DNA from: Thermoplasmata archaeon
Lineage (GTDB): Archaea > Thermoplasmatota > E2 > JACPAO01 > JAHFTW01
Direction of reading: 5' to 3'
Assembly (NCBI GenBank): GCA_034667725.1
Contig: JAXDQS010000003.1
Location: 512,001 to 576,000, forward strand
Length of the DNA: 64,000 nt
Part shown: piece by piece, positions 1 to 64,000 of the stretch
How the letters are laid out: each line of letters begins with the position of its first letter
How positions within the stretch are numbered: position 1 is the first letter of the stretch
The notes under the pieces: model-generated
Databases searched by the model: none
What the model was told of the DNA's origin: nothing
What the model saw: the letters and a program-made list of their open reading frames with translations, nothing else
Position numbers and translations under genes: made by a program

Positions 1-448
1 CGCCGATGAGCTCGGGCGGCTCGATGGCGATGGCGAGCGGCTTGAGCTTCGCCAGCATCCGCGCCTCCACCACCGAGTCGGCGCACAAGAGCACCGGCAG
101 CCCGGCCACCAGGCAGCGGGCCATCGTGTCGCGCGCCACCGTCGGGCCCACCTTGTGCTCGGCGTGGTTCAGGATCGTGCCCTTGGCGCCCGCCGCGCGC
201 GCCGCGTCGGGCCCGGCGAAGCCGGTGCCGACGCCGGGGCCGCGGTCGTCCACGTGCTGGGCCCAGACCTGGACGCGGCCGCGCCGGCCCCTGCCGACGC
301 GGGCCAGCTCCGGCATGGGGGGCGCGATGGCCATCTCGCAGCCGGCGGCCGTGGCCGCCTCCTGGGCGGCCCGGAGCAGCAGGTCGAGGCCGCGGCCGGT
401 GGCCTCGGGGTAGGCCTTGCAGTTGACGATGATGGGCGGGAGCGCCAC
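1..448 (-). CDS. tpiA: Triosephosphate isomerase, archaeal type (3' end outside window)
   Basis: Manual translation from GTG 448: IIVNCKAYPEATG...AQHVD...GTILNHAEH...AIEPPELIG, matching archaeal TIM motifs. Not in the ORF track. Confidence 0.93.
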   Translation of the reverse strand, partial: MALPPIIVNCKAYPEATGRGLDLLLRAAQEAATAAGCEMAIAPPMPELARVGRGRRGRVQVWAQHVDDRGPGVGTGFAGPDAARAAGAKGTILNHAEHKVGPTVARDTMARCLVAGLPVLLCADSVVEARMLAKLKPLAIAIEPPELIG

Positions 449-517
449 GGCGGGCCGATCGGCGTTGGGGCGAAAGCCTTGGCGACGCCTTTTTGCGGGG
501 GCCGGCGTCGCGCGGCC

Positions 518-1291
518 ATGGTCGCGCCGAACCTGGTGGGCTCCGTCGGGTTGCTGCTTGCAGGCATGGGGCTCCTGTTCCTGTACCTGCGGCGCTACGA
601 GGGCCACTTCGACCAGCCGCGGCTGTTCTTCGCGCTCCTCGTGGGCCTGTTCGCGGGCGCACTGCTGCGCTTCATGGAGCAGAAGCTGTTCGGCTTCGAG
701 GTGCCGCGCCTGCTGCAGCCCGAGGGCGACCTGGCCACCGCGACCCTGGTCTACTCCGCCGCCTACAGCACGGTGGGCTACGCAATGCTGGAAGGGGCCG
801 CCAAGACCGCGATCCTGGGCCTCAAGAAGTTCCGCACCCGCGCCGACGCCCCGTTCCATGGCGCCGCCATGGGCATCGGCTTCGGCGCCATGTGGGCCAG
901 CGCGGTCGCGACCACCTTCTTCATCTCCGACGGCAAGGACATGGTGCTCACCGGCCCCGCCGTGCTGTTCGACCTGTTCGTGCTGGCGCTCGCCTTCGCC
1001 ATGCTGCTCGCCAACGCCGCCTCGGGCGTCTGGGTCGGCCGCGGCGCCGCCCAAGGCTCCCTCTGGCGCGGCCTCATGCTCGGCACCCTCTGGCAGATCC
1101 CGGCGCTGGCGTGCTACTGGGCGTTCCTCAACATCGCGGGCGCCGTCGTCCTCAGCTCGCTTTTGGCCCTCGCCTACGGCATCCTGGCCGTCTACGTCGC
1201 GGACAAGCGCATCCTGCAGCCCGCCATCCCGCCCGAAGTGCGCGACCAGCTGCGCCGCCAGGAACGCCGCGAGCGCCGCAAGGCCACCTAG
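518..1291 (+). CDS. Multi-pass membrane protein, PrsW-like (degenerate)
   Basis: About 7 hydrophobic segments. LEGAAK and GAAMGIGFG resemble the PrsW EExxK and GxxxGxGF motifs. Confidence 0.6.
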   Translation: MVAPNLVGSVGLLLAGMGLLFLYLRRYEGHFDQPRLFFALLVGLFAGALLRFMEQKLFGFEVPRLLQPEGDLATATLVYSAAYSTVGYAMLEGAAKTAILGLKKFRTRADAPFHGAAMGIGFGAMWASAVATTFFISDGKDMVLTGPAVLFDLFVLALAFAMLLANAASGVWVGRGAAQGSLWRGLMLGTLWQIPALACYWAFLNIAGAVVLSSLLALAYGILAVYVADKRILQPAIPPEVRDQLRRQERRERRKAT

Positions 1292-1746
1292 ATGTCCACC
1301 ATCCGGTAGAAGCCCGCGCGCGGCTCCAACAGGACGTCCATCGCGAGCATCCGGACCAGCTCCGCCTCGGCCCGCTTGCGCTCCAGGCCCGCCTTCTCCA
1401 GCGCCTCCAGGAGGTCGTCGCGCGCCGCGACGCCGCACAGCCGGCTCAAGGCGAGCGCCACCAGCTCGGCGCGGCTCGACTTGTTGGCGATGCCGGCGCC
1501 CTGCGCGGCGGCCGCCTCGACCGGCGAGTCGTGGCGCGGCAGGCGCGGCCGCGTGAGCGCCTCCGGCACGGCGCCGCCGAGGGTCGCGACCACCGCCCGC
1601 GCCTCGGCCGCGGAGCCGCCGGACCAGCGCAGGCGCGCGGGCTCCAAGGCGACGGCGCGGCGGCAACGCGGGCAGGCCGCCTGGGCGTGCCGCAGCTCGA
1701 CCGCCCAGGCTTGGCCGCAGCCGCACTGCGCGACGCCGAACGTCAC
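1288..1746 (-). CDS. Archaeal Zn-ribbon plus winged-helix protein (DUF5817/DUF1922-like)
   Basis: N-terminal CGC...CPRC and a C-terminal helical region ending LLEPRAGFYR. Confidence 0.7.
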   Translation of the reverse strand: MTFGVAQCGCGQAWAVELRHAQAACPRCRRAVALEPARLRWSGGSAAEARAVVATLGGAVPEALTRPRLPRHDSPVEAAAAQGAGIANKSSRAELVALALSRLCGVAARDDLLEALEKAGLERKRAEAELVRMLAMDVLLEPRAGFYRMVDI

Positions 1747-1889
1747 CCCTCCACCACCACGCGCGCCGGGCCGGCGCCGGGGAGGCGGAAGGCCATGCGG
1801 TCCATGCAGGCGCCGCAGCGCACGAGGCCAGCCATGGCGTCCGCGTCAAAGAGGCCGCGACAATGGTTGCAAGCGATCCAGAGTCCCAT
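1743..1889 (-). CDS. 48-aa Zn-finger microprotein
   Basis: MGLWIACNHC...CGAC. Its stop overlaps the next start (GTGA). Confidence 0.6.
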   Translation of the reverse strand: MGLWIACNHCRGLFDADAMAGLVRCGACMDRMAFRLPGAGPARVVVEG

Positions 1890-1991
1890 CGCACGGCGGA
1901 TTCGCTGGGAGGGGATGGACGTTGCAGGGAGGCGGGTGAATCCTTGCGCGACCCCAAACGGCCATGAAGCGCCACCCGGTCGCCGCCCCCG

Positions 1992-3560
1992 ATGACCTGG
2001 GATGCCGTGGCCGACGTCCTCGCCGGCCGCAAGACGGGGCAGACGGTGCGCCTGCGCGGCTGGGTGCACCGCTCCCGCTCCGCCGGCAAGATGGCCTTCA
2101 TCGTGCTGCGGGACGGCTCCGGCGGCGTCGTGCAGTGCACCGTCAAGGGCGGTGCGGTGGAAGACAAGGACCTGGAGGCGGCGAAGTCCGCCGGCATCGA
2201 GTCCAGCGTGCAGCTGCTGGAAGGGACCGTGGTGGCCGACGAGCGCGCCCCCGGCGGCTTCGAGGTCAAGGCGACCCGGTTCGAGCTGCACCGCAAGGCC
2301 GAGGCGTTCCCGCTGCGCGGCGAGCAGGGCACCGAGTTCGAGCTGGACAACCGCCACCTCTGGCTCCGGAGCACCGAGCTTTCTGCGATCCTGCGGGTCA
2401 AGGGCCGGCTCTACAAGGCCATCCGCGACTTCTACGCGGCGGAGGGGTTCGTGGAAGTGGATCCAAGTGTGATCACCACCAACGCCTGCGAGGGCGGCTC
2501 CACCCTGTTCACCTTCGACTACTTCGGCCAGACGGCCTACCTGTCCCAGTCGGCGCAGATGTACCTGGAGGGCTGCATCTTCGGCATCCCCAAGGTGTTC
2601 AGCATCACGCCCAGTTTCCGCGCCGAGAAAAGCCGGACCAACAAGCACCTCACCGAGTTCCATCATCTGGAAGCGGAGTACGCCTGGTGGGACGCCGAGG
2701 ACAACCGCGTGTTCCAGGAGCGCATGGTGACGCATTTGGCGCACACGGTGGCGAAGGAGTGCGAGGCCGACCTTCGGTTGCTGGGGCAGGACCCCGCCAA
2801 GCTGCTGCGGATCGGGACGTATGAGCCGGGCAAGTCCCTGGCCGACGAGCCGGGCAAGCGGTTCCCGCGCGTGGACTACGCGGCGGCGGTCGAGGAGCTG
2901 CAACGGCAAGGGTTCCACCTTCCTTATGGCGAGGATTTCGGCGTCCCGCACGAGAAGGCCCTGACGGAAGGGAGGGTGAACCCGATGTTCATCTGCGATT
3001 GGCCCGCGCGGATCAAGGCGTTCTACATGGCCGAGAAGCAGGGCACCGACCGCGTGCTGTGCAGCGACATGCTCGGCCCCGATGGGTATGGCGAGATCAT
3101 TGGCGGGAGCCAGAGGAGCGAGGACATCGAGAGCATGAAGCGCCGCCTGTCCGCGCAACTCCTGGCCGAAGCCGCCGAGAAGGCCGAGGAGCAGCACAAG
3201 AAGCTCGACTTCGGCATCCTCGACGGCACCCGCACGGTCGGCACGCCCGCGGAAGCGGAGGCGTTCTTCCAGGCCGTGTGCGAGCTCACCGGCACCAAGT
3301 TCACCGACGTCACGGTGGAGGCCATGGCCGGGTCCCGCGACCGCTCCACCCCGCGCGCGGCCCAGGACGCCTGGACCGACGCCTACTGGAAGGCCAGCCT
3401 GGCCCCCTACCAGTGGTACTTCGACCTCCGCCGCTACGGCTCCGTCCCCCACTCCGGCTTCGGCCTCGGCATCGAGCGCCTCCTTCGCTGGTTCACCGGC
3501 CAGGAGCACATCCGCGACATGCTGCCGTATCCGCGGACGCCGTCGAGGGCGTACCCATGA
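1992..3560 (+). CDS. asnS: Asparagine--tRNA ligase with large C-terminal insertion
   Basis: OB fold (LRGWVH, FIVLRDG), YLSQSAQMY, FRAEKSRT..HLTEF, GEIIGGSQR, YGSVPHSGFGLGIER. Confidence 0.95.
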   Translation: MTWDAVADVLAGRKTGQTVRLRGWVHRSRSAGKMAFIVLRDGSGGVVQCTVKGGAVEDKDLEAAKSAGIESSVQLLEGTVVADERAPGGFEVKATRFELHRKAEAFPLRGEQGTEFELDNRHLWLRSTELSAILRVKGRLYKAIRDFYAAEGFVEVDPSVITTNACEGGSTLFTFDYFGQTAYLSQSAQMYLEGCIFGIPKVFSITPSFRAEKSRTNKHLTEFHHLEAEYAWWDAEDNRVFQERMVTHLAHTVAKECEADLRLLGQDPAKLLRIGTYEPGKSLADEPGKRFPRVDYAAAVEELQRQGFHLPYGEDFGVPHEKALTEGRVNPMFICDWPARIKAFYMAEKQGTDRVLCSDMLGPDGYGEIIGGSQRSEDIESMKRRLSAQLLAEAAEKAEEQHKKLDFGILDGTRTVGTPAEAEAFFQAVCELTGTKFTDVTVEAMAGSRDRSTPRAAQDAWTDAYWKASLAPYQWYFDLRRYGSVPHSGFGLGIERLLRWFTGQEHIRDMLPYPRTPSRAYP

Positions 3561-3691
3561 GCGTGGCTTTGGTCGGGGGGCCGAGCGAAGCGAGCGCCCC
3601 CCTTGACGCGGGGGAGTCCCTCGGGGGCGGAGCCCCCAGGCGGGGCATGCTGCCCTACCCGCGCACGCCGTCGAGGGCCTACCCTTGAGCG
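3518..3691 (+). repeat. Direct repeat of the asnS 3' end (3518-3563 and 3646-3691) flanking a hairpin insert
   Basis: Both copies encode MLPYPRTPSRAYP*. There are 5 differences, all at third codon positions. Confidence 0.93.
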
Positions 3692-3700
3692 CTCCGGACA

Positions 3701-3761
3701 ACCACGGACCGCACGGATTCCACGGACCTAGGGTCTCCGTGCGATCCGTGAAATCCGTGGT
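3701..3761. repeat. 9-bp-periodic CACGGA x3 / TCCGTG x3 palindromic element, copy 1
   Basis: accacggaccgcacggattccacgga-cctagggtc-tccgtgcgatccgtgaaatccgtggt. Confidence 0.92.
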
Positions 3762-3781
3762 CCCAGGCGGAGGCGCGTAGC

Positions 3782-4168
3782 GTGCCGAAGCGCCGCGAGA
3801 TGCAGAAGGCCCGCGCCGGCATGTCGGTCAGCGAGGAGACCGTCGCCCTCTACGGCGCCGCCCGCGCCTTCCTCATCGGCGAATGGATCGGGGCCCTGCT
3901 GATGCTCTCCTCGTTCACGCTGCTCTACCTGCTCTACGCCGCCACCGCCTGGTCGCCGAAAAGCATCCTCATCGCCACCTTGGGCCTCATGGGCGTCGGC
4001 ACCGTCGCCTACCTGCGCAGCCGGGCCTACTACCAGCGTATCGCGTTCCCCTACGCCCCCCGCGCCCACCTCGGCGCCCTGCTGGTGGCCGGCTCGGCCG
4101 TCGTGTTCTGGCTGCTGTTCGCGCTGCTGGAAATCCTGGTGGGGCTCGGCGTCGAGGTCGGCGGTTAG
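3782..4168 (+). CDS. Small membrane protein, unknown function
   Basis: 128 aa, about 3 TM segments, host-like codon usage. Confidence 0.75.
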   Translation: MPKRREMQKARAGMSVSEETVALYGAARAFLIGEWIGALLMLSSFTLLYLLYAATAWSPKSILIATLGLMGVGTVAYLRSRAYYQRIAFPYAPRAHLGALLVAGSAVVFWLLFALLEILVGLGVEVGG

Positions 4169-4187
4169 GGTTTTGCCCTAACCCTGA

Positions 4188-5108
4188 GTGCCCGCCCCCG
4201 TGCCCGCCACGGCCTCCCCTCAAGTCGTGACCTCGACCGACCTCCCCTTCAAGGTGTTCCGCAAGGGCAAGGTGCGCGACGTCTACGACCTCGGCGACCG
4301 CCTCCTCATGGTCGCGACCGACCGCATCAGCGCCTTCGACGTGGTGCTGGAGCCCGGCATCCCCCTCAAGGGCGCCTGCCTGACGCAGATCAGCAACTTC
4401 TGGTTCCACCAACTGCGCGACGAGGTCCCGAACCACCTCGTGGAGACCGACGTCGCCCGCTTCCCCAAGGAACTGCAGCCCTACGCCGCGATGCTCAAGG
4501 GCCGCGCCGTCCTGGTCGAGAAGCTCAAGCCGCTGCCGGTCGAGTGCATCGCCCGCGGCCACATCTCGGGCTCCGGCTGGAAGGAGTACAAGAAGTCCGG
4601 GACCGTGTGCGGCATCAAGCTCCCCCCCGGCCTCCAGGAGTCGCAACGCCTCCCCGAGACCATCTTCACGCCCAGCACCAAGGCGGACGAGGGCCACGAC
4701 GAGAACATCAGCTTCGCGGAGTGCGAGAAGATCGTCGGCAAGCAGACGGCCGCCTGGCTGCGCGACACCACCATCCGCATCTACGAGACGGCCCGCGCCC
4801 ACGCCGCCGAGCGCGGCATCATCATCGCCGACACCAAGTTCGAGTTCGGCACCCGCGCCGACGGCACCATCGTGCTCATGGACGAGATCCTCACCCCCGA
4901 CTCCAGCCGCTTCTGGCCGATGGAGTCGTTCAAGCCTGGCGGCAGCCCGCCCAGCTTCGACAAGCAGTTCCTGCGCGACTGGCTCGAGACCCAGCCCTGG
5001 GACAAGACGCCCCCCGGCCCCCGCCTGCCCCCGCAGGTCGTGGAGGGCACCGCCCAGCGCTACTACGAGGCGTACGAGAAGCTCACGGGCAAGCCGTTCC
5101 GGGTCTAG
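4188..5108 (+). CDS. purC: SAICAR synthetase
   Basis: GKVRDVY, ATDRISAFD, ADTKFEFG, DEILTPDSSRFW, SFDKQFLRDWL. Confidence 0.97.
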   Translation: MPAPVPATASPQVVTSTDLPFKVFRKGKVRDVYDLGDRLLMVATDRISAFDVVLEPGIPLKGACLTQISNFWFHQLRDEVPNHLVETDVARFPKELQPYAAMLKGRAVLVEKLKPLPVECIARGHISGSGWKEYKKSGTVCGIKLPPGLQESQRLPETIFTPSTKADEGHDENISFAECEKIVGKQTAAWLRDTTIRIYETARAHAAERGIIIADTKFEFGTRADGTIVLMDEILTPDSSRFWPMESFKPGGSPPSFDKQFLRDWLETQPWDKTPPGPRLPPQVVEGTAQRYYEAYEKLTGKPFRV

Positions 5109-5161
5109 GGTTCAAGCCGCTCTTCAACGTGCTTATAACGGCCCCAAGAATCGAAACCACG

Positions 5162-5509
5162 ATGCGCATCCCGGTCGCCGACCGCCTCCTCGCGGTCGTG
5201 GGCTACCTTCCGTTCCTGTTCTGGGTTCCGGTGGTCCTGAAGCGCGACTCGATGTTCTGCCAGTTCCACGGCCGGCAGGGCGGCGTCCTGTGGGCGCTCT
5301 GGTTCGTCCCGGTCTTCCTCATGCTGGTGGTGTCGGTCTTCGTGCCCGACCTCACCGTCGGCTCGGTGGGCCCGTTCTACTTCGGCGCCATGATGGTACT
5401 CACGGGCATCTACCTCCTGCTGGTGCTGGTCGGCGTCCTCAAGGCGCTGCTGCGCGAGCGGTACAGGATGCCGATCGTGGCGGACCTTGCGTTGAAGATG
5501 GGCTTGTAG
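5162..5509 (+). CDS. DUF4870-like small membrane protein
   Basis: GYLPFLFWVP...FHGRQG, 3 TM segments, C-terminal YRMPIVADLA. Confidence 0.78.
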   Translation: MRIPVADRLLAVVGYLPFLFWVPVVLKRDSMFCQFHGRQGGVLWALWFVPVFLMLVVSVFVPDLTVGSVGPFYFGAMMVLTGIYLLLVLVGVLKALLRERYRMPIVADLALKMGL

Positions 5510-5741
5510 CCGCGTGATGGAGGGCCGCAGCGCAGCGGAGGCCCCCTCCCTAGCAACATGCCGGCTGGGTTCGCAGCCGACAGGATGCCCATCGTGGCGG
5601 ACCTTGCGTTGAAGATGGGCTTGTAGCCGCGTGATGGAGGGCCGCAGCGCAGCGGAGGCCCTCCCTGGCAACATGCCGGCTGGGTTCGCAGCCGACAGGA
5701 TGCCGATCGTGGCCGACCTCGCCCTGAAGATGGGCCTGGAG
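5463..5741 (+). repeat. Tandem array of the DUF4870-like gene 3' end plus hairpin insert (117-bp and 115-bp units and a third tail copy)
   Basis: Units start at 5463, 5580 and 5695. Each tail encodes RMPIVADLALKMGL. The 27-bp motif is at 5553-5579 and 5668-5694. Confidence 0.95.
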
Positions 5742-5797
5742 CCCGTCTGGCGGCTTTGGCAAACCTTATGGAAGCGCCCTAGGCATCGTCGTCGTCC

Positions 5798-6871
5798 ATG
5801 AAGGCCGTCCCCGTGCTGCTCCTGCTGCTGGCCACGACCTTCAGCGGCTGCCTCGGCGGCGAGGCGCGCACCGAGTGGGCCTTCGAGGTCACCCAGCTTG
5901 CCACCTTGGCCGACCAGGGCCGCAGCGGCAAGGGCGTGGTGGTGGCCATCCTCGACACCGGCATCAACCGCGAGCACGCCGCGCTGGAGCACCTGTTCGA
6001 CGGCGACCTGGAGAACGGCGAGGTCACCCACTTCCAGGACTTCCTGGGCACCGACCAAGGCCCCGCCAAAGCGTTCGACCGGGACGGCCACGGTTCGCAC
6101 GTGGCGGGCGTCCTGGCCGCCTCCGGCAGCACCCTCGGCGACAAGCTGGTCTACGGCGGCGTCGACCTGCGCGGCGGCGCCCCCGGCATCCGGCTCATGG
6201 TCGCGCGGGTGTGCGGCGAGGCCGCCTGCGACGGCAACGCCATCGTGCGCGCCGTCGACTGGGCCGCCGCCAACGGCGCCCAGGTCCTGTCGTTGAGCCT
6301 GGGCCGCCAGGCCAGCAGCTCGGTCCTGCCCGTCCAGCTCCAGGACGCGATGGAGTCCGCCATCAACCGCGCCATCGACCGCGGCATCGTGGTGGTCGCC
6401 TCCGCCGGCAACGACGGCCCGGGCAACACCGACGTCGGCAGCCCCGCCAGCATCCCGCGCGTCATCGCGGTCGGTGCCATCCAGGAGGACGGCAGCGTGT
6501 GGGCGTCCTCCAGCCGGGGCGACGACGCCACCAACCCGTGCCGCACCATCCCCGTCGTGGGATCGCAGGGCCGCTGCAAGCCCAACCAGAAGCCCGAGCT
6601 GGTCGCCCCCGGCGTCGACATCCTGTCGTCCTGGACCGACGACTCCTACGCCCGCGCCTCCGGCACCAGCCAGGCCACGCCGTTCGTGACCGCCGCCGTC
6701 GCCCTCATGCTGGAAGGCCACGGCCGCCTCACCGACGCCGACGACGTGGCCCGCGTCAAGAAGGTCCTCGTCGACACCGCCCAGCCGGTCGCCGACCAGG
6801 CCATGCCGCACGACGAAGGGGCCGGCTACGGCCTCGTGCAGGCGCTCGCGGCGGTCAACGCCTACCGTTAG
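5798..6871 (+). CDS. Subtilisin-like S8 serine protease, lipoprotein
   Basis: Lipobox-like FSGC. Catalytic triad motifs ILDTGI, HGSHVAG, GTSQATP, plus SAGN. Confidence 0.93.
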   Translation: MKAVPVLLLLLATTFSGCLGGEARTEWAFEVTQLATLADQGRSGKGVVVAILDTGINREHAALEHLFDGDLENGEVTHFQDFLGTDQGPAKAFDRDGHGSHVAGVLAASGSTLGDKLVYGGVDLRGGAPGIRLMVARVCGEAACDGNAIVRAVDWAAANGAQVLSLSLGRQASSSVLPVQLQDAMESAINRAIDRGIVVVASAGNDGPGNTDVGSPASIPRVIAVGAIQEDGSVWASSSRGDDATNPCRTIPVVGSQGRCKPNQKPELVAPGVDILSSWTDDSYARASGTSQATPFVTAAVALMLEGHGRLTDADDVARVKKVLVDTAQPVADQAMPHDEGAGYGLVQALAAVNAYR

Positions 6872-7821
6872 CCGCCGTGCGGGCCTTGGGTCTCCAGCCA
6901 CCGCTCCGCGTCGATGGCCGCCTTGCAGCCCGAGCCGGCCGCCGTGATGGCCTGCTTGTAGCGGTGGTCGTAGACGTCGCCGGCCACGAACACGCCCTCC
7001 ACCGAAGTGTAGGTGTCGTACTGGCCCTCCTGCACGATGTAGCCGCCCTCATCGAGGCGCAGCTGGCCCCGGAACAGCCCCGTGTTGGGCACGTGGCCGA
7101 TGGCGCTGAAGTAGCCCTGCGTCGCCATCTCCTCGGCCTTGCCCGTCGCCAGGCTGCGGATGCGGACGCCCGTGACCGACTCGGTGCCCAAGAGCTCCTC
7201 GATGACGGTGTTCCACAGGATGCGAATCTTGGGGTGCTCCATGGCGCGGGCGGCCATGATCTTGGAGGCGCGGAACGAGTCGCGGCGGTGGATGATGGTG
7301 ACCTTGGTGGCGAACTTGGTCAAGAACAGCGCCTCCTCCATCGCCGAGTCGCCGCCGCCCACCACCACGACCTCCTTCTCCTTGAAGAAGAAGCCATCGC
7401 AGGTGGCGCACGCGGACACGCCCTTGCCGCGCAGCCGGGTCTCGGACGGGAGGCCCAGCCACTTCGCGGTGCTGCCGGTGGCCACGATGACGGCGCGCGC
7501 CTCGTGCGTCCCCGAGCTGCTCGTGACCTTGAAGGGGCGGTGCATGAAGTCGACGGCGGTGGCGTCCTCGTCGCGGAACTCCGCCCCGAAGCGGATCGCC
7601 TGCTTGCGCATCTGCTCCATCAGGTTGGGCCCGGTGACGGCGTGCTCGAAGCCCGGGAAGTTCTCCACGTCGGAGGTGATCATGAGCTGCCCGCCCGCCT
7701 CGAAGCCGGCCACCACCAGGGTCTTGAGGTTGGCGCGGGCCGCGTAGATGGCGGCGGTGCAGCCGGCGGGTCCGGAGCCGATGATGAGGATGTCCCAGGG
7801 CTTCTGCACGGTCGGCGCCAC
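6868..7821 (-). CDS. trxB: Thioredoxin reductase
   Basis: IIGSGPAG, CATCDG, VVGGGDSAMEEA, GVFVAGD. Start is GTG 7821 or 7809. Confidence 0.96.
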   Translation of the reverse strand: MAPTVQKPWDILIIGSGPAGCTAAIYAARANLKTLVVAGFEAGGQLMITSDVENFPGFEHAVTGPNLMEQMRKQAIRFGAEFRDEDATAVDFMHRPFKVTSSSGTHEARAVIVATGSTAKWLGLPSETRLRGKGVSACATCDGFFFKEKEVVVVGGGDSAMEEALFLTKFATKVTIIHRRDSFRASKIMAARAMEHPKIRILWNTVIEELLGTESVTGVRIRSLATGKAEEMATQGYFSAIGHVPNTGLFRGQLRLDEGGYIVQEGQYDTYTSVEGVFVAGDVYDHRYKQAITAAGSGCKAAIDAERWLETQGPHGG

Positions 7822-7869
7822 CGGAGGCGGCTTGATGGGCGTTGGGGTTGGTTTGGGCCTGGGGGCCAA

Positions 7870-7929
7870 ACCACGGATCGCACGGATTTCACGGAAACCT
7901 TCGTCCGTGGAATCCGTGCGATCCGTGGT
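7870..7929. repeat. 9-bp-periodic CACGGA/TCCGTG palindromic element, copy 2
   Basis: accacggatcgcacggatttcacgga-aaccttcg-tccgtggaatccgtgcgatccgtggt, between divergent trxB and metG. Confidence 0.92.
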
Positions 7930-7991
7930 CGGACCCGCTGGGCGCAGCCCACGCGGTGTCCTCAAGAACACGCCCCCGCCTCCCCGTCCGC

Positions 7992-10079
7992 TTGAAGCCG
8001 CCCATCTACATCGGGGTCGCCTGGCCGTACGCCAACGGCCCCCTGCACCTCGGCCACGTCGCCGGCTCGCTGCTGCCGCCGGACATCTTCCGCCGCGCCA
8101 TGCGGATGATGGGCCACGACGTGCTGATGGTCTCCGGCTCCGACTGCCACGGCACGCCCATCATGATCCAGGCCGAGAAGGCAGGGACGACCCCGGCCGA
8201 GGTGGTGGCGCACTTCCACGCCGACCATGTCCGGGCCTTGGAGCGGCTGGGCGTCGGCTTCGACCTGTTCACGACCACGACGACGCCGAACCACCGCGAC
8301 TGGGTGCAGCAGGTGTTCTTGGCGTGCCGCGAGATGGGCTACATCGAGAAGCGCACCTCGGCGGCGCCGTTCGACGCGATGGCCAACCGGTTCCTGCCCG
8401 ACCGCTACGTCGAGGGCACCTGCCCGCACTGCGGCGACAAGGGGGCCCGGGGCGACCAGTGCGACGCCTGCGGCAAGACGCTGGACCCGAAGGACCTGCA
8501 GAACCCGCGCAGCAAGCTCGACCCGACGCACCCCGTCACGTTCCGCGACACCGAGCACTTCTTCTTCCTGCTGTCGAAGCTGCAGCCGGCGCTGGAGAAG
8601 TACGTGGCGCGCACGGGCGGCCATTGGCGCTCCAACACCATCCACTTCACGCAGAACTGGCTGAAGGAGGGCTTGCAGGACCGGGCCATCACGCGCGATT
8701 TGACCTGGGGCATCCCGATCCCCGAGGCGGGCTACGACGACAAGCGCATCTACGTCTGGTTCGAGGCGGTGTGCGGCTACCTGACGGCGAGCATCGAGTG
8801 GGCGGCCCGCAGCGGCAAGCCGGACGCCTGGAAGCGCTACTGGACCGACCCCGCCGCGAAGGCGTACTACTTCCTCGGCAAGGACAACATCCCGTTCCAC
8901 ACCATCATCTGGCCCGCCATCCTGCTCGCGTTCAACGAGGCGCGGGCGAAGAAGGGCGAGAAGCCGCTGAACCTGCCGTTCGACGTGCCCGCCAACGAGT
9001 TCCTCAACCTCTCCGGCCTCAAGTTCTCCAAGTCGCAAGGCGTCGGCATCGGCGTCCACGAGGTGCTCGACCGCTTCCAGCCGGACGCCGTGCGCTACTA
9101 CCTCAGCATCAACATGCCCGAGGGCAAGGACGCCGACTGGACCTGGGAGGACTTCGGCAGCAAGGTCAACGACGAACTCGTCGGCACCCTGGGCAACCTG
9201 TTCCACCGCGTGCTGTCGTTCACCCACAAGAACGTCGGCCGCATCCCCAACGACCCCGAGCCGCACGACAAGCTGGACGCCAAGGTGCGCGAGGCCATCG
9301 CGGCCACCGGCGAGGAGCTGGCCCTCCACCTCTCGACCGTCAACCTCCGCAAGGGGATGCGACGCGTGATGGAGCTCGCCATCCAGGGCAACCAGTGGAT
9401 GCAGGAGGCGCAGCCGTGGGCCCGCTTCAAGACCCACCGCGAGGAGGCCGAGGACAACCTGCACTCGCTGCTTCGCCTGTGCAAGGCGCTCGCCGTCTAC
9501 ATGGCGCCCTACCTGCCGCACGCCGCCGAGGAGGCCTGGCGGATGCTCGGCGAGCAGGGCAGCGTCCACGCCCAGCCGTGGTCCGCCGCCCAGGCGCCGC
9601 TCCAGGCCGGCCAGGCGCTCCAGGAGCCCAAGGCGCTGTTCGTCAAGCTGGAGCCCGAACTGGTCGCGCAACTGGCCGGGCCTGCGCCCGCCGCCGCGCC
9701 CACGGCCGCCAAGGCCCCGCCGAAGCCCACCGCCATCGCGACCCCGCCGCACGGCACCGTGACCATCGACGACTTCGCCCGGCTGCACATCCGGCTCGCC
9801 AAGGTGGTCGCCGTCGAGGACCACCCGAAGGCGGACAAGCTCTACGTGCTCCGCCTCGACGCGGGGGAGCTGGGCCCGCGCCAAGTGGTCGCCGGCCTCA
9901 AGGCGCACTACAAGCCCGAGGAGCTCGTGGGCAAGACCGTCGCGTTCCTGGCCAACCTCCAGCCCGCCATGCTGCGCGGCGTCGAGTCGCAAGGCATGGT
10001 GCTGGCCGCCGACGACGGCACCCTCGTGGGCGTGCTGCGGCCCGACCGCGAGCTTCCCGCCGGCTCGAAGGTGCGGTAG
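7992..10079 (+). CDS. metG: Methionine--tRNA ligase with C-terminal tRNA-binding domain
   Basis: AWPYANGPLHLGH, Zn knuckle CPHC..CDAC, YVWFEA, KFSKS, C-terminal Trbp111-like domain. TTG start assumed. Confidence 0.96.
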   Translation: MKPPIYIGVAWPYANGPLHLGHVAGSLLPPDIFRRAMRMMGHDVLMVSGSDCHGTPIMIQAEKAGTTPAEVVAHFHADHVRALERLGVGFDLFTTTTTPNHRDWVQQVFLACREMGYIEKRTSAAPFDAMANRFLPDRYVEGTCPHCGDKGARGDQCDACGKTLDPKDLQNPRSKLDPTHPVTFRDTEHFFFLLSKLQPALEKYVARTGGHWRSNTIHFTQNWLKEGLQDRAITRDLTWGIPIPEAGYDDKRIYVWFEAVCGYLTASIEWAARSGKPDAWKRYWTDPAAKAYYFLGKDNIPFHTIIWPAILLAFNEARAKKGEKPLNLPFDVPANEFLNLSGLKFSKSQGVGIGVHEVLDRFQPDAVRYYLSINMPEGKDADWTWEDFGSKVNDELVGTLGNLFHRVLSFTHKNVGRIPNDPEPHDKLDAKVREAIAATGEELALHLSTVNLRKGMRRVMELAIQGNQWMQEAQPWARFKTHREEAEDNLHSLLRLCKALAVYMAPYLPHAAEEAWRMLGEQGSVHAQPWSAAQAPLQAGQALQEPKALFVKLEPELVAQLAGPAPAAAPTAAKAPPKPTAIATPPHGTVTIDDFARLHIRLAKVVAVEDHPKADKLYVLRLDAGELGPRQVVAGLKAHYKPEELVGKTVAFLANLQPAMLRGVESQGMVLAADDGTLVGVLRPDRELPAGSKVR

Positions 10080-10129
10080 CCGCCGAACCCGCTCGCAGCC
10101 TCTTTGAGCACGCAGGCGCATCGACGGGC

Positions 10130-10600
10130 GTGCGGCTGCTTGCCCTCCTCGCCCTCGGCCTGTTCCTGCTGCCCGGATGCACGACCGACGAGGACGTCAG
10201 CGACGCCCAGAAGCTCCTGGACCAAGCCAAGCTGGCGACCGGCCAAGGCACCGAGGACGTCCAGTTCACCATGAACGTCACGGCCGCCGCCATCGTGCCC
10301 GGCCGCTGCTTCGACGGCGCCACCTCCTTCGGCGACGAGTGCCACCTCCTCGACGTCACCCTCAACCTGACCAAGGCCAAGCGCGACCTCGACCTCTGGC
10401 ACGGTTGGAGGGGCTTCACCCAGGCCGGCCTTGGCATCCCCAGCTTCGCCGAGGGCGGCCAGGTCGCCGCCGCCGGGCGCATCGTGCAGGTGCAGATGCG
10501 CTTCGAGATGGACGCGGGCACCGCCGAACGCCTGGTGGAGCTGCAGCACAAGGGGGACTGGGGGCCGACGTACACCACGGCCGCGGTGCCCGCCTACTGA
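10130..10600 (+). CDS. Putative lipoprotein
   Basis: Hydrophobic leader ending LLPGC. GTG start. Confidence 0.7.
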   Translation: MRLLALLALGLFLLPGCTTDEDVSDAQKLLDQAKLATGQGTEDVQFTMNVTAAAIVPGRCFDGATSFGDECHLLDVTLNLTKAKRDLDLWHGWRGFTQAGLGIPSFAEGGQVAAAGRIVQVQMRFEMDAGTAERLVELQHKGDWGPTYTTAAVPAY

Positions 10601-10611
10601 TCCAACTAGGG

Positions 10612-11265
10612 TCAAAGGCACGACTGGACGTGCCGCACGCTCGCCGCGACGCTGCGCGCCGCCGCCTCGCCCTCGACGCTGGGCCCATGCCCGCAGTGCA
10701 GCGCCCGCACCGGCAGCTTGCCCAGGCGCAGGATGCTCTCCGCCTCCAGCCTCAGCTCGGAGTCGGGGAAGTCGAAGCGCCCGATGCCGCCCTCCGCGAA
10801 CAGGGTGTCGCCCGAGAACAGCGTGCCCGTGCCTTCGTGCCAGTAGCACGCGCTGCCAGGGCAGTGGCCGGGCGTCTCCAGCACGCTGAACGCGGCGCCG
10901 CCCAGCTCGATCGAGTCGCCGTCGCCCACCACGTCGTCCACCAGAATCTGGACGATACGGCCGCCGAACATCTCGGAGGTCGGGTCGCGGCCCTCCGCGA
11001 GCTTCATGGCGGCGCGGCGGCTGGCCACGACGCGGGCCCCCAGCGCCTTGTAATGCGGGAGGCCGTTGACATGGTCCAGGTGCTCGTGCGTGACCGCCAC
11101 GCTGCGGACGCGCTTCGGGTCGGTGACAGCGCGCACCTCCTCCAGCACGCGCGCGAAGTCGAGGCCATGGCCGGCGTCCACCATGTCGAAGGCGTTCGAC
11201 TTCGGGTCCTTGACGAGGAACTGGTTGCAGTCCCAGCCGCGGCCGCCCAAGCGCAACACCTTCAT
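10612..11265 (-). CDS. Metallo-beta-lactamase-fold hydrolase
   Basis: THEHLDH, TPGH, LFSGD, CGHG. Confidence 0.92.
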   Translation of the reverse strand: MKVLRLGGRGWDCNQFLVKDPKSNAFDMVDAGHGLDFARVLEEVRAVTDPKRVRSVAVTHEHLDHVNGLPHYKALGARVVASRRAAMKLAEGRDPTSEMFGGRIVQILVDDVVGDGDSIELGGAAFSVLETPGHCPGSACYWHEGTGTLFSGDTLFAEGGIGRFDFPDSELRLEAESILRLGKLPVRALHCGHGPSVEGEAAARSVAASVRHVQSCL

Positions 11266-12359
11266 GGCGCCGCCTCCGCCGTGGGCGCCAGCGTCGCCGC
11301 CCGGTCGGCCGCGCGCGCGATGGCGTCGAGCACGCCGCCCGCGGGCGCCAGCAGGCGCGCGGGGACGGCGGCGTGCGCGAACCCTTCCGCCAGGCCGAGG
11401 CGCTCCATGGCCGCGAACGCGCCGCCGTGCAGGTCGGCGTGGGCGCGCCGGGCCTGCGCCGCGATGGCGGGGAACGGCTCGGGGCCGCCCGCCCGCAGCG
11501 CCTCGCCGACGGCGGCGACCGCCGTGCGGCCGGCGGCGAGGGCCGCGCCCGTCGCGCGCACCAGCTCGCGCGCAAGCGGCGGCGTGTCCGGGAGGGCCAT
11601 GCGGCGGGCCAGCTCCTGCGGCGGGTAGGCCAAATCGGCGCGCGCGACGCCGTGGCCTTCGAGGACCGCCTCGGCGACCGCCATGGCCTTGCGGCCGGCG
11701 TCGTGCAGCTCGGCGGCCATGAGGTCCAGCAACTGGAAGTCGCTGACGTTCTCCAGCGGCAGCTCGAGGGTGGCGACCAGGCGCAGGGCTTGCAGGTAGA
11801 GGCGGGACAGGTCCTCCTCGTGCATGGCCACCAGGATGCGGGCGTCCTGGGCGACGCGCTCGGGGTGGGCGCCGTAGGCCTCGACGCAGTCGGCGGCCAG
11901 CTCCAGCATGTCGCCGAGGCGGGACGCCATCATCTGCAGCAGGTCGGTGCCGCTGCTGAACGGCGCGGGCAGGTTGTTCTGGAGGCGGAACCCGATGGCC
12001 GCGGGCGCGACCCGGGCCTGGATGCGCTCGTCGAGGTGGCGCAGGAACTCGCGGGCGGCGGCGACGCAGTCGGGCCCGAACTTGCCGGCGGCCGGCGCGA
12101 GCGACAGCTCGTTGGCGCCGCGGACGTAGCCCGCCGCCAGCCGCGCGCACACGGCCTTCGGGTCGGCGGGCGTCGTGGCCTGGTAGCGGCGCTCGCGCAC
12201 GACGGGGACCACCAGCAGGCTGCCGCCGATGACGTGCAGGTCCACCTCGCGGCCCTTCTGCTGCTCCGGGTCCCAGCCGTCGATCCACTTCTTGGGCAGG
12301 TAGATCGAGTACGCGCCGCTGCCGACCTGGGTGACCCGCTTGCGCTTCAGGGCCTGCAC
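11262..12359 (-). CDS. AbrB/MazE-type DNA-binding plus PhoU-like regulator
   Basis: N-terminal KRVTQVGSGAYSIYLPKKW is typical of archaeal AbrB-PhoU regulators. The rest is helical. Confidence 0.75.
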   Translation of the reverse strand: MQALKRKRVTQVGSGAYSIYLPKKWIDGWDPEQQKGREVDLHVIGGSLLVVPVVRERRYQATTPADPKAVCARLAAGYVRGANELSLAPAAGKFGPDCVAAAREFLRHLDERIQARVAPAAIGFRLQNNLPAPFSSGTDLLQMMASRLGDMLELAADCVEAYGAHPERVAQDARILVAMHEEDLSRLYLQALRLVATLELPLENVSDFQLLDLMAAELHDAGRKAMAVAEAVLEGHGVARADLAYPPQELARRMALPDTPPLARELVRATGAALAAGRTAVAAVGEALRAGGPEPFPAIAAQARRAHADLHGGAFAAMERLGLAEGFAHAAVPARLLAPAGGVLDAIARAADRAATLAPTAEAAP

Positions 12360-12406
12360 GCCTTTGCCATGGGCGGCGCCATTTAGGAGCCCGCCTATGC
12401 CGCCCC

Positions 12407-13027
12407 ATGGACAAGGACGCGGCCGAGGCCTACCTGCAACGCCTCGCACCCTCGAAGGGCGTGTTGGCGCAGATGCAGGCCCGCGGCGAGGGCGCCGGCT
12501 TCCCCATCATCGGGCCACTTGTGGGATCCCTGTGCGCCCAATGGGCCCAAGCCGTCGGGGCCCGCCGGGTGTTCGAGATGGGCTCCGGCTTCGGCTACTC
12601 CACCGCGTTCTTCGCCAAGGCGGTCGGGCCGGAGGGCGTCGTCGTCCACACCGAGGACTCCGACGAACTGCAGGCCGAGGCGAAGGAGTGGCTGGGCCGG
12701 CTGCGGCTCAGGTCCCGCGTCGAGTTCGAGCCGGGCAACGCCATCGAGACGCTGCGCCGCCGCAAGGGCGCCTGGGACGTGGTGTTCATCGACATCGAGA
12801 AGGAGGACTACCCCCAAGCATGGGAGGTCGCGCGCCACCGCGTCCGCACAGGCGGCGTCATCGTGACCGACAACACGCTCTGGCAAGGCAAGGTGTGGGA
12901 CCCGAAGGCGAAGGACGCCCAGACCCGTGGCGTGCGGGAATACACCCGGCTGGCGTTCGAGGACGAAGGGTTCGCGACCACGATCGTGCCGTTGCGGGAC
13001 GGGGTGGCGGTGTCGTTGCGGCTCTAG
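12407..13027 (+). CDS. SAM-dependent O-methyltransferase
   Basis: FEMGSGFGYS, VFIDIEKEDY, VTDNTLWQG. Confidence 0.92.
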   Translation: MDKDAAEAYLQRLAPSKGVLAQMQARGEGAGFPIIGPLVGSLCAQWAQAVGARRVFEMGSGFGYSTAFFAKAVGPEGVVVHTEDSDELQAEAKEWLGRLRLRSRVEFEPGNAIETLRRRKGAWDVVFIDIEKEDYPQAWEVARHRVRTGGVIVTDNTLWQGKVWDPKAKDAQTRGVREYTRLAFEDEGFATTIVPLRDGVAVSLRL

Positions 13028-13683
13028 GGCAGCTTCCCGCCCGGCCCAAAGCTCCGCAGCGTCATCGCGAACCGCTGCACCGTCGTGAGCGCCCCCACCA
13101 CCGCGAAGTATGCCATCACCAACTCCAGGAAGTTGGTCGCGCGCCCAAGGACCATCAAGGGGCCGCCGTTCCATTCGCTCCAGCCGAACTGGATGAGCGG
13201 CAGGAACAAGAGGAGGACCATGCGGTCGGCGCGGCCGAGCCAGCCGCCGTAGTTGCGCTTCAACCCGACGGCTTGCGCCTGCGTGCCCATGTAGCTCGTG
13301 AGCAGCGTGAAGCCCACCGCGAGCAGGCCGATCCAAGGTGTTGGCGACCACGGGCTGAGGGCGATGCCGACCAGGAAGGCGGTGTCGCTGAACCGGTCGA
13401 TGGCGTGGTCGAGGAAGTCGCCGCGCGGGGTCGCCTGGTTGGTGAGCTTGGCGACCTTGCCGTCCAAGAGGTCGAGGATGGAGTTGAGCCCGACGCAGGC
13501 CCAGGCCGCCAGCAGCACCGCGCGGCCCGCGTAGCCCGGCGACGAGGCCCAGAACAGCACGCCGCCGAGGATGGCCACCGCCAAACTGAGCCAGGTGAAG
13601 ACGTCGGGGTGGACACGGCGGACCACGTGGGTCAGGGGGTCGAGCCACCAGTCGAGGACGCGGCGGTGTCTGTCCAGGACCAT
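13024..13683 (-). CDS. CDP-alcohol phosphatidyltransferase (archaetidylinositol-phosphate synthase-like)
   Basis: DLLDGKVAK...GDFLDHAIDRFSD signature. Confidence 0.92.
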   Translation of the reverse strand: MVLDRHRRVLDWWLDPLTHVVRRVHPDVFTWLSLAVAILGGVLFWASSPGYAGRAVLLAAWACVGLNSILDLLDGKVAKLTNQATPRGDFLDHAIDRFSDTAFLVGIALSPWSPTPWIGLLAVGFTLLTSYMGTQAQAVGLKRNYGGWLGRADRMVLLLFLPLIQFGWSEWNGGPLMVLGRATNFLELVMAYFAVVGALTTVQRFAMTLRSFGPGGKLP

Positions 13684-13687
13684 GGGC

Positions 13688-14206
13688 TCACCGGATGGGG
13701 AGCTGGCCGCTCCAGTCGACCGGCTCCAGGTCGGGGGCTTTCAAGGCGTCGAGCCGCACGTCGGCAAACGCCGCAAACACTTCGGCGGCGTTTCGTCGCG
13801 TGCCGTCCCGCTGCACGACCCGAGGGGTCGCGTCGAGCGCCTCCTGCAAAATCAGGTCGAGCGCCTCGGCCTCCAGGTTCTCGTGGACCTTGGCGGGGCC
13901 GTAGCCGCGCAGCTGGAGGCGGCCGCGCAGCACGGCAGGGTCGCAGCGCAGCACCCAGGCCGCGTCGAGGCCAAGGAGGTGGCTCAAGTGGCCTTCGACG
14001 AGGCAGTCGGCCGGCAGCCCGCGGCGTTGGCGGCGCAGCAGGGCCACGTCGATGGCGTCCGCCTGGTCGGTGGGGTCGTGGCCGGCCACGGCGCCAACGG
14101 CGCGGGCCCACGCCTTGAGGTCGACGACGGCCCAGCCGTGCCGGGCCGCCTCGGCGGCGACCGTGGTCTTGCCGACGCCCGGCGTGCCGGTGAGGGCGAC
14201 GCGCAT
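13688..14206 (-). CDS. Adenylate kinase, archaeal AK6/Fap7 family
   Basis: LTGTPGVGKTT, VEGHLSH, RGY..AKVHEN.EAE. Confidence 0.88.
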   Translation of the reverse strand: MRVALTGTPGVGKTTVAAEAARHGWAVVDLKAWARAVGAVAGHDPTDQADAIDVALLRRQRRGLPADCLVEGHLSHLLGLDAAWVLRCDPAVLRGRLQLRGYGPAKVHENLEAEALDLILQEALDATPRVVQRDGTRRNAAEVFAAFADVRLDALKAPDLEPVDWSGQLPIR

Positions 14207-15525
14207 CAGCCCTGCACGACGCGCGGGGCGGCGCCGGCCAGCTCGATGAAGGGGTAGCCGCCGAGGCGCGCGTCGTTGAAGCAGTAGCGCACTTCCTGGA
14301 AGCCGGCCTTGAAGGCGGCCACGTCGCGGCGCACCCGGGCGGGGTCCTCGCGCCGCAGCAGGGCGCGGGCGAAGAACCGGGCCACCTCGGCCATGTGGCC
14401 CTTGCCCATGCCGGTGCGGGTCAGCTCCTGCACGCCGAGGCGGACGCCGCTCGGGGTCAGCGGCTTGGTGTCGCCGGGCAGCATGTTCATGTTGGTGATG
14501 ATGCCGCACGCCTCCAGGGTCGCCGCGGCCTGCGCGCCGGCGCCCGAGTCGGCAGCACCGTGGCGGGTCACGACCTGGTGGCTGCGGGTGAAGCCGCGGT
14601 CGGCGGCAAGGACATCGAAGCCTTCCGCGGCGAGGGCGGCGCCGAGGGCTTGGGCGTTCGCCACGATGTCGCGGGCGTACGCGGTCCCGAACTCGAGGAA
14701 CTCGGCGAGCGCCACCACCTTGCCGGCGACGTGGTGCAGGTGGTAGCTGGAGACGACGCCGGGGAACACGCCGGCGTTGAGCCTGCGCTGCATCTTCTCG
14801 TCCTTGGTGTCGCTGAGGACGAAGCCGCCTTGCGGGCCGGGGAAGGTCTTGTGGCTGCTGCCGGTGAGGACGTCGGCGCCCTCCCGCAACGGGTCCTGGA
14901 ACTGGCCGCCGGCGATGAGCCCCAGCACGTGCGCGCCGTCGTACATCACCGTCGCCCCTGCCTCGTGGGCGGCGTCGGCCAGCTCTTTGAGCGGGGTCGG
15001 GAACAGGAACATCGACTGGCCGAACAAGGCGAGCTTGGGGGCCTCCTTGCGAATCAGCTTGAGGCTGCCGTCCAGGTCCGGCTCCATGCGGTCGATGTCC
15101 CAGGGGTAGGTGTGCAGCGCGAGGCCGCGCATCCCGACCGCCCCCATCGGCGCGTGGCTGATGTGGCCGCCGTCCGCCGTCGAGACCGCCGTGATGGCGT
15201 CGCCCGGCTTGGTGAGCGCCTTGAGGACCGCGAGGTTGGAGTTGGTGCCCGAGGTGCTCTGGATGTTGGCGAAGGCGCAGCGGAACAGCTTCTTCGCCAG
15301 GTCGATGCCCAACGACTCGACGGTGTCGAAGTCGCCGCAGCCCTGGTAGTACCGCTTGCCCGGCAGGCCCTCGGCGTAGCGGCCATGGAAGTCGGTCACC
15401 AGCATCTCGGCCACGCGCGGGCTCACGATGTTCTCCGACGCGATCATCGGCAGGCCGTCCCGGAACAGCGCGGTGCTGCGGCGCGCCGCGTCCCGGACCG
15501 TCTCGGCCGCCTGGCGGTTGTCCAT
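14206..15525 (-). CDS. glyA: Serine hydroxymethyltransferase
   Basis: MIASEN, YAEGLPGKRYYQG, YDGAH, SSHKTFPGPQGG. Confidence 0.96.
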   Translation of the reverse strand: MDNRQAAETVRDAARRSTALFRDGLPMIASENIVSPRVAEMLVTDFHGRYAEGLPGKRYYQGCGDFDTVESLGIDLAKKLFRCAFANIQSTSGTNSNLAVLKALTKPGDAITAVSTADGGHISHAPMGAVGMRGLALHTYPWDIDRMEPDLDGSLKLIRKEAPKLALFGQSMFLFPTPLKELADAAHEAGATVMYDGAHVLGLIAGGQFQDPLREGADVLTGSSHKTFPGPQGGFVLSDTKDEKMQRRLNAGVFPGVVSSYHLHHVAGKVVALAEFLEFGTAYARDIVANAQALGAALAAEGFDVLAADRGFTRSHQVVTRHGAADSGAGAQAAATLEACGIITNMNMLPGDTKPLTPSGVRLGVQELTRTGMGKGHMAEVARFFARALLRREDPARVRRDVAAFKAGFQEVRYCFNDARLGGYPFIELAGAAPRVVQG

Positions 15526-15582
15526 GCCCGCGCGAGCGGCTGGGTGGTGAAAAGCGAAGTGGGGCCCGCCGTTGGGAGGCGC

Positions 15583-16113
15583 GTGCATCCGGTCGTGGCC
15601 CTCGGCCACTCGAACCAGCCGCCGGAGCGGTTCCTGGAGGCGCTCCAGGCCCACGGCGTCCAGGTCCTGGTGGACGTCCGGCGGTTCCCCGGCTCCCGCC
15701 GGGTCGCCTGGACCGGCCGCGACCAACTGGAGCCGATGCTGGCCGAGGCGGGCATCCGCTACCTGCACGCGCCGGACCTGGGCGGCCGGCGCTCGCCGCG
15801 TCCAGGTTCCCTTAACACGGCGTGGCGCAACGCGCAGTTCCGCGGCTACGCCGACCACATGGACGCCCCCGAGTTCCAGTCCGCCTTGGACCGCCTGCTC
15901 GCGTTGGCCAAGAAGGAGGTGGTGGCCGTCATGTGCGCCGAGGCGGTTCCCTGGCGCTGCCACCGCTCGCTCCTGGCCGACGCGCTGGTGGCGCGGGGCG
16001 CCCAGGTGGTGCAGGTGCTTTCCCCGACGAAGGCGGAGCCGCACCGCATGACGCCGTTTGCCAAGGTGGCGGACGGCAAGGTGACGTATCCGGGCGAGAA
16101 GCCCCTGGTCTAG
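15583..16113 (+). CDS. DUF488 family protein
   Basis: GHSN, LVDVRRFPGSR, LGGRR, MCAEAVPWRCHRSL. Confidence 0.9.
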   Translation: MHPVVALGHSNQPPERFLEALQAHGVQVLVDVRRFPGSRRVAWTGRDQLEPMLAEAGIRYLHAPDLGGRRSPRPGSLNTAWRNAQFRGYADHMDAPEFQSALDRLLALAKKEVVAVMCAEAVPWRCHRSLLADALVARGAQVVQVLSPTKAEPHRMTPFAKVADGKVTYPGEKPLV

Positions 16114-17345
16114 GCGAAGGCGGGCAGCCGTGCCCACCGCAACCCGCCCGGATCCATGGCGCCCCGCGGCTTGGCCACCAGTCCCGCCGCGTGGACTGCG
16201 GGCGCCGCCACGCCGGCCCACTCCAGGCCGAAGCGCGCCAGCGCCTGCTGGCCGGTTGGGGCGGTGAAGCCGGTCAGCCGCACGCCGACGAGGCGGATGG
16301 GCCGGCCGTCCAGCATCGGGCGCAGCAGGGCTTGGACAGCGGCGTAGGCGCGGGCGGCGCCGGTGGGGTCGGCGGCGTCGTAGGGGACGTCGGCGGTCTG
16401 GGCGCGGGTGAGGGTGACGAAGCCCTCGTAGCGGACCTTGACGGTGAGGGTGGCGAACGGCCGGCGATCGTGGCGCAGGTGGTGGCCGAAGGTCTCGGCC
16501 AAGAGCTCGCGGGCGGCGTGGGCGACCTTGGCGGGGTCGCGGACGTCGTGGAGGAAGGTCATCTCGTTGCCGCGCGACTTGCGGGGGCCGGAGTCGGCCT
16601 CGACGGGGCGGCGGTCGCGGCCGTTGGCGACCGCCCACAGCCAGGCGCCGTGCGCGCCGAAGCGGCGCTCCAGGTCGGCCACCGGTGTCGCGGCAAGCTG
16701 CGCGACCGTGCGCAGCCCTTCGTCGGCGAGGGCGGCGGCGGTCTTGGGCCCGCAGCCGTGCAGCTTGCGCACGGGCAGCGGCGCGAGGAACGCCTGCACG
16801 CGCTCCGGCGGGACGCGGGTGACGCCGTGCGGCTTGCGGTGGTCGCTGGCGACCTTGGCGACGGACTTGTTGGGCGCGACGCCGACGCTGCAGCTCAGGC
16901 CGGTCTCGCGCTGGACGGCGGCCTGGAGGCTGTGGGCGAGGGCGAGCGCCGCGTCCCAGGCGGTGCCGCCGGTTTCTCGTGCAAGTTGGGTGCAGCGCTC
17001 GGTGACGTCGAGGTAGGCCTCGTCCATGCCGACGGCCTCGAAGACGTCGGCGTAGCCTTCCAGCACGTGCAGGACGGCGTCGCTGGCCTGCTTGTAGCGG
17101 GCGAAGTCGGGGCGCAGGTAGACGGCGTGCGGGGCGCGGCGCCAGGCCTCGCTGATGGGCATCGCGCTCTTGACGCCGAAGACGCGCGCCTCGTAGCTGG
17201 CAGTGCAGACGACGCCGCGGCCCTTGCCCCCGCGCGGGTCGGCGCCGACGACGAGCGGGAGCCCCTTCAGGCTGGGGTCGTCCCTCGTCTCGACGCTGGC
17301 GTAGAACGCGTCCATGTCCACGTGGAACACGATGGCGCCCTGCAC
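16110..17345 (-). CDS. dinB: Y-family DNA polymerase IV
   Basis: HVDMDAFYASVE, ASYEAR.FGV.SAM, GMDEAYLD, SVGVAPNK.VAKVASD..KP.G. Confidence 0.95.
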   Translation of the reverse strand: MQGAIVFHVDMDAFYASVETRDDPSLKGLPLVVGADPRGGKGRGVVCTASYEARVFGVKSAMPISEAWRRAPHAVYLRPDFARYKQASDAVLHVLEGYADVFEAVGMDEAYLDVTERCTQLARETGGTAWDAALALAHSLQAAVQRETGLSCSVGVAPNKSVAKVASDHRKPHGVTRVPPERVQAFLAPLPVRKLHGCGPKTAAALADEGLRTVAQLAATPVADLERRFGAHGAWLWAVANGRDRRPVEADSGPRKSRGNEMTFLHDVRDPAKVAHAARELLAETFGHHLRHDRRPFATLTVKVRYEGFVTLTRAQTADVPYDAADPTGAARAYAAVQALLRPMLDGRPIRLVGVRLTGFTAPTGQQALARFGLEWAGVAAPAVHAAGLVAKPRGAMDPGGLRWARLPAFA

Positions 17346-17450
17346 GCCCGGGGATGGGCGGCGGCGGGCACAAGCGTGGCGCAGGGGTGGGTGAAAGTGG
17401 GGCGGGGCCGACCCGGAGCCGTCAAAAGCGACCCCCTCGTCCTGCGGGCC

Positions 17451-18353
17451 GTGAGCAAGGGCGGCCGCATCCAGGAGGTGGAGCGCCGCACCGGGTCCGC
17501 CATCGACGAGCTGGCCAAGAGCCTGCTGCGCTACCGCATCGTGCGCGGCCCCGCCCGCCGCCTGGCCAACTCCCGCCTGGCCTGGGCCGCCGTGTCCCGC
17601 CTCGACCGCGTCCGCGCCGGCCGCCTGCTGGAGCGCATCCGCAAGGGCGGTCCCGTCCCGCAGCATGTCGGGATCATCATGGACGGCAACCGCCGGTTCG
17701 CGCGGGCGCTGGGGCTGGAGGACCTCGGCATGGGCCACGTGGCCGGCCAGGAGCGCCTGGAGAACGTCCTCGACTGGTGCCTCGACCTCGAGATCAAGGT
17801 GCTCACGGTCTACGCCTTCAGCACCGAGAACTTCCAGCGCGCCGACGCCGAGCGCGAGCTGTTGATGGAGCTGTTCGAGCACAACTTCCGCAAGATGGCG
17901 GACGACCCCCGCGTCCACCAGCACAAGATCCGCGTCGCCTGCATCGGCGACCTCAGCCTCCTGCCCGAAGGGGTCCGCGCCGCCGCCGCCCACGTCATGG
18001 AGCGCACCGCCGGCTACTCGGGCTACCGCTTCAACGTCGCCATCGCCTACGGCGGCCGCCAGGAGATCGTCGAGGCCGTCCGCCAGATCGCCGCCGACGC
18101 CCAGGCCGGCCGCCTGCGCCCCGACGAGGTCACCGCCGAGACCCTCAGCAGCCGGCTCTACACCGGCGGCCTGCCCGACCCCGACTTCATCATCCGCACC
18201 AGCGGCGAGGAGCGCATCAGCAACTTCCTCCTCTGGCAGATGGCGTACGCCGAGCTCTACTTCGCGGACGTCTACTGGCCCCAGCTGACCCGGCTGGAGT
18301 TTCTCCGGGCGATCGAGGAGTTCCAGGCCCGCAAGCGCCGGTTCGGGTCCTGA
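17451..18353 (+). CDS. uppS: cis-Prenyltransferase (undecaprenyl diphosphate synthase family) with N-terminal extension
   Basis: HVGIIMDGNRR, YAFSTENFQR, YGGRQEI, IRTSGEERISNFLLWQ. Start uncertain. Confidence 0.93.
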   Translation: MSKGGRIQEVERRTGSAIDELAKSLLRYRIVRGPARRLANSRLAWAAVSRLDRVRAGRLLERIRKGGPVPQHVGIIMDGNRRFARALGLEDLGMGHVAGQERLENVLDWCLDLEIKVLTVYAFSTENFQRADAERELLMELFEHNFRKMADDPRVHQHKIRVACIGDLSLLPEGVRAAAAHVMERTAGYSGYRFNVAIAYGGRQEIVEAVRQIAADAQAGRLRPDEVTAETLSSRLYTGGLPDPDFIIRTSGEERISNFLLWQMAYAELYFADVYWPQLTRLEFLRAIEEFQARKRRFGS

Positions 18354-18392
18354 GGCCTTCCGCAGCGCAGCCGTCTTGAACCCGCAGCCTCC

Positions 18393-20006
18393 ATGGCCCG
18401 CCCGATGCGCCTCCCGGCCCTCCTGCTCCTGGCCCTTCTGGTGGCGCCGCCGGCCCTGGCCCAAGCGGATGGGGACGGCGACGGGCCCCCCACCTGCGAG
18501 TCCCAGGTCACCGCAGCCCTCGGCCAGGTCGCAGGCGCCCGCGCCGACCTCGACCGGCTGCGCGGCGACACGCTGCGGGCCATCGTCGGCTCGCCGCCCG
18601 TCAACCTCACGACCGAGGAGCAGCGCGGCACGATGCGCATCCTGGAGGGCATGGGCGGCCAGATGGCCGGCCTGGTGGCGCCCGCCGACCTTGCCGACCT
18701 GGAGGCTTGCGGTGTCGCCTGCCCGCCGACGCCTGCCCCGGCGGCCGCCCTGCTCACGGCCCGCGGCGGCGCGCTCGCCGCCGACGCGGCCGCCTTCGTC
18801 GAGGGGGACAGCGCGGCCAGCGCGCAGGCGACGCACCGCCGCGTCGCGCACGGCCTGCAAGACCTGCACGGCCTCGCGCACGCTTGGCTGGACGAGCGGG
18901 TCGCAGCGCTCCGCGCCTGCTCCGGCCAGGCGCCGCAGGAGGGCCTGCTGGCGTGCCTCGCGCCAGCCGTGGCGGACCGCCGCGACCCGGCGTCCTGCCT
19001 CGCCGCCGCCGAGGCGGCGTGGCGGCGCGGGCCCGGCGGCCGGGTCGCCAACCGCACCGCCGCAGAGCGGCTCGGGCACGTCGAGGCCGACGGCGCCCAG
19101 GCCACCGGTGTTGCGACCGCTTGGCAGATGCGGCCCGACCCGGTCGCGGCCGTCCAGCATCTCCAGGCGCGCGGCGTCCTGGTGCTGGGCGCCGTCTCGG
19201 GCGTCGGGCCGGCCACCGTGCGCGGCGACGGCGGCGACCGGACCTTGGCCGGCGACCGCACCGAGGTCAAGGTGCAGGACGGCTCGTTCCTGCGGCTCGA
19301 CGCGCGGTGCGACCTGGTGTGCCACCTCACCTTCGGCCCCGGCGTCCGCCTCGACGCGACCGGGCCGGGCCGCTGGGAGTGGAGCGCGGGCCCCGTGCGC
19401 GGCGGCGTCGAGGCCACCGGCACGGCACGCGCCAACGGCACCTGGCTCGAGGTCGCCGCCGGCCGGGTGGCCTTCTGGAGCCTCGGCCCCTCGCTCATCG
19501 CGCCCGTCCCCGAGGCGTGGCTGGCCAGCCCGCGCCTGCTGGGGGTCGCGGTCGGCGTCCCCACCGCCCAGGAGGCCGGAAGCTTCGGCCCGCGCGCCGG
19601 CGCCGTCCGGCTGCGGCCGCACGCCGGCGAGGACGGCTTCACGCTGGAGCTGGACCTGGCGCGGCCCGGCTGCGGCGGCGCGGTCGCGGACGCCCGCCTG
19701 TTCGACGCCGGCGCGCTTGGGCAGATCACGGCCGACCAGGTCGCGGTGCGGCTCGACCGCGGCGCCGGCACCGACGAGCTGCCCGCCTCCGACGTGGCCA
19801 CCCTGCTGGCCGGCGGCGCCGGCTGGGCCCTCGACGGCACCGGCGCGCGGGTCCACGTGCTGGCGTGCGCCGACGCGGCCGGCAGCTACCGCCTGGTCGC
19901 CAACACCGCCAGCGGGCACGGCTCCCCCGGCGCCGGCATCCTCGTCGGGCTGGCCCTCCTGGCCACGGCAGCCTTATGCCGCCGCCCCAAGTGGCGCGCA
20001 GCGTGA
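18393..20006 (+). CDS. Secreted Cys-containing protein with C-terminal PGF-CTERM-like anchor
   Basis: Signal peptide ending ALA. C-terminus SPGAG, a hydrophobic helix, then RRPK. Confidence 0.7.
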   Translation: MARPMRLPALLLLALLVAPPALAQADGDGDGPPTCESQVTAALGQVAGARADLDRLRGDTLRAIVGSPPVNLTTEEQRGTMRILEGMGGQMAGLVAPADLADLEACGVACPPTPAPAAALLTARGGALAADAAAFVEGDSAASAQATHRRVAHGLQDLHGLAHAWLDERVAALRACSGQAPQEGLLACLAPAVADRRDPASCLAAAEAAWRRGPGGRVANRTAAERLGHVEADGAQATGVATAWQMRPDPVAAVQHLQARGVLVLGAVSGVGPATVRGDGGDRTLAGDRTEVKVQDGSFLRLDARCDLVCHLTFGPGVRLDATGPGRWEWSAGPVRGGVEATGTARANGTWLEVAAGRVAFWSLGPSLIAPVPEAWLASPRLLGVAVGVPTAQEAGSFGPRAGAVRLRPHAGEDGFTLELDLARPGCGGAVADARLFDAGALGQITADQVAVRLDRGAGTDELPASDVATLLAGGAGWALDGTGARVHVLACADAAGSYRLVANTASGHGSPGAGILVGLALLATAALCRRPKWRAA

Positions 20007-20953
20007 CGGGCACCCTGCCGTCCCTCCCTGTGGCGGGCGCCGCCGGCAGCGGCCGCCCCCGCCTGCCGGAGTGGTTCAAGGTCCGCCCGCCGGGCGGCGA
20101 CCGCTACGCCGAACTCAAGCAGGCGCTGCGGGCCCGTGGCCTCAGCACCGTGTGCGAGGAGGCCCGCTGCCCCAACCTGGCCGAGTGCTGGTCGGGCGGG
20201 GCGTCCGGGAAGGGCACCGCGACCCTCATGGTCATGGGCGGCACCTGCACCCGTGGCTGCCGCTTCTGCTCGGTCCCCACGGGCAAGCCGGGGATGCTGG
20301 ACCCCGAGGAGCCGCGCAAGGCGAGCGAGACGGTCGGCGTCATGGGCGTCGGCTACGTCGTCATCACCAGCGTGGACCGCGACGACTTGGTGGACGGGGG
20401 TGCTGCGCACTTCGCCGAGGTCATCCGGCGCTGCAAGGCCGACCACCCTGGGCTTCTGGTCGAGGTGCTGACGCCGGACTTCGCGGGCGACGTCGAGGCG
20501 TTGCGGAAGGTGCTGGCGGCGAAGCCCGACGTCGTGGCGCACAACATCGAGACCGTGCGGCGGCTGACCTCGGGCGTACGGGACCGGCGGGCCGGCTACG
20601 ACCAGTCCCTGGCCGTGCTGAAGGCCTACAAGGAGCTGGGCGCCCGCTTCACCAAGACCAGCATCATGGTCGGGCTCGGGGAGACTCCCGAGGAGGTCCG
20701 CGCGTGCTTGGCGGACCTGCGCTCGGCAGGAGTGGACATCGTGACTTTCGGCCAATACCTGCGCCCCACCCAGGAGGCCAGGCATCTGCCGGTCGTAGAG
20801 TTCGTGCATCCCACCCAGTTCGCCGCGTACCAGACGATGGCCGAGACGATGGGCTTCCTGTATGTCGCAAGCGGGCCGCTGGTGCGGTCGAGCTACAAGG
20901 CCGGCGAACTGTTCCTGGAAGGCATGATCCGGGGCGCCAACCCCGTCAACTAA
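20003..20953 (+). CDS. lipA: Lipoyl synthase
   Basis: CEEARCPNLAEC, CTRGCRFC, HNIETV, GQYLRP, VRSSYKA. Confidence 0.96.
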   Translation: MTGTLPSLPVAGAAGSGRPRLPEWFKVRPPGGDRYAELKQALRARGLSTVCEEARCPNLAECWSGGASGKGTATLMVMGGTCTRGCRFCSVPTGKPGMLDPEEPRKASETVGVMGVGYVVITSVDRDDLVDGGAAHFAEVIRRCKADHPGLLVEVLTPDFAGDVEALRKVLAAKPDVVAHNIETVRRLTSGVRDRRAGYDQSLAVLKAYKELGARFTKTSIMVGLGETPEEVRACLADLRSAGVDIVTFGQYLRPTQEARHLPVVEFVHPTQFAAYQTMAETMGFLYVASGPLVRSSYKAGELFLEGMIRGANPVN

Positions 20954-22265
20954 GGTTCGCGCCCGTCGCCTGCCGCACGTGCAGCACGTCCGCCTCGATG
21001 CCATCCCCCGCCTGGCTCCCCCACCGCTTGGTGTCCTGCTGCACGACGGCATGGACCGCGTTGTCCGGCCCCACGGCGCACTCGAACAGGTCCCGGGGCG
21101 GGATGGGGCCGACCGCCATCGCGTCGGGCGCCAGCAGGGCCAGCGACCACGTCGGGCTCGGCTGGTCCGCGTCCGCCGACACCAAGGCGTAGGCGCGCCA
21201 TTCGGAGGCCGCGCCGGGCTCCAGGTCGGGCGTGGCGTAGAAGATCGTCGCCGCCGTGCCCGCGCGGCCGGCGCAGGCGTGCGACAGGCCGAAGCGGCCC
21301 ACGAACGGCGTGACGTCGGACTCCTGCCACGGCCCGCCGGCCAGGCTGCGCGCGACGCCGATGCGGCCGGGAAGGTTGCCGGCCCATGCGACGTCCTGTA
21401 CGCCGCTCCAGTCGACGCGGTCGTCGTGCCACACCACGTAGGCGTTGCCGGCGGCGTCGAAGGCCGCGCCGGGCGGGAGGTAGCCGGTGCCGTTCTGCAT
21501 CGTCGTCTCGTGCTCCTGGGTCCAGGTGGCGCCGCGGTCGGTGGAGCGGTGGATCGCGAGCGGCGTGCCGGCGCCGGTGCCCATCATGCAGGCGACAATG
21601 ACGGTGCGGTCGTCGGCTGGGGATGCGGCGGGGAGGCAGAACTCGGCGCCGGGGAAGCCATGCGTGGCCAGCCAGGTGAGGCCGCCGTCGGTGGAGACGG
21701 ACAGCATCATGCGGGCGGGGGCGTCGGCGGCGTTGTTGCTCATGAGGTACACGACCCCGTCGCCGTGGGCGGCGAGCCAGGGGCGGTCGTCGACGGCGGC
21801 AAGGGTGCCTTGGACGGGCCGCGAGAAGTCCCAGACGGGGCCGTTGGGGCCGGGGCTCCAGCGGTGGATGGCGTTGTCGGGCAGGTAGGTGTCCGCGAAG
21901 TAGAACCGCCCTTCGCCGTCGACGGCGGTGTCGCCTTCCAGCCCGAGGACGAGGGCGTGGACGTTGCCGGGCGAAGGCAGGGGCTTCCAGGTGGCGCCGC
22001 CGTCGCGCGAGTGCCACAGCCACGACGACAGGGTCGTGCCGTCGTTGGGGCGGTGCGTCTTGGCGGCCGCGGCGTACAGCGTCCCGTCGGGGGCGGCGTC
22101 GATGCTGGGCTCGAACCCGGGGCCGTCGGTCGTGAGCAGCGTGGGCGCGCCGAAGGCCAGGACGGGCGGCACGAGGGGCGGGACGGGCTGGGCGTCCTCG
22201 GCGGGCGTCGGCGTGGTGCAGCCTGCCAGCACCAGGAGCATCAGGAGGGCGGCGGCGCGGCGCAT
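20946..22265 (-). CDS. Sialidase-like / BNR-repeat beta-propeller lipoprotein
   Basis: Lipobox LAGC. Asp-boxes SRDGGATW, STDGGLTW, STDRGATW. DRPW motif. Confidence 0.85.
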   Translation of the reverse strand: MRRAAALLMLLVLAGCTTPTPAEDAQPVPPLVPPVLAFGAPTLLTTDGPGFEPSIDAAPDGTLYAAAAKTHRPNDGTTLSSWLWHSRDGGATWKPLPSPGNVHALVLGLEGDTAVDGEGRFYFADTYLPDNAIHRWSPGPNGPVWDFSRPVQGTLAAVDDRPWLAAHGDGVVYLMSNNAADAPARMMLSVSTDGGLTWLATHGFPGAEFCLPAASPADDRTVIVACMMGTGAGTPLAIHRSTDRGATWTQEHETTMQNGTGYLPPGAAFDAAGNAYVVWHDDRVDWSGVQDVAWAGNLPGRIGVARSLAGGPWQESDVTPFVGRFGLSHACAGRAGTAATIFYATPDLEPGAASEWRAYALVSADADQPSPTWSLALLAPDAMAVGPIPPRDLFECAVGPDNAVHAVVQQDTKRWGSQAGDGIEADVLHVRQATGANLS

Positions 22266-22309
22266 GGGCGGCGAAAGCCTGAAGGGCCTCATCAAGCAAG
22301 GGGGCCAAT

Positions 22310-22816
22310 GTGGCGATCACCGACGCTCTGCCCTACTTCCAGCTGGCAGGCCAACTCTCCCTCGTGGTGGGCGCCGCGTTCGCGTTCTACCAGCTGCTGC
22401 AAGTCGAGCGCAGCCGCAAGGACTCCGCCGCCTTGCAGACCGTGACCTCGTTCAACACCCAAGAGTTCCGCACGGCCTTCGCCAAGGTCTACACCCTGCC
22501 GCTCGGCGCCTCCGCCCAGCAGGTCCGCGACGCCGGCCGTGACATGGAGGACGCCGCGACGACGGTGATGATGACGTTCGAGATGATGGGCGTCCTCGTC
22601 CACAGCCGCATGGTGCCCATCGAGACCGTGGACCAAGCCATCGGCGGCTTCCTGCGCGAGTCGTGGCGGCGGCTGGAGCCCTACGTCCAATGGAAGCGCG
22701 CCGAGGTCCAGTCGGTGCGATGGGGCGAATGGTACCAGTGGCTGTACGAGCACCTGGCCACCAACCCACGGCGGCAGGTGGGGGCGTACGAGGCGTTCCG
22801 GGAATGGAAGCCGTAG
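22310..22816 (+). CDS. DUF4760-like protein
   Basis: N-terminal TM, FEMMGVLV, W..L.PYV...R, W.EWYQWL pattern. Confidence 0.72.
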   Translation: MAITDALPYFQLAGQLSLVVGAAFAFYQLLQVERSRKDSAALQTVTSFNTQEFRTAFAKVYTLPLGASAQQVRDAGRDMEDAATTVMMTFEMMGVLVHSRMVPIETVDQAIGGFLRESWRRLEPYVQWKRAEVQSVRWGEWYQWLYEHLATNPRRQVGAYEAFREWKP

Positions 22817-22861
22817 CACAATCCACCCCAGCGGCATTATTTTATATTCAAACGAAAGTCC

Positions 22862-23818
22862 ATGCCTGTGGAAGGTAAGTCGAAGGAAACCAACCCATGG
22901 TTGTTCTCCATAGCATTCCTTGTGGGCATAACAAGTGCCATAGTGTTGTACAATGTCTATCATCAAGAAGAAGTCATTCTATCCACAATAGATATAATAA
23001 ATCTTTCTCTTTCGTTGAGCATGGGTGGGGCCTCCATTGCCTTGGCGATAGTCGCTATCCGGCTCGGAAAAGCCTCCGAGCAGGTAATTGTAAGCCGTAG
23101 TGATGCAGCAATTCAATTGCAAACGAAAGTTTATTCGGATACCATTGAAGCGCTTCAGCAAATCAAGTCATCTACTGGCGTTACAGAGAAACGCATTGAG
23201 GATATTATTGCAGGTCGCGTAGGGGAAATGTCAAAGAAAATTGCGCAAGAGGTTCGGCCCGGATCACCGCTAAAGGCGTTAGAACTCCAAGAAGAAATTC
23301 AGCGAATTATTTCGGAAGATTTGGGAGATTCTAAGAGCGTGGCTGGCCACGCGCGCACTCGACAAGTCGAGCGTCGCAAGCAAATTGATTCGGCACGCTT
23401 GGCCCATGAGTTTGAGCAAGCATTCATTTCTGGTCTTATTGACAAGAAGAAGTATAACTTCTTGCATATTGGCTCCGGCGATCTTCTAGGGTCCGGCTAC
23501 GAACTGATGGATTGCGTGTTCAAGACTGCTAAGGGAAAAATTGTTGGGATAACTTCAATCTATAACGACGATGTGCGTGGACCAAGATTCAGAAAATACT
23601 TAGTCGAACACATCATGCTGATTGTTGACGAAATCAAGGCTGGAAAGTTCGATGCCGTCTTTGTGGTGTTTGCATTCGAAAACATTCATCGGGAACAATC
23701 TGTTATAGAACTGACCGCGGCTTTAAGCTCGCTGGATGCCCAGACCAAAGAAAAATTCGAAATAATTACGGGCACTCCGCAGCAAGTTGTTGAGGTCGTA
23801 TCAAAATCTCAGCACTAG
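22862..23818 (+). CDS. AT-rich, probably horizontally acquired hypothetical protein (2 TM, coiled coil, alpha/beta C-terminal domain)
   Basis: 318-aa ORF with sharply lower GC and A/T-ending codons compared with its neighbours. Confidence 0.85.
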   Translation: MPVEGKSKETNPWLFSIAFLVGITSAIVLYNVYHQEEVILSTIDIINLSLSLSMGGASIALAIVAIRLGKASEQVIVSRSDAAIQLQTKVYSDTIEALQQIKSSTGVTEKRIEDIIAGRVGEMSKKIAQEVRPGSPLKALELQEEIQRIISEDLGDSKSVAGHARTRQVERRKQIDSARLAHEFEQAFISGLIDKKKYNFLHIGSGDLLGSGYELMDCVFKTAKGKIVGITSIYNDDVRGPRFRKYLVEHIMLIVDEIKAGKFDAVFVVFAFENIHREQSVIELTAALSSLDAQTKEKFEIITGTPQQVVEVVSKSQH

Positions 23819-24186
23819 GCCACTTCGTCCCCGCCATGCACCACGGCCGGCGGGTGGATCCGGTTCGAGTCGGGGAAGTCCCGGTACAGCGCCGTCCGAA
23901 GGTTCTGCACCTTGCTCCACACTTGGACGTGCAGCCGCTCCATCTCGCCGGTGCGGGGGGTCATCTCGTCGAACGCCGCCTCCAGTTGCGCCAGGTCCTT
24001 GACGTGGACGGCGACGTGCCATTCGCCCAGGTCCTTGGGGCCAAAGCCGAGCTTGCGGCGCTCCAGCTCCCAGGACTCGATGGCGCCGCGGCCTTTCATG
24101 TGCTTGAGCATGGCCTCGATGGCGGAGGCCAAGTCCAGGTCCTTGAAGCCTGGGCGCAGGTCGAACCAGAGGTGGTAGCGGTCCAT
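23815..24186 (-). CDS. DUF6614-like protein
   Basis: YHLWFDL, RRKLGFGP, LAQLEAAF, ALYRDFPD pattern. Confidence 0.75.
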   Translation of the reverse strand: MDRYHLWFDLRPGFKDLDLASAIEAMLKHMKGRGAIESWELERRKLGFGPKDLGEWHVAVHVKDLAQLEAAFDEMTPRTGEMERLHVQVWSKVQNLRTALYRDFPDSNRIHPPAVVHGGDEVA

Positions 24187-24275
24187 TCGGAGGCGGGAAG
24201 GGGCCGCCGCGCTTGGGCCTTCCCTTGCGTGGCCGGAACGTCAACGCCAAAGAGCGCCGCGCCTCTGCCGGCGCG

Positions 24276-26834
24276 ATGCAGGACTACCGCCTCCCGACCA
24301 GCCTCCGCCCGGTGCGGTGCGCCATCCACCTCGACGCCGACCCGGCCCGGCCCACGTTCTCGGGCACGGTGCGCATCGAGGCGGAGGCGTCGGCGGCGCT
24401 GCCGGAGGTCCGCCTGCACGCGACGGGCCTGCGGGTGCGCGAGGCCTTCGTGACGCAAGGGGGCAAGCGGGTGGCGGCCCCGGTCGCGGAGCGCAAGGAG
24501 GTCGGGCAGGTTGTCCTCCAGGTGCCGGTCGCGGCGGGGACGTTGACCATCGAGGTGGCGTACGAGGGCGACGTGGCCAAGGGCATGGCGGGGCTGTACC
24601 ACGCCAAGGACGGCCACGACGTCTGCCTGGCGACCCAGTGCGAGGCGACGGACGCGCGGGCCTTCGTGCCGTGCTTCGACGAGCCGGGGTTCAAGGCGGT
24701 GTTCGAGTGGACCGTGACGGCGCCGGAGGGCATGGTGGTGCTGGCCAACACGGCCGCCGTCCGCAAGGAGGGCACGACGTGGACGTTCACGCCCACCCCC
24801 CGGATGAGCAGCTACCTGCTGGCCCTCGCCATCGGCCCGTTCGAGGGGACGGCGCCCACCGAGGAGCGCGGCGTGCCGTTCCAGGTGTTCGCCATCGGCG
24901 GCAAGCATCCGCTGGGGGCGACGGCGCAGGCGTTCAGCCATCGTCTGCTGGCGTGGTACGAGGACTACTTCGGGCAGCCGTACGCCTTCGGCAAGTATGA
25001 CCAGGTCGCGATCCCCAGCTTCGCCTTCGGCGCGATGGAGAACCCGGGCCTCGTCACCTTCCGCCCCAGCCTGCTGCTGCTGGATCCGGCCAAGGCGACC
25101 TGGGACGAGCGCAAGGACGTCAACCTCGTCGTGGCCCACGAGTTCGCGCACATGTGGTTTGGCAACCTGGTCACGATGGCGTGGTGGGACGACCTGTGGC
25201 TCAACGAGGCGTTCGCGGAGTGGGTGGCGCACAAGAGCACCGCCGAACTGTCCCCCGAGCTTGATGTCTGGACCCGGTTCCGGCAACGCGCCGCCGGCGC
25301 CCTGGCCACCGACGCCTTGGCCGCGACGCACGCCATCTACCACCCCGTCAAGACCGCGCAGGAGGCGCAGGAGATGTTCGACGCCATCACCTACGGCAAG
25401 GGCTCCGCCGTGATGCGGATGCTGGAGGCGTACCTGGGCCCCGACAGGTTCCGCGCCGGCCTGCGCGCCTACATGGCCGAGTTCCGGTTCGCCAACGCCA
25501 AGGGCCCCGACCTGTGGCGCCACCTCGCCGCGGCCTCCGGGCAGGACGTCGGCGCCATCATGGGCGCCTGGGTCACGAAGCCGGGCCATCCCGTGGTGCG
25601 CGCCGGCTGGGACGGCCACCTCCAGCTCCGGCAGGAGCGCGCCCGCAGCAGCCCCGGCCCGGCCGAGCCGGGCGCCTGGCCCGTGCCGATGGTGGTCCGC
25701 TACGCCGACGACGCCGGCACGCACACGCATCCGGTGCTGTTCGGCCAGGCCCAGGCCACCGTCGAGCTGCCGGTCCGGGGACGCCTCCGCTGGCTCTGGC
25801 CCAACGCCGGCGACGTCGGCTTCTTCCGCTGCAGCCTGGAAGGCCCGCTCCTCCAGCAGGCCTTGGCCAGCGGCGGCCTTGCCCCCGAGGAGCAGGCCGC
25901 CCTGCTGCGCGACCTGTGGGGCGAGCTGCGCGCCGGCAACGTCGCGCCCGAGGCGTTCCTGGCCGCGTTCGAGGGCATCGCGGCCCGCTTGCAGCCCGGC
26001 GCGCGCTACGACCTCGTGGGCCACCTCGTCGGGACGCTGCGCGGCCTCGAGGCGCTCCTGGAGGCGAAGGGCGAGGAGCCCGCGCTTGCCGGCTTGCGCC
26101 AGGCCGCCCGCGTCTGGCTGCGCCCGGCCTACGAGGCGGACGCGCGGGCGGGCGCCGCGGCGCCGCCCGACGCCCGCAAGCGCCGGGCGAGCCTGCTGCG
26201 CGGCCTCGCGGCCATCGCGCGCGACCCCGCCGCGGCCGCCGAGGCGCGGGCGGCCGCCGCGCAGGAGCGCGCGGACGCGGGCGCGCTCGACCCGGACCTC
26301 GCGGCCGCCGCCGTGGCGTCCGAGGCCGTGCTGGGCGACGGCGCGACGCTTGCCGTCCACATGGCCGAGCACCGCGCCCGCCGCGACGCCAACGCGGCGC
26401 CGCAGCTGGTGGAGCGCTACCTCTACTCGCTCGGCGCGTTCCGCGGCGCCGGCGAGGTGGACCGCGTCCTTGCCGAGCTGGCGTCGGGCACCATCGCGCC
26501 GCAGGCGGTGGGGCCGATCCTGCGCGGGATGCTGGGCGAGCCGCACAGCGCCACCGCGGCGTGGCGGCACTTGCAGGCCCACTGGCCGAAGCTGAAGGAG
26601 TCGCTTGGCGAGGCCTGGGTCGCCATCCTGGTGGAGGGCTCCGGCGAGCTGCCGGTGGACTTGGAGGCCGAGGTGCTGGCGTTCTGGGGCCGCGAGCTGC
26701 ACGGCGCGGCCGGGCAGGCGCTGGGCCGGGCCAAGGAGCGGCTGGCCGCCCGCCGCGCGTTCGAGGCGCGGGTGGGGCCCGCGCTCGCCTCTTGGGCGGC
26801 ACGGCTGCCGCGGGCCTTCGTGCCCGCCCGCTAG
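24276..26834 (+). CDS. M1 family aminopeptidase (tricorn-interacting factor / PepN-like)
   Basis: TQCEATDAR..PCFDEP, GAMEN, HEFAHMWFGNLV...WLNE, ITYGKG, ERAP1-like C-terminus. Confidence 0.95.
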   Translation: MQDYRLPTSLRPVRCAIHLDADPARPTFSGTVRIEAEASAALPEVRLHATGLRVREAFVTQGGKRVAAPVAERKEVGQVVLQVPVAAGTLTIEVAYEGDVAKGMAGLYHAKDGHDVCLATQCEATDARAFVPCFDEPGFKAVFEWTVTAPEGMVVLANTAAVRKEGTTWTFTPTPRMSSYLLALAIGPFEGTAPTEERGVPFQVFAIGGKHPLGATAQAFSHRLLAWYEDYFGQPYAFGKYDQVAIPSFAFGAMENPGLVTFRPSLLLLDPAKATWDERKDVNLVVAHEFAHMWFGNLVTMAWWDDLWLNEAFAEWVAHKSTAELSPELDVWTRFRQRAAGALATDALAATHAIYHPVKTAQEAQEMFDAITYGKGSAVMRMLEAYLGPDRFRAGLRAYMAEFRFANAKGPDLWRHLAAASGQDVGAIMGAWVTKPGHPVVRAGWDGHLQLRQERARSSPGPAEPGAWPVPMVVRYADDAGTHTHPVLFGQAQATVELPVRGRLRWLWPNAGDVGFFRCSLEGPLLQQALASGGLAPEEQAALLRDLWGELRAGNVAPEAFLAAFEGIAARLQPGARYDLVGHLVGTLRGLEALLEAKGEEPALAGLRQAARVWLRPAYEADARAGAAAPPDARKRRASLLRGLAAIARDPAAAAEARAAAAQERADAGALDPDLAAAAVASEAVLGDGATLAVHMAEHRARRDANAAPQLVERYLYSLGAFRGAGEVDRVLAELASGTIAPQAVGPILRGMLGEPHSATAAWRHLQAHWPKLKESLGEAWVAILVEGSGELPVDLEAEVLAFWGRELHGAAGQALGRAKERLAARRAFEARVGPALASWAARLPRAFVPAR

Positions 26835-26837
26835 GAT

Positions 26838-26877
26838 GCGTGAACCAAAGTTCATGCGTTGCACGGGCACCCTTAAA
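26838..26877 (+). promoter_or_regulatory. Candidate operator palindrome and TATA-like box of the 2-oxoacid dehydrogenase operon
   Basis: GCGTGAAC-caaa-GTTCATGC at 26838-26857. CTTAAA at 26872-26877, about 32 nt before ATG 26909. Confidence 0.4.
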
Positions 26878-26908
26878 CCGGTGCTTTGGCTGCCTGCGCC
26901 CGAGCCGG

Positions 26909-28000
26909 ATGCCCGACAAGCCCCTGTCCATCCTGGAGAGCAAGAAGAAGGACCTGGAGCTGGACCTCTCGGACACCGACCTCAGGAAGCTCTACACCAC
27001 GATGGTGCGCGTCCGCAAGATGGACGAGAAGCTCATCCTGCTCCAGCGCCAAGGGCGCATCGGGTTCTACCTGTCCTGCCTCGGCCAGGAGGCGTGCCAC
27101 ATCGGCGCCGCCTACGCCCTGAACGAGGACGACTGGATCTTCCCGCACTACCGCAACCCCGGAACCCCCTTGCTGAGGGGGGTGTCGATGCTGCGGATGG
27201 TCAACCAGTGCTACGGCAACGCCGCCGACGAGATCAAGGGCCGCCAGATGCCGGTCCACTACTCCTTCAAGGACATCAACTTCTTCTCCATCTCCTCGCC
27301 GCTCGGCACCCAGGTCGTCCAGGCCGCCGGCGCCGCCTACGCCATGAAGCTCAAGGGCACCAAGCAGGTCAGCATGACCAGCTTCGGCGACGGCTCCTCC
27401 AGCGAGATTGACTTCCACTCGGGCATGAACTTCGCCGCCGTCACCAAGGCGCCGTGCATCTTCATGCTGGAGAACAACCAGTGGGCCATCAGCGTCCCCA
27501 CCAGCAAGCAGAGCGCCTCCGAGTCCTACGCCATCAAGGCCGCCGCCTACGGGATGCCGGGTATCCAGGTGGACGGCAACGACATCCTCGCCGTGTACAA
27601 GGTCACCAAGGAGGCCGTGGACCGCGCCCGCCGCGGCGAAGGCCCCACCCTCATCGAGCTGGTCACCTTCCGCATGGGCGCCCACAGCACCTCGGACGAC
27701 CCCAGCCGCTACTGCCCGCCGGAGCAGCTCAAGGAATGGGCCGCCAAGGACCCCCTCAAGCGCTTCGAGGCCTACCTGCTGCGCAACAAGGTCGTCACCC
27801 AAGCCGAGATGGACAAGCTCGCCAAGGCCGCCGAGGAGGAGGTCAACGCCGCCATCAAGGAGTCCGAGGTCAACGGCCCCCTTCCTCCCGTCGAGACCAT
27901 GTTCGACGACGTGTACGAGCACCTCCCCGAGCTCCTCAAGGACCAGCGCGAGGCCCTGCTGAAGGACTACAAGGAGCACGGGATGCCGGGGGCGCACTGA
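26909..28000 (+). CDS. pdhA: 2-oxoacid (pyruvate or branched-chain) dehydrogenase E1 alpha
   Basis: QRQGRIGFY, GQEA, TPP motif FGDG...ENNQWAIS, HSTSDDP. Substrate not determinable from sequence. Confidence 0.93.
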   Translation: MPDKPLSILESKKKDLELDLSDTDLRKLYTTMVRVRKMDEKLILLQRQGRIGFYLSCLGQEACHIGAAYALNEDDWIFPHYRNPGTPLLRGVSMLRMVNQCYGNAADEIKGRQMPVHYSFKDINFFSISSPLGTQVVQAAGAAYAMKLKGTKQVSMTSFGDGSSSEIDFHSGMNFAAVTKAPCIFMLENNQWAISVPTSKQSASESYAIKAAAYGMPGIQVDGNDILAVYKVTKEAVDRARRGEGPTLIELVTFRMGAHSTSDDPSRYCPPEQLKEWAAKDPLKRFEAYLLRNKVVTQAEMDKLAKAAEEEVNAAIKESEVNGPLPPVETMFDDVYEHLPELLKDQREALLKDYKEHGMPGAH

Positions 28001-28053
28001 TGCGCATCCCCCAGCCGGCCCTCGACCTCGCCCCTCCCCAGGAGGCCCCCTGA

Positions 28054-28286
28054 ATGCCCCCCAAGACCCCGAAGCTCGACCTGACCACCTGGAACGCCGG
28101 CTCGATCGCCTTCCTGGTGCTGTCCCTGGCCAACGGCGTCCTGCTGGGCCTCGGCATCGCCGTCGGCGCCTGGTGGATGGTGGCCTTCCTGATGCAATGG
28201 CCGGTCGCCCTCGCCATCGGCGCGCACCTCGGCCACGTCAAGCTCGAAGGGTCCCCCCGCCAGCCCACTGGACCGGAGGCCGCCTG

Positions 28287-28287
<1 letters not shown>
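28054..28287 (+). CDS. Small 2-TM membrane protein inserted between E1 alpha and E1 beta
   Basis: 77 aa, GGAGG RBS, stop overlaps the pdhB start (TGATG). Confidence 0.65.
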
Positions 28288-29261
<974 letters not shown>

Positions 29262-29274
29262 GGCGGTGCGACCC

Positions 29275-30648
29275 GTGTTCAAGTTCAAGCTCCCCGACAT
29301 CGGCGAAGGCATCCAGGAAGGCGAGATCGTCCGCTGGATCAAGAAGGAAGGCGAGGCCGTCAAGGAGGACGAGCCGTTCGTCGAGGTCATGACCGACAAG
29401 GCGACGGTGGAGCTCACGAGCCCCCGCAAGGGCACCATCGCCAAGCACCACGTCGCCGAGGGCCAGATGGCCAAGGTCGGCCAGGTCATCGTCGAGATCC
29501 TCGAGTCGGGCGACGCGCCGGCCGGAAAAGCCTCCGAGGCCCCCGCCGGCCCGGCCCCGAAGGTCGCGGAGAACACCCCGTCCAAGGCGCCGGAGGCCAA
29601 GGAGGAGAAGACGCTGTTCGAGCTGCCCAAGGAGATCGCGGCGGCGACCAAGGTCATCGAGCGCAAGGGTGCTGCGGCCCAGGCGCCCGCCACCCCGAGC
29701 GCGTCGAGCGCGCCCAGCGTGCCCGCCGGCCACAAGGCGACGGCGGCGCCGGCGGTGCGCAAGAAGGCCCGCGAGCTCGGCCTCGACATCAACCAGGTGC
29801 GGGGGACCGGCCAGAACGGCCGCGTCACGGTGGAGGACCTGCAACGCTTCGGGTCGGCCCCGACGGCGCCCGCCGCGCAGCCGGCGGCGCCCGCGGGCGG
29901 CGCGCGCTTCAGCTACGCGGACGTGCGCTACTCGCAGGACCCGAGCCGCGAGGAGCGGGTGCCGCTGCGCGGGCTGCGGCGCACCATCAGCAAGGCAATG
30001 GAGCGCAGCAAGTTCACGGCGACCCACTTCACCTACGTGGCCGAGGTCGACTGCGACAACCTGGTGGCGCTGCGTGACGCGGCCAAGAACGTGGCGGACG
30101 CGCGCGGCGTCAAGCTGACGTTCCTGCCGTTCATCGTCAAGGCGGCCGTGGCGGCGCTGAAGCGGCACCCGGACGTCAACGTGGCGTTCGACGAGACCAC
30201 GGCGGAGATCGTGCGCAAGAAGTACTGGCACATCGGCATCGCGACGGCGACGGACGCGGGCCTCATCGTGCCGGTGCTGCGCGACGCCGACCGCAAAGGC
30301 GTCTTGGAGATCGCGCGCGAGATCCAGGACCTGAGCGAACGGACCAAGGCCGGCAAGGCCAAGCCGGAGGAATTGAGCGGCTCCACCTTCACCATCACGA
30401 GCCTGGGCAAGATGGGCGGCCTGCTCGCGACACCGATCCTGAACTACCCCGAGGTCGCCATCATGGGCGTCCACGAGATGAAGCAGGTGCCGGTCGTCAA
30501 GGACGGGCAGATCGCGATCGGGTGGCGGATGAACCTGAGCTTCTCGTTCGACCACCGCATCGTGGACGGCTACAACGGCGCGCTGTTCGCCAACACGCTG
30601 CTGTCTTACCTCGAAGACCCCCAGTTGCTGCTGCTGGAGTCGCTCTAG
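29275..30648 (+). CDS. pdhC: Dihydrolipoamide acyltransferase E2
   Basis: Lipoyl domain EVMTDKA, E3-binding APAVRKKARE, catalytic FDHRIVDG. Confidence 0.95.
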   Translation: MFKFKLPDIGEGIQEGEIVRWIKKEGEAVKEDEPFVEVMTDKATVELTSPRKGTIAKHHVAEGQMAKVGQVIVEILESGDAPAGKASEAPAGPAPKVAENTPSKAPEAKEEKTLFELPKEIAAATKVIERKGAAAQAPATPSASSAPSVPAGHKATAAPAVRKKARELGLDINQVRGTGQNGRVTVEDLQRFGSAPTAPAAQPAAPAGGARFSYADVRYSQDPSREERVPLRGLRRTISKAMERSKFTATHFTYVAEVDCDNLVALRDAAKNVADARGVKLTFLPFIVKAAVAALKRHPDVNVAFDETTAEIVRKKYWHIGIATATDAGLIVPVLRDADRKGVLEIAREIQDLSERTKAGKAKPEELSGSTFTITSLGKMGGLLATPILNYPEVAIMGVHEMKQVPVVKDGQIAIGWRMNLSFSFDHRIVDGYNGALFANTLLSYLEDPQLLLLESL

Positions 30649-30649
30649 C

Positions 30650-32110
<1,461 letters not shown>

Positions 32111-32165
32111 GGCTTTCGAGAACCCGCCCGGAACCGCTTTGCCGCCGGCTCCCCGCTGGGACCGC

Positions 32166-32654
32166 ATGGCCCCTACAACCCGGCCCGCCTTTGCCCTGCT
32201 CGCGACCGCCCTCACGGCCTTCGCCGTGACCCCCGCGGCGGACGCCTTCAACGCCTACAACGCCATCGCCGCCGTGGACGGCTACGACTGGGGCTGCGGC
32301 GGCATCGCGCCCACCGACCTCTCCTGCAGCGACGGCAACCGCGACATCGGGAGCATCCTCGACCTCGAGGTCCAGTTCTGCCCCGTCACCCTCGTCTCCC
32401 CGGTCCACGTCTGCCCCGCCGCCGACCAGTGGTTCCAAGGCGTCGTCACCGTGAAGGTCACCACCGACACCGGCTACTGGAGCAAGACCTGCACCATCTC
32501 CGTCACCATCCCCGGCCGGAGCTGCACCGAGCACAAGGGCGCCGTGTACGTCGGCCAGCTCGGCACCCTGACGGGATCGGTCCAGGCCACCTGCGGCGCA
32601 TGCCCCGCCGGCCTGCCGGTGGGCTACTGGCGCGCGGCGGCCTACACCCGGTGA
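32166..32654 (+). CDS. Secreted Cys-rich hypothetical protein
   Basis: Signal peptide ending ADA. 8 Cys in the mature part. Confidence 0.72.
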   Translation: MAPTTRPAFALLATALTAFAVTPAADAFNAYNAIAAVDGYDWGCGGIAPTDLSCSDGNRDIGSILDLEVQFCPVTLVSPVHVCPAADQWFQGVVTVKVTTDTGYWSKTCTISVTIPGRSCTEHKGAVYVGQLGTLTGSVQATCGACPAGLPVGYWRAAAYTR

Positions 32655-32704
32655 GCGGTCCCCGCAGCGACAAGGGATTATCCCGACCTGTTCCTACGGG
32701 GCGC

Positions 32705-33544
32705 GTGTCAGGCGGGGAGGCGCTGGTCATCGAGGGCGGCGGCATGAAGTCCGCCTACGCCAACGGCGTCCTGTCCGCCTTCGAGGAGGCCGGCCACGCC
32801 CCGTGGGGCACGGTCTACGGCACCTCCGCCGGCGGCGCCCTGGCCGCGTGGTACGGCGCCGGGCAGGCCCGCGTGGCCGAGCGCACCTGGGCATACGCGC
32901 AGGACCGCCGCGTCCTCGACTACCGCCGCCTGGCGCGCGGCCGCCCCATCCTCGACCACGAGCTGCTGTGGGAGGTCGTCTACCGTCAGGAGACGGTGCT
33001 CGACCAGTGGGCGCTCCGGAAGGCGGCGTGGCCGGTCATCGTGACGGCGGCCGAGGTCGAGACGGGCGCCTGCCGCTACGTCGACCTGCGCACCGCCGAC
33101 GACCCGATCGCTTGGCTCAAGGCGACCGGCCGGCTGCCGTGGGGCGCCGGCAAGCCGGTCGAGATCGCGGGCAAGCACTACCTCGACGGCGGCATCGTCG
33201 ACCCCATCCCGGTCGGCAAGGCGATCGCGGACGGCCACCACCATGTCACGGTCCTGCTGAACTGGCCGGCGGGGGTCGTGCGCAAGGACAGCAAGCTCCT
33301 GGGGCGCATGGTGGCGCGCCGCTACCCGATGCTGCGCCACGGCGTGCTGCACCATGCCGCGCTCAAGCAGGAGGCCGCCGAGCTTGCGGAGCACCCGCCC
33401 GCCGGCGTGCGGGTCGACGTCATCCGGCCGTCGCGGCCGACCGGGCTGCACCGCCTCAGCCGGGGCCTCGCGGCCATCGACGCCGCCATCGAGCAGGGCC
33501 GCGCCGACGGCGTCGCGCACCTGGAGCGGCTGCGCGAAGCGTAG
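32705..33544 (+). CDS. Patatin-like phospholipase
   Basis: EGGGMK, GTSAG, YLDGG. Confidence 0.9.
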   Translation: MSGGEALVIEGGGMKSAYANGVLSAFEEAGHAPWGTVYGTSAGGALAAWYGAGQARVAERTWAYAQDRRVLDYRRLARGRPILDHELLWEVVYRQETVLDQWALRKAAWPVIVTAAEVETGACRYVDLRTADDPIAWLKATGRLPWGAGKPVEIAGKHYLDGGIVDPIPVGKAIADGHHHVTVLLNWPAGVVRKDSKLLGRMVARRYPMLRHGVLHHAALKQEAAELAEHPPAGVRVDVIRPSRPTGLHRLSRGLAAIDAAIEQGRADGVAHLERLREA

Positions 33545-33549
33545 GCCGT

Positions 33550-33565
33550 TGTCCCGTTTCGGACA
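33550..33565. promoter_or_regulatory. Candidate arginine-regulon operator upstream of argC
   Basis: TGTCCCGTTTCGGACA, 12/16 identical to 39050-39065. Confidence 0.5.
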
Positions 33566-33639
33566 CGCTTGCCCAGGCCTGCCCCTCCGTCGCCATCATG
33601 GCTATCTTCCCGGCCATGTGGATAGGGGTTGTCTCCGCC

Positions 33640-34620
33640 ATGGTGGACATTGCCGTCCTCGGCGCCCGGGGTTACCTGGGCCGTGAACTCGTCCGCATCC
33701 TGCTCGCCCACCCCAACGTGGACGGCCTGCATCTCGTGACCTCCAGCGAGGCCGGCAAGCCCTACGGCGAATCGGTGCCCGCCTTCCGCCACCGCCGCGA
33801 CCTTGTCCTTGCCGGCCCCGAGGCCGCCCGCGACGCCGACGTCGTGTTCCTCGCCACCGACAGCGACGAGGCCCGCAAGCACGCCCCCACCTTCGCGGCC
33901 GACCAGACCGTCATCGACCTCAGCCGCGCCCACCGCGCCGAGGCCCTCGCCGGCGGCTCGCCCTGGACCTACGGCCTGAGCGAGCTGTTCCCCGTCCCCA
34001 AGGGCGCCAAGCGCATCGCCAACCCCGGCTGCTACCCCACCGCCACCATGCTGGCCGCGGCCCCCGCCCTCAAGGCCGGCTTCGCGGCCCCCGGCGTGCT
34101 CATCAGCGACGGCAAGTCCGGCGTCTCCGGCGCCGGCGCCACCCCGCGCGGCGACCTGCATTACCCCGAGGCCAACGAGGCCGTCCGCGCCTACAAGGTC
34201 CTCGGCCACGACCACCTCGCCGAGATTCGCGCCATCGCCGCCCGCGTCGAGGGCAAGGCCGCCGTCCCCCGTGCCGTCCGCTTCACGCCCCACCTGGTGC
34301 CCCAGAACCGCGGCCTGCTGGCCACCGTGTACCTGCCCACCAAGGCCACCGACGCGGCTGCCGTCAAGGACGCCTACAAGGCGGCCTACCAGGATGCCGC
34401 CTTCGTGCGCATGGTGCCCGAGCCCGACACGGGCCACGTCCGGGGCAGCAACTTCGCCGACCTCGCCATCGACCTCGACGCCGACAGCGGCCTGCTGGTC
34501 GCCCGCGGCGCCATCGACAACCTGGTCAAGGGCGGCAGCGGCGCCGCCGTCCAGAACATGAACCTCAGCCTCGGCCTCCCGGTCGCCTCCGGCCTGGCCC
34601 ACGTCGGAGGCGGTCCCTGA
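33640..34620 (+). CDS. argC: N-acetyl-gamma-glutamyl-phosphate reductase
   Basis: LGARGYLG, IANPGCYPT, SGVSGAG, IDNLVKG.SG.AVQNMN. Confidence 0.94.
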   Translation: MVDIAVLGARGYLGRELVRILLAHPNVDGLHLVTSSEAGKPYGESVPAFRHRRDLVLAGPEAARDADVVFLATDSDEARKHAPTFAADQTVIDLSRAHRAEALAGGSPWTYGLSELFPVPKGAKRIANPGCYPTATMLAAAPALKAGFAAPGVLISDGKSGVSGAGATPRGDLHYPEANEAVRAYKVLGHDHLAEIRAIAARVEGKAAVPRAVRFTPHLVPQNRGLLATVYLPTKATDAAAVKDAYKAAYQDAAFVRMVPEPDTGHVRGSNFADLAIDLDADSGLLVARGAIDNLVKGGSGAAVQNMNLSLGLPVASGLAHVGGGP

Positions 34621-35945
34621 TGGTCCTCCTGGGCTGGCGTCGCACGGTCGCCAAGCTGCAAGGCCAGGACGTCGGCGCCCCCGCGCCGGCCCCCTCCGCC
34701 GACGGGGCCGCCACGGGCGCCGCGTGGTCGGTGCGCATCGTCCCCGACCGCCACCTGAACCACGTCGCCGGCTTCCGCGCCAACGGCGTCTGGGCCCAGA
34801 TCAAGAAGAAGAGCCGCGACGTCTGCCTCATCGTGAGCGACCGCCCCGCCAAGGGTGCTGCCGTGTTCACCCAGAACGCCTTCTGCGCCGCCCCCGTCGT
34901 GGTGAGCCGCGAGCACGTCGAGAACGGCGACGTCCGCGCCATCGTGTGCAACGCCGGCAACGCCAACGCCGTCACCGGCGAGCAGGGCCTCAAGGACGCC
35001 CGCGCCATGGCCAAGGTCGCCGCCGAGGCGCTCGGCCTCACGCCCGACCAGTTCATCGTGTGCAGCACCGGCATCATCGGCCGCCCCATGCCGATGGACA
35101 AGGTCGAGGCCGGCATCCGCGAATGCGCCCGCACCCTGGGCGACGCCGTCGGCGGCGAGGCCGCGGAGGCCATCACCACCACCGACTCGCACCCGAAGCA
35201 CGTCTTCGTCGAGGTCAAGGCCGGCAAGCGCACCTTCCACGTCGCGGGCATCGCCAAGGGCGCCGGCATGATCCATCCCAACATGGCCACCATGCTGTCG
35301 TTCCTGGTCACCGACGCGCCCATCCCGACCAGCCTGCTGGATGCCAGCCTGCGCGCCGCCGTGGACGCCACCTTCAACATGATCACCATCGACGGCGACC
35401 AGTCCACCAACGACACCTGCGCCATCATCGCCAACGGCGCCGCCGGCGGCCCGAACCTGCGCCGCGGCACCCCCGAGATGGAGGCGTTCCAGGCCGGCCT
35501 CACCACCGCCTGCAAGGTCCTCGCCAAGCACATCGCCGGCGACGGCGAGGGCGCCACCGCCCTCCTGGAGGTCCACGTCGACGGCGCCAGCACCTTGGCC
35601 GACGCCCGGACCATCGCCCGCGCCGTCTGCAAGTCCAACCTGGTCAAGTCTGCCCTGCACGGCAAGGACCCCAACTGGGGCCGCATCGTCGCCGCCGTCG
35701 GCGCCTGCGGGGCCAACGTCGACCCCGGCCGCGTCAGCGTCCGCTTCGAGTCCGTCCTGGGCTCCGTGCCGGTCCTCGACAAGGGCGAGCCCCTCAGCGA
35801 CCGCCTTAAGGACGCCAACGCGGTTCTCCAGACCAGGGACGTCCGTATCCTCGTCAGCCTCGGCCTCGGCCCCCACAGCGCGGAAGCCTGGGGCTGCGAC
35901 CTGAGCGAGGAGTACGTCACGTTCAACTCCGCCTACACGACGTGA
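34620..35945 (+). CDS. argJ: Ornithine acetyltransferase
   Basis: NAGNANA.TG, STGIIG, KGAGMIHPNMATML, STND, DGEGAT, DPNWGR. Confidence 0.96.
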   Translation: MVLLGWRRTVAKLQGQDVGAPAPAPSADGAATGAAWSVRIVPDRHLNHVAGFRANGVWAQIKKKSRDVCLIVSDRPAKGAAVFTQNAFCAAPVVVSREHVENGDVRAIVCNAGNANAVTGEQGLKDARAMAKVAAEALGLTPDQFIVCSTGIIGRPMPMDKVEAGIRECARTLGDAVGGEAAEAITTTDSHPKHVFVEVKAGKRTFHVAGIAKGAGMIHPNMATMLSFLVTDAPIPTSLLDASLRAAVDATFNMITIDGDQSTNDTCAIIANGAAGGPNLRRGTPEMEAFQAGLTTACKVLAKHIAGDGEGATALLEVHVDGASTLADARTIARAVCKSNLVKSALHGKDPNWGRIVAAVGACGANVDPGRVSVRFESVLGSVPVLDKGEPLSDRLKDANAVLQTRDVRILVSLGLGPHSAEAWGCDLSEEYVTFNSAYTT

Positions 35946-36763
35946 CCATGCGCTCCTCCGCCCTCTCGCAATCCCCCGTCACGGCGCCCGGCCTGCGGGT
36001 CGTGCTCAAGCTCGGCGGCAACGTCGTGCTCGACCCAGCCCAAGTGGCCGTCGTCGCCGCCGAGCTGCGCGCCCTGGTGGGCCGCGGCGCCCGCGTCACC
36101 ATCGTCCACGGCGGCGGGCCCCAGCTCGACAAGGCGCTCGCCGGCCTGGGCGAGAAGGCCGAGAAGGTCGACGGCCTCCGCGTCACCAGCCCCGCGGCCG
36201 CCGCCGTCGTCCACCAAGTGATGGACGGCATCGGCGCCGAGCTGGCCGACCGGCTGCGCGCCGCCGGCATGCCCGTCAAGCACGTCGCCGCCTCGCCCAC
36301 GGTCCTTCAGGCCCGCCTCAAGCGCGCCGCCAAGGGCGACCTCGGCCGCGTCGGCACCGTCGAGCGCTTCGCCACCTCCGCCCTGCCGCTGGCCGGCGTC
36401 GCGGTCGTGACGCCCGTCGGCTTCGACCCCGACGGCCCGCTCAACGTCAACGCCGACGAAGGCGCCGCCGCAGTCGCCGCGGCGCTGCGGGCCGACTGGC
36501 TCGTGCTCGGCACCGACGTCGCCGCCGTGCGCGGCGAGGCCGGCGAGTCGCTCGGCCACCTCGACGCCAAAGGGGCCGCGGCGCTCGTGGCCTCCGGCGT
36601 CGCGAAGGGCGGCATGATCCCCAAGCTCGCCGCCGCCACCGACGCGCTGCGGCACGGCGTCCGCAACGTCCTCATCGTCAAGGTCCAGCCCGGCACCCTC
36701 GTCGGGGTGCTGCTGGAGGGACGCCCGGAAGGCACCCGCGTCTCGCCCATGGTTTCCGCATGA
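35942..36763 (+). CDS. argB: Acetylglutamate kinase
   Basis: LKLGG, VHGGGPQ, DGLRVT, NVNAD, GGMIPK. Confidence 0.92.
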   Translation: MTMRSSALSQSPVTAPGLRVVLKLGGNVVLDPAQVAVVAAELRALVGRGARVTIVHGGGPQLDKALAGLGEKAEKVDGLRVTSPAAAAVVHQVMDGIGAELADRLRAAGMPVKHVAASPTVLQARLKRAAKGDLGRVGTVERFATSALPLAGVAVVTPVGFDPDGPLNVNADEGAAAVAAALRADWLVLGTDVAAVRGEAGESLGHLDAKGAAALVASGVAKGGMIPKLAAATDALRHGVRNVLIVKVQPGTLVGVLLEGRPEGTRVSPMVSA

Positions 36764-37950
36764 CCTACTCGCCCGCCCGCTGGGAGGCCGTGATGGCCCC
36801 CAACTACCCCACGCCCGCGATCCAGCTCGAAAAAGGCCAAGGCGCCACCGTCTGGGACTCCGAAGGCCGCGTCTACACCGACCTCTTGGCCGGCATCGCC
36901 GTCAACATCCTGGGCCACGCCCACCCGGCCCTGGTGCGCGCCGTCAGCACCCAGGTCGCGCTGCTCGCGCACACCTCGAACCTGTACGCCAACGCCCCCA
37001 ACATGCGCCTCGCCGAACGGCTGCAGGCCCGCACCCACGCCGGTCACAAGGTCATCTTCCAGAACTCCGGCACCGAGGCTAACGAGGCCGCCTTGAAGCT
37101 GGTGCGCCGCCACGCGCACGCCAAGGGCATGCCGGACGCCGTCGTCGTCGCGTTCCACAACTCGTTCCACGGCCGCACCTCCGGCGCCGTCAAGCTCACC
37201 GGCCAGGCCCACTACCAGGAAGGCTTCACGCCATTGCCCGAGCAGGTCGTCCACGTCCCCTTCAACGACCCCGCCGTGCTGGAGCAGGCGTTCGCCCAGC
37301 ACAAGGTCGCCGGCGTGTTCTTCGAGGCCGTCCAAGGCGAAGGCGGCGTGCTGCCCATCACCAAGGACGCCGCGGCCACGATGGCGCGGCTCTGCAAGCA
37401 GCACGACGCGGTGCTGGTCGCCGACGAGATCCAGACCGGCGTCGGCCGCACGGGGAGGTTCTTCGGCTACGAGCACGACGGCCTGGAGCCCGACGTCGTG
37501 ACGCTCGCCAAGGGGCTCGGCGGCGGCCTGCCCATCGGCGCCGCCCTCATCCACCCCAAGTTCGCCCCGCTGCTGCCCAGCGGCGCGCATGGGACGACGT
37601 TCGGCGGCAACGCCGTCTGCTGCGCCGCCGGCAACGCCGTGCTGGACGTCCTGGAGCAGGACGGCCTGGTCGCCCGCGCGCAGGCGTTGGGACGCACCTT
37701 CACGAACGCCTTGGGCGAGGCCGGCTTGCAGGCCCGCGGCCGCGGCCTGCTGCTCGGCGTGCCGCTGCCGGGGCCGCAGGCGCCTGACGTCGTGAAGGCG
37801 ATGCGCGAGGCCGGCTACCTGGTCGGGCAGGCCGGCAAGACGGTGGTGCGGATCGCGCCGCCCTTGACGATCTCCGAGAAGCAGCTGGTGGGCGCGGTGC
37901 CGCACTTGGCGAAGGCCGTGCAGGCGCTGCCGGCGGCCAGCCCGGCTTGA
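36760..37950 (+). CDS. argD: Acetylornithine aminotransferase
   Basis: NSGTEANE, FHGRT, DEIQTG.GRTG, TLAKGLGGG, HGTTFGGN. Confidence 0.94.
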   Translation: MTYSPARWEAVMAPNYPTPAIQLEKGQGATVWDSEGRVYTDLLAGIAVNILGHAHPALVRAVSTQVALLAHTSNLYANAPNMRLAERLQARTHAGHKVIFQNSGTEANEAALKLVRRHAHAKGMPDAVVVAFHNSFHGRTSGAVKLTGQAHYQEGFTPLPEQVVHVPFNDPAVLEQAFAQHKVAGVFFEAVQGEGGVLPITKDAAATMARLCKQHDAVLVADEIQTGVGRTGRFFGYEHDGLEPDVVTLAKGLGGGLPIGAALIHPKFAPLLPSGAHGTTFGGNAVCCAAGNAVLDVLEQDGLVARAQALGRTFTNALGEAGLQARGRGLLLGVPLPGPQAPDVVKAMREAGYLVGQAGKTVVRIAPPLTISEKQLVGAVPHLAKAVQALPAASPA

Positions 37951-38427
37951 TCAACGCCCGGCTGCAAACCCAGCCGGCATGTTGCATCGGTGGGCTTCGT
38001 TGCGCTCGACCCACACAGATTCCACAGACCTGACTTTGGTTCTGGCGGGGCCTAGCCAAAAAATTCCACAGACGTCTGTGGGAATCTTCTGAATCTGTGC
38101 GCATCAGTGCTCGTCGCGGGCCCGACTGGACACAGATTCCACAGACCTCTGCGAGAATCTTCCGAGTCTGGGTAAATCAGTGCCCGTCGGGTGACCGACG
38201 CACCTTAGCCTGAGGAATCAACCCGGCTTGATCAACCCGTTCAGCACCGCGAACGCATCGAACAAGTCCCCCTCCGGCTGCAAACCCAGCCGGCATGTTG
38301 GCCTGCCTCGCAGCTCCGCGCTCGGCAGGCCGGACGCCTCGCTTCGCATCGGCGGCGCTGACGCGCACCTTCATCCCGGCTTGATCAACCCGTTCAGCAC
38401 CGCGAACGCATCGAACAAATCTTCCTC
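37941..38427 (-). repeat. Three copies of the ACT-gene 3' end separated by two hairpin inserts, each ending in the 27-bp motif
   Basis: Tail copies at 38371-38427, 38218-38274 and 37941-37955. Motif (reverse complement) at 38275-38300 and 37959-37985. CACAGA/TCTGTG repeats at 38012-38190. Confidence 0.92.
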
Positions 38428-39033
38428 GTCGATCAGGAAGATGTTGTCCTTGTAACAGGACACGACCTCGTTGAAGTTGATGCCCTTGGCCGCCAGGCTG
38501 CTGGCAAGGAAAGCAAGAATCCCCGGCACGTCCTCGATGCTGTCGGGGCTGCGGATGTTCAATTCCACCAGGTTGCGGCGGACCTTGATGGTCTCGTCGC
38601 CCATGAGCCCCTCGACTTCCGCCATCATGGCCTCGTCGGTGATGATGGTGATGGACTCGCTGCCGTGCAGGACGTGGATGGGGTGGTTGCGGCCTTGGAC
38701 GGCACTAAGGGCCTTCTCCAGCCGCGCGAACGACTTCCAATTGGGGTGCGCCGTGAGGGTGGCGACCCGGGTGCGGACCTCGAGCTTCGACTTGTCGAGC
38801 ACCTTGCGGATGGCCTTCTGGGTCTCCTTGCCGGTGTGCGGCGCCTTGTAGCGGCGGCAGGCGACCAGCACGGCCTCCTCGCTGCCGAGCCCGGTCTCCT
38901 CCTGGATCTGTCGGGTGAGGGCGCTGAGGTTGACGATGCCTAAGGACAAGGCGTCGCGGACGACGGGGCGGGCGTCGATGTAGGCGCGCACCGAATGGGC
39001 GACGCTGGCCGGCTTCTGGGCCTTCTTGGGCAC
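38371..39033 (-). CDS. ACT-domain protein with N-terminal helical (putative DNA-binding) domain
   Basis: ALSLGIVNLSALTRQI N-terminal domain. C-terminal ACT VPGILAFLASSLAAKGINFNEVVSC. Divergent from argG. Confidence 0.85.
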   Translation of the reverse strand: MPKKAQKPASVAHSVRAYIDARPVVRDALSLGIVNLSALTRQIQEETGLGSEEAVLVACRRYKAPHTGKETQKAIRKVLDKSKLEVRTRVATLTAHPNWKSFARLEKALSAVQGRNHPIHVLHGSESITIITDEAMMAEVEGLMGDETIKVRRNLVELNIRSPDSIEDVPGILAFLASSLAAKGINFNEVVSCYKDNIFLIDEEDLFDAFAVLNGLIKPG

Positions 39034-39049
39034 GCTCCCCGGAAGGCGA

Positions 39050-39065
39050 TGTCCGATTTGAGACA
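39050..39065. promoter_or_regulatory. Candidate arginine-regulon operator between the ACT gene and argG
   Basis: TGTCCGATTTGAGACA, a TGTC-N8-GACA palindrome shared with the argC upstream region. Confidence 0.5.
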
Positions 39066-39131
39066 TGCGTGCCCACAGGTGCCGCAAGGTCGCCGTCCGC
39101 CTTATCTTGCACGGGCTCTCGATGGGGCCTA

Positions 39132-40367
39132 GTGCCCAAGCACATTGTCCTTGCGTATTCCGGCGGCCTCGACACCTCGGTCATGGTGCACTGGCTCAAG
39201 ACCCACCACAACGCCAAGGTCACGGCCGCGATGCTCGACCTCGGGCAGGGCAAGGCCCACCTGGAGGAGGCCCGCAAGCGCGCCATCGCCAACGGCGCCG
39301 CCGACTGCGTCATCCTGCCGGCCGCCGAGGAGTTCTGCAATGACTTCCTCGCCCCCAGCATCCGCGCCAACGCCCTCTACGAAGGCGTCTACCCCATGGC
39401 GACCGCCATCGGCCGTCCGCTCATCGCCAAGAAGCTCGTCGAGGCCGTCCAGAAGGTCGGCGGCGACGCGGTCGCCCACGGCTGCACCGGCAAGGGCAAC
39501 GACCAGGTGCGCATCGAGGCCGGCGTCAAGGCCCTCATGCCCGGCCTGGTCTGCCTGGCACCTCAGCGCTCGCACCCGATGACGCGCGTCGCCACGGTCG
39601 AGTACGCGCAGAAGCACAAGCTCCAGATCCCGCAGCTCAAGCGCTCGACCTACTCGACGGACGAGAACCTGTGGGGCCGCAGCATCGAGGGCGGCGACAC
39701 CGAGGACCCCGCCCACGCCGTCCACGAGGACGCCTACCTGTGGACCGCGAGCCCCGCCAAGGCGCCCGCGACCCCGCTCGCGATCGAGCTCACGTTCGAG
39801 GCCGGCCTGCCCGTCGCGATCGACGGCAAGCGGATGCCGCTGTGGGACCTCATCGAGCGCCTCAACCAACTCGCCGGCGCCCATGGTGTTGGCCGCATCG
39901 ACCACGTCGAGAACCGCCTGGTCGGCATCAAGAGCCGCGAGATTTACGAGGCGCCCGCCGCCGTCACCGTGCTGTTCGCCAAGAAGGCGCTGGAGGCCTT
40001 GGTGCTCACCAAGGAGGAGATGCGCCTCAAGCCCCTCTTGGAGCAGAAGTTCAGCGAGAACGTGTACGACGGCCTGTGGTACGCGCCCGTCATGCAGGCA
40101 TTGCGAGCCGCCATCGACACGATGCAGCAGCACGTCAGCGGCACCGTCAAGGTCCAATGCAGCAAGGGCAACCTCACGCTGCTCGGCCGCACCAGCCCGC
40201 TGTCGCTGTTCAAGGACAACCTCGCGACCTACGGCACCAAGGACGCCTTCAACCACGGCGCCTCGGAGGGCTTCATCGAGATTTGGAGCCTGCCGAGCGA
40301 GACCGCCAACGCCGTGCGCGCCCAGAAGAAGGCCAAGCCCAAGGTCGTCGTGAAGGCCAAGGCATGA
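39132..40367 (+). CDS. argG: Argininosuccinate synthase
   Basis: LAYSGGLDTS, HGCTGKGNDQVR, DENLWGRS.EG, ENRLVGIKSRE.YE.P. Confidence 0.97.
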   Translation: MPKHIVLAYSGGLDTSVMVHWLKTHHNAKVTAAMLDLGQGKAHLEEARKRAIANGAADCVILPAAEEFCNDFLAPSIRANALYEGVYPMATAIGRPLIAKKLVEAVQKVGGDAVAHGCTGKGNDQVRIEAGVKALMPGLVCLAPQRSHPMTRVATVEYAQKHKLQIPQLKRSTYSTDENLWGRSIEGGDTEDPAHAVHEDAYLWTASPAKAPATPLAIELTFEAGLPVAIDGKRMPLWDLIERLNQLAGAHGVGRIDHVENRLVGIKSREIYEAPAAVTVLFAKKALEALVLTKEEMRLKPLLEQKFSENVYDGLWYAPVMQALRAAIDTMQQHVSGTVKVQCSKGNLTLLGRTSPLSLFKDNLATYGTKDAFNHGASEGFIEIWSLPSETANAVRAQKKAKPKVVVKAKA

Positions 40368-41809
40368 GCACGGCGCGCGTCTGGGAGGCCCGCACCGGCG
40401 CCGGCCTCCACCCCGACCTGTTGGCGTACTCCGAGACGACGCAGGAGGACCTGCCCTACCTCGTCCACGACCTGTGCGGCAGCTCCGCCCACGTCCTGGG
40501 CCTCGTGCGCGCCGGCTTGCTGTCGAAGGAGGAGGCCACGCAACTGCTCGAAGGGCTGCGCGCCATCCACCGCGACGTCGAGGCCGGCGCCTTCCGCCTG
40601 GATCAAGACCTGGAGGATGCGCACATGAACATCGAGGCCCGCCTCACGGCCGACCTCGGGGACACGGGGCGCCGCCTGCACTCGGGGCGCAGCCGCAACG
40701 ACCAGGTCGCGACCTGCATCGTGCTGTTCGCGCGCGCCGGCCTTGCGCAGTTGGCCCAGGCGCTCCATCACCTCGGGGCCGCCGTCGCGCAGCAGGCCGA
40801 GGCCCACCGCACGACGCCGTGGGTGGCGCGCACGCATGGGCTCCCCGCCCAGCCCGCGACCCTTGGCTTCCTGCTGGCGGCGCACGCGCACCGCCTCCAG
40901 GACGCCGAGGCGCAGGCGCTGGCGGCGTTCGACGCGGTCGGCGAGTCGCCGCTCGGCTCTGGCGCCGTCGCGGGCTCGACGCTGCCGCTCGACCCGGCGT
41001 TCACGGCCCGCGCCATGGGCCTGCGCGCCCCGCGCAGCGCCCTCTTGGCGACGGGCACGCGCGACGCGGTGCTGGAGGCCTGTGCCGTCGCGGCCCGCAC
41101 GGGCGTCGTGGTGGCCAGCCTCGCGCAGGACCTCACGACGCTGTTCATCGACGGCCGCCTCCGCCTGCCGGAGGGCTACACCACGGGCAGCAGCCTCATG
41201 CCGCAGAAGCGCAACCCCGACGCCTTGGAGCTGGCGCGGGGCCGCGGCAAGGCCCTCGGCGCCCCGCTCGCGGCCGTCACGGCCATCGTGTCCGGCCTCG
41301 GCCTCGGCTACCAGCGTGACTTCCAGCTCACCAAGCCCCACCTCACGGCCGCCCTCGGCCACGCCGTCGCCACCGTCGAGCTGCTGGTGCCGCTGGTGTC
41401 CGGCATGGAGGCCACCGGCAAGCCCGACCCGGCCTGGACGCAGCCCGGCATCGTCGCCACCGACGTCGCCGAGGCGCTGGTGCGCGCCGGCATGCCGTTC
41501 CGCTCGGCCTACAAGGCCGTCGCGGCGGCGTTCGCGCAGGTCGAGTCCGGCACGCCGTTCCAGTCTGCGTTGGAGGCGCAAGGCCTGCCCGCCCCCGCGC
41601 TGGAGGCGGCGCTGTCGGCGCTCACGCCCGACCCGGCCCGCCGCGCGACCCACGGCGGCCCCGCGCCCGAGGCCGTCGCGGCCGCTCTGCGCCAGCTTGC
41701 CGCCACCGCCGCCGCCTTGGCGGCGCGCGTCGCTACGGCCCAGCGCGCCGCCGAGGTTCCTCTCGACCTTCTGTCCCGCCCGATCCCCGAACTCCTGGAG
41801 CAGTCCTGA
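40364..41809 (+). CDS. argH: Argininosuccinate lyase
   Basis: EDAH..IE, HSGRSRNDQ, GSSLMPQKRNPD.LEL. Confidence 0.94.
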   Translation: MSTARVWEARTGAGLHPDLLAYSETTQEDLPYLVHDLCGSSAHVLGLVRAGLLSKEEATQLLEGLRAIHRDVEAGAFRLDQDLEDAHMNIEARLTADLGDTGRRLHSGRSRNDQVATCIVLFARAGLAQLAQALHHLGAAVAQQAEAHRTTPWVARTHGLPAQPATLGFLLAAHAHRLQDAEAQALAAFDAVGESPLGSGAVAGSTLPLDPAFTARAMGLRAPRSALLATGTRDAVLEACAVAARTGVVVASLAQDLTTLFIDGRLRLPEGYTTGSSLMPQKRNPDALELARGRGKALGAPLAAVTAIVSGLGLGYQRDFQLTKPHLTAALGHAVATVELLVPLVSGMEATGKPDPAWTQPGIVATDVAEALVRAGMPFRSAYKAVAAAFAQVESGTPFQSALEAQGLPAPALEAALSALTPDPARRATHGGPAPEAVAAALRQLAATAAALAARVATAQRAAEVPLDLLSRPIPELLEQS

Positions 41810-42825
41810 TGCCTCCCCGCACGACCGCCAAGACCACGAACGCCCGCCCCCGCGCCGCCGTGCGCGCCGACGCCCTCCCCGGCGCCCGCGCCGTGCTGGG
41901 CATGGAGGACACCGCGCCCTACCTCGCCGACCTGCTGGCCGACGCGGCGGAGCTCAAGCGCCTGGGCCACGCCTTCCGGCTCCCCAAGCTGCTGGAGGGC
42001 CGCGCCATCCTGATGGTGTACGAGAAGAACTCGACCCGCACCCGCGTCAGCTTCGAGGTCGGCGTCCAGCGGCTCGGCGGCATCGCGGTCAACCTCGACA
42101 GCCAGACCTCACAGCTCTCCCGCGGCGAGTCGATCGAGGACACCGCCCAAGTCCTGTCGCGCTACGGCCACGCCCTGGTGTACCGCGCCAAGTCGCACGC
42201 CAGCGTCGAGGCGCTGGCCCGCTACGCCACCGTGCCGGTCGTCAACGCCCTCACCGACGTCGAGCACCCGTGCCAGATCCTGGCCGACTGGCAGACGCTC
42301 GCCGAGCACTGGGGCAGCCTCCAGGGCCGCACCTTCGCGTACGTCGGCGACGGCAACAACATGTGCCACAGCTACCTGCTGGGCGCGCCCCTGGCCGGCA
42401 TGAACGTCCAGGTCGCCACCCCGAAGGGCTACGACCCCGACCCTGAGATCGTCGAACGCGCCAAGGCGCTCGCGGCCGCCGCCGGCACCACCGTCAAGCT
42501 CGTCCGCAAGCCGGAAGACGCGATCAAGGGCGCCGATGCCGTGGCCACCGACACCTGGGTCAGCATGGGCGACGAGGCCGAGGAGACCCAGCGCATGAAG
42601 GCGTTCGCCGGCTACACCATCGACGAGGCCATGATGCAGCAGGCCAAGCCCGACGCCGTGTTCCTGCACTGCCTCCCCGGCCACTGGGGCCAGGAAGCCA
42701 CCTACGAGCTGGCGCATGGCCCGCGCAGCCTCATCTACGACGAGGCCGAGAACCGCATGTGGGCCCAGATGGCGCTCTTGTGCCGGCTGCTGGACATCAA
42801 GGTGCCGCGGCCCGACGTCTGGTGA
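41809..42825 (+). CDS. argF: Ornithine carbamoyltransferase
   Basis: STRTRVSFE, HPCQILAD, GDGNN, TDTWVSMG, HCLP. Confidence 0.96.
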   Translation: MPPRTTAKTTNARPRAAVRADALPGARAVLGMEDTAPYLADLLADAAELKRLGHAFRLPKLLEGRAILMVYEKNSTRTRVSFEVGVQRLGGIAVNLDSQTSQLSRGESIEDTAQVLSRYGHALVYRAKSHASVEALARYATVPVVNALTDVEHPCQILADWQTLAEHWGSLQGRTFAYVGDGNNMCHSYLLGAPLAGMNVQVATPKGYDPDPEIVERAKALAAAAGTTVKLVRKPEDAIKGADAVATDTWVSMGDEAEETQRMKAFAGYTIDEAMMQQAKPDAVFLHCLPGHWGQEATYELAHGPRSLIYDEAENRMWAQMALLCRLLDIKVPRPDVW

Positions 42826-43882
42826 CCGCGGCGGCCAGCACCACCACGACCAGCGCGAAGCCCGCCGGCGACGGCGAGCGCGCGGTCAGGCTGCCGGCCT
42901 CCTGGCCCGCCCAGCGGTCGAAGATGACCACCTTCACGGGCAGGATGCCGTAGTAGCCCACGAGGTCGCCTTCGCTGACCAGCCCGTCGCGGTCTTGGTC
43001 CCACCAGCGGAACGAATGGTTGCCCGAGGGAGCGCCTTCCCGCATGGTCGGGTTCGCCACGGCGCCCTCGAAGCGCAGCTCGATCTCCTCGGGCCGCACC
43101 GAGTGCCGCATGTGGCGCAGCGCGACCCCATCGCAGCTCGACAGCCAGCCCCCGCAATTGTACCGGGTGGACTGCGCGTCCACCTCGACCGGCTTGCGCC
43201 CGCCAGGCGCCGGCTGCTGCAGCACGACGCTGTCCGGGTAGGCGTACCGCACCGTCATGTTGCCAAGCCGCGGCTCGCGCACCTCCAGCTGGGCGAAGCG
43301 GCCGGCGGCGTCCAGCTCCAGCTCGAACGAGCCCCGCGCGGTCTTCCCCGACGCGATGCGCCCGTCCTCGTCCGCGACCTGGTATCCCAGCGTGCCGAGG
43401 ATGGCCTTCCACGGCGTGTCCCGTCGCAGGTCGCGGTACACGACGCGGGACTCGTTGCGCTGCTGGTGCTCCAGGCCGGCGCGCGCCTCCACGACGTAAG
43501 ACACCCCGTCCTCGCGCCAGGCGGCCAGCCCGTCGGCCGGGACGATGGTGCCGGTGAGGTTGGTGGCCACGATGTAGGGCTTGGAGAGCGTCACCTCGAC
43601 GGTGTACGGGCCGAGCTTGCCGTCGGCGTCGCCGGCCGCAAGGCGCTTGTCCAGCGGGCTCGGCTGCAGGCTGAGCACGAGCGCCACCGCGCCCGCCAGC
43701 ACCACCAGGACCACGAGGCAGGAGAGCGCGATCCAGACGCCGTTGGGCGTCTTGCGGGGCGGCCGGGGCGGCGGGACCGCCTCGGCGTGCGCCACCAGGC
43801 CGCAGGCCGCGCAGCGCGCCAGGCGGCCAGGGGCGTGCACCGTCGGCTCGCGGCAACCCGGGCATCGTGCCTGCACGACCAT
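42797..43882 (-). CDS. Membrane-anchored protein with N-terminal Zn ribbon and C-terminal CTERM-like anchor
   Basis: CPGC..CAAC, one internal TM, C-terminus SPAGF, a hydrophobic helix, then RRR. Confidence 0.72.
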   Translation of the reverse strand: MVVQARCPGCREPTVHAPGRLARCAACGLVAHAEAVPPPRPPRKTPNGVWIALSCLVVLVVLAGAVALVLSLQPSPLDKRLAAGDADGKLGPYTVEVTLSKPYIVATNLTGTIVPADGLAAWREDGVSYVVEARAGLEHQQRNESRVVYRDLRRDTPWKAILGTLGYQVADEDGRIASGKTARGSFELELDAAGRFAQLEVREPRLGNMTVRYAYPDSVVLQQPAPGGRKPVEVDAQSTRYNCGGWLSSCDGVALRHMRHSVRPEEIELRFEGAVANPTMREGAPSGNHSFRWWDQDRDGLVSEGDLVGYYGILPVKVVIFDRWAGQEAGSLTARSPSPAGFALVVVVLAAAVTRRRAAAP

Positions 43883-43905
43883 CGGGCTTCGATGCGCTCC
43901 CCTCC

Positions 43906-44586
43906 ATGAAGCCTTGGGTTTTTGGCCGAGGCCGGGCTGCGCGCGGCGTGCAGGTGCTGGACGTCGGCCGCATGGAGTACGGCGAGTGCCTCGCGCTCCA
44001 GCTCCGCCTGCGCGACCAGCGCATCCGCGGCGAGGGCGAGGACACCTTGATCGTCGTCGAGCATCCTCCGGTCGCGACCCTCGGCCGGCGCGGCGACCCG
44101 AAGGAGGTCTTCGACCCCACGTTGCCGGTGTTCGCGATCGACCGCGGCGGCAAGGCCACCTACCACGGCCCCGGCCAGCTCGTGCTCTACCCGATCGTGC
44201 ATCTGGGCGAGAACAACCGCGACGTGCGCGCCTGGGTCGTCCACCTGGAGAACCTGGTGGTGCGGCTGCTGGCGGACTTCGGCGTCGCGGCCAAGCCCCG
44301 CCTCGACGCCCCCGGCGTGTGGACCGAAGGCTCGGGCAAGAAGATCGCGAGCATCGGCATCGCCATCCAGGGCTGGGTCAGCACCCACGGCATCGCGTTG
44401 AACGTGGACCTGGACCTGCGCGAGTTCGAGCGCATCGACCCCTGCGGGCTCGGTGCCGCGGTGATGACGAGCATGAAGGCCGAGGGCGCCACTGCCACCA
44501 TGGCCGAAGCCAAAACCTGGGTCCACCGGCACGCCGCCACGCACCTCGCGGGGTTCCGTGCGTTCGACGCAACGGTTTCACTTTGA
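43906..44586 (+). CDS. lipB: Lipoyl(octanoyl) transferase
   Basis: EHPPV.TLG, DRGGKATYHGPGQLV.YP, KIASIG, HGIALNV, PCGL. Confidence 0.93.
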   Translation: MKPWVFGRGRAARGVQVLDVGRMEYGECLALQLRLRDQRIRGEGEDTLIVVEHPPVATLGRRGDPKEVFDPTLPVFAIDRGGKATYHGPGQLVLYPIVHLGENNRDVRAWVVHLENLVVRLLADFGVAAKPRLDAPGVWTEGSGKKIASIGIAIQGWVSTHGIALNVDLDLREFERIDPCGLGAAVMTSMKAEGATATMAEAKTWVHRHAATHLAGFRAFDATVSL

Positions 44587-44688
44587 AACGACAAGACGCG
44601 ATTGCGTCCCTTTTAGCGTGTTGCTAGTTTTGTCGCATATAAAAACTAAATACCTGCATAAGGCGGCGGCTTCGGACCTGCACCCTTC

Positions 44689-45540
44689 ATGAGCGGGATC
44701 CCAGCATCCAGTCGCGTGGTCCGCGTCGCCCTCTACACCCGCGTCTCCACCGAGGACCAGGCCAAGGAGGGCTTCAGCCTGGACGCCCAGCTCGAGCGGC
44801 TGCGGTTCTTCGCCAAGGCCCAGGGTTGGGAGGTCGCCGGCGAGTACGTCGACGAGGGCCACTCCGGCCGCACCACCAAGCGCCCCCAGTACGCCCGCAT
44901 GATGGAGGAGCGCCCCCGGTGGGACATCCTGCTGGTGCTGAAGATGGACCGGATCCACCGCAACAGCCGCAACTTCATGGCCATGATGGACCAGCTCCGC
45001 AAGGAGGGCAAGGAGTTCGCCAGCGTCACCGAGTCGCTCGACACCTCCACGGCGATGGGGCGGTTCGTCATGGACATCATCCAACGCATCGCCCAGCTCG
45101 AGTCCGAGCAGATCGGCGAGCGCGTCTACATCGGCATGGAGCAGAAGGCCAAGCAGCGCGGCAACTCCCTGGGCAAGGAGGCTCCCTTCGGCTACCGCTA
45201 CCGGCCCGACCGGGTCCTGGAGCCCGTCCCCGAGGAGCGGGCGTTCGCGGAGGGGATTTTCCGGCGCTATCTGGCCGGTGCGAGCTCTGGCGAGGTGGCA
45301 ACGTGGCTTACCAGCGCAGGGGCCAAGATGCGGCGCGGTGGGGCTTGGACCCGCCAGCGGGTGCTCGACATCCTCGCCAACCCGACCTACGCAGGCGCCG
45401 CGAAGTGGGACGGCGTCCTGCAGCTGGCCACCCACGAGGGCGTCGTGGACCCCAAGACTTTCGACGCGGCGCAGGACCGGCTCGCCGTCACGAACCCCGC
45501 CATGGCGACCGTCCGGCTCACCCGGCTGCAAGTGGCTTGA
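44689..45540 (+). CDS. Serine recombinase (resolvase catalytic domain plus recombinase domain)
   Basis: YTRVSTEDQ catalytic Ser, DEGHSG, KMDRIHRN, AQLESE.IGER, PFGY, ILANPTYAG. Confidence 0.93.
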   Translation: MSGIPASSRVVRVALYTRVSTEDQAKEGFSLDAQLERLRFFAKAQGWEVAGEYVDEGHSGRTTKRPQYARMMEERPRWDILLVLKMDRIHRNSRNFMAMMDQLRKEGKEFASVTESLDTSTAMGRFVMDIIQRIAQLESEQIGERVYIGMEQKAKQRGNSLGKEAPFGYRYRPDRVLEPVPEERAFAEGIFRRYLAGASSGEVATWLTSAGAKMRRGGAWTRQRVLDILANPTYAGAAKWDGVLQLATHEGVVDPKTFDAAQDRLAVTNPAMATVRLTRLQVA

Positions 45541-45789
45541 ACAGCCCCTTCTACGCCAATACGAGAATATTTCTGTGTGTCGCTTGTTGTGCGACGCAGT
45601 GTCGCTCTTGCATCTACCCGGCCCCTGGGGCACCATTGGATGTGCAAAAACGTCCATCTTCGGCGTTTTTTGGGCAACTTGCAAGCATTTCCTGCCCTCA
45701 ACGGTCCTGAAAGCAACGCAATTCCGTCCTGTCCGGTAGACCGAACAGGACGCTGTGCTGGGCGCCTGGTTTATATGCCGCCTTCTAGG

Positions 45790-46224
45790 CTAAACGTCGT
45801 CCGCGACTAGTTCGCGACGAATCGCCTTCCTGCGAACCTTTTGCGGTTCATCGTTCTCACCATTCTGGCCCAGCATGAACAGCAGCAGGATGTCGATCTC
45901 CAGTTGGCTCAACAGCCGGGTCAAGGCCAGGAAGATCAAGGTGAACAGGCCGGCGAAGGCGCCCGTGATGGCCGCGGCCTGCTGCAGCGTCGCCGCCAGC
46001 TCCTCGAAGCCGGGGATGTATTGGCCCAGGACGGAGCCGATGGCGCTTGCGATGCCGAGGTAGAGGAAGCCGGCGACGACGGCGCGGATCTTGCCCCACC
46101 GCTCCAGGCTGTCGAGGCGCTGGTGGACCAAGGAGTCGGCGGCGGGCGCCTGGCGGCAGGCGACGACCAGGTGCTTGTAGCGGCTGGCAAAGAGCCACTG
46201 GAGGCGTCCGGCGAACGGATACAC
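45790..46224 (-). CDS. Hypothetical 2-TM membrane protein
   Basis: Two hydrophobic helices, host-like codons in the core. Start uncertain. Confidence 0.6.
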   Translation of the reverse strand: MYPFAGRLQWLFASRYKHLVVACRQAPAADSLVHQRLDSLERWGKIRAVVAGFLYLGIASAIGSVLGQYIPGFEELAATLQQAAAITGAFAGLFTLIFLALTRLLSQLEIDILLLFMLGQNGENDEPQKVRRKAIRRELVADDV

Positions 46225-46619
46225 GCAAAACAGGAGGGGCCGCGTGCCCTTGAGGCTTGGGGGTGAGAGGGAGAAGGGGGACGAAGTGGCGGTCACGCCG
46301 AGACGCGCTCGGTGTATTCCCATTCGGGCGTGACCACACGGATCCAGACGAAACTGTCCATGTGCAGCCTCCCATTGCCCCGAATCCGCCCGGAACCGGC
46401 CTCCCAGCCAGCGCACGGGGGTGCTTGGGCGCACCCGGGGGAACCCCCACTATGCCCTGCAAAATATAAGCCGTTCCAATGGAAGCCGAGGTTCAGATGC
46501 AGGCTTCCAGGAGAGCGCTATGCCAGCATTTAAGATTTATATGCCTTAAAAGCGACCTTGACAAGAGCACACAGAAAGAAAGCCAATCGCATCGCATCGA
46601 TGCAAAGCGAGCCAATCGC

Positions 46620-46916
46620 TCAGTCTAGGAGGGTGAACAGGACGTCGTCCTGGCCGACGTCGAACACGCCCAGGCGGGCGCCCGCGTCCAGCCAGCCGTG
46701 GGCGTAGTTGCAGGTCGCGAACGCATTGACCAGGTCCCCCGCGGCGTGGAAGTGCTGCGCGTCGGCGTGGTAGCGGCGCGCCATGTCCAGGAAGTTCTGC
46801 GCGATGCGCGAGGCGAAGCTGCGCGGCGGCGCCACGACCGTGACCTTGGCCAGCGCGCGGGCCGTGGTGTCGAGGTACTTGCGCACATGCTCTGCGGTCA
46901 GCGGGCCGGGCGCCAC
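46620..46916 (-). CDS. DUF357 family protein
   Basis: MARRY..DA.HF...GD.VNAF...NYAHGWLDAGARLG. Confidence 0.9.
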   Translation of the reverse strand: MAPGPLTAEHVRKYLDTTARALAKVTVVAPPRSFASRIAQNFLDMARRYHADAQHFHAAGDLVNAFATCNYAHGWLDAGARLGVFDVGQDDVLFTLLD

Positions 46917-46951
46917 GCTGGGGCCACGGCGGGGTCGGCTTTGAGGCTGCC

Positions 46952-48961
46952 CTACTGCCAGAGGCGGCGAACCGCGCCCCGCCCCTTCTGGCGCTCGGCC
47001 ACCAGCTCGCGGTGGAACTGGCAGACGTCCCGCATCGGGCACCGGATGCAGGCGGGCTCCTCCTCGTGGCAGGCGTTGTCCGCCACCTCCCGCAGCAGCC
47101 GCAGCCGCTCGTCGGGGTCGCGGTGGAAGCTTGCCTCCAGGTCGCGCAGCACCTCGAGGCTGCGTTCGGGGCTCTGGCTGGCCCCGACGATGCCGATGCG
47201 GGCGGCGACGCGGTGGATCTCGCGCGCGTCCGATTGCAGCCAGGTGGCGCGGGCCTTCGGGCGCAGCTCGGCCTCAGGGGCCACGAGCCGGCGGGGGGCC
47301 GGCGCCACCGGGGCCGCGGGGGGCGGTGCCACCGCGGGCGCCGCCGACAGGTCCGGCGTCCAGGCCGGCGGCGGCATGGGCGGCGGCGTGCTCGGCTTGG
47401 CCGGCGCGGCCATGGGGGCCGGGGGCAGCGGCGGGACGACCGGGCGGGCCAGCGGCGCGGGGGCCGGTTCTTCCTCCTCGTCCTCGTCGGCGTGCAGGAC
47501 GCTGACGCTGCGGCCGCCGTGGGCCGTCATGCGGGGGCGGACGCTGACGAAGACCGGCTGGGTGAGGCCGCCGCCGGCGACGAGGGCTTCGCCGACGGCG
47601 AGGCGCTGGACCTCGTCGGCGACCTCGTTGCTGATGCCTTCGACGCTCTGGACGATGGCCTTCAGGTCGTTGGGGTTGGTGACCTTGAGGACGACCTGGG
47701 TGTTGCATTGCGACAGGACGTTCTTGTCGATCTTGGCGGGGCGCTGGCTCACGATGACGAGGCCGAGGCCGAACTTGCGGCCTTCGCTGGCAACCGTGCG
47801 GATGATGGGCCCGCTGACGGCGTTGCCGACGTTGCGCTCAGGGCAGAAGTTGTGCGCCTCCTCCACCACCAGGATGTGGGCGGGCACCTCGTTGCGCTTG
47901 CGGGCCTCCCACAGCATCCCGGCGATGCGGGTGACGACGACCTCCTGGATGTCGGGGCTGACGCCCTTGAGGTTGATGATGGTGCATTGGCCGGGCGACA
48001 CCAGCTCGCGCACGGGGGTGCCGCGGATGTCGAACACCTTGGTGGACTCGAGCAGTTCGAGGGCGTTGAGCACGTTCCACTTGGCGTTCGACTTGTTGCG
48101 CGCGACCCCGTCCATGATGTCGCGCAGGGTGTAGGCGGGGAGGTGCTCCTTGACCTCCTTGATCGCCTGGTAGAGCACGCCGACCTGGCCGCCACTGAGC
48201 TTGCCGCCCAAGAGGTCCACGATCTCGCGGCCTTCCAGGTTCATGCCTTCCAGCACGAGGCGGGCGGCCTCGGGGTTGAGGTTGGTGTCGAGCGCGAACT
48301 CCTTCACCTGCGATTGGAACGACTTGGGCTTGATGCGGTAGCGGCCCATGGTCTCCATCTCGCGCTCGTCCAGGTTCGGGCTGCGGAGGGTGCCGTACTC
48401 GCCGTGCGGGTCCAGGATCACCAGCGGGACCTTGGCCTTGAGGAACTCCTCCAGGATGACGCCGACGGTGTACGACTTGCCGGCGCCGGTCTTGGCCAGC
48501 ACGCTCAGGTGCTTCTGCGCCAAGGTGTCCATCGACAGCGTGACGGGAATGCGGGAGCCCTTGACGAAGCCGAGGTAGGCGCCCTCGTCGGCGTTCTGCT
48601 CCAGGCCGAGGATGCTCGTGACCAGGCGGTCGTCGGCGGAGTGGACCGGGATGCCGGCGCGGAACGGGCTCCGGGGCGTCTGGATGCGGCCCTGCGGATC
48701 GCGGTAGCCGATGATGCGGATGGTGGCCGACAGCTGGTCCTCGGCGTCGGCGGCGAACCCGGCCGGCATCGCGATGGCCTCCTCGTAGCTGAGGCTGCTG
48801 CGGCGGGTCACCGCCTCCACCTGCCCGAGCACGCGGTGGCCCTCCGCCTCGACCTCCACGTAGTCGAGGCGCTTGAGGTCCCCGTCCGACACCGCGATGT
48901 CGAAGCCGGTGCTGGAGACGTTGCCGTAGATGACGCCGACCTGCCGGCGGAGGCTGGCCAT
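46952..48961 (-). CDS. HerA-like ATPase (HAS barrel plus DUF87) with C-terminal EndoIII-type [4Fe-4S] motif
   Basis: AKTGAGKS, DPHGEY, VVEEAHNF, EGRKFG, SQRPA. Pro-rich linker, then C-X6-C-X2-C-X5-C. Confidence 0.9.
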   Translation of the reverse strand: MASLRRQVGVIYGNVSSTGFDIAVSDGDLKRLDYVEVEAEGHRVLGQVEAVTRRSSLSYEEAIAMPAGFAADAEDQLSATIRIIGYRDPQGRIQTPRSPFRAGIPVHSADDRLVTSILGLEQNADEGAYLGFVKGSRIPVTLSMDTLAQKHLSVLAKTGAGKSYTVGVILEEFLKAKVPLVILDPHGEYGTLRSPNLDEREMETMGRYRIKPKSFQSQVKEFALDTNLNPEAARLVLEGMNLEGREIVDLLGGKLSGGQVGVLYQAIKEVKEHLPAYTLRDIMDGVARNKSNAKWNVLNALELLESTKVFDIRGTPVRELVSPGQCTIINLKGVSPDIQEVVVTRIAGMLWEARKRNEVPAHILVVEEAHNFCPERNVGNAVSGPIIRTVASEGRKFGLGLVIVSQRPAKIDKNVLSQCNTQVVLKVTNPNDLKAIVQSVEGISNEVADEVQRLAVGEALVAGGGLTQPVFVSVRPRMTAHGGRSVSVLHADEDEEEEPAPAPLARPVVPPLPPAPMAAPAKPSTPPPMPPPAWTPDLSAAPAVAPPPAAPVAPAPRRLVAPEAELRPKARATWLQSDAREIHRVAARIGIVGASQSPERSLEVLRDLEASFHRDPDERLRLLREVADNACHEEEPACIRCPMRDVCQFHRELVAERQKGRGAVRRLWQ

Positions 48962-49021
48962 CAGGGGCTGGACTTCCCGTGCCCTTATTTCAGGCCGCGC
49001 AAACGAGGCTCGCGCGCCGCC

Positions 49022-51022
49022 TTAGGCCTGCTCGTCGTCCTCGTCGTCCCGGCGCCGGCGGAACAGCACCAGCACCATGAACAGCATCAGGGTCGCCGAG
49101 GTGAACACCAGCGCCCAGCCGGCCAAGGTGAGGCCGAGGAACTGGCTGTCGGGGGCGACGACGCGGTTGAAGTCGCGCGCCTTGAGGTCGTCCATGACGT
49201 AGCCGACGCCGTCGCGGTGCCGGCAGTCCTTCAAGGGGTCGTCGGGGAAGCAGTCGAGGTGGTCGAGGATGCCGTCGCCGTCCCGGTCGCTGTCGCAGAC
49301 GTCGCCGAGGGCGTCGCCGTCCACGTTGCTTTGCACGGGGTTGCGGACGTAGCCGCAGTTGTCGAACGCGTTGTCGACCCCGTCGCCGTCGAGGTCGCCG
49401 TCGCACTCGTCGCCCAGGATGTCGCCGTCGAGGTCCGCTTGGCCGGGGTTGCGCTTGGTGGGGCAGTTGTCGGCCGTGTTGTGGATGCCGTCGCCGTCGA
49501 CGTCCTCGTCGCAGAAGTCAGGCTTGCCGTCGCCGTCCAGGTCGGAGTCGCGCGCCGTGGCGACGCAGCCGTCGCGGGGGGCGTAATAGTCGCCGGGGGC
49601 CTTCTTGCCGCCGCTGCTGCCGCTCGGGTCGGAGGGGCTGACGCATTCGTTGGGGCCGATCACGTTGACGGTGAGGACGTAGACGTCGACCTCGCCGTTG
49701 GCGGCGGTGACCGTGAGGGTCACGACGTAGGTGCCGGGCGCGTCGTACGTGTGCGAGGGGTTGGAGGCGCCGGAGGTGGTGCCGTCGCCGAACTCCCAGT
49801 ACCATGCGACGATGACGTAGGCGGGGCCGGGGGTGCTGCCGTCCGAGAAGTCCACGGGCGTCATGGCGCATCCGGGCGCGACCTGGGAGTAGGTGAACGA
49901 GGCGTTGGGCGGGCAGGGGCCGCTGGGCCAAGTGGCCGCGCCGCAGGGCGGCGTCGTCGGGTCGGGGCAGAGCGGGGCCGGAGGCACGACGCAGGGAGCG
50001 CAAGCCGGGTCCGGGTCCACGCAGGGGTAATCCGCGTAGCCGAAGCCGAACTCGCCGACGGGGGTCGCCGTCGTGGCGGAGCCGGTGCCGGTGGCGTCGG
50101 GGATCTGGGCGAAGGCGATGGCCTGGACCTGGACGCCGAGGTTGGTGAACGCGGGCGCGAGGGCGCCGGGCTGGCTGGCGGCGCCGTAGAACAGCTTGAA
50201 CCGGGCCTTCTCGCCGGGGTCCAGCGTGCTCAGGGAGAGCGGCGAGGTGTAGCGGCGGGAGCGGATCTCCAGCATGGCGCCGTACTCGCCGGGGCCGACG
50301 GTGCCGCCGCCGCCACCGCACGCCGAGCCGGGGCTCGGCGGGGACAGGAAGCCGTAGGGCGTCGTGGGGTCGGCCTGCACGAACGGGTCGAAGCTCATGC
50401 AGCGCAGCTCGATCGGGAAGCCGGCCAGCGGCGAGATGGTGACGACCTCGTTCTGGGGCGACGGCTCGGCGTCGAAGTCGACGGTGCGGCGGTAGCGGAT
50501 GTCGCCCAGGCGCAGGCTGCCGACGTTCTCGATGGTGACGGTGGCCTGGAAGACGGTGGGCTCGGAGGTGGTGGTGAAGTCATGGGTGATGCGCAGGTCG
50601 CCGACCCGGGCCTCGACCAGGGCCTTGGTGGCGGAGGCCACGAAGGCGGTGGGGACGACGCCGGCCGTGCCGGGGGCGGTGCCGGACTGGGCCCAGCCGA
50701 CGGTGGCGGTGGCCGCGCCAGGGGGGCGGTAGGAGAGGCCCCAGCCTTCGCAGACGCAGTAGTCCGCGACCCCTTCGAGCTGGGTCAGCGTGTCTCGGAG
50801 CGCCACGACGTCGGTGCCGCAGCCGCCTCCCGAGACCGAGGAGCGGCAGGTGCCGCCAGGGGACATGACGTCGCCTGCGACGCCCAGGTCGCCGTAGTCG
50901 CCGACGCCCAGCTGCACGGAGCCGTTGTCGAGGATGACGCCCGCGTCCGCCGGCGTGGCCACCACGGCGAACGCCGCCAGCAGGGCGGCGGCCGCAGCGG
51001 CCATCATCAGCGGAATCGGCAT
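49022..51022 (-). CDS. Surface protein with PKD domain and thrombospondin type-3 (Ca-binding) repeats
   Basis: Signal peptide. WEFGDG..SHTY..PGTYVVTLTV. Repeated DxDGDG..D.CD/DNC. C-terminal TM then RRRR. Confidence 0.88.
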   Translation of the reverse strand: MPIPLMMAAAAAALLAAFAVVATPADAGVILDNGSVQLGVGDYGDLGVAGDVMSPGGTCRSSVSGGGCGTDVVALRDTLTQLEGVADYCVCEGWGLSYRPPGAATATVGWAQSGTAPGTAGVVPTAFVASATKALVEARVGDLRITHDFTTTSEPTVFQATVTIENVGSLRLGDIRYRRTVDFDAEPSPQNEVVTISPLAGFPIELRCMSFDPFVQADPTTPYGFLSPPSPGSACGGGGGTVGPGEYGAMLEIRSRRYTSPLSLSTLDPGEKARFKLFYGAASQPGALAPAFTNLGVQVQAIAFAQIPDATGTGSATTATPVGEFGFGYADYPCVDPDPACAPCVVPPAPLCPDPTTPPCGAATWPSGPCPPNASFTYSQVAPGCAMTPVDFSDGSTPGPAYVIVAWYWEFGDGTTSGASNPSHTYDAPGTYVVTLTVTAANGEVDVYVLTVNVIGPNECVSPSDPSGSSGGKKAPGDYYAPRDGCVATARDSDLDGDGKPDFCDEDVDGDGIHNTADNCPTKRNPGQADLDGDILGDECDGDLDGDGVDNAFDNCGYVRNPVQSNVDGDALGDVCDSDRDGDGILDHLDCFPDDPLKDCRHRDGVGYVMDDLKARDFNRVVAPDSQFLGLTLAGWALVFTSATLMLFMVLVLFRRRRDDEDDEQA

Positions 51023-51152
51023 GGAACGCGCCACCACAAGCCTCCGGACCCCGTTCTTTTGCATTGAGTTAAGGTTTGTGTGCCGTTCCCTTCGTGCCGC
51101 CGGCCCGCCCCTGCAAAGACTTATCGCTCCCCCGAAGTCCTCGGGCCTTGGC

Positions 51153-54002
51153 ATGAAGCCCGCCCTCCTGACCGTCGCGATCGCCCTGCTGCTGGTGCCG
51201 ATCTCCGCGGCGAACCTTTCGGACCCCACTGCGTGCAGTTTCGGCGACCCCCTCCCCCTTGGCCCTGTGTACTACGCCCAGGGAGGCGCCAACCTGAACG
51301 CCACCGGGGTCAACTCGTGCGCCTTGGCCGGCAGCAACAACCTGGCCGCCGGCGTCAGCTCGGTGGTCGTCGCCGGCAACGGCGGCACCGCCGCCGGGCT
51401 TGCGTCGGGCGTCCTTGCGGGCACCGGCAACGAGGCGCAGGCCGAGCAGTCGATGGTCGGCGCCGGCACCGGGAACAAGGTCTTGGCCACCGGCTCCGGC
51501 GGCGCCATCCTGGCGGGCAACCTCAACAAGGTCTCGGGCGTGCTCTCCATCGTCGTGGGCGGCAACCTCAACGACGTCACCGCCAACCTCGGCTTCATCG
51601 GCGGCGGCGCCAACAACAAGGTCACGGGCCTCAACGGCGCCGTCGCCGGCGGCGTCGGCAACAAGGCGTTCGGCGAAAGCTCGTTCGTGGGCGGCGGCAA
51701 CGGCAACCAGGTCAGCGCCACCGGCCTTGGCGGCGTCGTGGCCGGCGGCCTGGCCAACCTCGCCACCGGCAAGGCGGCCACGGTCGTGGGCGGCGGCGGC
51801 AACCAGGCCTTGGCCGACTTCGCCACCGTGGCGGGCGGCAACACCAACACCATCATCGCCACCTCCACGGGCAGCTTCATCGGCGGCGGCGCGGGCAACG
51901 AGATCAACGCGGCCGGCGTCGGCACCGTCATCGTGGGCGGCGGCCTCAACAAGATCGTCGGCAACGGCGCCCAGTCGTTCATCGGCTCCGGCGTCCAGAA
52001 CAGCCAAGGCGGCAGCACCAGCGCCATCGTGGGCGGCTCGCAGAACGCCATCGTGACGACCACCTCGGGCGGCTTCATCGGCGCCGGCGGCCAGAACGCC
52101 ATCGCCGCCAGCGGCGCCAACTCCGCCATCGTGGCCGGCAGCTCCAACGGCATCCTGGGCGGCGTCACCGGCGGATTCATCGGCGCCGGCATGACCAACG
52201 CGGTCTCGGCCAACAACGCCGCCGTGGTCGGCGGCACCAACAACCAGGCCAACGGCGCGGCCTCGGCCGTCGTCGGCGGCGAGCGCAACGTCGCCGTGGG
52301 CGCCGGCTCCTTCCTTGGCGCCGGCAACGACAACGCCGCCAACGGCGCCGCCGCCACCGTCGTGGGCGGCCGCCTCAACAAGCTCATCGGCGACCTCGCC
52401 GTCATCGTGGGCGGCGAGAACAACGCCATCACCGGCCTCGGCTCCGCCATCCTCGGCGGCCAGGACAACACCGTGACGGGCGACAACGGCTTCATCGGCG
52501 GCGGCCGGGGCAACGAGGCCACCGGCGCCGGCGTGTTCATCGGCGGCGGCCGCGCCAACGAGGCCAACGGCGCCGACGCCACCGTGGTCGGCGGCACCGG
52601 CAACCAAGCCCTGGCCGACGGCGCCGCCATCGTCGGCGGCAACACCAACCTGGTCCTGGCGGGCGCCAACAACGCCGCCGTCGTGGCCGGCACCCAGAAC
52701 GAGGTCCAGGCGGCCGGCTCCTTCCTGGGCGCCGGCAGCGAGAACACCGCCGCCGGCACCGAGTCCGCCATCGTGGCGGGCAACAGCAACCGCGTCTCGG
52801 GCAACTACGGCGCCATCGTTGCCGGCGACCAGAACGTCGTCAGCGGCGCCGGCTCCGGCATCCTGGCCGGCACCCAGAACGTCGCCAGCGGCAACCAGGC
52901 CAACATCGGCGGCGGCAGCCAGAACACCGCCGTCGGCGACCAGAGCTTCGTCGGCAGCGGCCTGCAGAACAACGCCATCGGCACCGGCTCCGTCGTGGGC
53001 GGCGGCCAGAACAACCAGGCCGTAGGCGGCATCGCCGTCGTCGGCGGCGGCACCGCCAACCGCGCCCAAGGCATCGGCAGCGGCGTCGGCGGCGGCCGCG
53101 GCAACACCGCGCAGTCGCAAGACTCCACGGTCGCCGGCGGCTCCGCCAACCTCGCCCTCAACCAGGGCTCGTTCGTCGGCGGCGGCATCTCCAACCAGGC
53201 CCTCGGCGCCTTCTCGGCCGTCGTGGGCGGCAACAACGCCAACATGGCCATCGGCGCCGCCTCCTTCGTGGGCGGCGGCAGCCGCAACGCCGCCGTGGGC
53301 GACTCCTCCGCCATCGCGGGCGGCACCTCGAACTCCGCGGGCGCCTTCGCGGCGGTCGCGGGCGGCAACATGAACCAGGCCGCCGGCACCCAGAGCTCGG
53401 TGGGCGGCGGCAACATGAACCTCGCCGTCGGCATCGGCTCGCACGTCGGCGGCGGCGACCAGAACCGCGCCCTCGGCGACTACGCCAACATCGGCGGCGG
53501 CGTCGGCAACCGCGCCACCGGGTTCGCCAGCATGGTCCCGGGCGGCCAGGCGGCCCTCGCGGACAACTACGGCCAGATGGCGGTCGCCTCCGGCTCGTTC
53601 AGCCCGCTCCCCGGCACGGCGCAGGCCAGCAAGTTCGTGGTCCGCGGCTCCTCCAGCACGGCCGGCAGCGTCGAGCTCATGGCCGACGGCGGCGCCAGCG
53701 TCCTTGGCGAGAAGATGAAGGTCCGCCTGGGCGCGACCTGGGCCTTCAAGGGCCTGGTCGTCGCCAGCGCCGGCGGCGGCGCCCTGTCGCACGGCTGGGA
53801 GGTCCGCGGCGTCGTGAAGAACACGCCCACCGGCATCACCCTGGTGAGCTCCTCGGTCAGCGACATGGGCAGCGACGCCGCCGCGACCGCGTGGACCGTC
53901 AGCGTCTCGACCGACCCCGTCCAAGGGGCGCTGGTTCTGAAGGGCAACGCGACCACGGGCGTCCACTTCGTGGGCACCGTCGAGACCGCCGAAGTGGCAT
54001 AG
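51153..54002 (+). CDS. Secreted Gly/Asn-rich repeat protein (beta-solenoid adhesin or tail-fibre-like)
   Basis: Signal peptide. Dozens of about 14-16-aa repeats like SxVxGGxxNxAxG. Beta-rich C-terminal domain. Confidence 0.88.
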   Translation: MKPALLTVAIALLLVPISAANLSDPTACSFGDPLPLGPVYYAQGGANLNATGVNSCALAGSNNLAAGVSSVVVAGNGGTAAGLASGVLAGTGNEAQAEQSMVGAGTGNKVLATGSGGAILAGNLNKVSGVLSIVVGGNLNDVTANLGFIGGGANNKVTGLNGAVAGGVGNKAFGESSFVGGGNGNQVSATGLGGVVAGGLANLATGKAATVVGGGGNQALADFATVAGGNTNTIIATSTGSFIGGGAGNEINAAGVGTVIVGGGLNKIVGNGAQSFIGSGVQNSQGGSTSAIVGGSQNAIVTTTSGGFIGAGGQNAIAASGANSAIVAGSSNGILGGVTGGFIGAGMTNAVSANNAAVVGGTNNQANGAASAVVGGERNVAVGAGSFLGAGNDNAANGAAATVVGGRLNKLIGDLAVIVGGENNAITGLGSAILGGQDNTVTGDNGFIGGGRGNEATGAGVFIGGGRANEANGADATVVGGTGNQALADGAAIVGGNTNLVLAGANNAAVVAGTQNEVQAAGSFLGAGSENTAAGTESAIVAGNSNRVSGNYGAIVAGDQNVVSGAGSGILAGTQNVASGNQANIGGGSQNTAVGDQSFVGSGLQNNAIGTGSVVGGGQNNQAVGGIAVVGGGTANRAQGIGSGVGGGRGNTAQSQDSTVAGGSANLALNQGSFVGGGISNQALGAFSAVVGGNNANMAIGAASFVGGGSRNAAVGDSSAIAGGTSNSAGAFAAVAGGNMNQAAGTQSSVGGGNMNLAVGIGSHVGGGDQNRALGDYANIGGGVGNRATGFASMVPGGQAALADNYGQMAVASGSFSPLPGTAQASKFVVRGSSSTAGSVELMADGGASVLGEKMKVRLGATWAFKGLVVASAGGGALSHGWEVRGVVKNTPTGITLVSSSVSDMGSDAAATAWTVSVSTDPVQGALVLKGNATTGVHFVGTVETAEVA

Positions 54003-54088
54003 GCCACGCTAGGCCCTTTTCCTCTCCTTCTCCTTGCTTGCCCCGCTCCCAAGGCGGGGCGGCGGCTTTCGGCGGCTTGCGTGCAGCG

Positions 54089-54337
54089 CTAGGCCAGCGT
54101 CTCGAGCTGCGACATGATGTTCCAGACCAGCGTCCGCCCGTGCAGGGGGATGTTGGGGTCGTTGGCCATGTCGTCGAGCGTGTTGATGGCCTTCGCCTTG
54201 CGGACGTCGAGCGGCTTGTCGTTCTCGGACAGGAGGAGCTTGATCTGCTCGGCGCTGCGGCGGATGTTGCGCGGCACCGAGGTGTCCTCCATGAGCATCT
54301 CGAGGCCGGTGTTGATGTTCTGGATCCGGGATGCCAT
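54089..54337 (-). CDS. UPF0147 family protein
   Basis: EDTSVPRNIRR, LDD..NDPNIP.HGRT.VWNI.SQLE. Confidence 0.93.
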   Translation of the reverse strand: MASRIQNINTGLEMLMEDTSVPRNIRRSAEQIKLLLSENDKPLDVRKAKAINTLDDMANDPNIPLHGRTLVWNIMSQLETLA

Positions 54338-54397
54338 GAGAAAGCGACTCCAAGGCCCCCCGACCGGGGCGCCGGGCGCGGCGACGGAAGACCCGTC

Positions 54398-56683
54398 TTA
54401 AGCCCTTTCGGCGGCGTCAACCAGGCGGCGCGGCGCGTAGGGCGCGTCGAGGACGCGGCGCACCTCGGACGCCTTGCCGGGCCCGACGCCGTCCACCTCC
54501 GCGAGCGCCGCGGCGCTTGCCGCGAACACGGCGGCGGCGCTGCCGAAGCGGGCCAGCAGCCGCTCGGCCAGCGTGTCGGAGATTCCGGGCAGCCCGGCGA
54601 CCAGGAACAGTTGGCGCTCGCGGTCGTCCATCGCGGGCTTGGCGGGGCGCACGGCCATCTTGCGGTGGTCGCGGAACTGCTCGCGCTTGGCGACCGCGTG
54701 CAGGAACCGGGCGGTCTCCAGCGGGTCGCGGGCGGACACGACGGGGATGCCGTGCTCGACCACGATGGCGGCAAGGGCGCCGAAGATGGCCTCGGGGCTG
54801 ACGGCGCGGTGGCCGTGCAGCGACTCGCCCTCCAGCAGCAGGAAGGGGCGCGGGTACGCCTTGAGGGCGCGCAGCTGCTCGAACAGGCGGCCGTCGACCA
54901 AGGAGTCCACGAAGTCGGCGCACGACTTGCGCTCGACCACGATGCGGTCGGACAGCACGAAGTCGCCGGTGTCGAGGGTGCGGCCTTCGAGGATGCAGCC
55001 CAGCTCGGCCAGGTGCTTGACGACGCCCCCGGCCTGTTCGCGCGCGTCGAAGACGACGCGGGGCGCGGGGCCGGCCGGCTCCTTGGGGGACGCAGGAGTG
55101 GGCGCGGGTGCGTCGAGCCGCTGCTGCCCGGCGGGCACGGCCGGCGGCGGCGCGGCGTTGCCGAGGGCGGCGCGGAGGCTCTGGAGCTCGCGCACCATCT
55201 GGAGCTCCTTGCGGCGGGCGGACCAGTGGGCGGCCTCGTCCTGGGTGCCCTTGGTCATGAGGACCACCACACGGCCGGCGCGGTGGCGGCCGGTGCGGCC
55301 GCGGCGCTGGATGCTGCGAATCTCGCTCGGGATGGGCTCGAAGAACACCACCAGGTCGGTGGACGGGATGTCGAGGCCTTCCTCGGCAACACTGGTGGCC
55401 ACGAGGACGTTGTGGGCGCCGGCGCGGAACCGCTCCAGCACCTCGTGCTGCTGCTTCTGGGTGAGGCCCTCCTGGGCGCCGCGCTTGGATTGGCCGACGA
55501 AGGTGACGGGGTTGACGCCGGGGAGCTTGGCGAGGTGGCCGGCGACCAGCTCGCAGGTGGCGCGGTAGTGGGTGAAGACGATGGCGCGGCTGTCGGGCTG
55601 GGCGGCGAGGAGCTGCTGGACGAGGGTGCCCGTGCGGCCGAGCTTGGGGTTCTCGGCGTCGTCGAAGCGCGCGACGTGGTAGGCCTCGTTGACGCGGGGG
55701 TCGTCGGCGACCGACTTGGTGGCCTTGGAGGGCTTGCCGCTGCGGATCTCCTCGCGCATCGACTCGAGGTACTGCACGAACGCGGCGGAGCCTTGGGTCT
55801 CGACCTGCTCGATGGCGTGCTGGAGCTTCATCGCCTGGGCCTGGAGCGAGAGGCCGACGAACAGGCTGCTGTCGGGGTCGACGGCCTTCCCCAGCTTGGA
55901 CTGCAGGTCGGCACCGAGCAATAGCAGCTCGCGGCGGTTGGGCCGGGTGGAGACGTTGAAGCCGAGGTTCTTGAGGCTCCGCAGCCGTTCGGAGAGCGCC
56001 TCCTGGAGCTTGGCGGACACGCGGGCCATGCTGGGCGGCAGCGGGAGCGTCTCCCACTCCATGCCGATCTCCTGCACGAAGGGCGCGACGTCGGGGTCGG
56101 CGGGGGTGCGCACCTCGATGTGGGCCAAGCCGAGGACGGTGCGGACCTCCTCGATCTTCTTGGCGTCGTGGCCGGGGCTGGCCGTCAGCGCGAGGCGGCG
56201 GACCTTGTGGGGCCGGAACTGGCCGCCGATGAAGGTGTACGGGTAGTCGCCCATGGCGCGGTGCGCTTCGTCGTAGACCACCCAGTCGAGCCTGGCGGGG
56301 TCCAGCTTGCGCGCCACCAGGTCGTTCTGCACCACTTGGGGCGTCGCGACCACGATGCCGGGCTCGGCGTAGGCGGCCTCCCGCTTGGCAGGCGCCGTGT
56401 GGCCGGTGAGGGCATGGACCCGGCTGGCCCACGGCTCCAAAAGGACGCCGCGCAGGAAGGCCGCGTGCTGGTCCACCAGGGGCCGGGTCGGGGCCATCAC
56501 GAGGACGCGCTGGGCGCCGGCGTTGAGGGCGTCGGCCAGCACCAGGAGCGCCACCACGGTCTTGCCCATCCCGGTCGGCAGCACCACCAAGGTGTCGCGG
56601 GCGCCCGCGATGCGGGCCAGGTTGGCCTGGTAGCCGCGGAACTCGACCGACCCCTCCCGGAGGAGCGGGTGACGGATGTGCAC
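54398..56683 (-). CDS. hef: Hef / FANCM-like SF2 helicase fused to ERCC4 (XPF) nuclease
   Basis: LPTGMGKT, DEAH, LTASP, QRRGRTGR, FDARE, GDF..ERKS..DF..S..DGR, C-terminal HhH. Confidence 0.93.
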   Translation of the reverse strand: MHIRHPLLREGSVEFRGYQANLARIAGARDTLVVLPTGMGKTVVALLVLADALNAGAQRVLVMAPTRPLVDQHAAFLRGVLLEPWASRVHALTGHTAPAKREAAYAEPGIVVATPQVVQNDLVARKLDPARLDWVVYDEAHRAMGDYPYTFIGGQFRPHKVRRLALTASPGHDAKKIEEVRTVLGLAHIEVRTPADPDVAPFVQEIGMEWETLPLPPSMARVSAKLQEALSERLRSLKNLGFNVSTRPNRRELLLLGADLQSKLGKAVDPDSSLFVGLSLQAQAMKLQHAIEQVETQGSAAFVQYLESMREEIRSGKPSKATKSVADDPRVNEAYHVARFDDAENPKLGRTGTLVQQLLAAQPDSRAIVFTHYRATCELVAGHLAKLPGVNPVTFVGQSKRGAQEGLTQKQQHEVLERFRAGAHNVLVATSVAEEGLDIPSTDLVVFFEPIPSEIRSIQRRGRTGRHRAGRVVVLMTKGTQDEAAHWSARRKELQMVRELQSLRAALGNAAPPPAVPAGQQRLDAPAPTPASPKEPAGPAPRVVFDAREQAGGVVKHLAELGCILEGRTLDTGDFVLSDRIVVERKSCADFVDSLVDGRLFEQLRALKAYPRPFLLLEGESLHGHRAVSPEAIFGALAAIVVEHGIPVVSARDPLETARFLHAVAKREQFRDHRKMAVRPAKPAMDDRERQLFLVAGLPGISDTLAERLLARFGSAAAVFAASAAALAEVDGVGPGKASEVRRVLDAPYAPRRLVDAAERA

Positions 56684-56922
56684 ACGGCGGCGACCCGGCG
56701 GCGCGTGATGAAAGGTTCGGGGCGGCGGGTGAACGGACTTCGCCGCCCGACCGGGTCGCAACCCAATTTTGACCCCCCCGCTTCGCGTGGAGGCCTTCAT
56801 CCCTCCTGTTGGACAGCGAGTTTCGCGTTTCGGCCATATACTACAGGCAGGTCGCGCCCCGAGTGGGCAAGAAGACGGTTCACTCGCCTCTTCTCCCGCG
56901 TTCATCCCGGAGGGCGCGCTGA

Positions 56923-59034
56923 ATGGTGACGATGCCCCAGATCACGGTCCAGGACGCGCAGCTGGCGGCGAAGTGGGACTCGTTCCTGCAAGACTACTGC
57001 AAGGCCAGCATCCAGCAAGCCGTCCTGAACTACCCGGAGACCCGCAGCCTCAGCGTCGACTTCAACGACCTGCAGCTGCGCGACCCGGACCTGGCCAACG
57101 ACCTCTTGGCGCGCCCCGCCCGCAACCTGCGCATCGGCGCCGGCATGCTGCACCAGGTCGACGTCACCGTCGATCCCCGGCCCAAGCTCCACCTGCGCGT
57201 CCGCGGCCTGCCCGAGTCGCAGCGCGTCCTGCCCCGCCAGCTGCGCAGCGAGCACCTCGGCAAGCTCCTCGCCATCGAGGGCCTCGTCAAGAAGGTCACC
57301 GAAGTGCGCCCCACCGTGCTGGAGGCGGTCTTCGAGTGCAAGGTCTGCACCACCCGCGCCCACGTCGTGCAGGACGACGAGTTCCTCGCTGAGCCCGTGC
57401 TGTGCGAGACCTGCGACGCCCAGCGCCCCTGGCGCCTCTTGGAGGAGGAGTCGCGCTACCTCGACCACCAGAAGGTGGAGATCCAGGAAGCCCCCGAAGG
57501 CCTGCGCGGCGGCTCCCAGCCCGAGCGCCTCACCATCCACCTCCAGGACGACCTCGTGCACCAGGTGGCGCCCGGCGACCGCGTCTGCATCAACGGCATC
57601 CTTACGACCCAGGCCCGCCGCCAAGGCAGCCAGAAGCGCGTCGAGTTCAACAAGGTCCTCACCGGTGTCAGCATCGAGGTCCGCCAGCAGGAGTTCAGCG
57701 AGGTCCAGCTCACCGCCGAGGACGAGGACCAGATCCTGACCCTCTCCGAGGACCCGCGCATCTACGAGCGGCTGCGGGCCAGCTTCGCGCCCACCATCTA
57801 CGGCCTCGAGACCGAGAAGGACGCTTTGATCCTGGCGCTGTTCGGCGGCGTCGAGAAGACCTACCGCGACGGCAGCCGCAACCGCGGCGACATCCACGTC
57901 CTCCTGGTCGGCGACCCCGGTGTCGCCAAGTCCCAGCTGCTGCGCTACCTCTCGAAGCTCGCCCCGCGCGCCATCTTCACCTCCGGCAAGGGCGCAAGCG
58001 CCGCCGGCCTCACCGCAGCCGCCGTCAAGGACGACTTCGGCGAAGGCCAATGGACCTTGGAGGCCGGTGCTTTGGTGCTGGCCGACCGCGGCATCGCCTG
58101 CATCGACGAGCTGGACAAGATGGACAAGAACGACCAGTCCAGCATGCACCAGGCGATGGAGCAGCAGGAAATCTCGATCGCCAAGGCCGGCATCTCGGCC
58201 ACCCTCAAGTCGCGCTGCGCCGTCATCGGCGCCGCCAACCCCAAGATGGGCCGGTTCGACGAATACTCCTCGATCCACGAGCAGATCAACATGCCGCCGG
58301 CCCTGCTGTCGCGCTTCGATCTCATCTTCAGCCTCCTCGACAAGCCCAGCCGCGACCGCGACAACCAGCTCGCCAGCCACATCCTCCGCACCCACCAGGC
58401 CGGCGAGGTCCGCGAGCACCGCATGGCCCACCCCACGGGCGCCTACACCAAGGAGGACGAGGACCGGCTCCTCAAGAAGGTCCTGCCCGACCTCGACGCC
58501 GAGCTGCTGCGCAAGTACGTCGCCTTCGCCAAGCGCAACATCCTTCCCGTCCTCAGCGACGAGGCGCTCCAGCGCATCCAGAGCTACTACGTCGAGCTGC
58601 GCAACTCCAGCGACGGCTCCATGCCGCTCACGGCCCGCCAGCTGGAGGCCTTCGTGCGCCTCGCCGAGGCCCGCGCCCGCATCCGCCTCAGCCAGGAGGC
58701 CACCCTCGACGACGCCGAGGCCGCCATCCGCATGATGGAGGCCTGCCTCCGCAGCGTCGGCGTCGACCGCGAGACCGGCAAGTTCGACATCGACATCATC
58801 AACTCCGGCGTCAGCCACAGCCAGCACGACCGGATGCGCGTCCTCTTGGAGATCGTGCGCACCCTCGCCAAGGAGTCGCAGAAGGGCTACGCCACCGAGG
58901 AGCAGGTGCTCGCGGAGGCCAGCAAGCAAGGCATCAGCCCCGACGCGGCCCGCAAAGGCCTGGAGATGGGCGTCCGCAACAGCAGCCTGTACGCCAAGGG
59001 CGGCGCCGGCACCTTCGCGCCCCTGAGCAGCTAA
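56923..59034 (+). CDS. mcm: MCM replicative helicase
   Basis: Zn finger CKVC/CETC, GDPGVAKS, CIDELDKM, AANP, SRFD. No intein. Confidence 0.97.
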   Translation: MVTMPQITVQDAQLAAKWDSFLQDYCKASIQQAVLNYPETRSLSVDFNDLQLRDPDLANDLLARPARNLRIGAGMLHQVDVTVDPRPKLHLRVRGLPESQRVLPRQLRSEHLGKLLAIEGLVKKVTEVRPTVLEAVFECKVCTTRAHVVQDDEFLAEPVLCETCDAQRPWRLLEEESRYLDHQKVEIQEAPEGLRGGSQPERLTIHLQDDLVHQVAPGDRVCINGILTTQARRQGSQKRVEFNKVLTGVSIEVRQQEFSEVQLTAEDEDQILTLSEDPRIYERLRASFAPTIYGLETEKDALILALFGGVEKTYRDGSRNRGDIHVLLVGDPGVAKSQLLRYLSKLAPRAIFTSGKGASAAGLTAAAVKDDFGEGQWTLEAGALVLADRGIACIDELDKMDKNDQSSMHQAMEQQEISIAKAGISATLKSRCAVIGAANPKMGRFDEYSSIHEQINMPPALLSRFDLIFSLLDKPSRDRDNQLASHILRTHQAGEVREHRMAHPTGAYTKEDEDRLLKKVLPDLDAELLRKYVAFAKRNILPVLSDEALQRIQSYYVELRNSSDGSMPLTARQLEAFVRLAEARARIRLSQEATLDDAEAAIRMMEACLRSVGVDRETGKFDIDIINSGVSHSQHDRMRVLLEIVRTLAKESQKGYATEEQVLAEASKQGISPDAARKGLEMGVRNSSLYAKGGAGTFAPLSS

Positions 59035-59070
59035 GGGAGCGCCTCCCCAACGCCCTTATGGGAAGGCCTT

Positions 59071-59385
59071 GTGGCGGCCCGAGTGTTCGCGGCGAAGAAC
59101 TACCAGCAGGGCATCCAGCGGCTGCTTGCCGCCTGCGATGAGGAGCTGCTGGGGACCCGCCACGCGGAAGGCAAGTTCCGCCTCGACGTGACACCCAACT
59201 TCTACGACGGCCTGCGCATCGGCGAGCCCGAGCTGGAGGCCTACCTGCGCTCCTGCACCGTCGCCAACCTGGTCGGCCGCCGCGCCGTCGAGGTCGCCGT
59301 CCGGATGGGCCTCGTCGACCCGGCCAACGTGCTGTCCATCGGCGGCGTGCCGCACGCCCAGCTCCTGGTGATGGACCTGCCATGA
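59071..59385 (+). CDS. DUF424 family protein
   Basis: LAACDEELLG, FYDG, ANLVG, IGGVPHAQ. Confidence 0.9.
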   Translation: MAARVFAAKNYQQGIQRLLAACDEELLGTRHAEGKFRLDVTPNFYDGLRIGEPELEAYLRSCTVANLVGRRAVEVAVRMGLVDPANVLSIGGVPHAQLLVMDLP

Positions 59386-60473
59386 GGCTGCAGCTCTGCG
59401 TCGAGTGCGGCCGGGACGTCCCCGAGACCATCGGCGGCGCCTGCCCCGACTGCTTCGTCGCCAAGCAACCGCTTCTGATGGTGCCCGAGGTGCTGGACGT
59501 GGAGACCTGCGCCCACTGCGACGCCCGCCACGTCGGCAACTCCTGGATCGACCCGGACGAGGGCGTGCCCTTGGAGGAGATTCGCGAGGAGGCGCTCCGG
59601 GCCGCCGTGCGCGTGCACGAGCGGGTCCGCGACGCCCACGTCGAGCTGGCCTGCTCGCCGCAGGACGAGCGCCACTTCCGGTTCGACGTGACACTCACCG
59701 GCAACGTCGAAGGCGCCGCGGTCCACGACGCCCGCAAGGTGCTGGTGCGGATGCGCCGCAGCGTGTGCGACCGCTGCAGCCGCATGTTCGGCGGCTACTA
59801 CGCGGCCGTGCTGCAGTTCCGCGCCACCCAGCGCGACGTCACCCGGCACGAGCTGGAGCGGGCCCACAAGGTGGTCGGCGACGAGCTGGACCGGATGCGC
59901 GCCTCCGGCCACCGCGACGCGTTCCTGACGAAGTCCGGCCCCGTCCCCGGCGGCTTCGACTACTACTTGGGCGACATCGAGGCGGCCCGCATCATCTCCC
60001 GCCAAGTGGCCTCCCGCCTGGGCGCCACCGTCGTCGAGACCGCCAAGCTGGCCGGCCGCAAGGAGGGGGAGGACATCTACCGCGTCACCTTCCTGGTGCG
60101 CATCCAACTCTACGCCCCCGGCGACTTCGCGCGCATCGGCGACGACCGCATCGTGCAGGTCCACAGCGTCGACCGCGGCCGCGCCGTCGTGTGGGACCTG
60201 GCGACCCACAAGCGCGACAAGGTGTCCGAGGAGAGCCTCCGACGCCTGGGCGGCCAAGAAATCCTCCTGGAGGCCGTCCTGGTGAGCCAAGACCCGGCCC
60301 ATCTGCAAGTCCTCGACCCCGTCAGCCTCCAGACCGTGGACCTGGTCCGCCCCGAAGGCTTCGAGGTCCACGGCGCCACCATCTTGGTGCTGCGCCACGA
60401 GGAACGCCTCTACCTCCCGCCCAGCAGCGGAAACGGGCCAAGCGACCCAAAAACCCCTGCCTCCACGGCATAG
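59382..60473 (+). CDS. NMD3-family ribosome biogenesis protein
   Basis: Four CxxC pairs, GGYYAAVLQFR, GGFDYY, YRVTFLVR. Confidence 0.9.
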   Translation: MRLQLCVECGRDVPETIGGACPDCFVAKQPLLMVPEVLDVETCAHCDARHVGNSWIDPDEGVPLEEIREEALRAAVRVHERVRDAHVELACSPQDERHFRFDVTLTGNVEGAAVHDARKVLVRMRRSVCDRCSRMFGGYYAAVLQFRATQRDVTRHELERAHKVVGDELDRMRASGHRDAFLTKSGPVPGGFDYYLGDIEAARIISRQVASRLGATVVETAKLAGRKEGEDIYRVTFLVRIQLYAPGDFARIGDDRIVQVHSVDRGRAVVWDLATHKRDKVSEESLRRLGGQEILLEAVLVSQDPAHLQVLDPVSLQTVDLVRPEGFEVHGATILVLRHEERLYLPPSSGNGPSDPKTPASTA

Positions 60474-60524
60474 GTCCATATACCACCCCCACCAAACGAT
60501 GTGCTGTTCAGGAGCGATTTTCGC

Positions 60525-60914
60525 GTGACCCAACGGATTCTCACCCTCGAAGACTTGGCGATGGCCGTCAGCAACCGCATTGGCATCGAGGAGGAGGACG
60601 CGATGCGCGACGCGAACTTCGTCATGGACATCTTCGGCTTCGACGACCGCGTCATCGACAACGTCCTGGAGCCCGAGGACCGCCAGCTGTTCTACATCCT
60701 CGAGGAGGAGGGCATGCTCACGACCGAGCGCGAGGAGACGACCCTCTACGACGGCCGCGAATGGCGCACCCACTACTGGCTGTTCAAGCGCAACCAGGTC
60801 TTCCTCATGTCGGAGGAGGAGCGCGAGGTCCGCCGCCGCAAGAAGGCGCAGCCCACGGAAGCCACGATCTACGCCCAGATTCCTGAGGAAGCCTGGGCAA
60901 GCCGGCAAATCTAG
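60525..60914 (+). CDS. DUF6015-like conserved archaeal protein
   Basis: FGFDDRVIDNVLEPEDRQLFYILEEEG..TTEREE.TLYDGREWR.HYW. Confidence 0.78.
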   Translation: MTQRILTLEDLAMAVSNRIGIEEEDAMRDANFVMDIFGFDDRVIDNVLEPEDRQLFYILEEEGMLTTEREETTLYDGREWRTHYWLFKRNQVFLMSEEEREVRRRKKAQPTEATIYAQIPEEAWASRQI

Positions 60915-61009
60915 GCGACGCCTTTGGCACCGCCCGATTTGAGCGGAGCGCGCAGGCCCCCGAGCGCAGCGATGGGGCCCGCGATGCGAAGCGAGCGGCG
61001 CCTATCTAG
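60909..61009 (+). repeat. Hairpin insert with three GC-GNA-GC loops, flanked by ATCTAG (last codon plus stop) repeats
   Basis: ATCTAG at 60909-60914 and 61004-61009. CGATGCGAAGCGAG is shared with the insert at 38338-38351 (reverse complement). Confidence 0.65.
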
Positions 61010-61013
61010 CGGC

Positions 61014-61235
61014 TTACCCTTCGTAGATGATGCAGCTTCCGTTGGGGCCGCCCAGGTAGAGGACGCACAGGCCGAGCGCCGTCTCGTGGTAGCAGGCCGT
61101 GTGGATGGTGGCCCGGCAGTAGCCGCCGTTCTCGTAGATGGTCTGCGAGTCCGACGACACGGGGGCCACCGCATCCGCAGGGACCGCGAAGGCCAGCAGT
61201 CCGAGGGCAAGCGTCAGCGTGAGGGCGAGGCGCAT
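61014..61235 (-). CDS. Small secreted 4-Cys peptide
   Basis: 73 aa, signal peptide ending ADA, 4 Cys. Confidence 0.65.
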   Translation of the reverse strand: MRLALTLTLALGLLAFAVPADAVAPVSSDSQTIYENGGYCRATIHTACYHETALGLCVLYLGGPNGSCIIYEG

Positions 61236-61398
61236 AGGGACGGAGCGGCCAGCCCCTTTGAAGACCCTTGCGGGCTTCGTTTTCCATCGCCGGGACTCGC
61301 CAAAGTCATGGCATTGCGCCTGATTTCGCCGGCAATCTGCCATCTGACTGCGCTTTCCGCCCAAACCTTCATGTAGGCGCCACCGTGAGGCGCAGCCC

Positions 61399-61581
61399 AT
61401 GGCAACCCTGGCCACGACCCGCCCCGAATGCACCGAGTGCAGCGCCGCCATCCCCGCCACCCCGCAGCTTCCGGGCGAGATCCTGGACTGCCCCGACTGC
61501 GGCGCCGAACTGGAGGTCCGCAGCCTCACCCCGCTCGTCCTTGCCCTCGCGCCCGCCGTCGAGGAAGACTGGGGCGAGTAA
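61399..61581 (+). CDS. lysW: Amino-group carrier protein LysW
   Basis: CTEC...CPDCG and C-terminal EDWGE. Confidence 0.96.
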   Translation: MATLATTRPECTECSAAIPATPQLPGEILDCPDCGAELEVRSLTPLVLALAPAVEEDWGE

Positions 61582-61582
61582 G

Positions 61583-62449
61583 GTGCCCCGCATCGGGATG
61601 GTCTACTCCCGGCTCCGGAACGACGAGAAGATGCTCCTGGAGGCCGCCCAGAAGCGGGGCGTCGAGATCGTCCCCATCTTCGATGACGACACGGTCCTGG
61701 ACGTCCACGAACGCCCCTGGGACGTCGACGTGGTGCTGGAGCGCAGCATCAGCTTCTACCGCGGCCTCTACATCCTGAAGTTCCTCGCCGTCCACGGCGT
61801 CCCGGCGGTCAACCATTACGACGTGGCGGCCCGCTGCGGCGACAAGGCCGAGACCTCCCTCCTCCTGGCCCGCGCCGGCGTGCCGACGCCCCGCACCAAG
61901 GTCGCCTTCACCCGCGAGGCCGCCCTCAAGGCGTGCGCCGAGCTGGGCTACCCGGCCGTCCTCAAGCCGACCATGGGCTCCTGGGCCCGCTTGCTGGCCA
62001 AGGTGGACGACGCCGAGCAGGCCGACATGGTGTTGGAGCACAAGGAGGCGCTCGCCAACCCGCTGCAGCAAATCTACTACATCCAGGAGTACGTCGCGAA
62101 GCCCGCCGGCAGCGACCCGGCCTTGCCGCACCGCGACATCCGGGCCTTCGTGGTCGGCGACCAGACCATCGCGGCCATCCATCGCAGCTCGCCCCACTGG
62201 ATCACCAACACCGCCAAGGGCGGCCAGGCCAGCAACTGCCCCGTCACGCCCGAATTGCACGAGCTGTGCCAGAAAGCGGCGGCCAGTGTCGGCGGCGGCG
62301 TCCTTGCCCTCGACCTCATGGAGACCCCCGCCGGCTTGGTGTGCCACGAGATCAACCACACGATGGAGTTCAAGAACAGCGTCGCGCCCACCGGCGTCGA
62401 CATCCCGGGCAAGATCCTGGAGTTTTGCGTGCGCGAGGCGAAACGATGA
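61583..62449 (+). CDS. lysX: LysW ligase (ATP-grasp)
   Basis: EKMLLE, CGDK, LKP..GSWARL, YIQEYV, HEINHTMEFKN. Follows lysW. Confidence 0.94.
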   Translation: MPRIGMVYSRLRNDEKMLLEAAQKRGVEIVPIFDDDTVLDVHERPWDVDVVLERSISFYRGLYILKFLAVHGVPAVNHYDVAARCGDKAETSLLLARAGVPTPRTKVAFTREAALKACAELGYPAVLKPTMGSWARLLAKVDDAEQADMVLEHKEALANPLQQIYYIQEYVAKPAGSDPALPHRDIRAFVVGDQTIAAIHRSSPHWITNTAKGGQASNCPVTPELHELCQKAAASVGGGVLALDLMETPAGLVCHEINHTMEFKNSVAPTGVDIPGKILEFCVREAKR

Positions 62450-62465
62450 CGCTGGCGCGCATCGG

Positions 62466-62526
62466 ACCACGGATGCCCCGAATCGCACGGAACCCATTGG
62501 TCCGTGAAATCCGGGCAATCCGTGGT
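62466..62526. repeat. 9-bp-periodic CACGGA/TCCGTG palindromic element, copy 3
   Basis: accacggatgccccgaatcgcacgga-acccattgg-tccgtgaaatccgggcaatccgtggt, between lysX and lysY. Confidence 0.88.
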
Positions 62527-62555
62527 TGGGCAGGAAGCGGCCGGGAGGCCCTTCC

Positions 62556-63599
62556 ATGACCACCGTGAGCATCCTCGGCGCCTCCGGCTACACCGGCGGC
62601 GAGCTCCTTCGCCTGCTGCTCCAGCATCCTGGTGTCGAGGTCAAAGGCGCCACCAGCGCGCAGTTCGCAGGCGAGTACCTCCACAAGGCGCACCCGAACC
62701 TCCGGGGCAGGACCACGCTCAAGTTCGTGGCGCGCCACGAGCTGCCCGACGCCGACGTCGTCTTCACCTGCGTGCCGCACGGCGCCGCCATGGCGGTCGT
62801 GCCGGGCCTCGTGGAGAAAGGGGTCAAAGTCATCGACCTGTCCGCCGACTTCCGTCTCAAGGACCCGAAGGCCTACGAGCATTGGTATGGCGCGTCCCAC
62901 AAGGCCCCCGACCTCCTGGCCAAGGCCGCCTACGGCTTGCCCGAGGTCAACCGCGAGGCGATTCGCGGCGCCCAACTGGTGAGCGGCGTCGGCTGCACCG
63001 CGACCGCCATCAACCTCGCGCTCCACCCGCTGGCCAAGGCCGGCCTGCTCCGCACGGGCCCGGCGGTCTGCGACATCAAGATCGGCAGCAGCGCCTCGGG
63101 GCTGGAGGCGACCATCGGCAGCATCCACGCGGAGCGCAGCCGCGCCATCCGCCTCTACGCGCCGACCCGCCACCGCCACGTCGCCGAGGTCCAGCAGGCG
63201 CTCGCCCTCCAAGGCGCCACCACGGCGATCCACTACTCGGCCCACGCCGTCGAGCTGGTGCGCGGCATCCTCGCCACCTGCCACGCCTTCGTGGAGCGCG
63301 ACGTCACCGAGAAGGAATTGTGGCAAGCGTACCGCGGCGCCTTCGGGTCGGAGCCGTTCGTCCGCTTCGTCAAGGAGCGCACCGGCATCCACCGCGTCCC
63401 CGACCCCAAGCTCGTGGCGGGCAGCAATTACGCCGACCTGGGCTTCGAGTTGGAGGAAGGCACCCGCCGCGTCGTCGCCACCGCCGCCATCGACAACCTC
63501 GTCAAGGGCGCCGCCGGCTCGGCGGTCCAGTGCATGAACCTGATGCTGGGCCTCGACGAGACCACGGGCCTCATGCAGATCCCGCTCCACCCGGTGTGA
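62556..63599 (+). CDS. lysY: [LysW]-aminoadipyl-phosphate reductase
   Basis: GASGYTGGELLRLL, DLSADFR, GCTATA, IDNLVKGAAG. Located in the lysWX cluster. Confidence 0.9.
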   Translation: MTTVSILGASGYTGGELLRLLLQHPGVEVKGATSAQFAGEYLHKAHPNLRGRTTLKFVARHELPDADVVFTCVPHGAAMAVVPGLVEKGVKVIDLSADFRLKDPKAYEHWYGASHKAPDLLAKAAYGLPEVNREAIRGAQLVSGVGCTATAINLALHPLAKAGLLRTGPAVCDIKIGSSASGLEATIGSIHAERSRAIRLYAPTRHRHVAEVQQALALQGATTAIHYSAHAVELVRGILATCHAFVERDVTEKELWQAYRGAFGSEPFVRFVKERTGIHRVPDPKLVAGSNYADLGFELEEGTRRVVATAAIDNLVKGAAGSAVQCMNLMLGLDETTGLMQIPLHPV

Positions 63600-63601
63600 C
63601 C

Positions 63602-64000
63602 ATGGTGCTCGTCGTCAAGCTCGGAGGAGGCGCGAGCCTCGACATCGACGCGGTGCTGCGCGACCTGGCCACCCTGGCGGAGCCCTGGATCCTGGTCCAT
63701 GGCGGCAACGCGGAGTTGACGGAGTTGTCCACCAGGCTCGGCCACGCGCCCCGCTTCGTCACGTCGCCCAGCGGCTACTCGTCGCGCGTCACCGACCTCG
63801 ACACCATCGCGGACATCCAGCGTGCCTACCGCGGTCGCATCAACAACGACCTGGTGCTGCGGCTGCAACGGCTCGGCGTCAACGCGGTCGGCTTGTCCGG
63901 CGTCGACGGCAAGCTGCTGGAGGCCGAGCGCAAGGAGGCCATCCGCGTGGTGGAGAACGGCCGCAAGTTCCTGCTCCGGGACGACTACACCGGCAGGGTG
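63602..64000 (+). CDS. lysZ: [LysW]-aminoadipate kinase (runs off the window)
   Basis: Manual translation: MVLVVKLGGG...LVHGG...FVTSPSGYSSRVTD...GLSGVDG...DYTGRV. Confidence 0.92.
   Translation, partial: MVLVVKLGGGASLDIDAVLRDLATLAEPWILVHGGNAELTELSTRLGHAPRFVTSPSGYSSRVTDLDTIADIQRAYRGRINNDLVLRLQRLGVNAVGLSGVDGKLLEAERKEAIRVVENGRKFLLRDDYTGRV

Follow-up and report, generated by a model that had tools for sequence, protein, structure and literature searches.

Integrative elements that target the 3′ ends of tRNAs or genes carry an attP that reconstitutes the target, and REP/REPIN repeats are associated with RAYT. Gene-end replacement is described for the WHO elements of Torulaspora and Lachancea, in which a replacement 3′ end of FBA1 arrives with the element and the old 3′ end is displaced downstream; repeated rounds produce arrays in which the copy next to the gene is the most recent, and the elements encode their own LAGLIDADG endonuclease, have mainly one gene as their home and need a resistant allele (PMC7282813). 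In fungal mitochondria, mORFs supply a foreign C-terminus to atp6 of Allomyces and to atp6, atp9, cox2 and nad3 of Glomus (PMC3630166). PATEs, defined as members of the IS200/IS605 family (PMC3119063), make no target duplication.

In an uncultured Thermoplasmatota archaeon, about 25 unrelated genes and several tRNAs carry a unit with the layout tail with stop, polar cassette, older tail. As in WHO elements and mORFs, a replacement 3′ end lies upstream and the displaced native end downstream. The cassettes differ from WHO elements in their size (37–268 bp), in having no endonuclease gene, in occupying about 25 genes plus tRNAs and in that some copies are identical: many incoming tails are recoded, whereas identical copies occur at tRNAs and at three genes. 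With mORFs (PMC3630166) they share an in-frame incoming tail, a displaced native tail that is nearer to relatives and a protein that is conserved as the DNA diverges, but each mORF contains an endonuclease ORF, and mORFs are organellar and have few targets. Like integrative elements directed to gene ends, a cassette brings the 3′ part of its target and the gene stays intact; unlike them, it has no integrase, cargo or common crossover sequence, and its unrelated targets number in the dozens. Insertions with long target duplications (PMC2853133) and homology-facilitated illegitimate recombination (HFIR; PMC3240628) resemble the cassettes in the long, variable direct repeats around the insert and in homology-assisted entry, but they involve restriction-modification or arbitrary cargo and have neither a fixed hairpin end nor a gene-end bias. 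The term 'undescribed', used in the preliminary description of this DNA, therefore does not apply to end replacement by an incoming allele, which is known (PMC7282813, PMC3630166); a description of the gene-less, many-target, mini-hairpin form was not found in our (incomplete) literature search.

The features of the window, by which we mean the whole stretch of 64,000 nucleotides analysed, are given below; the words incoming, resident, displaced and oldest follow the reading suggested by the flanks in relatives.

3518–3560, plus strand: in-frame (incoming) asnS tail, 43 nt including the stop
3561–3645, plus strand: asnS cassette, class B, with left motif (3583–3593) and GNA mini-hairpin (3624–3636)
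3646–3688, plus strand: displaced resident asnS tail, with five differences from 3518–3560, all synonymous
3699–3769, no strand assigned: abundant palindromic repeat, motif C, separate from the tail-swapping cassette
5463–5509, plus strand: in-frame tail of the MamF/DUF4870 gene
5510–5579, plus strand: DUF4870 cassette, class E, copy 1, with the fixed 26-nt 3′ end at 5554–5579
5580–5626, plus strand: DUF4870 tail copy 2, one synonymous change, within a tandem tail-plus-cassette repeat
5627–5694, plus strand: DUF4870 cassette, class E, copy 2, 3′ end at 5669–5694
5695–5741, plus strand: oldest (resident) DUF4870 tail, copy 3, five synonymous changes, stop lost (TAG to GAG)
37938–37955, minus strand: 18-nt remnant of the oldest ACT tail, which has lost its stop and overlaps the stop codon of argD, a convergent aminotransferase gene
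37959–37984, minus strand: second class-E 3′ end of the ACT locus
37985–38217, minus strand: motif-C repeat block between ACT tail copies 2 and 3
38218–38274, minus strand: displaced ACT tail, 57 nt, two synonymous changes and one amino-acid change at the 5′ edge
38275–38370, minus strand: ACT cassette, class E
38371–38427, minus strand: in-frame tail of the ACT-domain gene (38371–39033)
60909–61009, plus strand: probable short case at a DUF6015 gene, a 6-nt repeat including the stop and an 89-nt insert with left motif (60962–60972)

The DUF4870 gene (5162–5509) encodes a MamF/DUF4870 membrane protein (PF09685), and the outermost tail copies of both window arrays, DUF4870 and ACT, lack a stop. 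A motif-C array is also found behind a GxxExxY gene. Two further cases had been proposed as weaker examples; one of them, 60909–61009, is plausible as a short cassette case because its insert has the cassette left motif, whereas 54007–54095 has a 7-nt repeat only, lacks the cassette motif, does not rise above the null and looks like chance.

A stop-anchored scan of the whole genome detected downstream tail copies scoring at least 26 bits at 28 genes, compared with one in shuffled pairing, so that the tail-insert-tail layout shared by asnS, DUF4870 and the ACT gene is real (genes were called with our own codon model, and start sites are approximate). Twenty-five of the 28 frame a gene-less insert of 37–268 bp between target duplications of 23–94 nt; the three high-scoring matches left out are a motif-C array, a tandem repeat that has no insert and a pair of ribosomal stalk paralogues. 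Long-range cargo cases were kept out of these counts because noise in a whole-genome BLAST of tails prevented their listing. Cassette-bearing genes include those for DNA polymerase D subunits, an A/V-type ATP synthase subunit and FttA, as well as cdc6, ftsZ, rpS15 and asnS. No intergenic copies of gene starts were found in the genome. Duplications made by these cassettes also affect a promoter and both the 3′ and the 5′ ends of tRNAs, the tRNA copies being identical or nearly so over 34–86 nt. Insertion after stop codons, as originally proposed, does not describe these products: the right junction lies inside the gene by 23–94 nt, and tRNA ends and a promoter are hit as well.

Near (in-frame) and far copies differ at 54 synonymous and 8 non-synonymous positions genome-wide (pN/pS about 0.05), a synonymous share of 87% against an expected 39%, or 62% under generous assumptions (p from 8e-15 to 1e-5). 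This shows that near and far tails diverged while both were coding. Far copies retain a stop in 24 of 25 cases, in eight of them a different stop codon, and three coding cases have no difference at all. Within far copies, amino-acid changes are concentrated towards the 5′ edge (9 of 75 codons versus 3 of 214), a contrast inflated by alignment edges. At asnS and DUF4870 the distal copy has the host-typical codons, as first noticed, but this direction does not hold genome-wide, where the commoner codon lies in the far copy 30 times and in the near copy 23 times (p = 0.41). Gene ends are codon-atypical in general in this genome (mean −0.91, versus −0.55 inside genes).

Duplication followed by decay, already judged a poor fit in the preliminary description, is rejected by the 54 synonymous versus 8 non-synonymous differences. 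Long target duplications of variable length are known (PMC2853133) and a few pairs are identical, so duplication may describe the first capture step; as a complete explanation it is very improbable, given a synonymous share above even the generous expectation and stops that are conserved as stops. Selection on a translated far copy, reached by read-through, frameshift or a coupled mini-ORF, could also hold back non-synonymous change, and a 43-codon ORF (3557–3688), annotated in a JGI record, does run into the far asnS copy. We nevertheless give this explanation hardly any credence, since frame offsets of far copies are even (10/8/7), 14 of 25 cases lack a start codon upstream that is in frame with the far copy, and the tRNA cases cannot be accounted for. 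The genome is a metagenome assembly, and a chimera of co-occurring strains is a further alternative; it is the least probable explanation, close to negligible, because conserved polar inserts separate the copies and the tail-cassette-tail layout occurs in eight related genomes from other assemblies. A second assembly, whose contig has another length, is identical over window positions 1–8509, although it may stem from the same sample.

Comparison with relatives suggests that the far copy is the old, displaced resident end. Empty alleles were seen in other species, and none in a conspecific, for asnS (in genome G002) and DUF4870 (in G004); the context downstream of the far asnS copy is similar to the G002 allele without the asnS cassette, and a flank motif after DUF4870 copy 3 (5756–5769) is present also in the empty G004 allele. 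At the ACT locus, the first codons of the displaced tail (E-G-D-L) are those of the closest relative, G002, whereas the in-frame copy reads E-E-D-L. This evidence supports the idea, put forward earlier, that an incoming tail displaces the resident one. Several species share the same cassettes, which are also found at loci unrelated to each other; a near-identical copy of the ACT cassette, for example, lies behind an unrelated gene at G000:C10:409364-409460. From these cross-species comparisons of sequence we infer cassette movement and donor identity. In relatives, a duplicate starts a few nucleotides downstream at 22 of 81 hairpin sites, and in reverse orientation at one. Hairpin-free tail duplications around cargo also occur in this lineage: asnS tails are duplicated around cargo in G012 (111 nt) and, with a cargo of two genes, in G023 (about 80 nt), and the tail of a succinate-dehydrogenase-type gene is duplicated around one cargo gene at G000:C7:16345-17760. 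Hairpins are therefore not required for end replacement as such. Metagenome scans found nothing, and exact-protein look-ups returned one identical contig only.

The cassette usually closes with a GNA-loop DNA mini-hairpin shortly before the far copy, on the sense strand in 18 of 25 inserts and on the opposite strand in one. Four further stem pairs covary and the middle base of the loop is free (G42, A31, C30, T4), which is the pattern expected of d(GCGNAGC) mini-hairpins; in DNA form these are exceptionally stable, and they are found at single-stranded DNA replication origins (PMC13037366). The description of the inserts as hairpin-rich holds for these specific short motifs but not for whole inserts, whose folding energy is not better than that of shuffles (z −1.0 to +1.4). 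The cassette has a fixed 3′ end, and its junction with the target lies within a tRNA or, by 23–94 nt, within the gene. The class-E end directly adjoins four different targets that have no sequence in common; in class B, hairpin and copy are separated by a variable 2 to 14 nt. Some genes obtain their stop from the cassette. In one cassette class, a stretch antisense to the target of that cassette is present (p = 0.0004 overall by permutation; by duplex energy, p < 0.05 in 5 of 25 cases). The antisense stretch was not detectable at asnS (p = 0.15) or ACT (p = 0.57) and was marginal at DUF4870 (p = 0.07); a general antisense guide was rejected, being limited to that class. As noted from the outset, the units are tiny, sit at many genes and specify no enzyme: the inserts encode nothing, and none of 22 related cassettes has a gene. 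For known RNA scaffolds, Rfam at gathering thresholds gave no match in the 64-kb window.

Like REP/REPIN and PATEs, the cassettes are short, gene-less and palindrome-ended and would be moved in trans, probably as single-stranded DNA; unlike PATEs, they have 23–94 nt duplications, and a Y1 transposase (PF01797) occurs in 0 of the 38 genomes of the order (65–94% complete; control 6 of 14). The other partners first suggested fared no better in genome searches. Reverse transcriptase (PF00078) is absent from G000, the genome searched (90% complete), as is a four-helix bundle gene from the genome, and GxxExxY was rejected, since 28 loci lack the B motif or a flanking tail repeat, with two lone A-like matches; this gene family is limited to one genus, whereas the hairpin spans the taxonomic family. 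TnpB-type Zn-ribbons (PF07282) gave no match over the cut-off in 32 family genomes, a DUF559 search was negative, no cassette link was noticed for HNH matches, and the GIY-YIG match corresponds to the N-terminal part of a UvrC-like gene of 622 aa. An integrase was discounted: the single match sits on a separate element at tRNA-Pro, and the targets share no sequence. The stand-alone serine recombinase at 44716–45540 is a family-wide, mostly single-copy gene whose flanks lack the cassette motif. The sole HUH-like candidate, a Rep_1/IS91-like gene (G000:C10:29865-30944), has no cassette motif within 1.5 kb and was found with this query in 9 of 38 genomes, several cassette-bearing ones not among them. 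These enzyme-family searches thus linked no enzyme gene to the cassettes, and a rolling-circle Rep is an unproven candidate helper. The pair of left motif and hairpin is also found in CRESS-type ssDNA virus contigs, in the non-coding region just after the Viral_Rep gene.

We propose, with about an even chance of being right, that the cassettes are mobile but non-autonomous, that they act in the form of single-stranded DNA and that gene-end replacement is how they spread. At the first landing, a trans-acting strand-transfer enzyme, most likely of the rolling-circle/HUH type or another kind that recognizes folded single-stranded DNA, would join the hairpin-defined 3′ end to a nicked target strand, and copying or recombination would seal the other side. 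Survival would be limited to products in which the gene is complete, which would explain the apparent stop-codon bias. The filled allele may then pass between strains or species as tail-plus-cassette DNA, by homologous recombination upstream and a join or crossover where the tail of the recipient gene begins. That tail, functional until then, would become the new far copy, hence copies that differ at synonymous sites, and repeated rounds would push older tails outward, where in the end they decay. A bolder and less probable form is that the cassettes are single-stranded DNA elements free of protein genes and that a shared host or viral enzyme joins their hairpin end to almost any locus, some members base-pairing to the target through their built-in antisense copy.

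Alternatively, a nuclease supplied in trans and guided by the cassette, through the displaced tail or the antisense copy, could cut the empty allele, with repair on the template of the filled allele installing a recoded, resistant tail. The architecture and array polarity fit the WHO model (PMC7282813), and the antisense copy in one cassette class could provide a guide; such homing is nonetheless rather unlikely, since the near-identity of tRNA copies and the three identical coding pairs suggest that recoded resistance is not required, the TnpB-type search was empty and the antisense stretch is marginal or not detectable at the window loci. We consider it similarly doubtful that no dedicated enzyme takes part, and that ends are replaced by HFIR, in which foreign DNA enters through homology at one flank and is joined illegitimately at the opposite one, or by single crossover of a small looped-out circle. 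The hairpin-free cargo duplications speak for such a route, as do partial-gene duplications in E. coli that arise from single crossovers of circles (PMC3240628). HFIR, however, usually entails loss of host DNA, and its joins are scattered over micro-homologies (PMC3240628), whereas the cassettes are joined at a fixed end with nearly absolute polarity, and the arrival of one cassette at unrelated genes is left unexplained. That hairpins merely stabilize single-stranded DNA or favour joining, as this route would have it, is likewise unlikely. Compared with these alternatives, gene-end replacement by mobile single-stranded cassettes is the reading we prefer.

Insertions are normally not tolerated in essential genes, yet in this genome such genes, and tRNAs, have a passenger from which they receive a new end. 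If the proposed mechanism is true, small gene-less elements can colonize a compact archaeal genome via its most conserved genes, and gene ends become mosaic, with effects on phylogeny and annotation. It would also reveal a strand-joining activity that is potentially useful for targeted insertion, and the many independent junctions make the search for the enzyme directly testable. Should the reading of antisense-addressed single-stranded DNA prove true, the cassettes would represent a natural, reprogrammable gene-end editing system in archaea.

The genome under study (G000) is a metagenome-derived assembly of 2.32 Mb (~71% GC, 90% complete), in which a self-trained codon model called ~2,090 genes; the window corresponds to G000:C3:512001-576000. 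At three loci in the window an in-frame gene tail (near copy) is followed by a gene-less cassette and a second tail (far copy), the layout that had been proposed for them:
3518-3688, asnS: 43-nt tail, with a second copy 128 nt downstream that differs at 5 positions, all synonymous
5463-5741, MamF/DUF4870 gene: tail present three times, the outermost copy with 5 synonymous changes and no stop
38427 down to 37938, minus strand, ACT gene: 57-nt tail copy, then an 18-nt remnant
As for two weaker cases, the region at 60909-61009 does contain the cassette's left motif, but its repeat is just 6 nt, and at 54007-54095 the repeat is at chance level and the cassette motif is lacking. A 949-aa secreted protein with ~45-nt tandem repeats, weakly matching the beta-roll ice-binding family PF21300, is encoded at 51153-54002.

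A stop-anchored scan of G000 with a cut-off of ≥26 bits returned 28 genes, compared with 1 when pairings were shuffled. Three unrelated hits were taken out, leaving 25 cases with duplications of 23–94 nt and inserts of 37–268 nt; targets include the genes for PolD DP2 and DP1, Cdc6, FtsZ, an A/V-type ATP synthase subunit, rpS15, FttA, a DRG GTPase, glutamate dehydrogenase and acyl-CoA dehydrogenase. In the mirror test, gene-start duplicates in G000 were paralogues only, and no intergenic start copy was seen. Near and far copies differ at 54 synonymous and 8 non-synonymous sites (pS 0.27, pN 0.013). Duplication followed by neutral decay would give a synonymous share of 39% (p = 8e-15 against the observed share) and, under generous assumptions, of at most ~62% (p = 1e-5); pure duplication and decay is unlikely on these figures. 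The far-copy stop is retained in 24 of 25 cases, 8 of them with a different stop codon. The synonymous excess and the retained stops therefore indicate that divergence took place while each of the two copies served as a coding end. Translation of the far copy is an unlikely explanation, as its frames are spread 10/8/7. The codon-direction argument of the preliminary description, in which the far copy carries the host-typical codons, fails as a general rule (30 versus 23, p = 0.41). Genome-wide, codon adaptation in the last 12 codons is much below that of gene bodies (mean log frequency -0.91 versus -0.55), which may be normal for gene ends or in part a relic of earlier tail swaps.

Empty alleles, that is, the same genes lacking cassette and second tail, were found in relatives. 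For asnS, a small membrane gene lies directly downstream in four of them (G009, G006, G013 and G014), and for the MamF and ACT gene tails no repeat was present in any relative inspected, within the stretch read. The 14-nt flank behind the outermost MamF copy is shared with the G004 empty allele. The ACT far copy starts E-G-D-L, as in the closest relative (G002), whereas the in-frame copy reads E-E-D-L. At sites differing between copies, relatives side with the far copy over the near one by roughly 2:1 or more (37:17, 95:48 and 16:5), for which shared codon bias is a partial cause. In addition, the outermost copies of the two window arrays lack stops. Because of the empty alleles, the flank, the ACT start, the site matches and the lost outer stops, the far copy appears to be the displaced resident end, and arrays would grow next to the gene.

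At least three cassette classes are distinguished by their 3' ends:
class B: a hairpin with a GCGNAGC core
class E: a fixed 26-nt sequence
third class: a hairpin with a GCA loop
Of the 25 inserts, 18 have a GNA-loop hairpin on the sense strand and 1 has it on the opposite strand; 0–14 nt separate the terminal hairpin from the far copy. A set of 107 hairpins (G000 plus relatives) shows alternative base pairs at four more stem positions, well above the level in shuffles; since the sequences are related and not independent, this counts as support and not as a p-value. The base in the middle of the loop varies freely. The same pairing and free base characterize d(GCGNAGC) mini-hairpins, which are very stable as DNA and found at ssDNA origins (PMC13037366). 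Whole-insert folding energy was unremarkable. G000 has 6 copies of the class E end, and the 31 family genomes searched have none; near-identical complete class E cassettes lie behind the ACT gene and an unrelated gene on contig C10. Left motif and hairpin are also paired in CRESS-type viral contigs, where they lie in non-coding DNA that follows the Rep gene. Sequence stretches L259, L261 and L258 place the left motif and GNA hairpin in CRESS-type virus intergenic regions, and in a giant-virus contig inside a direct repeat.

Insertion after stop codons, as initially described, proved too narrow a rule: the sequences duplicated by these same cassettes extend to the 3' ends of tRNAs, to tRNA 5' ends on the opposite strand and to 11 nt of a promoter, and at three loci (C9:801, C3:174081 and C10:109186) the stop or last codons apparently come, by inspection, from the cassette's own first bases. 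On the simplest reading, joining is possible anywhere and the survivors are products that leave a whole gene. A related repeat family between convergent genes shows no duplication. A longer GNA-hairpin repeat family (G000:C10:4803, 127964, 138268, 457979, 296651, 109102 and 22861) abuts a convergent gene's stop codon, again without tail duplication. Antisense matches between cassette and own target are in overall excess (p = 0.0004), an excess confined to one class; by duplex energy 5 of 25 cases have p < 0.05, a level not reached at asnS, MamF/DUF4870 or ACT.

Among 81 class B hairpins from relatives, the sequence behind the hairpin is duplicated upstream of it in 22, versus 1 in reverse orientation; the 22 come from seven genomes, G011 being an eighth, and no genes were found inside these cassettes. 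Mis-assembly is unlikely given such cassettes in other genomes. An RNase_H_2-family gene, acyl-CoA dehydrogenase and tRNA-Tyr are targeted across species with differing junctions. Hairpin-free duplications of the asnS tail around cargo occur in G012 (L031:266-753) and, in another family, in G023 (L032). Among relatives the 3' end of asnS is a hotspot; in G008 and G017 it is followed immediately by toxin-antitoxin-like pairs. At G000:C7:16345-18703, one cargo gene is framed by duplicated tails of both members of a convergent gene pair and the cassette hairpin is lacking, a layout like that of a donor chromosome fragment with one joined end. One unannotated non-coding sequence, possibly an RNA gene end, is cassette-duplicated in two species (L157, L192) and has no Rfam match at gathering thresholds.

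The suggested partner enzymes did not materialize: none of the order's 38 genomes has a Y1 transposase, G000 has no reverse transcriptase or four-helix-bundle gene, and GxxExxY genes lack tail duplications. TnpB is absent from the family and DUF559 genes from G000. GxxExxY genes, which all 13 genomes of the genus have and which within the order are confined to it, are associated with motif C, a different repeat from the cassettes. This palindrome is very abundant, with 126 intergenic half-sites and an array behind the single GxxExxY gene (window 3699-3769, 7847-7952, 37985-38217 and 62458-62528; G000:C5:135100-135450). Two further candidates were considered, and the evidence ties neither to the cassettes. 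A Rep_1/IS91-like HUH protein in G000, with no Pfam hit, is found in 9 of the order's 38 genomes, G000 counted. An integrated element adjoining tRNA-Pro (L230:1012-5625; G000:C10:27011-31624) encodes a tyrosine integrase and the Rep_1/IS91-like rolling-circle protein. The stand-alone short serine recombinase at 44716-45540, mostly single copy with AT-rich flanks, is family-wide (matches in 27 of 31 genomes, 63–78% identical in most) and looks domesticated.

The route we favour, with about an even chance of being correct, is a programmed reaction in which the cassette's hairpin-defined 3' end would be joined as ssDNA, the joined cassette then being completed and later spread by homologous recombination. 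WHO-like cut-and-repair by a guided nuclease is less likely, and enzyme-free, homology-assisted entry equally so. WHO elements (PMC7282813) and fungal mORFs (PMC3630166) work in a way similar to that of the cassettes, but both are defined by an encoded endonuclease that the cassettes lack. PATEs and REPINs resemble them in size and palindromes but differ in that the cassettes make long duplications and have no Y1 partner. In the literature searched we found no description of this gene-less form of gene-end replacement. Very probably the cassettes are mobile, gene-less elements that put alleles from other lineages in place of gene ends; they are well supported as a real, new variant of gene-end replacement.

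Follow-up and report, generated by a model that had tools for sequence, protein, structure and literature searches.

The 3' end of asnS, the gene for asparagine–tRNA ligase, is present twice in the 64,000-nucleotide stretch of DNA analysed here (the window), and its two copies flank an 82-bp hairpin cassette that belongs to a family found, in this Thermoplasmatota metagenome-assembled genome (MAG), at the 3' ends of ~20 protein genes and several tRNA genes. What is new here is that asnS is a recurrent target of such gene-end cassettes. We consider it probable that the in-frame tail came together with the cassette as a foreign allele by a homing-like event and that the distal copy represents the resident tail, pushed downstream.

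The doubled end of asnS and its surroundings

The open reading frame at positions 1992–3560 of the forward strand (522 codons plus TGA from the predicted start) is asnS, as indicated by its matches to NCBIfam NF003037 (419 bits; cut-off 414) and TIGR00457 (367 bits) and by orthologues in 28 of 31 related genomes. The first-pass annotation had claimed that the tail of this gene is duplicated, that all five differences between the copies are synonymous and that the insert holds two hairpins, and all of this was borne out. The doubled end is confirmed as real, with 42-nt copies at 3519–3560 (in frame) and 3647–3688 (distal) and a comparable match in 0 of 100 shuffles; at its full extent the repeat covers C3518–G3563 and C3646–G3691, including 3 nt past the stop, at a spacing of 128 nt. 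The in-frame copy (DR1; 3518–3563, forward strand), which is the expressed end of asnS, consists of the last 13 codons, MLPYPRTPSRAYP, followed by TGA and 3 nt, and the distal copy (DR2; 3646–3691, forward strand) holds its version of these 13 codons, TGA and 3 nt. The codons that differ (in-frame/distal) are CCG/CCC, TAT/TAC, CGG/CGC, GCG/GCC and CCA/CCT, corresponding to the base differences G/C, T/C, G/C, G/C and A/T, and the chance that five random substitutions in this tail are all synonymous is P = 0.0008. Compared with the codon usage of the gene body, the TAT and CCA codons of the tail are not significant.

The cassette between the copies (3564–3645, forward strand) is GC-rich and free of an open reading frame. 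It is composed, in this order, of 11 nt of filler, hairpin 1, a middle segment, the 3' module GGGGGCGGAGCCCCC and 8 nt. Hairpin 1 pairs GGGGGGC (3575–3581) with GCCCCCC (3596–3602) and carries in its loop a GCGAAGC mini-hairpin (3585–3591); the second hairpin is the 3' module itself (3623–3637), which ends 8 nt before the distal asnS copy and in the family as a whole lies 2–14 nt before the distal tail. When the asnS cassette is aligned with four sister copies, the loop CGAGCG(N)AGCGAG and the 3' module GGGGCG(N)AGCCCC are conserved, and stem 1 is fully compensated across the five cassettes (GGGGGGC/GCCCCCC, GGAGGGC/GCCCTCC and GGCCCCC/GGGGGCC). Folding of the cassette alone or with both repeats was not more stable than that of shuffled sequences (z = -0.7 and -0.15, respectively); because the genome has a GC content of 71% and shuffles are equally stable, folding energy alone is uninformative. 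A scan of positions 3000–6500 against Rfam at E ≤ 1 gave no match. The ends of the cassette, TGGCTTTGG... and ...CAGGCGGGG, are not inverted repeats.

Downstream of the distal copy lies an imperfect palindrome of CACGGAT-type units (3701–3761; inverted repeat I1, whose 26-nt arms are 81% complementary), which is native intergenic spacer outside the cassette and marks the ancestral downstream DNA; the related genome G002 carries a similar CACAGATT palindrome at the equivalent place. It is followed by a small conserved gene from the list of open reading frames (3782–4168, forward strand) with no family match in NCBIfam or Pfam. In G013 and G014 the homologue of this gene begins immediately past the asnS stop, and in G002, G006 and G009 a short distance beyond it, from which we conclude that the spacer here is native. 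G002 has a single asnS tail without a cassette, and its downstream DNA matches the DNA past the distal copy here; the insertion is, therefore, the derived state.

A cassette family at gene ends and its recurrence at asnS

Parts of the asnS spacer recur elsewhere in this genome (G000), where locus L003 has the same tail-element-tail layout; this membership of a genome-wide cassette family had been missed in the first-pass annotation. A census of G000 yielded 21 loci composed of a gene tail, a cassette of 35–219 bp and a second tail, with repeats of 21–95 nt that have no core sequence in common. The cassettes have the same orientation as the host gene and are flanked by two copies of its last codons and stop. 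Strict 3' modules number 10 in G000 and 0–5 in the relatives from its genus. Among the tail pairs of the 21 loci, 42 codon differences are synonymous and 6 non-synonymous, compared with an expected synonymous fraction of 0.24 (P = 5e-20; 3e-17 without asnS). Seven more repeat pairs with spacers that are not hairpin cassettes were left out of the census (wrong-strand internal protein repeats, two ribosomal stalk proteins with homologous tails, and a different repeat family); adding them changes the ratio to 49:18, which is still far from neutral. The differing bases at the cassette loci are C<->G in 20 of 52 cases (38%), and the corresponding figure for synonymous third positions in orthologous asnS tails is 51%. 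The stop codon is unequal between the copies at seven loci in G000 and in the asnS pairs of G012 and G037, and at loci with unequal stop codons it is the stop of the in-frame type that abuts the cassette, which argues that tail, stop and cassette form one unit.

Duplicated asnS tails are present in six genomes from five genera (G000, G033, G015, G037, G012 and G023), all genomes compared being MAGs. In G000, G033 and G015 the repeat has a common start, the C|ATG boundary, and surrounds short hairpin cassettes; in G037, G012 and G023 it starts elsewhere. Summed over the six genomes, the asnS pairs differ by 58 synonymous and 3–5 non-synonymous codons. The asnS cassettes of the three genera with the C|ATG boundary are closer to cassettes of their own genome, and the left arm of hairpin 1 in G033 and G015 consists of the gene's own sequence past the stop. 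As to which copy fits the asnS tails of relatives, a question raised by the first-pass annotation, the distal copy is nearer in 19 of 27 comparisons and the in-frame copy in 4, a count that codon bias could inflate; the nearest tail differs by 2 nt for the distal copy and by 5 nt for the in-frame copy. A protein database search for an empty site returned no near-identical AsnS, the nearest being 72% identical over the whole protein, and metagenome scans for either asnS tail allele and for the 3' module followed by a gap and the asnS tail found nothing.

In searches for a responsible activity in this genome, which is 90% complete, there was no match to Y1 transposase, reverse transcriptase (RVT_1) or IS110, hits to TnpB-type proteins were confined to sub-threshold zinc ribbons, and Phage_integrase gave one weak match at the level of the cut-off on another contig; altogether, no nuclease, integrase, transposase or reverse transcriptase able to drive the event was found in the genome. 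Searching for cargo-bearing versions, we looked for repeat partners of the 3' modules up to 40 kb upstream, and all were 72–177 nt away. With respect to a guide function, positions 3611–3629 of the asnS cassette and 3666–3684 of the repeat pair at 15 of 19 nt, around the 96th percentile of a cross-locus null; the family mean is 6.9 compared with 6.1 (sd 1.4) for the null, with 2 of 21 loci above the 99th percentile, and stems between repeat ends and cassette were no better than the null. Two further candidates were set aside: a diversity-generating retroelement with variable and template repeats, as the differences are not confined to adenines and the genome has no RVT_1 match; and gene conversion between the copies, which by reasoning would still leave non-synonymous differences about as numerous as synonymous ones. 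The Rep-Arvir paper (PMC13107129), considered for its hairpin origins, has no bearing on the cassettes.

Origin of the two tail copies

Our working hypothesis is that the in-frame tail (3518–3563), its stop and the cassette (3564–3645) would arrive together as one unit, copied from the asnS allele of another lineage in a homology-dependent, homing-like event. Donor-templated repair or template switching would enter the resident gene 42 nt ahead of its stop, at C|ATG, and the resident tail (3646–3691) would not be replaced but pushed downstream, becoming a young, untranslated relic. DR1 would thus be the incoming allele and DR2 the displaced resident end, now presumably non-coding. The five synonymous differences would be allelic, distinguishing two functional asnS ends, and would therefore not result from selection on a peptide. 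Because the databases hold neither a near-identical strain nor an allele with an empty site, the foreign origin is something that we infer rather than observe. We count against this hypothesis that the G015 copies are identical over 49 nt, that no driving enzyme was found and that the evidence comes from MAGs. In G033, both copies have the same 14 nt past the stop despite five synonymous differences in the coding part, which is awkward for a simply diverged donor.

The first-pass annotation had left two options, namely that the tail came from a different allele or that selection acts on a translated distal copy. The former is supported by the 42:6 ratio, the unequal stops, the C<->G spectrum and the 19 versus 4 comparisons with relatives; the latter we regard as very unlikely. 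It holds that the distal copy is translated as part of a 43-codon open reading frame (3557–3688, forward strand), coupled through an ATG overlapping the asnS TGA and extending via the cassette into the distal copy, and that purifying selection keeps the differences synonymous. This open reading frame exists and translates to the 43 residues originally reported, ATGA overlaps can support re-initiation, G033 too has an ATG-initiated frame into its distal copy, and the repeat starts at an in-frame ATG at 6 of the 21 loci (P ~0.001 in a post hoc test). However, the spacing between the copies is spread evenly over the three frames (8, 7 and 6 loci), and the differences are exclusively synonymous also at several loci, for example C2:110073, C10:394945 and C10:330862, where an in-frame stop precedes the distal copy or a usable start is lacking. 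The ATGA-coupled frame does not recur in the corresponding asnS inserts of two other genera, with G015 having no coupled open reading frame and the cassette-encoded residues of G000 and G033 being unrelated. Moreover, older distal asnS copies in relatives have replacements where AsnS is otherwise invariant (Q>P and A>G in G037; L>P in G012), and the cassette has no A/T-rich promoter-like stretch before the distal ATG. Thus, the 43-residue open reading frame is most likely incidental.

Other routes to the same architecture have to be compared with the homing-like event. A Campbell-type integration, in which a small circle carrying the cassette and a fragment of a foreign asnS tail undergoes one crossover with the resident tail, mediated by the host's homologous recombination or by an att-type recombinase supplied in trans, would make both copies chimeras of donor and recipient; we judge it unlikely. 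A single crossover with such a circle yields the tail-insert-tail layout with a repeat that equals the homology carried and ends at the stop codon, and it accounts for the allelic, synonymous differences as well as for the unrelated cargo of 375 bp and 830 bp between the asnS tail copies of G012 and G023. On the other hand, the circles would measure only 72–245 bp, the loci have no common core and the sole integrase-family match is the weak one on another contig, and the constant position of the cassette's 3' end against the distal copy, the fixed orientation and the single C|ATG boundary in three genera with cassettes resembling those of their own genomes are left unexplained. IS1634/IS1549 elements generate long, variable target-site duplications, and a miniature transposon of this type, with the five differences having arisen in place, would fit the loci with 100% identical repeats (G015 asnS, 49 nt; a tRNA end, 44 nt; C2:79289, 33 nt). 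We nevertheless find such a transposon improbable: neutral decay of the distal copy would make non-synonymous differences about as common as synonymous ones, as opposed to the observed 6:42, long divergence is required for the switched stop codons and for a serine change between TCG and AGC, and the differences are rich in C<->G as between orthologues. The synonymous excess and the frequent unequal stops together disfavour neutral decay of a target-site duplication, and a cassette without terminal inverted repeats in a genome without Y1, IS110 or TnpB-type matches also speaks against it. Quite improbable, too, is that the copies were identical at insertion and that positive selection then rapidly recoded the in-frame copy at silent sites, with the distal copy unchanged; avoiding a second cut or a deletion between the repeats would be an example of the advantage gained. 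The G033 pair, with its identical post-stop nucleotides, and a distal copy that looks like unchanged genus-typical sequence are in line with recoding. Fresh mutations are expected to be mostly G:C>A:T, but the C<->G share is 38% and codons ending in A or T are not enriched in the in-frame copies (7 versus 11 in the distal copies; hand count), and switches of stop codons and multi-step codon switches are common. Finally, because this genome is a MAG, two strain variants of the asnS end could have been joined in one contig, which we consider extremely unlikely: copy-specific variants lie 8 nt (3556) and 10 nt (3655) from the cassette, so that any k-mer of at least 21 across a junction carries them, identical stretches shared by the copies reach at most 14 nt, too short for a false join, and the same architecture is present in MAGs from different studies and assemblers.

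If the homing-like event is the correct explanation, the ends of essential genes such as asnS are repeatedly overwritten in these archaea by the alleles of other lineages, and the carrier, ~80 bp of hairpin DNA without a gene, represents a route of gene-end exchange; selfish elements of this kind have so far been described only as nuclease-encoding, in yeasts and fungal mitochondria. Going further, we tentatively speculate, with confidence well short of even, that the cassettes are a self-propagating, protein-less homing system in which bare DNA hairpins built from GCG(N)AGC would be copied along with replacement ends into the final codons of essential genes belonging to other lineages, either by recruiting a structure-specific nuclease or a repair pathway of the host, or through forced template switching of a polymerase, such that archaeal gene ends might be exchanged without an element-encoded enzyme. 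The recurrent C|ATG junction in three genera is a concrete site at which to seek the responsible activity. For annotation, cassette loci yield spurious small open reading frames and seemingly duplicated, selected peptides; they also introduce strong hairpins into operons, in this case between asnS and the conserved downstream gene.

Comparison with known mobile elements

The cassettes resemble MITEs and REP-like elements in being small, non-coding, multicopy and hairpin-forming, and their GCG(N)AGC motif is the unusually stable DNA mini-hairpin d(GCGNAGC) (reviewed in PMC13037366). Unlike MITEs, they have neither terminal inverted repeats nor a short fixed duplication, and their flanks are long, variable, gene-end-specific and allele-like. 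Inverted-repeat ends, as in MITEs of the DDE type, are absent, and the differences between the repeats are non-neutral.

The prophages e14 and phage 21, which occupy the 3' end of the E. coli gene icd, supply a substitute gene end. As in the cassette loci, the expressed end is element-derived and differs mostly silently from the displaced native end, and direct repeats mark the junctions. In contrast to the 82-bp insert here, these prophages encode an integrase, span many kilobases and each use one fixed att core, while the cassette loci share none. The substitute end with a displaced native end that is typical of integrative elements was found, and a recombinase gene or a shared att core was not.

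There are also parallels with the WHO homing elements found at FBA1 of the yeasts Torulaspora and Lachancea (Coughlan et al. 2020, PMC7282813). There, a full-length host gene that has a new 3' end is followed by the element and then by the old 3' end, which has been pushed aside, the mobile unit consists of the new end plus the element, and the fragments comprise the 3' end only (PMC7282813). Many of these fragments start at roughly the same point, as do the asnS repeats of G000, G033 and G015 at C|ATG; in the yeasts, repeated hits build arrays, old ends decay, and host alleles are strongly diverged downstream of the junction (PMC7282813). WHO elements differ in that they encode their own endonuclease, are kilobases long, have essentially one target gene and are meiotic (PMC7282813). 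The cassette described here, by comparison, is 82 bp long and ORF-less, and its family sits behind ~20 genes and some tRNAs with duplicated ends of 21–150 nt.

The doubled tail of asnS and its distal copy

The window is C3:512001–576000 of the source MAG (2.32 Mb, 71% GC, 26 contigs, 90% complete), and its + strand carries asnS at 1992–3560 (419 bits against NCBIfam NF003037). In a protein collection search, the nearest AsnS shares 72% identity along its full length. The NCBIfam asnS profile matches the window's AsnS in two stretches; compared with it, the protein has an insertion of ~75 residues at residues ~393–470 (window ~3168–3400), a region of variable length in relatives. The first-pass annotation had described a doubled gene end, and this is borne out: the last 13 codons and the TGA at 3519–3560 recur at 3647–3688, and 100 shuffles gave no comparable chance match. 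In its full extent the repeat covers 3518–3563 (in-frame copy) and 3646–3691 (distal copy), including 3 nt past the stop, with the copies 128 nt apart. All five differences between them are synonymous (P = 0.0008 for five random substitutions). Also confirmed were both hairpins of the spacer, an ORF-less cassette of 82 bp (3564–3645), and a 43-codon frame, the ATG of which (3557) overlaps the asnS stop as ATGA and which crosses the spacer and enters the distal copy. An Rfam search of the tail region returned no match, and folding energies of the cassette are uninformative at 71% GC.

In the related genome G002, which has a single asnS tail and no cassette, a CACAGATT-type palindrome and then a conserved small gene lie downstream, and this DNA matches the DNA after the distal copy; therefore, the insertion is a derived state and the DNA bordering the distal copy is ancestral. 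Consistent with the earlier suggestion that the tail came from a different allele, the distal copy is closer to 19 of 27 distinct tails of relatives and the in-frame copy to four, a polarity count that is supportive only because the relatives are non-independent and codon bias favours the distal copy. The nearest relative tail lies 2 nt from the distal and 5 nt from the in-frame copy. Codon usage of the in-frame tail shows no significant oddity. Repeats of the CACGGAT/CACAGATTCCACAGA type form a palindrome at 3701–3761, immediately after the distal copy, and elsewhere in the genome long arrays (e.g. C3:18322–18758 and C10:124318–124546); G002 has a similar palindrome in the same intergenic position. 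Against the possibility that the doubled tail is an assembly artefact, copy-specific bases sit only 8 and 10 nt away from the cassette, and MAGs of different projects share the tail-cassette-tail architecture.

A cassette family at gene ends

Portions of 3561–3646 are found again elsewhere in the genome, and at locus L003 the layout is that of asnS, with the last codons of a gene, a hairpin element, and the same codons repeated. The 3′ hairpin motif GGGGCG(N)AGCCCC was matched at 39 sites, most within similar small elements, and direct repeats of 15–95 nt flank 16 of these elements. In an alignment of five sister copies of the asnS element, the loop CGAGCG(N)AGCGAG and the 3′ module are conserved while the first stem differs wholly in sequence, with pairing kept in every copy. 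GCG(N)AGC has already been described as an unusually stable DNA mini-hairpin (PMC13037366). The spacer is a member of a repeat family. Three sister cassettes (C9:695–843, C10:110795–110924, and C2:110073–110215) open with the conserved sequence AGTGATGG; the in-frame gene at C9:695 stops at this cassette-side TGA, with one codon extra, and the displaced copy at its own TAG.

For a census, all close direct repeats were scanned and kept if their first copy forms the end of an open frame with high GC3. Of 28 candidates, seven with spacers other than hairpin elements were set aside, leaving 21 loci composed of gene tail, a cassette of 35–219 bp, and second tail; the repeats are 21–95 nt long, 85–100% identical, and usually end at the stop codon. 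Their coding parts differ by 42 synonymous and six non-synonymous codons against an expected synonymous fraction of 0.24 (P = 5e-20; without asnS, P = 3e-17); with the seven set-aside pairs added, the ratio is 49:18. A neutral distal copy would show non-synonymous differences about as often as synonymous ones. Judged from these comparisons, the two tails look like functional alleles that diverged under selection, not like a duplication with a decaying spare copy. Gene conversion between copies was also considered, and would leave the ratio unchanged. C↔G exchanges account for 20 of the 52 differing bases, and for 51% at synonymous third positions of orthologous asnS tails. At seven of the 21 loci the copies differ in the stop codon or slightly in the last residues, and every time it is the in-frame version that adjoins the cassette.

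Several related arrangements were observed. After a small gene with its TAG at 5507–5509, window 5463–5743 (+) holds an array version of the duplication, in which overlapping 82–85-nt repeats (91–99% identity), each comprising last codons and part of a hairpin cassette, show a single synonymous difference (CCG/CCC). At 38218–38418 (−), a hairpin element of 105 bp, from another subfamily, lies between 48-nt gene-tail repeats with one difference, synonymous (GGA/GGT). The same 3′ module is also seen in cassettes that lie between two tRNA 3′ halves or nearly whole tRNAs, with copies of 35–74 nt and 0–2 differences (C3:223630–223850; L094, L095, and L105 in related genomes G006 and G004). Two genomes of the genus (C2:110073 here, L099 in G005) each have a cassette at the gene with the C-terminus ...ILDGVR(E/D)LM..., the G005 repeat starting 18 nt further upstream; this gene end was hit independently in each.

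asnS as a recurrent target and the status of the distal copy

The asnS tail is duplicated in six genomes, which represent five genera. Short hairpin cassettes are present in the source genome (repeat 46 nt), G033 (56 nt), and G015 (49 nt, copies identical), and in all three the repeat starts at the same C|ATG; the source cassette nevertheless resembles other cassettes of the source genome more closely than it does those at asnS in G033 and G015. In G037, a repeat of ~140 nt flanks a 150-nt hairpin cassette ending in GGGGCGAAGCCCC. Cargo of a non-hairpin kind separates the tails in G012 (repeat ~105 nt; a low-GC insert of 375 bp containing an 84-codon ORF, L018:3187–3559) and G023 (repeat 93 nt; 830 bp in which an HVO_A0114-family DNA-binding gene overlaps an 80-codon ORF, L029:497–1320), with 19 and 15 synonymous codon differences, respectively. 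Pooled, the six pairs have 58 synonymous and 3–5 non-synonymous codon differences. Because the distal copy is altered at AsnS-invariant residues in G037 (Q>P and A>G) and G012 (L>P), old distal copies must decay.

The alternative in the first-pass annotation, that the distal copy is translated as a coupled peptide under selection, is not supported. Copy spacing is spread evenly over the three frames (8, 7, and 6 loci), and at several synonymous-only loci the distal copy lacks a start codon or is cut by an in-frame stop. Moreover, the ATGA-coupled ORF is confined to the source genome: the ORF of G033 is a different one, its cassette-encoded residues being unrelated, and G015 has only the 13-codon frame. 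For these reasons we judge the 43-codon ORF to be incidental, although re-initiation at the ATGA is possible. The repeat starts at an in-frame ATG at six of 21 loci, including asnS (6/42 first codons vs 6/204 elsewhere; binomial P ~0.001 in a post hoc test). An in-frame ATG coincides with or immediately follows the start of the tail repeats at C3:515518, C5:82630, C10:431973, C10:466811, C3:517463, and C4:18586, and L104 in G006.

Mechanism and comparison with known systems

Tail, stop, and cassette move as one, in a fixed orientation with the constant cassette 3′ end adjoining the resident tail, and the entry point varies between events and recurs at asnS. We infer a donor-templated event in which synthesis would switch at the entry point from the resident gene to a donor, copy the donor tail and cassette, and return to the resident gene at the same place; nuclease-initiated homing or hairpin-induced template switching could drive it. 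The main rival is a single crossover with a small circle. Profile searches of the source genome (90% complete) found no candidate enzyme, and a search for repeat partners within 40 kb found no cargo-bearing cassette copy. At asnS, 15 of 19 nt pair between the cassette and its own flanking repeat (~96th percentile of the null), and the family-wide signal is weak. The gene's own flank after the stop forms the left arm of the first hairpin in G033 and G015, and in G033 a 14-nt flank is identical between copies beside five silent coding differences, a combination that a simply diverged donor does not explain.

Prophages in icd resemble the cassettes in supplying a substitute gene end, but they depend on an integrase and a single att core. 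MITEs are characterized by inverted ends and short duplications, unlike the cassettes. Among described systems, WHO elements behave most similarly: the 3′ end of FBA1 is replaced, the old end is pushed downstream, and the fragments share a start position (PMC7282813). WHO elements, however, carry their own nuclease gene (PMC7282813), unlike the hairpin cassettes. The cassettes fully fit none of these three systems.

Follow-up and report, generated by a model that had tools for sequence, protein, structure and literature searches.

Why does the end of one gene stand several times in a row, with the same short motif in front of each displaced copy? In the window, by which we mean the whole 64,000-nt stretch analysed, from a 2.3-Mb, 90% complete Thermoplasmatota genome (G000; C3 and C10 are its contigs), a 27-base motif matches four times: at 5553–5579 and 5668–5694 on the forward strand, and at 37959–37985 and 38275–38301 on the reverse strand. 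Shuffled sequence gives no match in 100 shuffles. In the copy at 38275–38301 the first G is replaced by C, so the invariant core is 26 bp (38275–38300). The motif is composed of an unpaired leader and an 18-nt hairpin. As the preliminary description had stated, the end hairpin of each copy lies against a displaced gene tail (offsets 0, 0, 0, and about 3), and all four copies run in the sense direction of the gene with the doubled tail.

The first locus is a gene for a 115-aa MamF/MmsF-like membrane protein (5162–5509, + strand), which is intact; in 20 relatives the gene has a single tail and no insert. By tail comparison, its functional, new tail (47 bp, 5463–5509) is synonymously recoded. The tail is followed on the same strand by a 70-bp insert (5510–5579) that comprises a GNA-loop hairpin module and the first end motif. 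A displaced tail begins at the next base (5580–5626) and has one synonymous difference from the functional tail. A second insert of 68 bp (5627–5694), ending in the second motif copy, separates it from the oldest tail (5695–5741), which has host-like codons, encodes the same peptide, and has lost its stop codon (TAG to GAG). In an independent soil run, 5513 is joined directly to 5741, corresponding to an empty allele; such alleles were read in Logan contigs, which cannot show circles or rare alleles.

The second locus is a gene for an ACT-domain protein (38371–39033, − strand) with a functional 57-bp tail (38371–38427). Behind it, on the same strand, are a 96-bp insert made of two hairpin modules and the end motif (38275–38370), a displaced 57-bp tail copy (38218–38274), an older insert of 259 bp (37959–38217) that ends in the motif at 37959–37985, and the oldest, short tail remnant (37940–37958). 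The remnant overlaps the 3' end of a convergent class-III aminotransferase gene (36760–37950, + strand). The older insert also contains an unrelated GxxExxY-type repeat at about 38013–38189.

The same architecture is present at the end of a class-II Asp/Asn tRNA synthetase gene (3513–3688, + strand), with a new tail at 3513–3560, an 80-bp insert at 3561–3640, and an old tail at 3641–3688; in run X2, 3517 is joined to 3646, again an empty allele. The end hairpin of this insert differs from the motif and consists of a G-run, a GNA loop, and a C-run. The motif is accordingly not the only end type, and other end hairpins fill the same role in this genome. The remainder of the inserts was said to differ from copy to copy, which is overstated: the tandem units at 5553 and 5668 are near-identical, and the insert at 38275 is 94% identical over 99 bp to C10:409362–409460. 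Since the tandem units are near-identical, the four window copies represent two loci and three independent inserts.

Across the source genome the motif occurs six times, compared with zero expected. The two further copies, at C3:626727 and C10:409434, are co-oriented with the upstream gene, and no tail duplication is detectable at either (scores 7.2 and 7.6, within the null). Placement against a duplicated tail, claimed to be invariable, therefore holds for all four window copies but for only four of six genome-wide; most hits are still followed by a tail. Sense orientation holds for 6/6, although relatives also contain gene-head duplications in which the element is antisense to the gene. The 6-bp stem is present in all six copies. 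The local hairpin folds better than shuffled sequence (z −2), whereas whole inserts do not (z 0.5 to −0.9). An Rfam search gave no match, and the exact 26-mer was not found in the genome, metagenome, and viral collections searched or in 60 relatives. Three metagenome matches to a 22-mer lie in unrelated context with no real match to source-genome proteins, and we read them as chance.

The motif is one end type within a genome-wide insert family. About 35 gene ends, those of 24 proteins and 11 of 47 tRNAs, read new tail, hairpin insert, old tail; by reading of the sequences, the affected genes include core genes (DNA polymerase, secY, atpB, and tRNA synthetases). Thus about a quarter of the tRNAs are among the gene ends rewritten by inserts that are invisible to standard annotation. 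The inserts are 45–260 bp long and non-coding, and the same modules recur at unrelated genes. Relatives show empty sites at the corresponding gene ends. By eye, the 5' ends vary among units, the 3' hairpin is the only common part, and neither terminal inverted repeats nor a second fixed end is seen. In every case read, the gene body is on the side away from the hairpin. The host gene remains intact because the insert supplies a spare copy of the gene end and the old end is displaced. About ten units pair the tail with an internal complement; the 27-mer units have none (p 0.2–1.0). About half of the copies have no duplication, and the first 1–9 nt of displaced copies are often altered.

A sister motif that agrees with the 27-mer in leader, spacing, and loop is found 53 times in 11 of 31 family genomes, in none of 89 other genomes of the class, and 11 times in one distant genome, G212. 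Both motifs have a CAA/ATG leader, 8-nt spacing, a GTTYGCAG core, and a CG-bounded hairpin of 18 nt; judged from these shared features, the 27-mer is homologous to the sister motif. The sister-motif consensus matches six times in the source genome, and all six are the 27-base motif. In relatives, 18 of 21 duplications begin exactly at the last base of the hairpin (offsets 0–7 allowed), a larger set that overlaps this one has 22 of 27 at the fixed junction, and in G212 a duplication lies within 0–3 nt of the motif in 9 of 11 copies. The duplications are of variable length (16–130 bp) and some are exact (46/46, 39/39, 55/55, and 129/129). No target consensus is found from −8 to +8 of the junctions. 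Double changes keep the stem paired in G022, as they do at the loop-closing pair. Paired C-GNA-G loops are sense in 76 cases and antisense in 10, with all four bases at N, and the hairpins look like single-stranded-DNA structures. The junctions in relatives and in G212 lend strong, independent support to the earlier proposal of a recombination or cleavage end signal, and we infer cleavage or joining at the motif. For an enzyme hunt, this short end signal, with its junctions precise to the base and its stem-preserving variants, is a defined substrate. Some junctions are shared between species, at tRNA-Ser in three species and at tRNA-Met in two, where the displaced copies also have a mutation in common; this could be plain inheritance. 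When the motif pattern was relaxed, the matches in five relatives were mostly noise, with a single true variant. The sister motif has one viral match, within a 333-aa ORF.

The new and old tails differ at 75 synonymous versus 27 non-synonymous codons, whereas simple decay of one copy would give about 44% synonymous under a rough model (p about 1e-9). Rare codons make up 17.8% of the new tails versus a background of 11.9% (p=0.002), and 12.2% of the old copies; upstream of the junction they are at about background. By codon usage the displaced copy is the host-like one; the old copy is closer to the host in only 42 versus 25 codons. Because the peptide encoded by the new tails is the host's own, a donor would have to be an unsampled close lineage.

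In the reading that we favour, though we stop somewhat short of calling it probable, non-coding, modular ssDNA elements have the motif as their fixed, 3' joining end; a trans-acting enzyme would cut and join them there, and their captured flank would guide insertion into a homologous empty allele. What the sequences show is an element with a fixed end, at the last base of leader plus hairpin, and a variable one; the target piece of 16–130 bp is present on both sides, the displaced copy touching the hairpin and the gene-fused copy on the far side. The enzyme, the host's own or a transient viral or plasmid one, may recognise leader and hairpin on ssDNA and cut just 3' of the hairpin. The freed strand would reach from the hairpin back through its modules into the adjoining gene end. 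This captured flank would pair with the homologous empty allele of a sister chromosome or of a different cell; joining of the hairpin 3' end to the displaced resident strand would then shift the resident end aside without replacing it. Exact duplicates would come from clonal donors and synonymously recoded ones from donors of longer history, and repeated rounds would build arrays. Insertions within genes would survive only where the copy extends past the stop (or start) codon, and copies without duplication, just outside genes, could be sources.

This reading is supported by the fixed junction combined with variable duplication length and no target consensus, by the homology to the sister motif with its preserved stem, by the strand bias of the GNA loops, a signature of ssDNA, and the empty sites in relatives, by the mostly synonymous tail differences and rare codons of the new tails, and by the patchy range among family, class, and distant genomes. 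It is weakened by the copies without duplication, by the exact duplicates, which fit ordinary target-site duplication equally well, by the shared tRNA junctions if inherited, by the unsampled donor, by the modest 42 versus 25 codon excess, and by the altered first bases of displaced copies.

It is also weakened by the searches for a partner, which gave no enzyme, and neither mobility of the elements nor a circular intermediate was seen. A transposase or nuclease gene flanked by the motif was looked for and not found. The Y1 HUH transposase (PF01797) is absent from the source genome (90% complete) and from five motif-rich relatives, and the duplications are long, both of which speak against the suggested kinship with IS200/IS605 or REP elements. 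Those and REP/RAYT share with the present elements a hairpin at the element end, an ssDNA signature, and a preference for one strand; in contrast, the present elements have no tetra- or pentanucleotide target, only one defined end, and long duplications, which HUH elements of the IS200/IS605 type generally do not make (PMC10288648). Searches found no TnpB in the source genome and no IS110 or DUF559 partner; the HNH search gave three matches. No foreign protein recurs in the neighbourhood of the 30 family loci and the 11 loci of G212 whose nearby ORFs were read. A link to the HUH-Rep element at tRNA-Pro (C10:27011–32000), which has a similar hairpin 1 kb upstream of Rep, was considered and rejected, since no such hairpin lies near Rep at 14 other loci; 4 of 31 genomes carry both Rep and the motif, versus 2.5 expected.

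The strongest competing explanation, which we nevertheless regard as rather unlikely, is a true, long target-site duplication. On this view the element attaches its hairpin end at a nick; 16–130 bp of the recipient are then duplicated, through strand displacement or because a second nick is staggered, after which the copies diverge, and selection alone accounts for the enrichment at gene ends. The several exact duplicates, the lack of a target consensus, and the recurrence of modules at unrelated genes are all in accordance with it, and comparable behaviour is known from Replitron-1, IS1549/IS1634, and target-primed insertion. Replitron-1 of Chlamydomonas has one precise end, a fuzzy other end with parental flank, and target duplications of variable length (PMC10288648), but it is eukaryotic, encodes Rep, has short terminal direct repeats and an RG target, and leaves no recoded gene ends (PMC10288648). 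IS1549/IS1634 make long, variable direct repeats of 8–514 bp (PMC2266710), but have a DDE transposase and two defined ends and show neither GNA-hairpin modules nor recoding. Target-site duplication does not account for the mostly synonymous differences with a host-like displaced copy, the reverse of dead-copy decay, or for the constant side of the gene body in the cases read. About half of the copies lack a duplication, terminal inverted repeats are lacking, and no reverse transcriptase (PF00078) is found in the source genome or five relatives, all of them incomplete.

Stripped homing-endonuclease cassettes are improbable. Here, a nuclease would cut the native gene end, and double-strand-break repair would copy in the insert along with a tail that recoding protects from the cut; the gene for the nuclease would since have been lost or would act in trans. 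Layout and synonymous recoding match the fungal mitochondrial gene hybrids of Allomyces macrogynus atp6 and Glomus atp6, atp9, cox2, and nad3, in which a foreign C-terminus with synonymous differences is fused in frame, the native one lies behind the insert, and the gene is functional (PMC3630166). Those hybrids, however, carry a LAGLIDADG or GIY-YIG gene and target single conserved genes (PMC3630166), whereas the 45–260-bp inserts here are non-coding, share a fixed terminal hairpin, and occur at dozens of unrelated genes, at tRNAs, and at gene heads; their targets have no sequence in common. No endonuclease ORF lies between the tail copies; one unit, in G004, holds a 129-aa cargo ORF without a nuclease match. 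The only GIY-YIG gene of the source genome is of UvrC type (623 aa), and extra GIY-YIG matches, judged by a short open frame, are mostly in genomes without the motif; the one read, in G004, has a phage-like context. GxxExxY nucleases were rejected as partners, since they occur in a single genus and target copies do not flank them. The Ssn GIY-YIG nucleases, with their NTS/SRM repeats, resemble the present system in an oriented unpaired leader plus hairpin, action on ssDNA, and genome-wide repeats, but Ssn cuts upstream of the hairpin and the junction here is downstream (PMC11893778). The SRM consensus has no match in 46 units on either strand, no small Ssn-like GIY-YIG gene flanked by the repeat stands beside the motif copies read, and the words "duplication" and "archaea" do not occur in the Ssn paper (PMC11893778).

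Attachment-site scars of integrase-driven islands, which brought a replacement gene end and later lost the island body, are very improbable. Elements of this kind restore the gene that they enter, as do e14 and phage 21 in icd and islands in tRNA genes. The affected tRNAs and the G004 cargo ORF fit this origin, and the roughly ten units that fold the tail on an internal complement, their own 5' end, are reminiscent of folded attP sites or of the attC sites of integrons. The 27-mer units lack that complement, however, the junctions share no common core, no integrase is seen beside copies whose neighbouring ORFs were read, the units are tiny with many targets, and the one tyrosine integrase of the source genome belongs to the tRNA-Pro rolling-circle element. 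A terminator or RNA-processing hairpin, near which duplications arise passively by slippage or repair, is just as improbable: most copies do lie 3' of stop codons in sense orientation, some without duplication, but there is no T-run and no terminator call (the scan is of bacterial type), the loops are DNA-type GNA triloops, and this reading does not explain why junctions are precise to the base, why antisense elements accompany head duplications, why orthologous sites lack the element, or why a distant genome has identical copies.

Returning to the captured-flank reading, we tentatively raise the possibility, which we consider doubtful, that these inserts represent an undescribed class of gene-less ssDNA elements that choose their target by a captured 16–130-bp flank, tolerate scars, and rewrite gene ends, and whose hairpin has moved between distant Thermoplasmatota lineages. 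No published description of such elements was found in the literature searched, most subscription papers being outside its reach. If the captured flank directs insertion, this would be a compact ssDNA insertion system, programmable by homology, whose signal measures about 25 nt. G212, the distant genome that shares the motif, offers a sharp comparative filter for enzyme candidates. The carriers of these tiny, gene-less inserts are soil archaea.

The 27-bp leader-plus-hairpin motif (27-mer) occurs four times in the window (5553-5579 and 5668-5694, forward strand; 37959-37985 and 38275-38301, reverse strand), as the preliminary description had it, and in none of 100 shuffles, though the fourth copy deviates at its first base (invariant core, 38275-38300). 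Two near-identical inserts at 5463-5741 separate three copies of the 47-bp tail of a MamF/MmsF-like gene. An ACT-domain gene has its tail at 37940-38427 as copies of 57, 57, and ~19 bp, with two different inserts between them. The claim that the rest of each insert differs is overstated. The offsets between hairpin and tail copy are 0, 0, 0, and 3. The end at the conserved hairpin is base-precise, with a flanking target copy and a variable opposite end. A scan of the whole genome (2.32-Mb assembly, 71% GC, 90% complete; the run covering it best is a soil metagenome) finds six copies, the next-best match being already six mismatches away. Four have a tail copy behind the hairpin; the two outside the window have no duplication above the null in tail scoring, and relatives reveal none either. 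The observation itself is confirmed and its proposed interpretation partly supported; the motif is not always placed against a duplicated tail. At 37936-37958, the 3' end of the convergent aminotransferase gene runs into the oldest ACT tail, and the present C-terminus (PG) appears to derive from this overlap.

The 27-mer is one end type within a larger insert family in this genome. When the ends of the 2,151 called genes and of the tRNAs are each compared with their own downstream DNA, 40 of 2,198 ends score at least 15, compared with 1 of 1,084 controls. After curation, ~35 duplicated ends remain, 24 at protein genes and 11 at tRNAs (of 47). Inserts of 45-260 bp are assembled from common modules that recur at unrelated genes. 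A second type of end hairpin (G-run, GNA loop, C-run) is present in 26 copies, and a duplicate follows ~15 of these within 0-9 nt; the window contains one such unit (3513-3688). Roughly ten further units (tRNA-Leu, secY, nusA-like gene) contain their own tail start in reverse complement, a feature absent from 27-mer units. Paired C-GNA-G loops, with all four bases at N, are strand-biased, numbering 76 on the element strand versus 10 on the opposite strand. PMC13037366 describes such mini-hairpins as exceptionally stable DNA structures. Therefore, the working form of the inserts is probably single-stranded DNA.

G004, a genome of the same genus, shows the same layout at 11 of 20 tRNAs and at several protein genes in the 800 kb examined, and a number of its units terminate in a sister motif (L208:1501-1522, reverse strand). 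Alignment of the two motifs reveals a common CAA/ATG leader, 8-nt spacing, GTTYGCAG core, and CG-bounded 18-nt hairpin with a rewired stem, and a joint consensus matches the genome under study six times, always at the 27-mer. Judged by sequence, the motifs are homologues. Stem-keeping double changes are seen in a G022 variant and at the loop-closing pair; since all remaining pairs were set by the search pattern, covariation support for the stem is limited. The range is patchy: 53 copies of the sister motif in 11 of 31 same-family genomes, none in 89 other genomes of the class, and none in the genome under study. In the phylum sample, G212, of another family and outside the class sample, has 11 copies (9 with a duplicate), against none in eight genomes of its family, a pattern suggestive of horizontal spread. 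Of the first 35 copies, 21 have a duplicate, which at 18 begins at the base right after the hairpin (offsets of 0-7 allowed). In the 55-copy set, 27 have a duplicate (16-129 bp, 75-100% identical), including a few tandem self-copies or possible chance matches, and no target consensus exists across the junctions. Targets include tails in sense, and gene or tRNA heads in antisense, one head being a recoded uvrA-like start (L215). The displaced copy adjoins the hairpin, with the gene body on the opposite side, in all cases read. Different species share the same junction at tRNA-Ser (L206, L234, L278), as they do at tRNA-Met (L210 and G004:C9:185542). The hairpin 3' arm resembles the tRNA-Ser/Leu sequence immediately before the T-loop and could be derived from a tRNA fragment.

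Twenty relatives per gene have a single tail and no such insert; the inserts are insertions. Contigs of a ~90%-identical relative from an independent soil run connect 5513 with 5741 and 3517 with 3646 (contigs only, joints taken at 80% likeness). At the latter joint the relative's tail aligns to the downstream copy, consistent with this copy being ancestral. The functional copy is recoded. Of 291 codons, 75 differ synonymously and 27 non-synonymously between new and old tails, whereas simple decay of the displaced copy would, in a rough model, give ~44% synonymous (p ~1e-9). Rare codons make up 17.8% of new tails, compared with 11.9% of other gene ends (p=0.002) and 12.2% of old copies, and the excess tapers off upstream of the junction. 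Therefore, the functional copy is the odd one and looks element-borne.

In the model we tentatively favor, at somewhat less than an even chance as a whole, a putative trans-acting enzyme would cut single-stranded DNA after the hairpin, the cut strand would carry 16-130 nt of the flanking gene end, this flank would pair with the empty allele homologous to it, and joining would take place between the hairpin end and the displaced resident strand. As an alternative, a true long target duplication whose copies diverge later is unlikely, the synonymous excess speaking against it. IS1549/IS1634 (PMC2266710) resemble the inserts in duplication length. Stripped homing cassettes are less probable still. 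In fungal mitochondrial mobile ORFs, a foreign, synonymously different C-terminus is placed ahead of the native one (PMC3630166); these are closest in working, but our inserts have neither a nuclease gene nor a single target. Scars of integrases and a passive terminator are both very improbable.

The general kind to which the inserts belong is known (non-autonomous, hairpin-ended mobile DNA that supplies replacement gene ends); that they form a new homology-programmed insertion class is doubtful. We found no published description of the 27-mer elements in the literature searched. The inserts do not qualify as IS200/IS605 or REP elements, the kinship suggested in the preliminary description. 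Ssn/NTS (PMC11893778) shares the leader-plus-hairpin design, but its consensus fails on these inserts, whose junction is on the opposite side. Replitron-1 (PMC10288648) resembles them in its single fixed end and variable duplications.

The transposase or nuclease partner anticipated in the preliminary description was not found. Y1, reverse transcriptase, TnpB, IS110, and DUF559 were not detected in the genome under study, nor Y1 and reverse transcriptase in five motif-rich relatives; absence is not proven, because these genomes are incomplete. The GIY-YIG search of the genome under study returned a UvrC-type gene only. Short open frames with extra GIY-YIG matches occur in some members of the family (L106 in G028:C266, G031:C115, G017:C4, and G024:C14), and these four genomes all lack the sister motif; L106, the one read, is Cys-rich in its N-terminal part and sits upstream of a GMP-synthase-like gene. 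A GxxExxY nuclease gene (PD-(D/E)XK; C5:135449-135892) is bracketed by a second, unrelated repeat, which in the window is nested at 38013-38189. Every one of the 12 genus relatives has the gene (1-8 matches per genome), whereas the family's other genera lack it; given this single-genus range and the lack of target copies on its two sides, it was rejected as the partner. The second repeat has 91 core matches in the genome, and similar repeats follow the ACT gene in four relatives. An element integrated at tRNA-Pro (L020:1012-6100; C10:27011-32000) has a tyrosine integrase, an HUH-type Rep, and a hairpin similar to the motif, but a link to the motif was rejected, the hairpin being missing at 14 other Rep loci. 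Its 359-aa Rep-like protein has no Pfam match and ~50 homologues, the named ones labelled Thermoplasmatota. XerA was not detected, a Phage_integrase search finding a single tyrosine recombinase in the 90% complete assembly. A 129-aa ORF in a tail-duplicating G004 unit (L191:16781-17167, reverse strand) overlaps a proS-like gene at its stop codon, resembles unnamed bacterial (actinobacterial) proteins, and is probably cargo.

Arrays of two to three or more units occur at C5:34506-34990, C4:41080-41434, C7:52070-52390, C5:1-230 with C8:7390-7850, C2:63810-64080, C1:69310-69630, and C3:372750-373135. Their hosts are two tRNA-Leu genes, a nusA-like gene, secY, a coiled-coil gene, atpB, and tRNA-Gly; most of the inserts include their own tail in reverse complement, and a G004 tRNA-Leu is of the same design. 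Gene or tRNA starts and a promoter stretch are doubled around inserts of the genome under study at C2:79234-79480, C6:65474-66283, C2:83564, and C11:32360-32490. In longer hairpin chains without duplication (C10:138273, C10:458027, C10:4861, C10:296546, C1:4704, and C6:11125), the terminal hairpin lies within a few bases of a convergent gene's stop codon.
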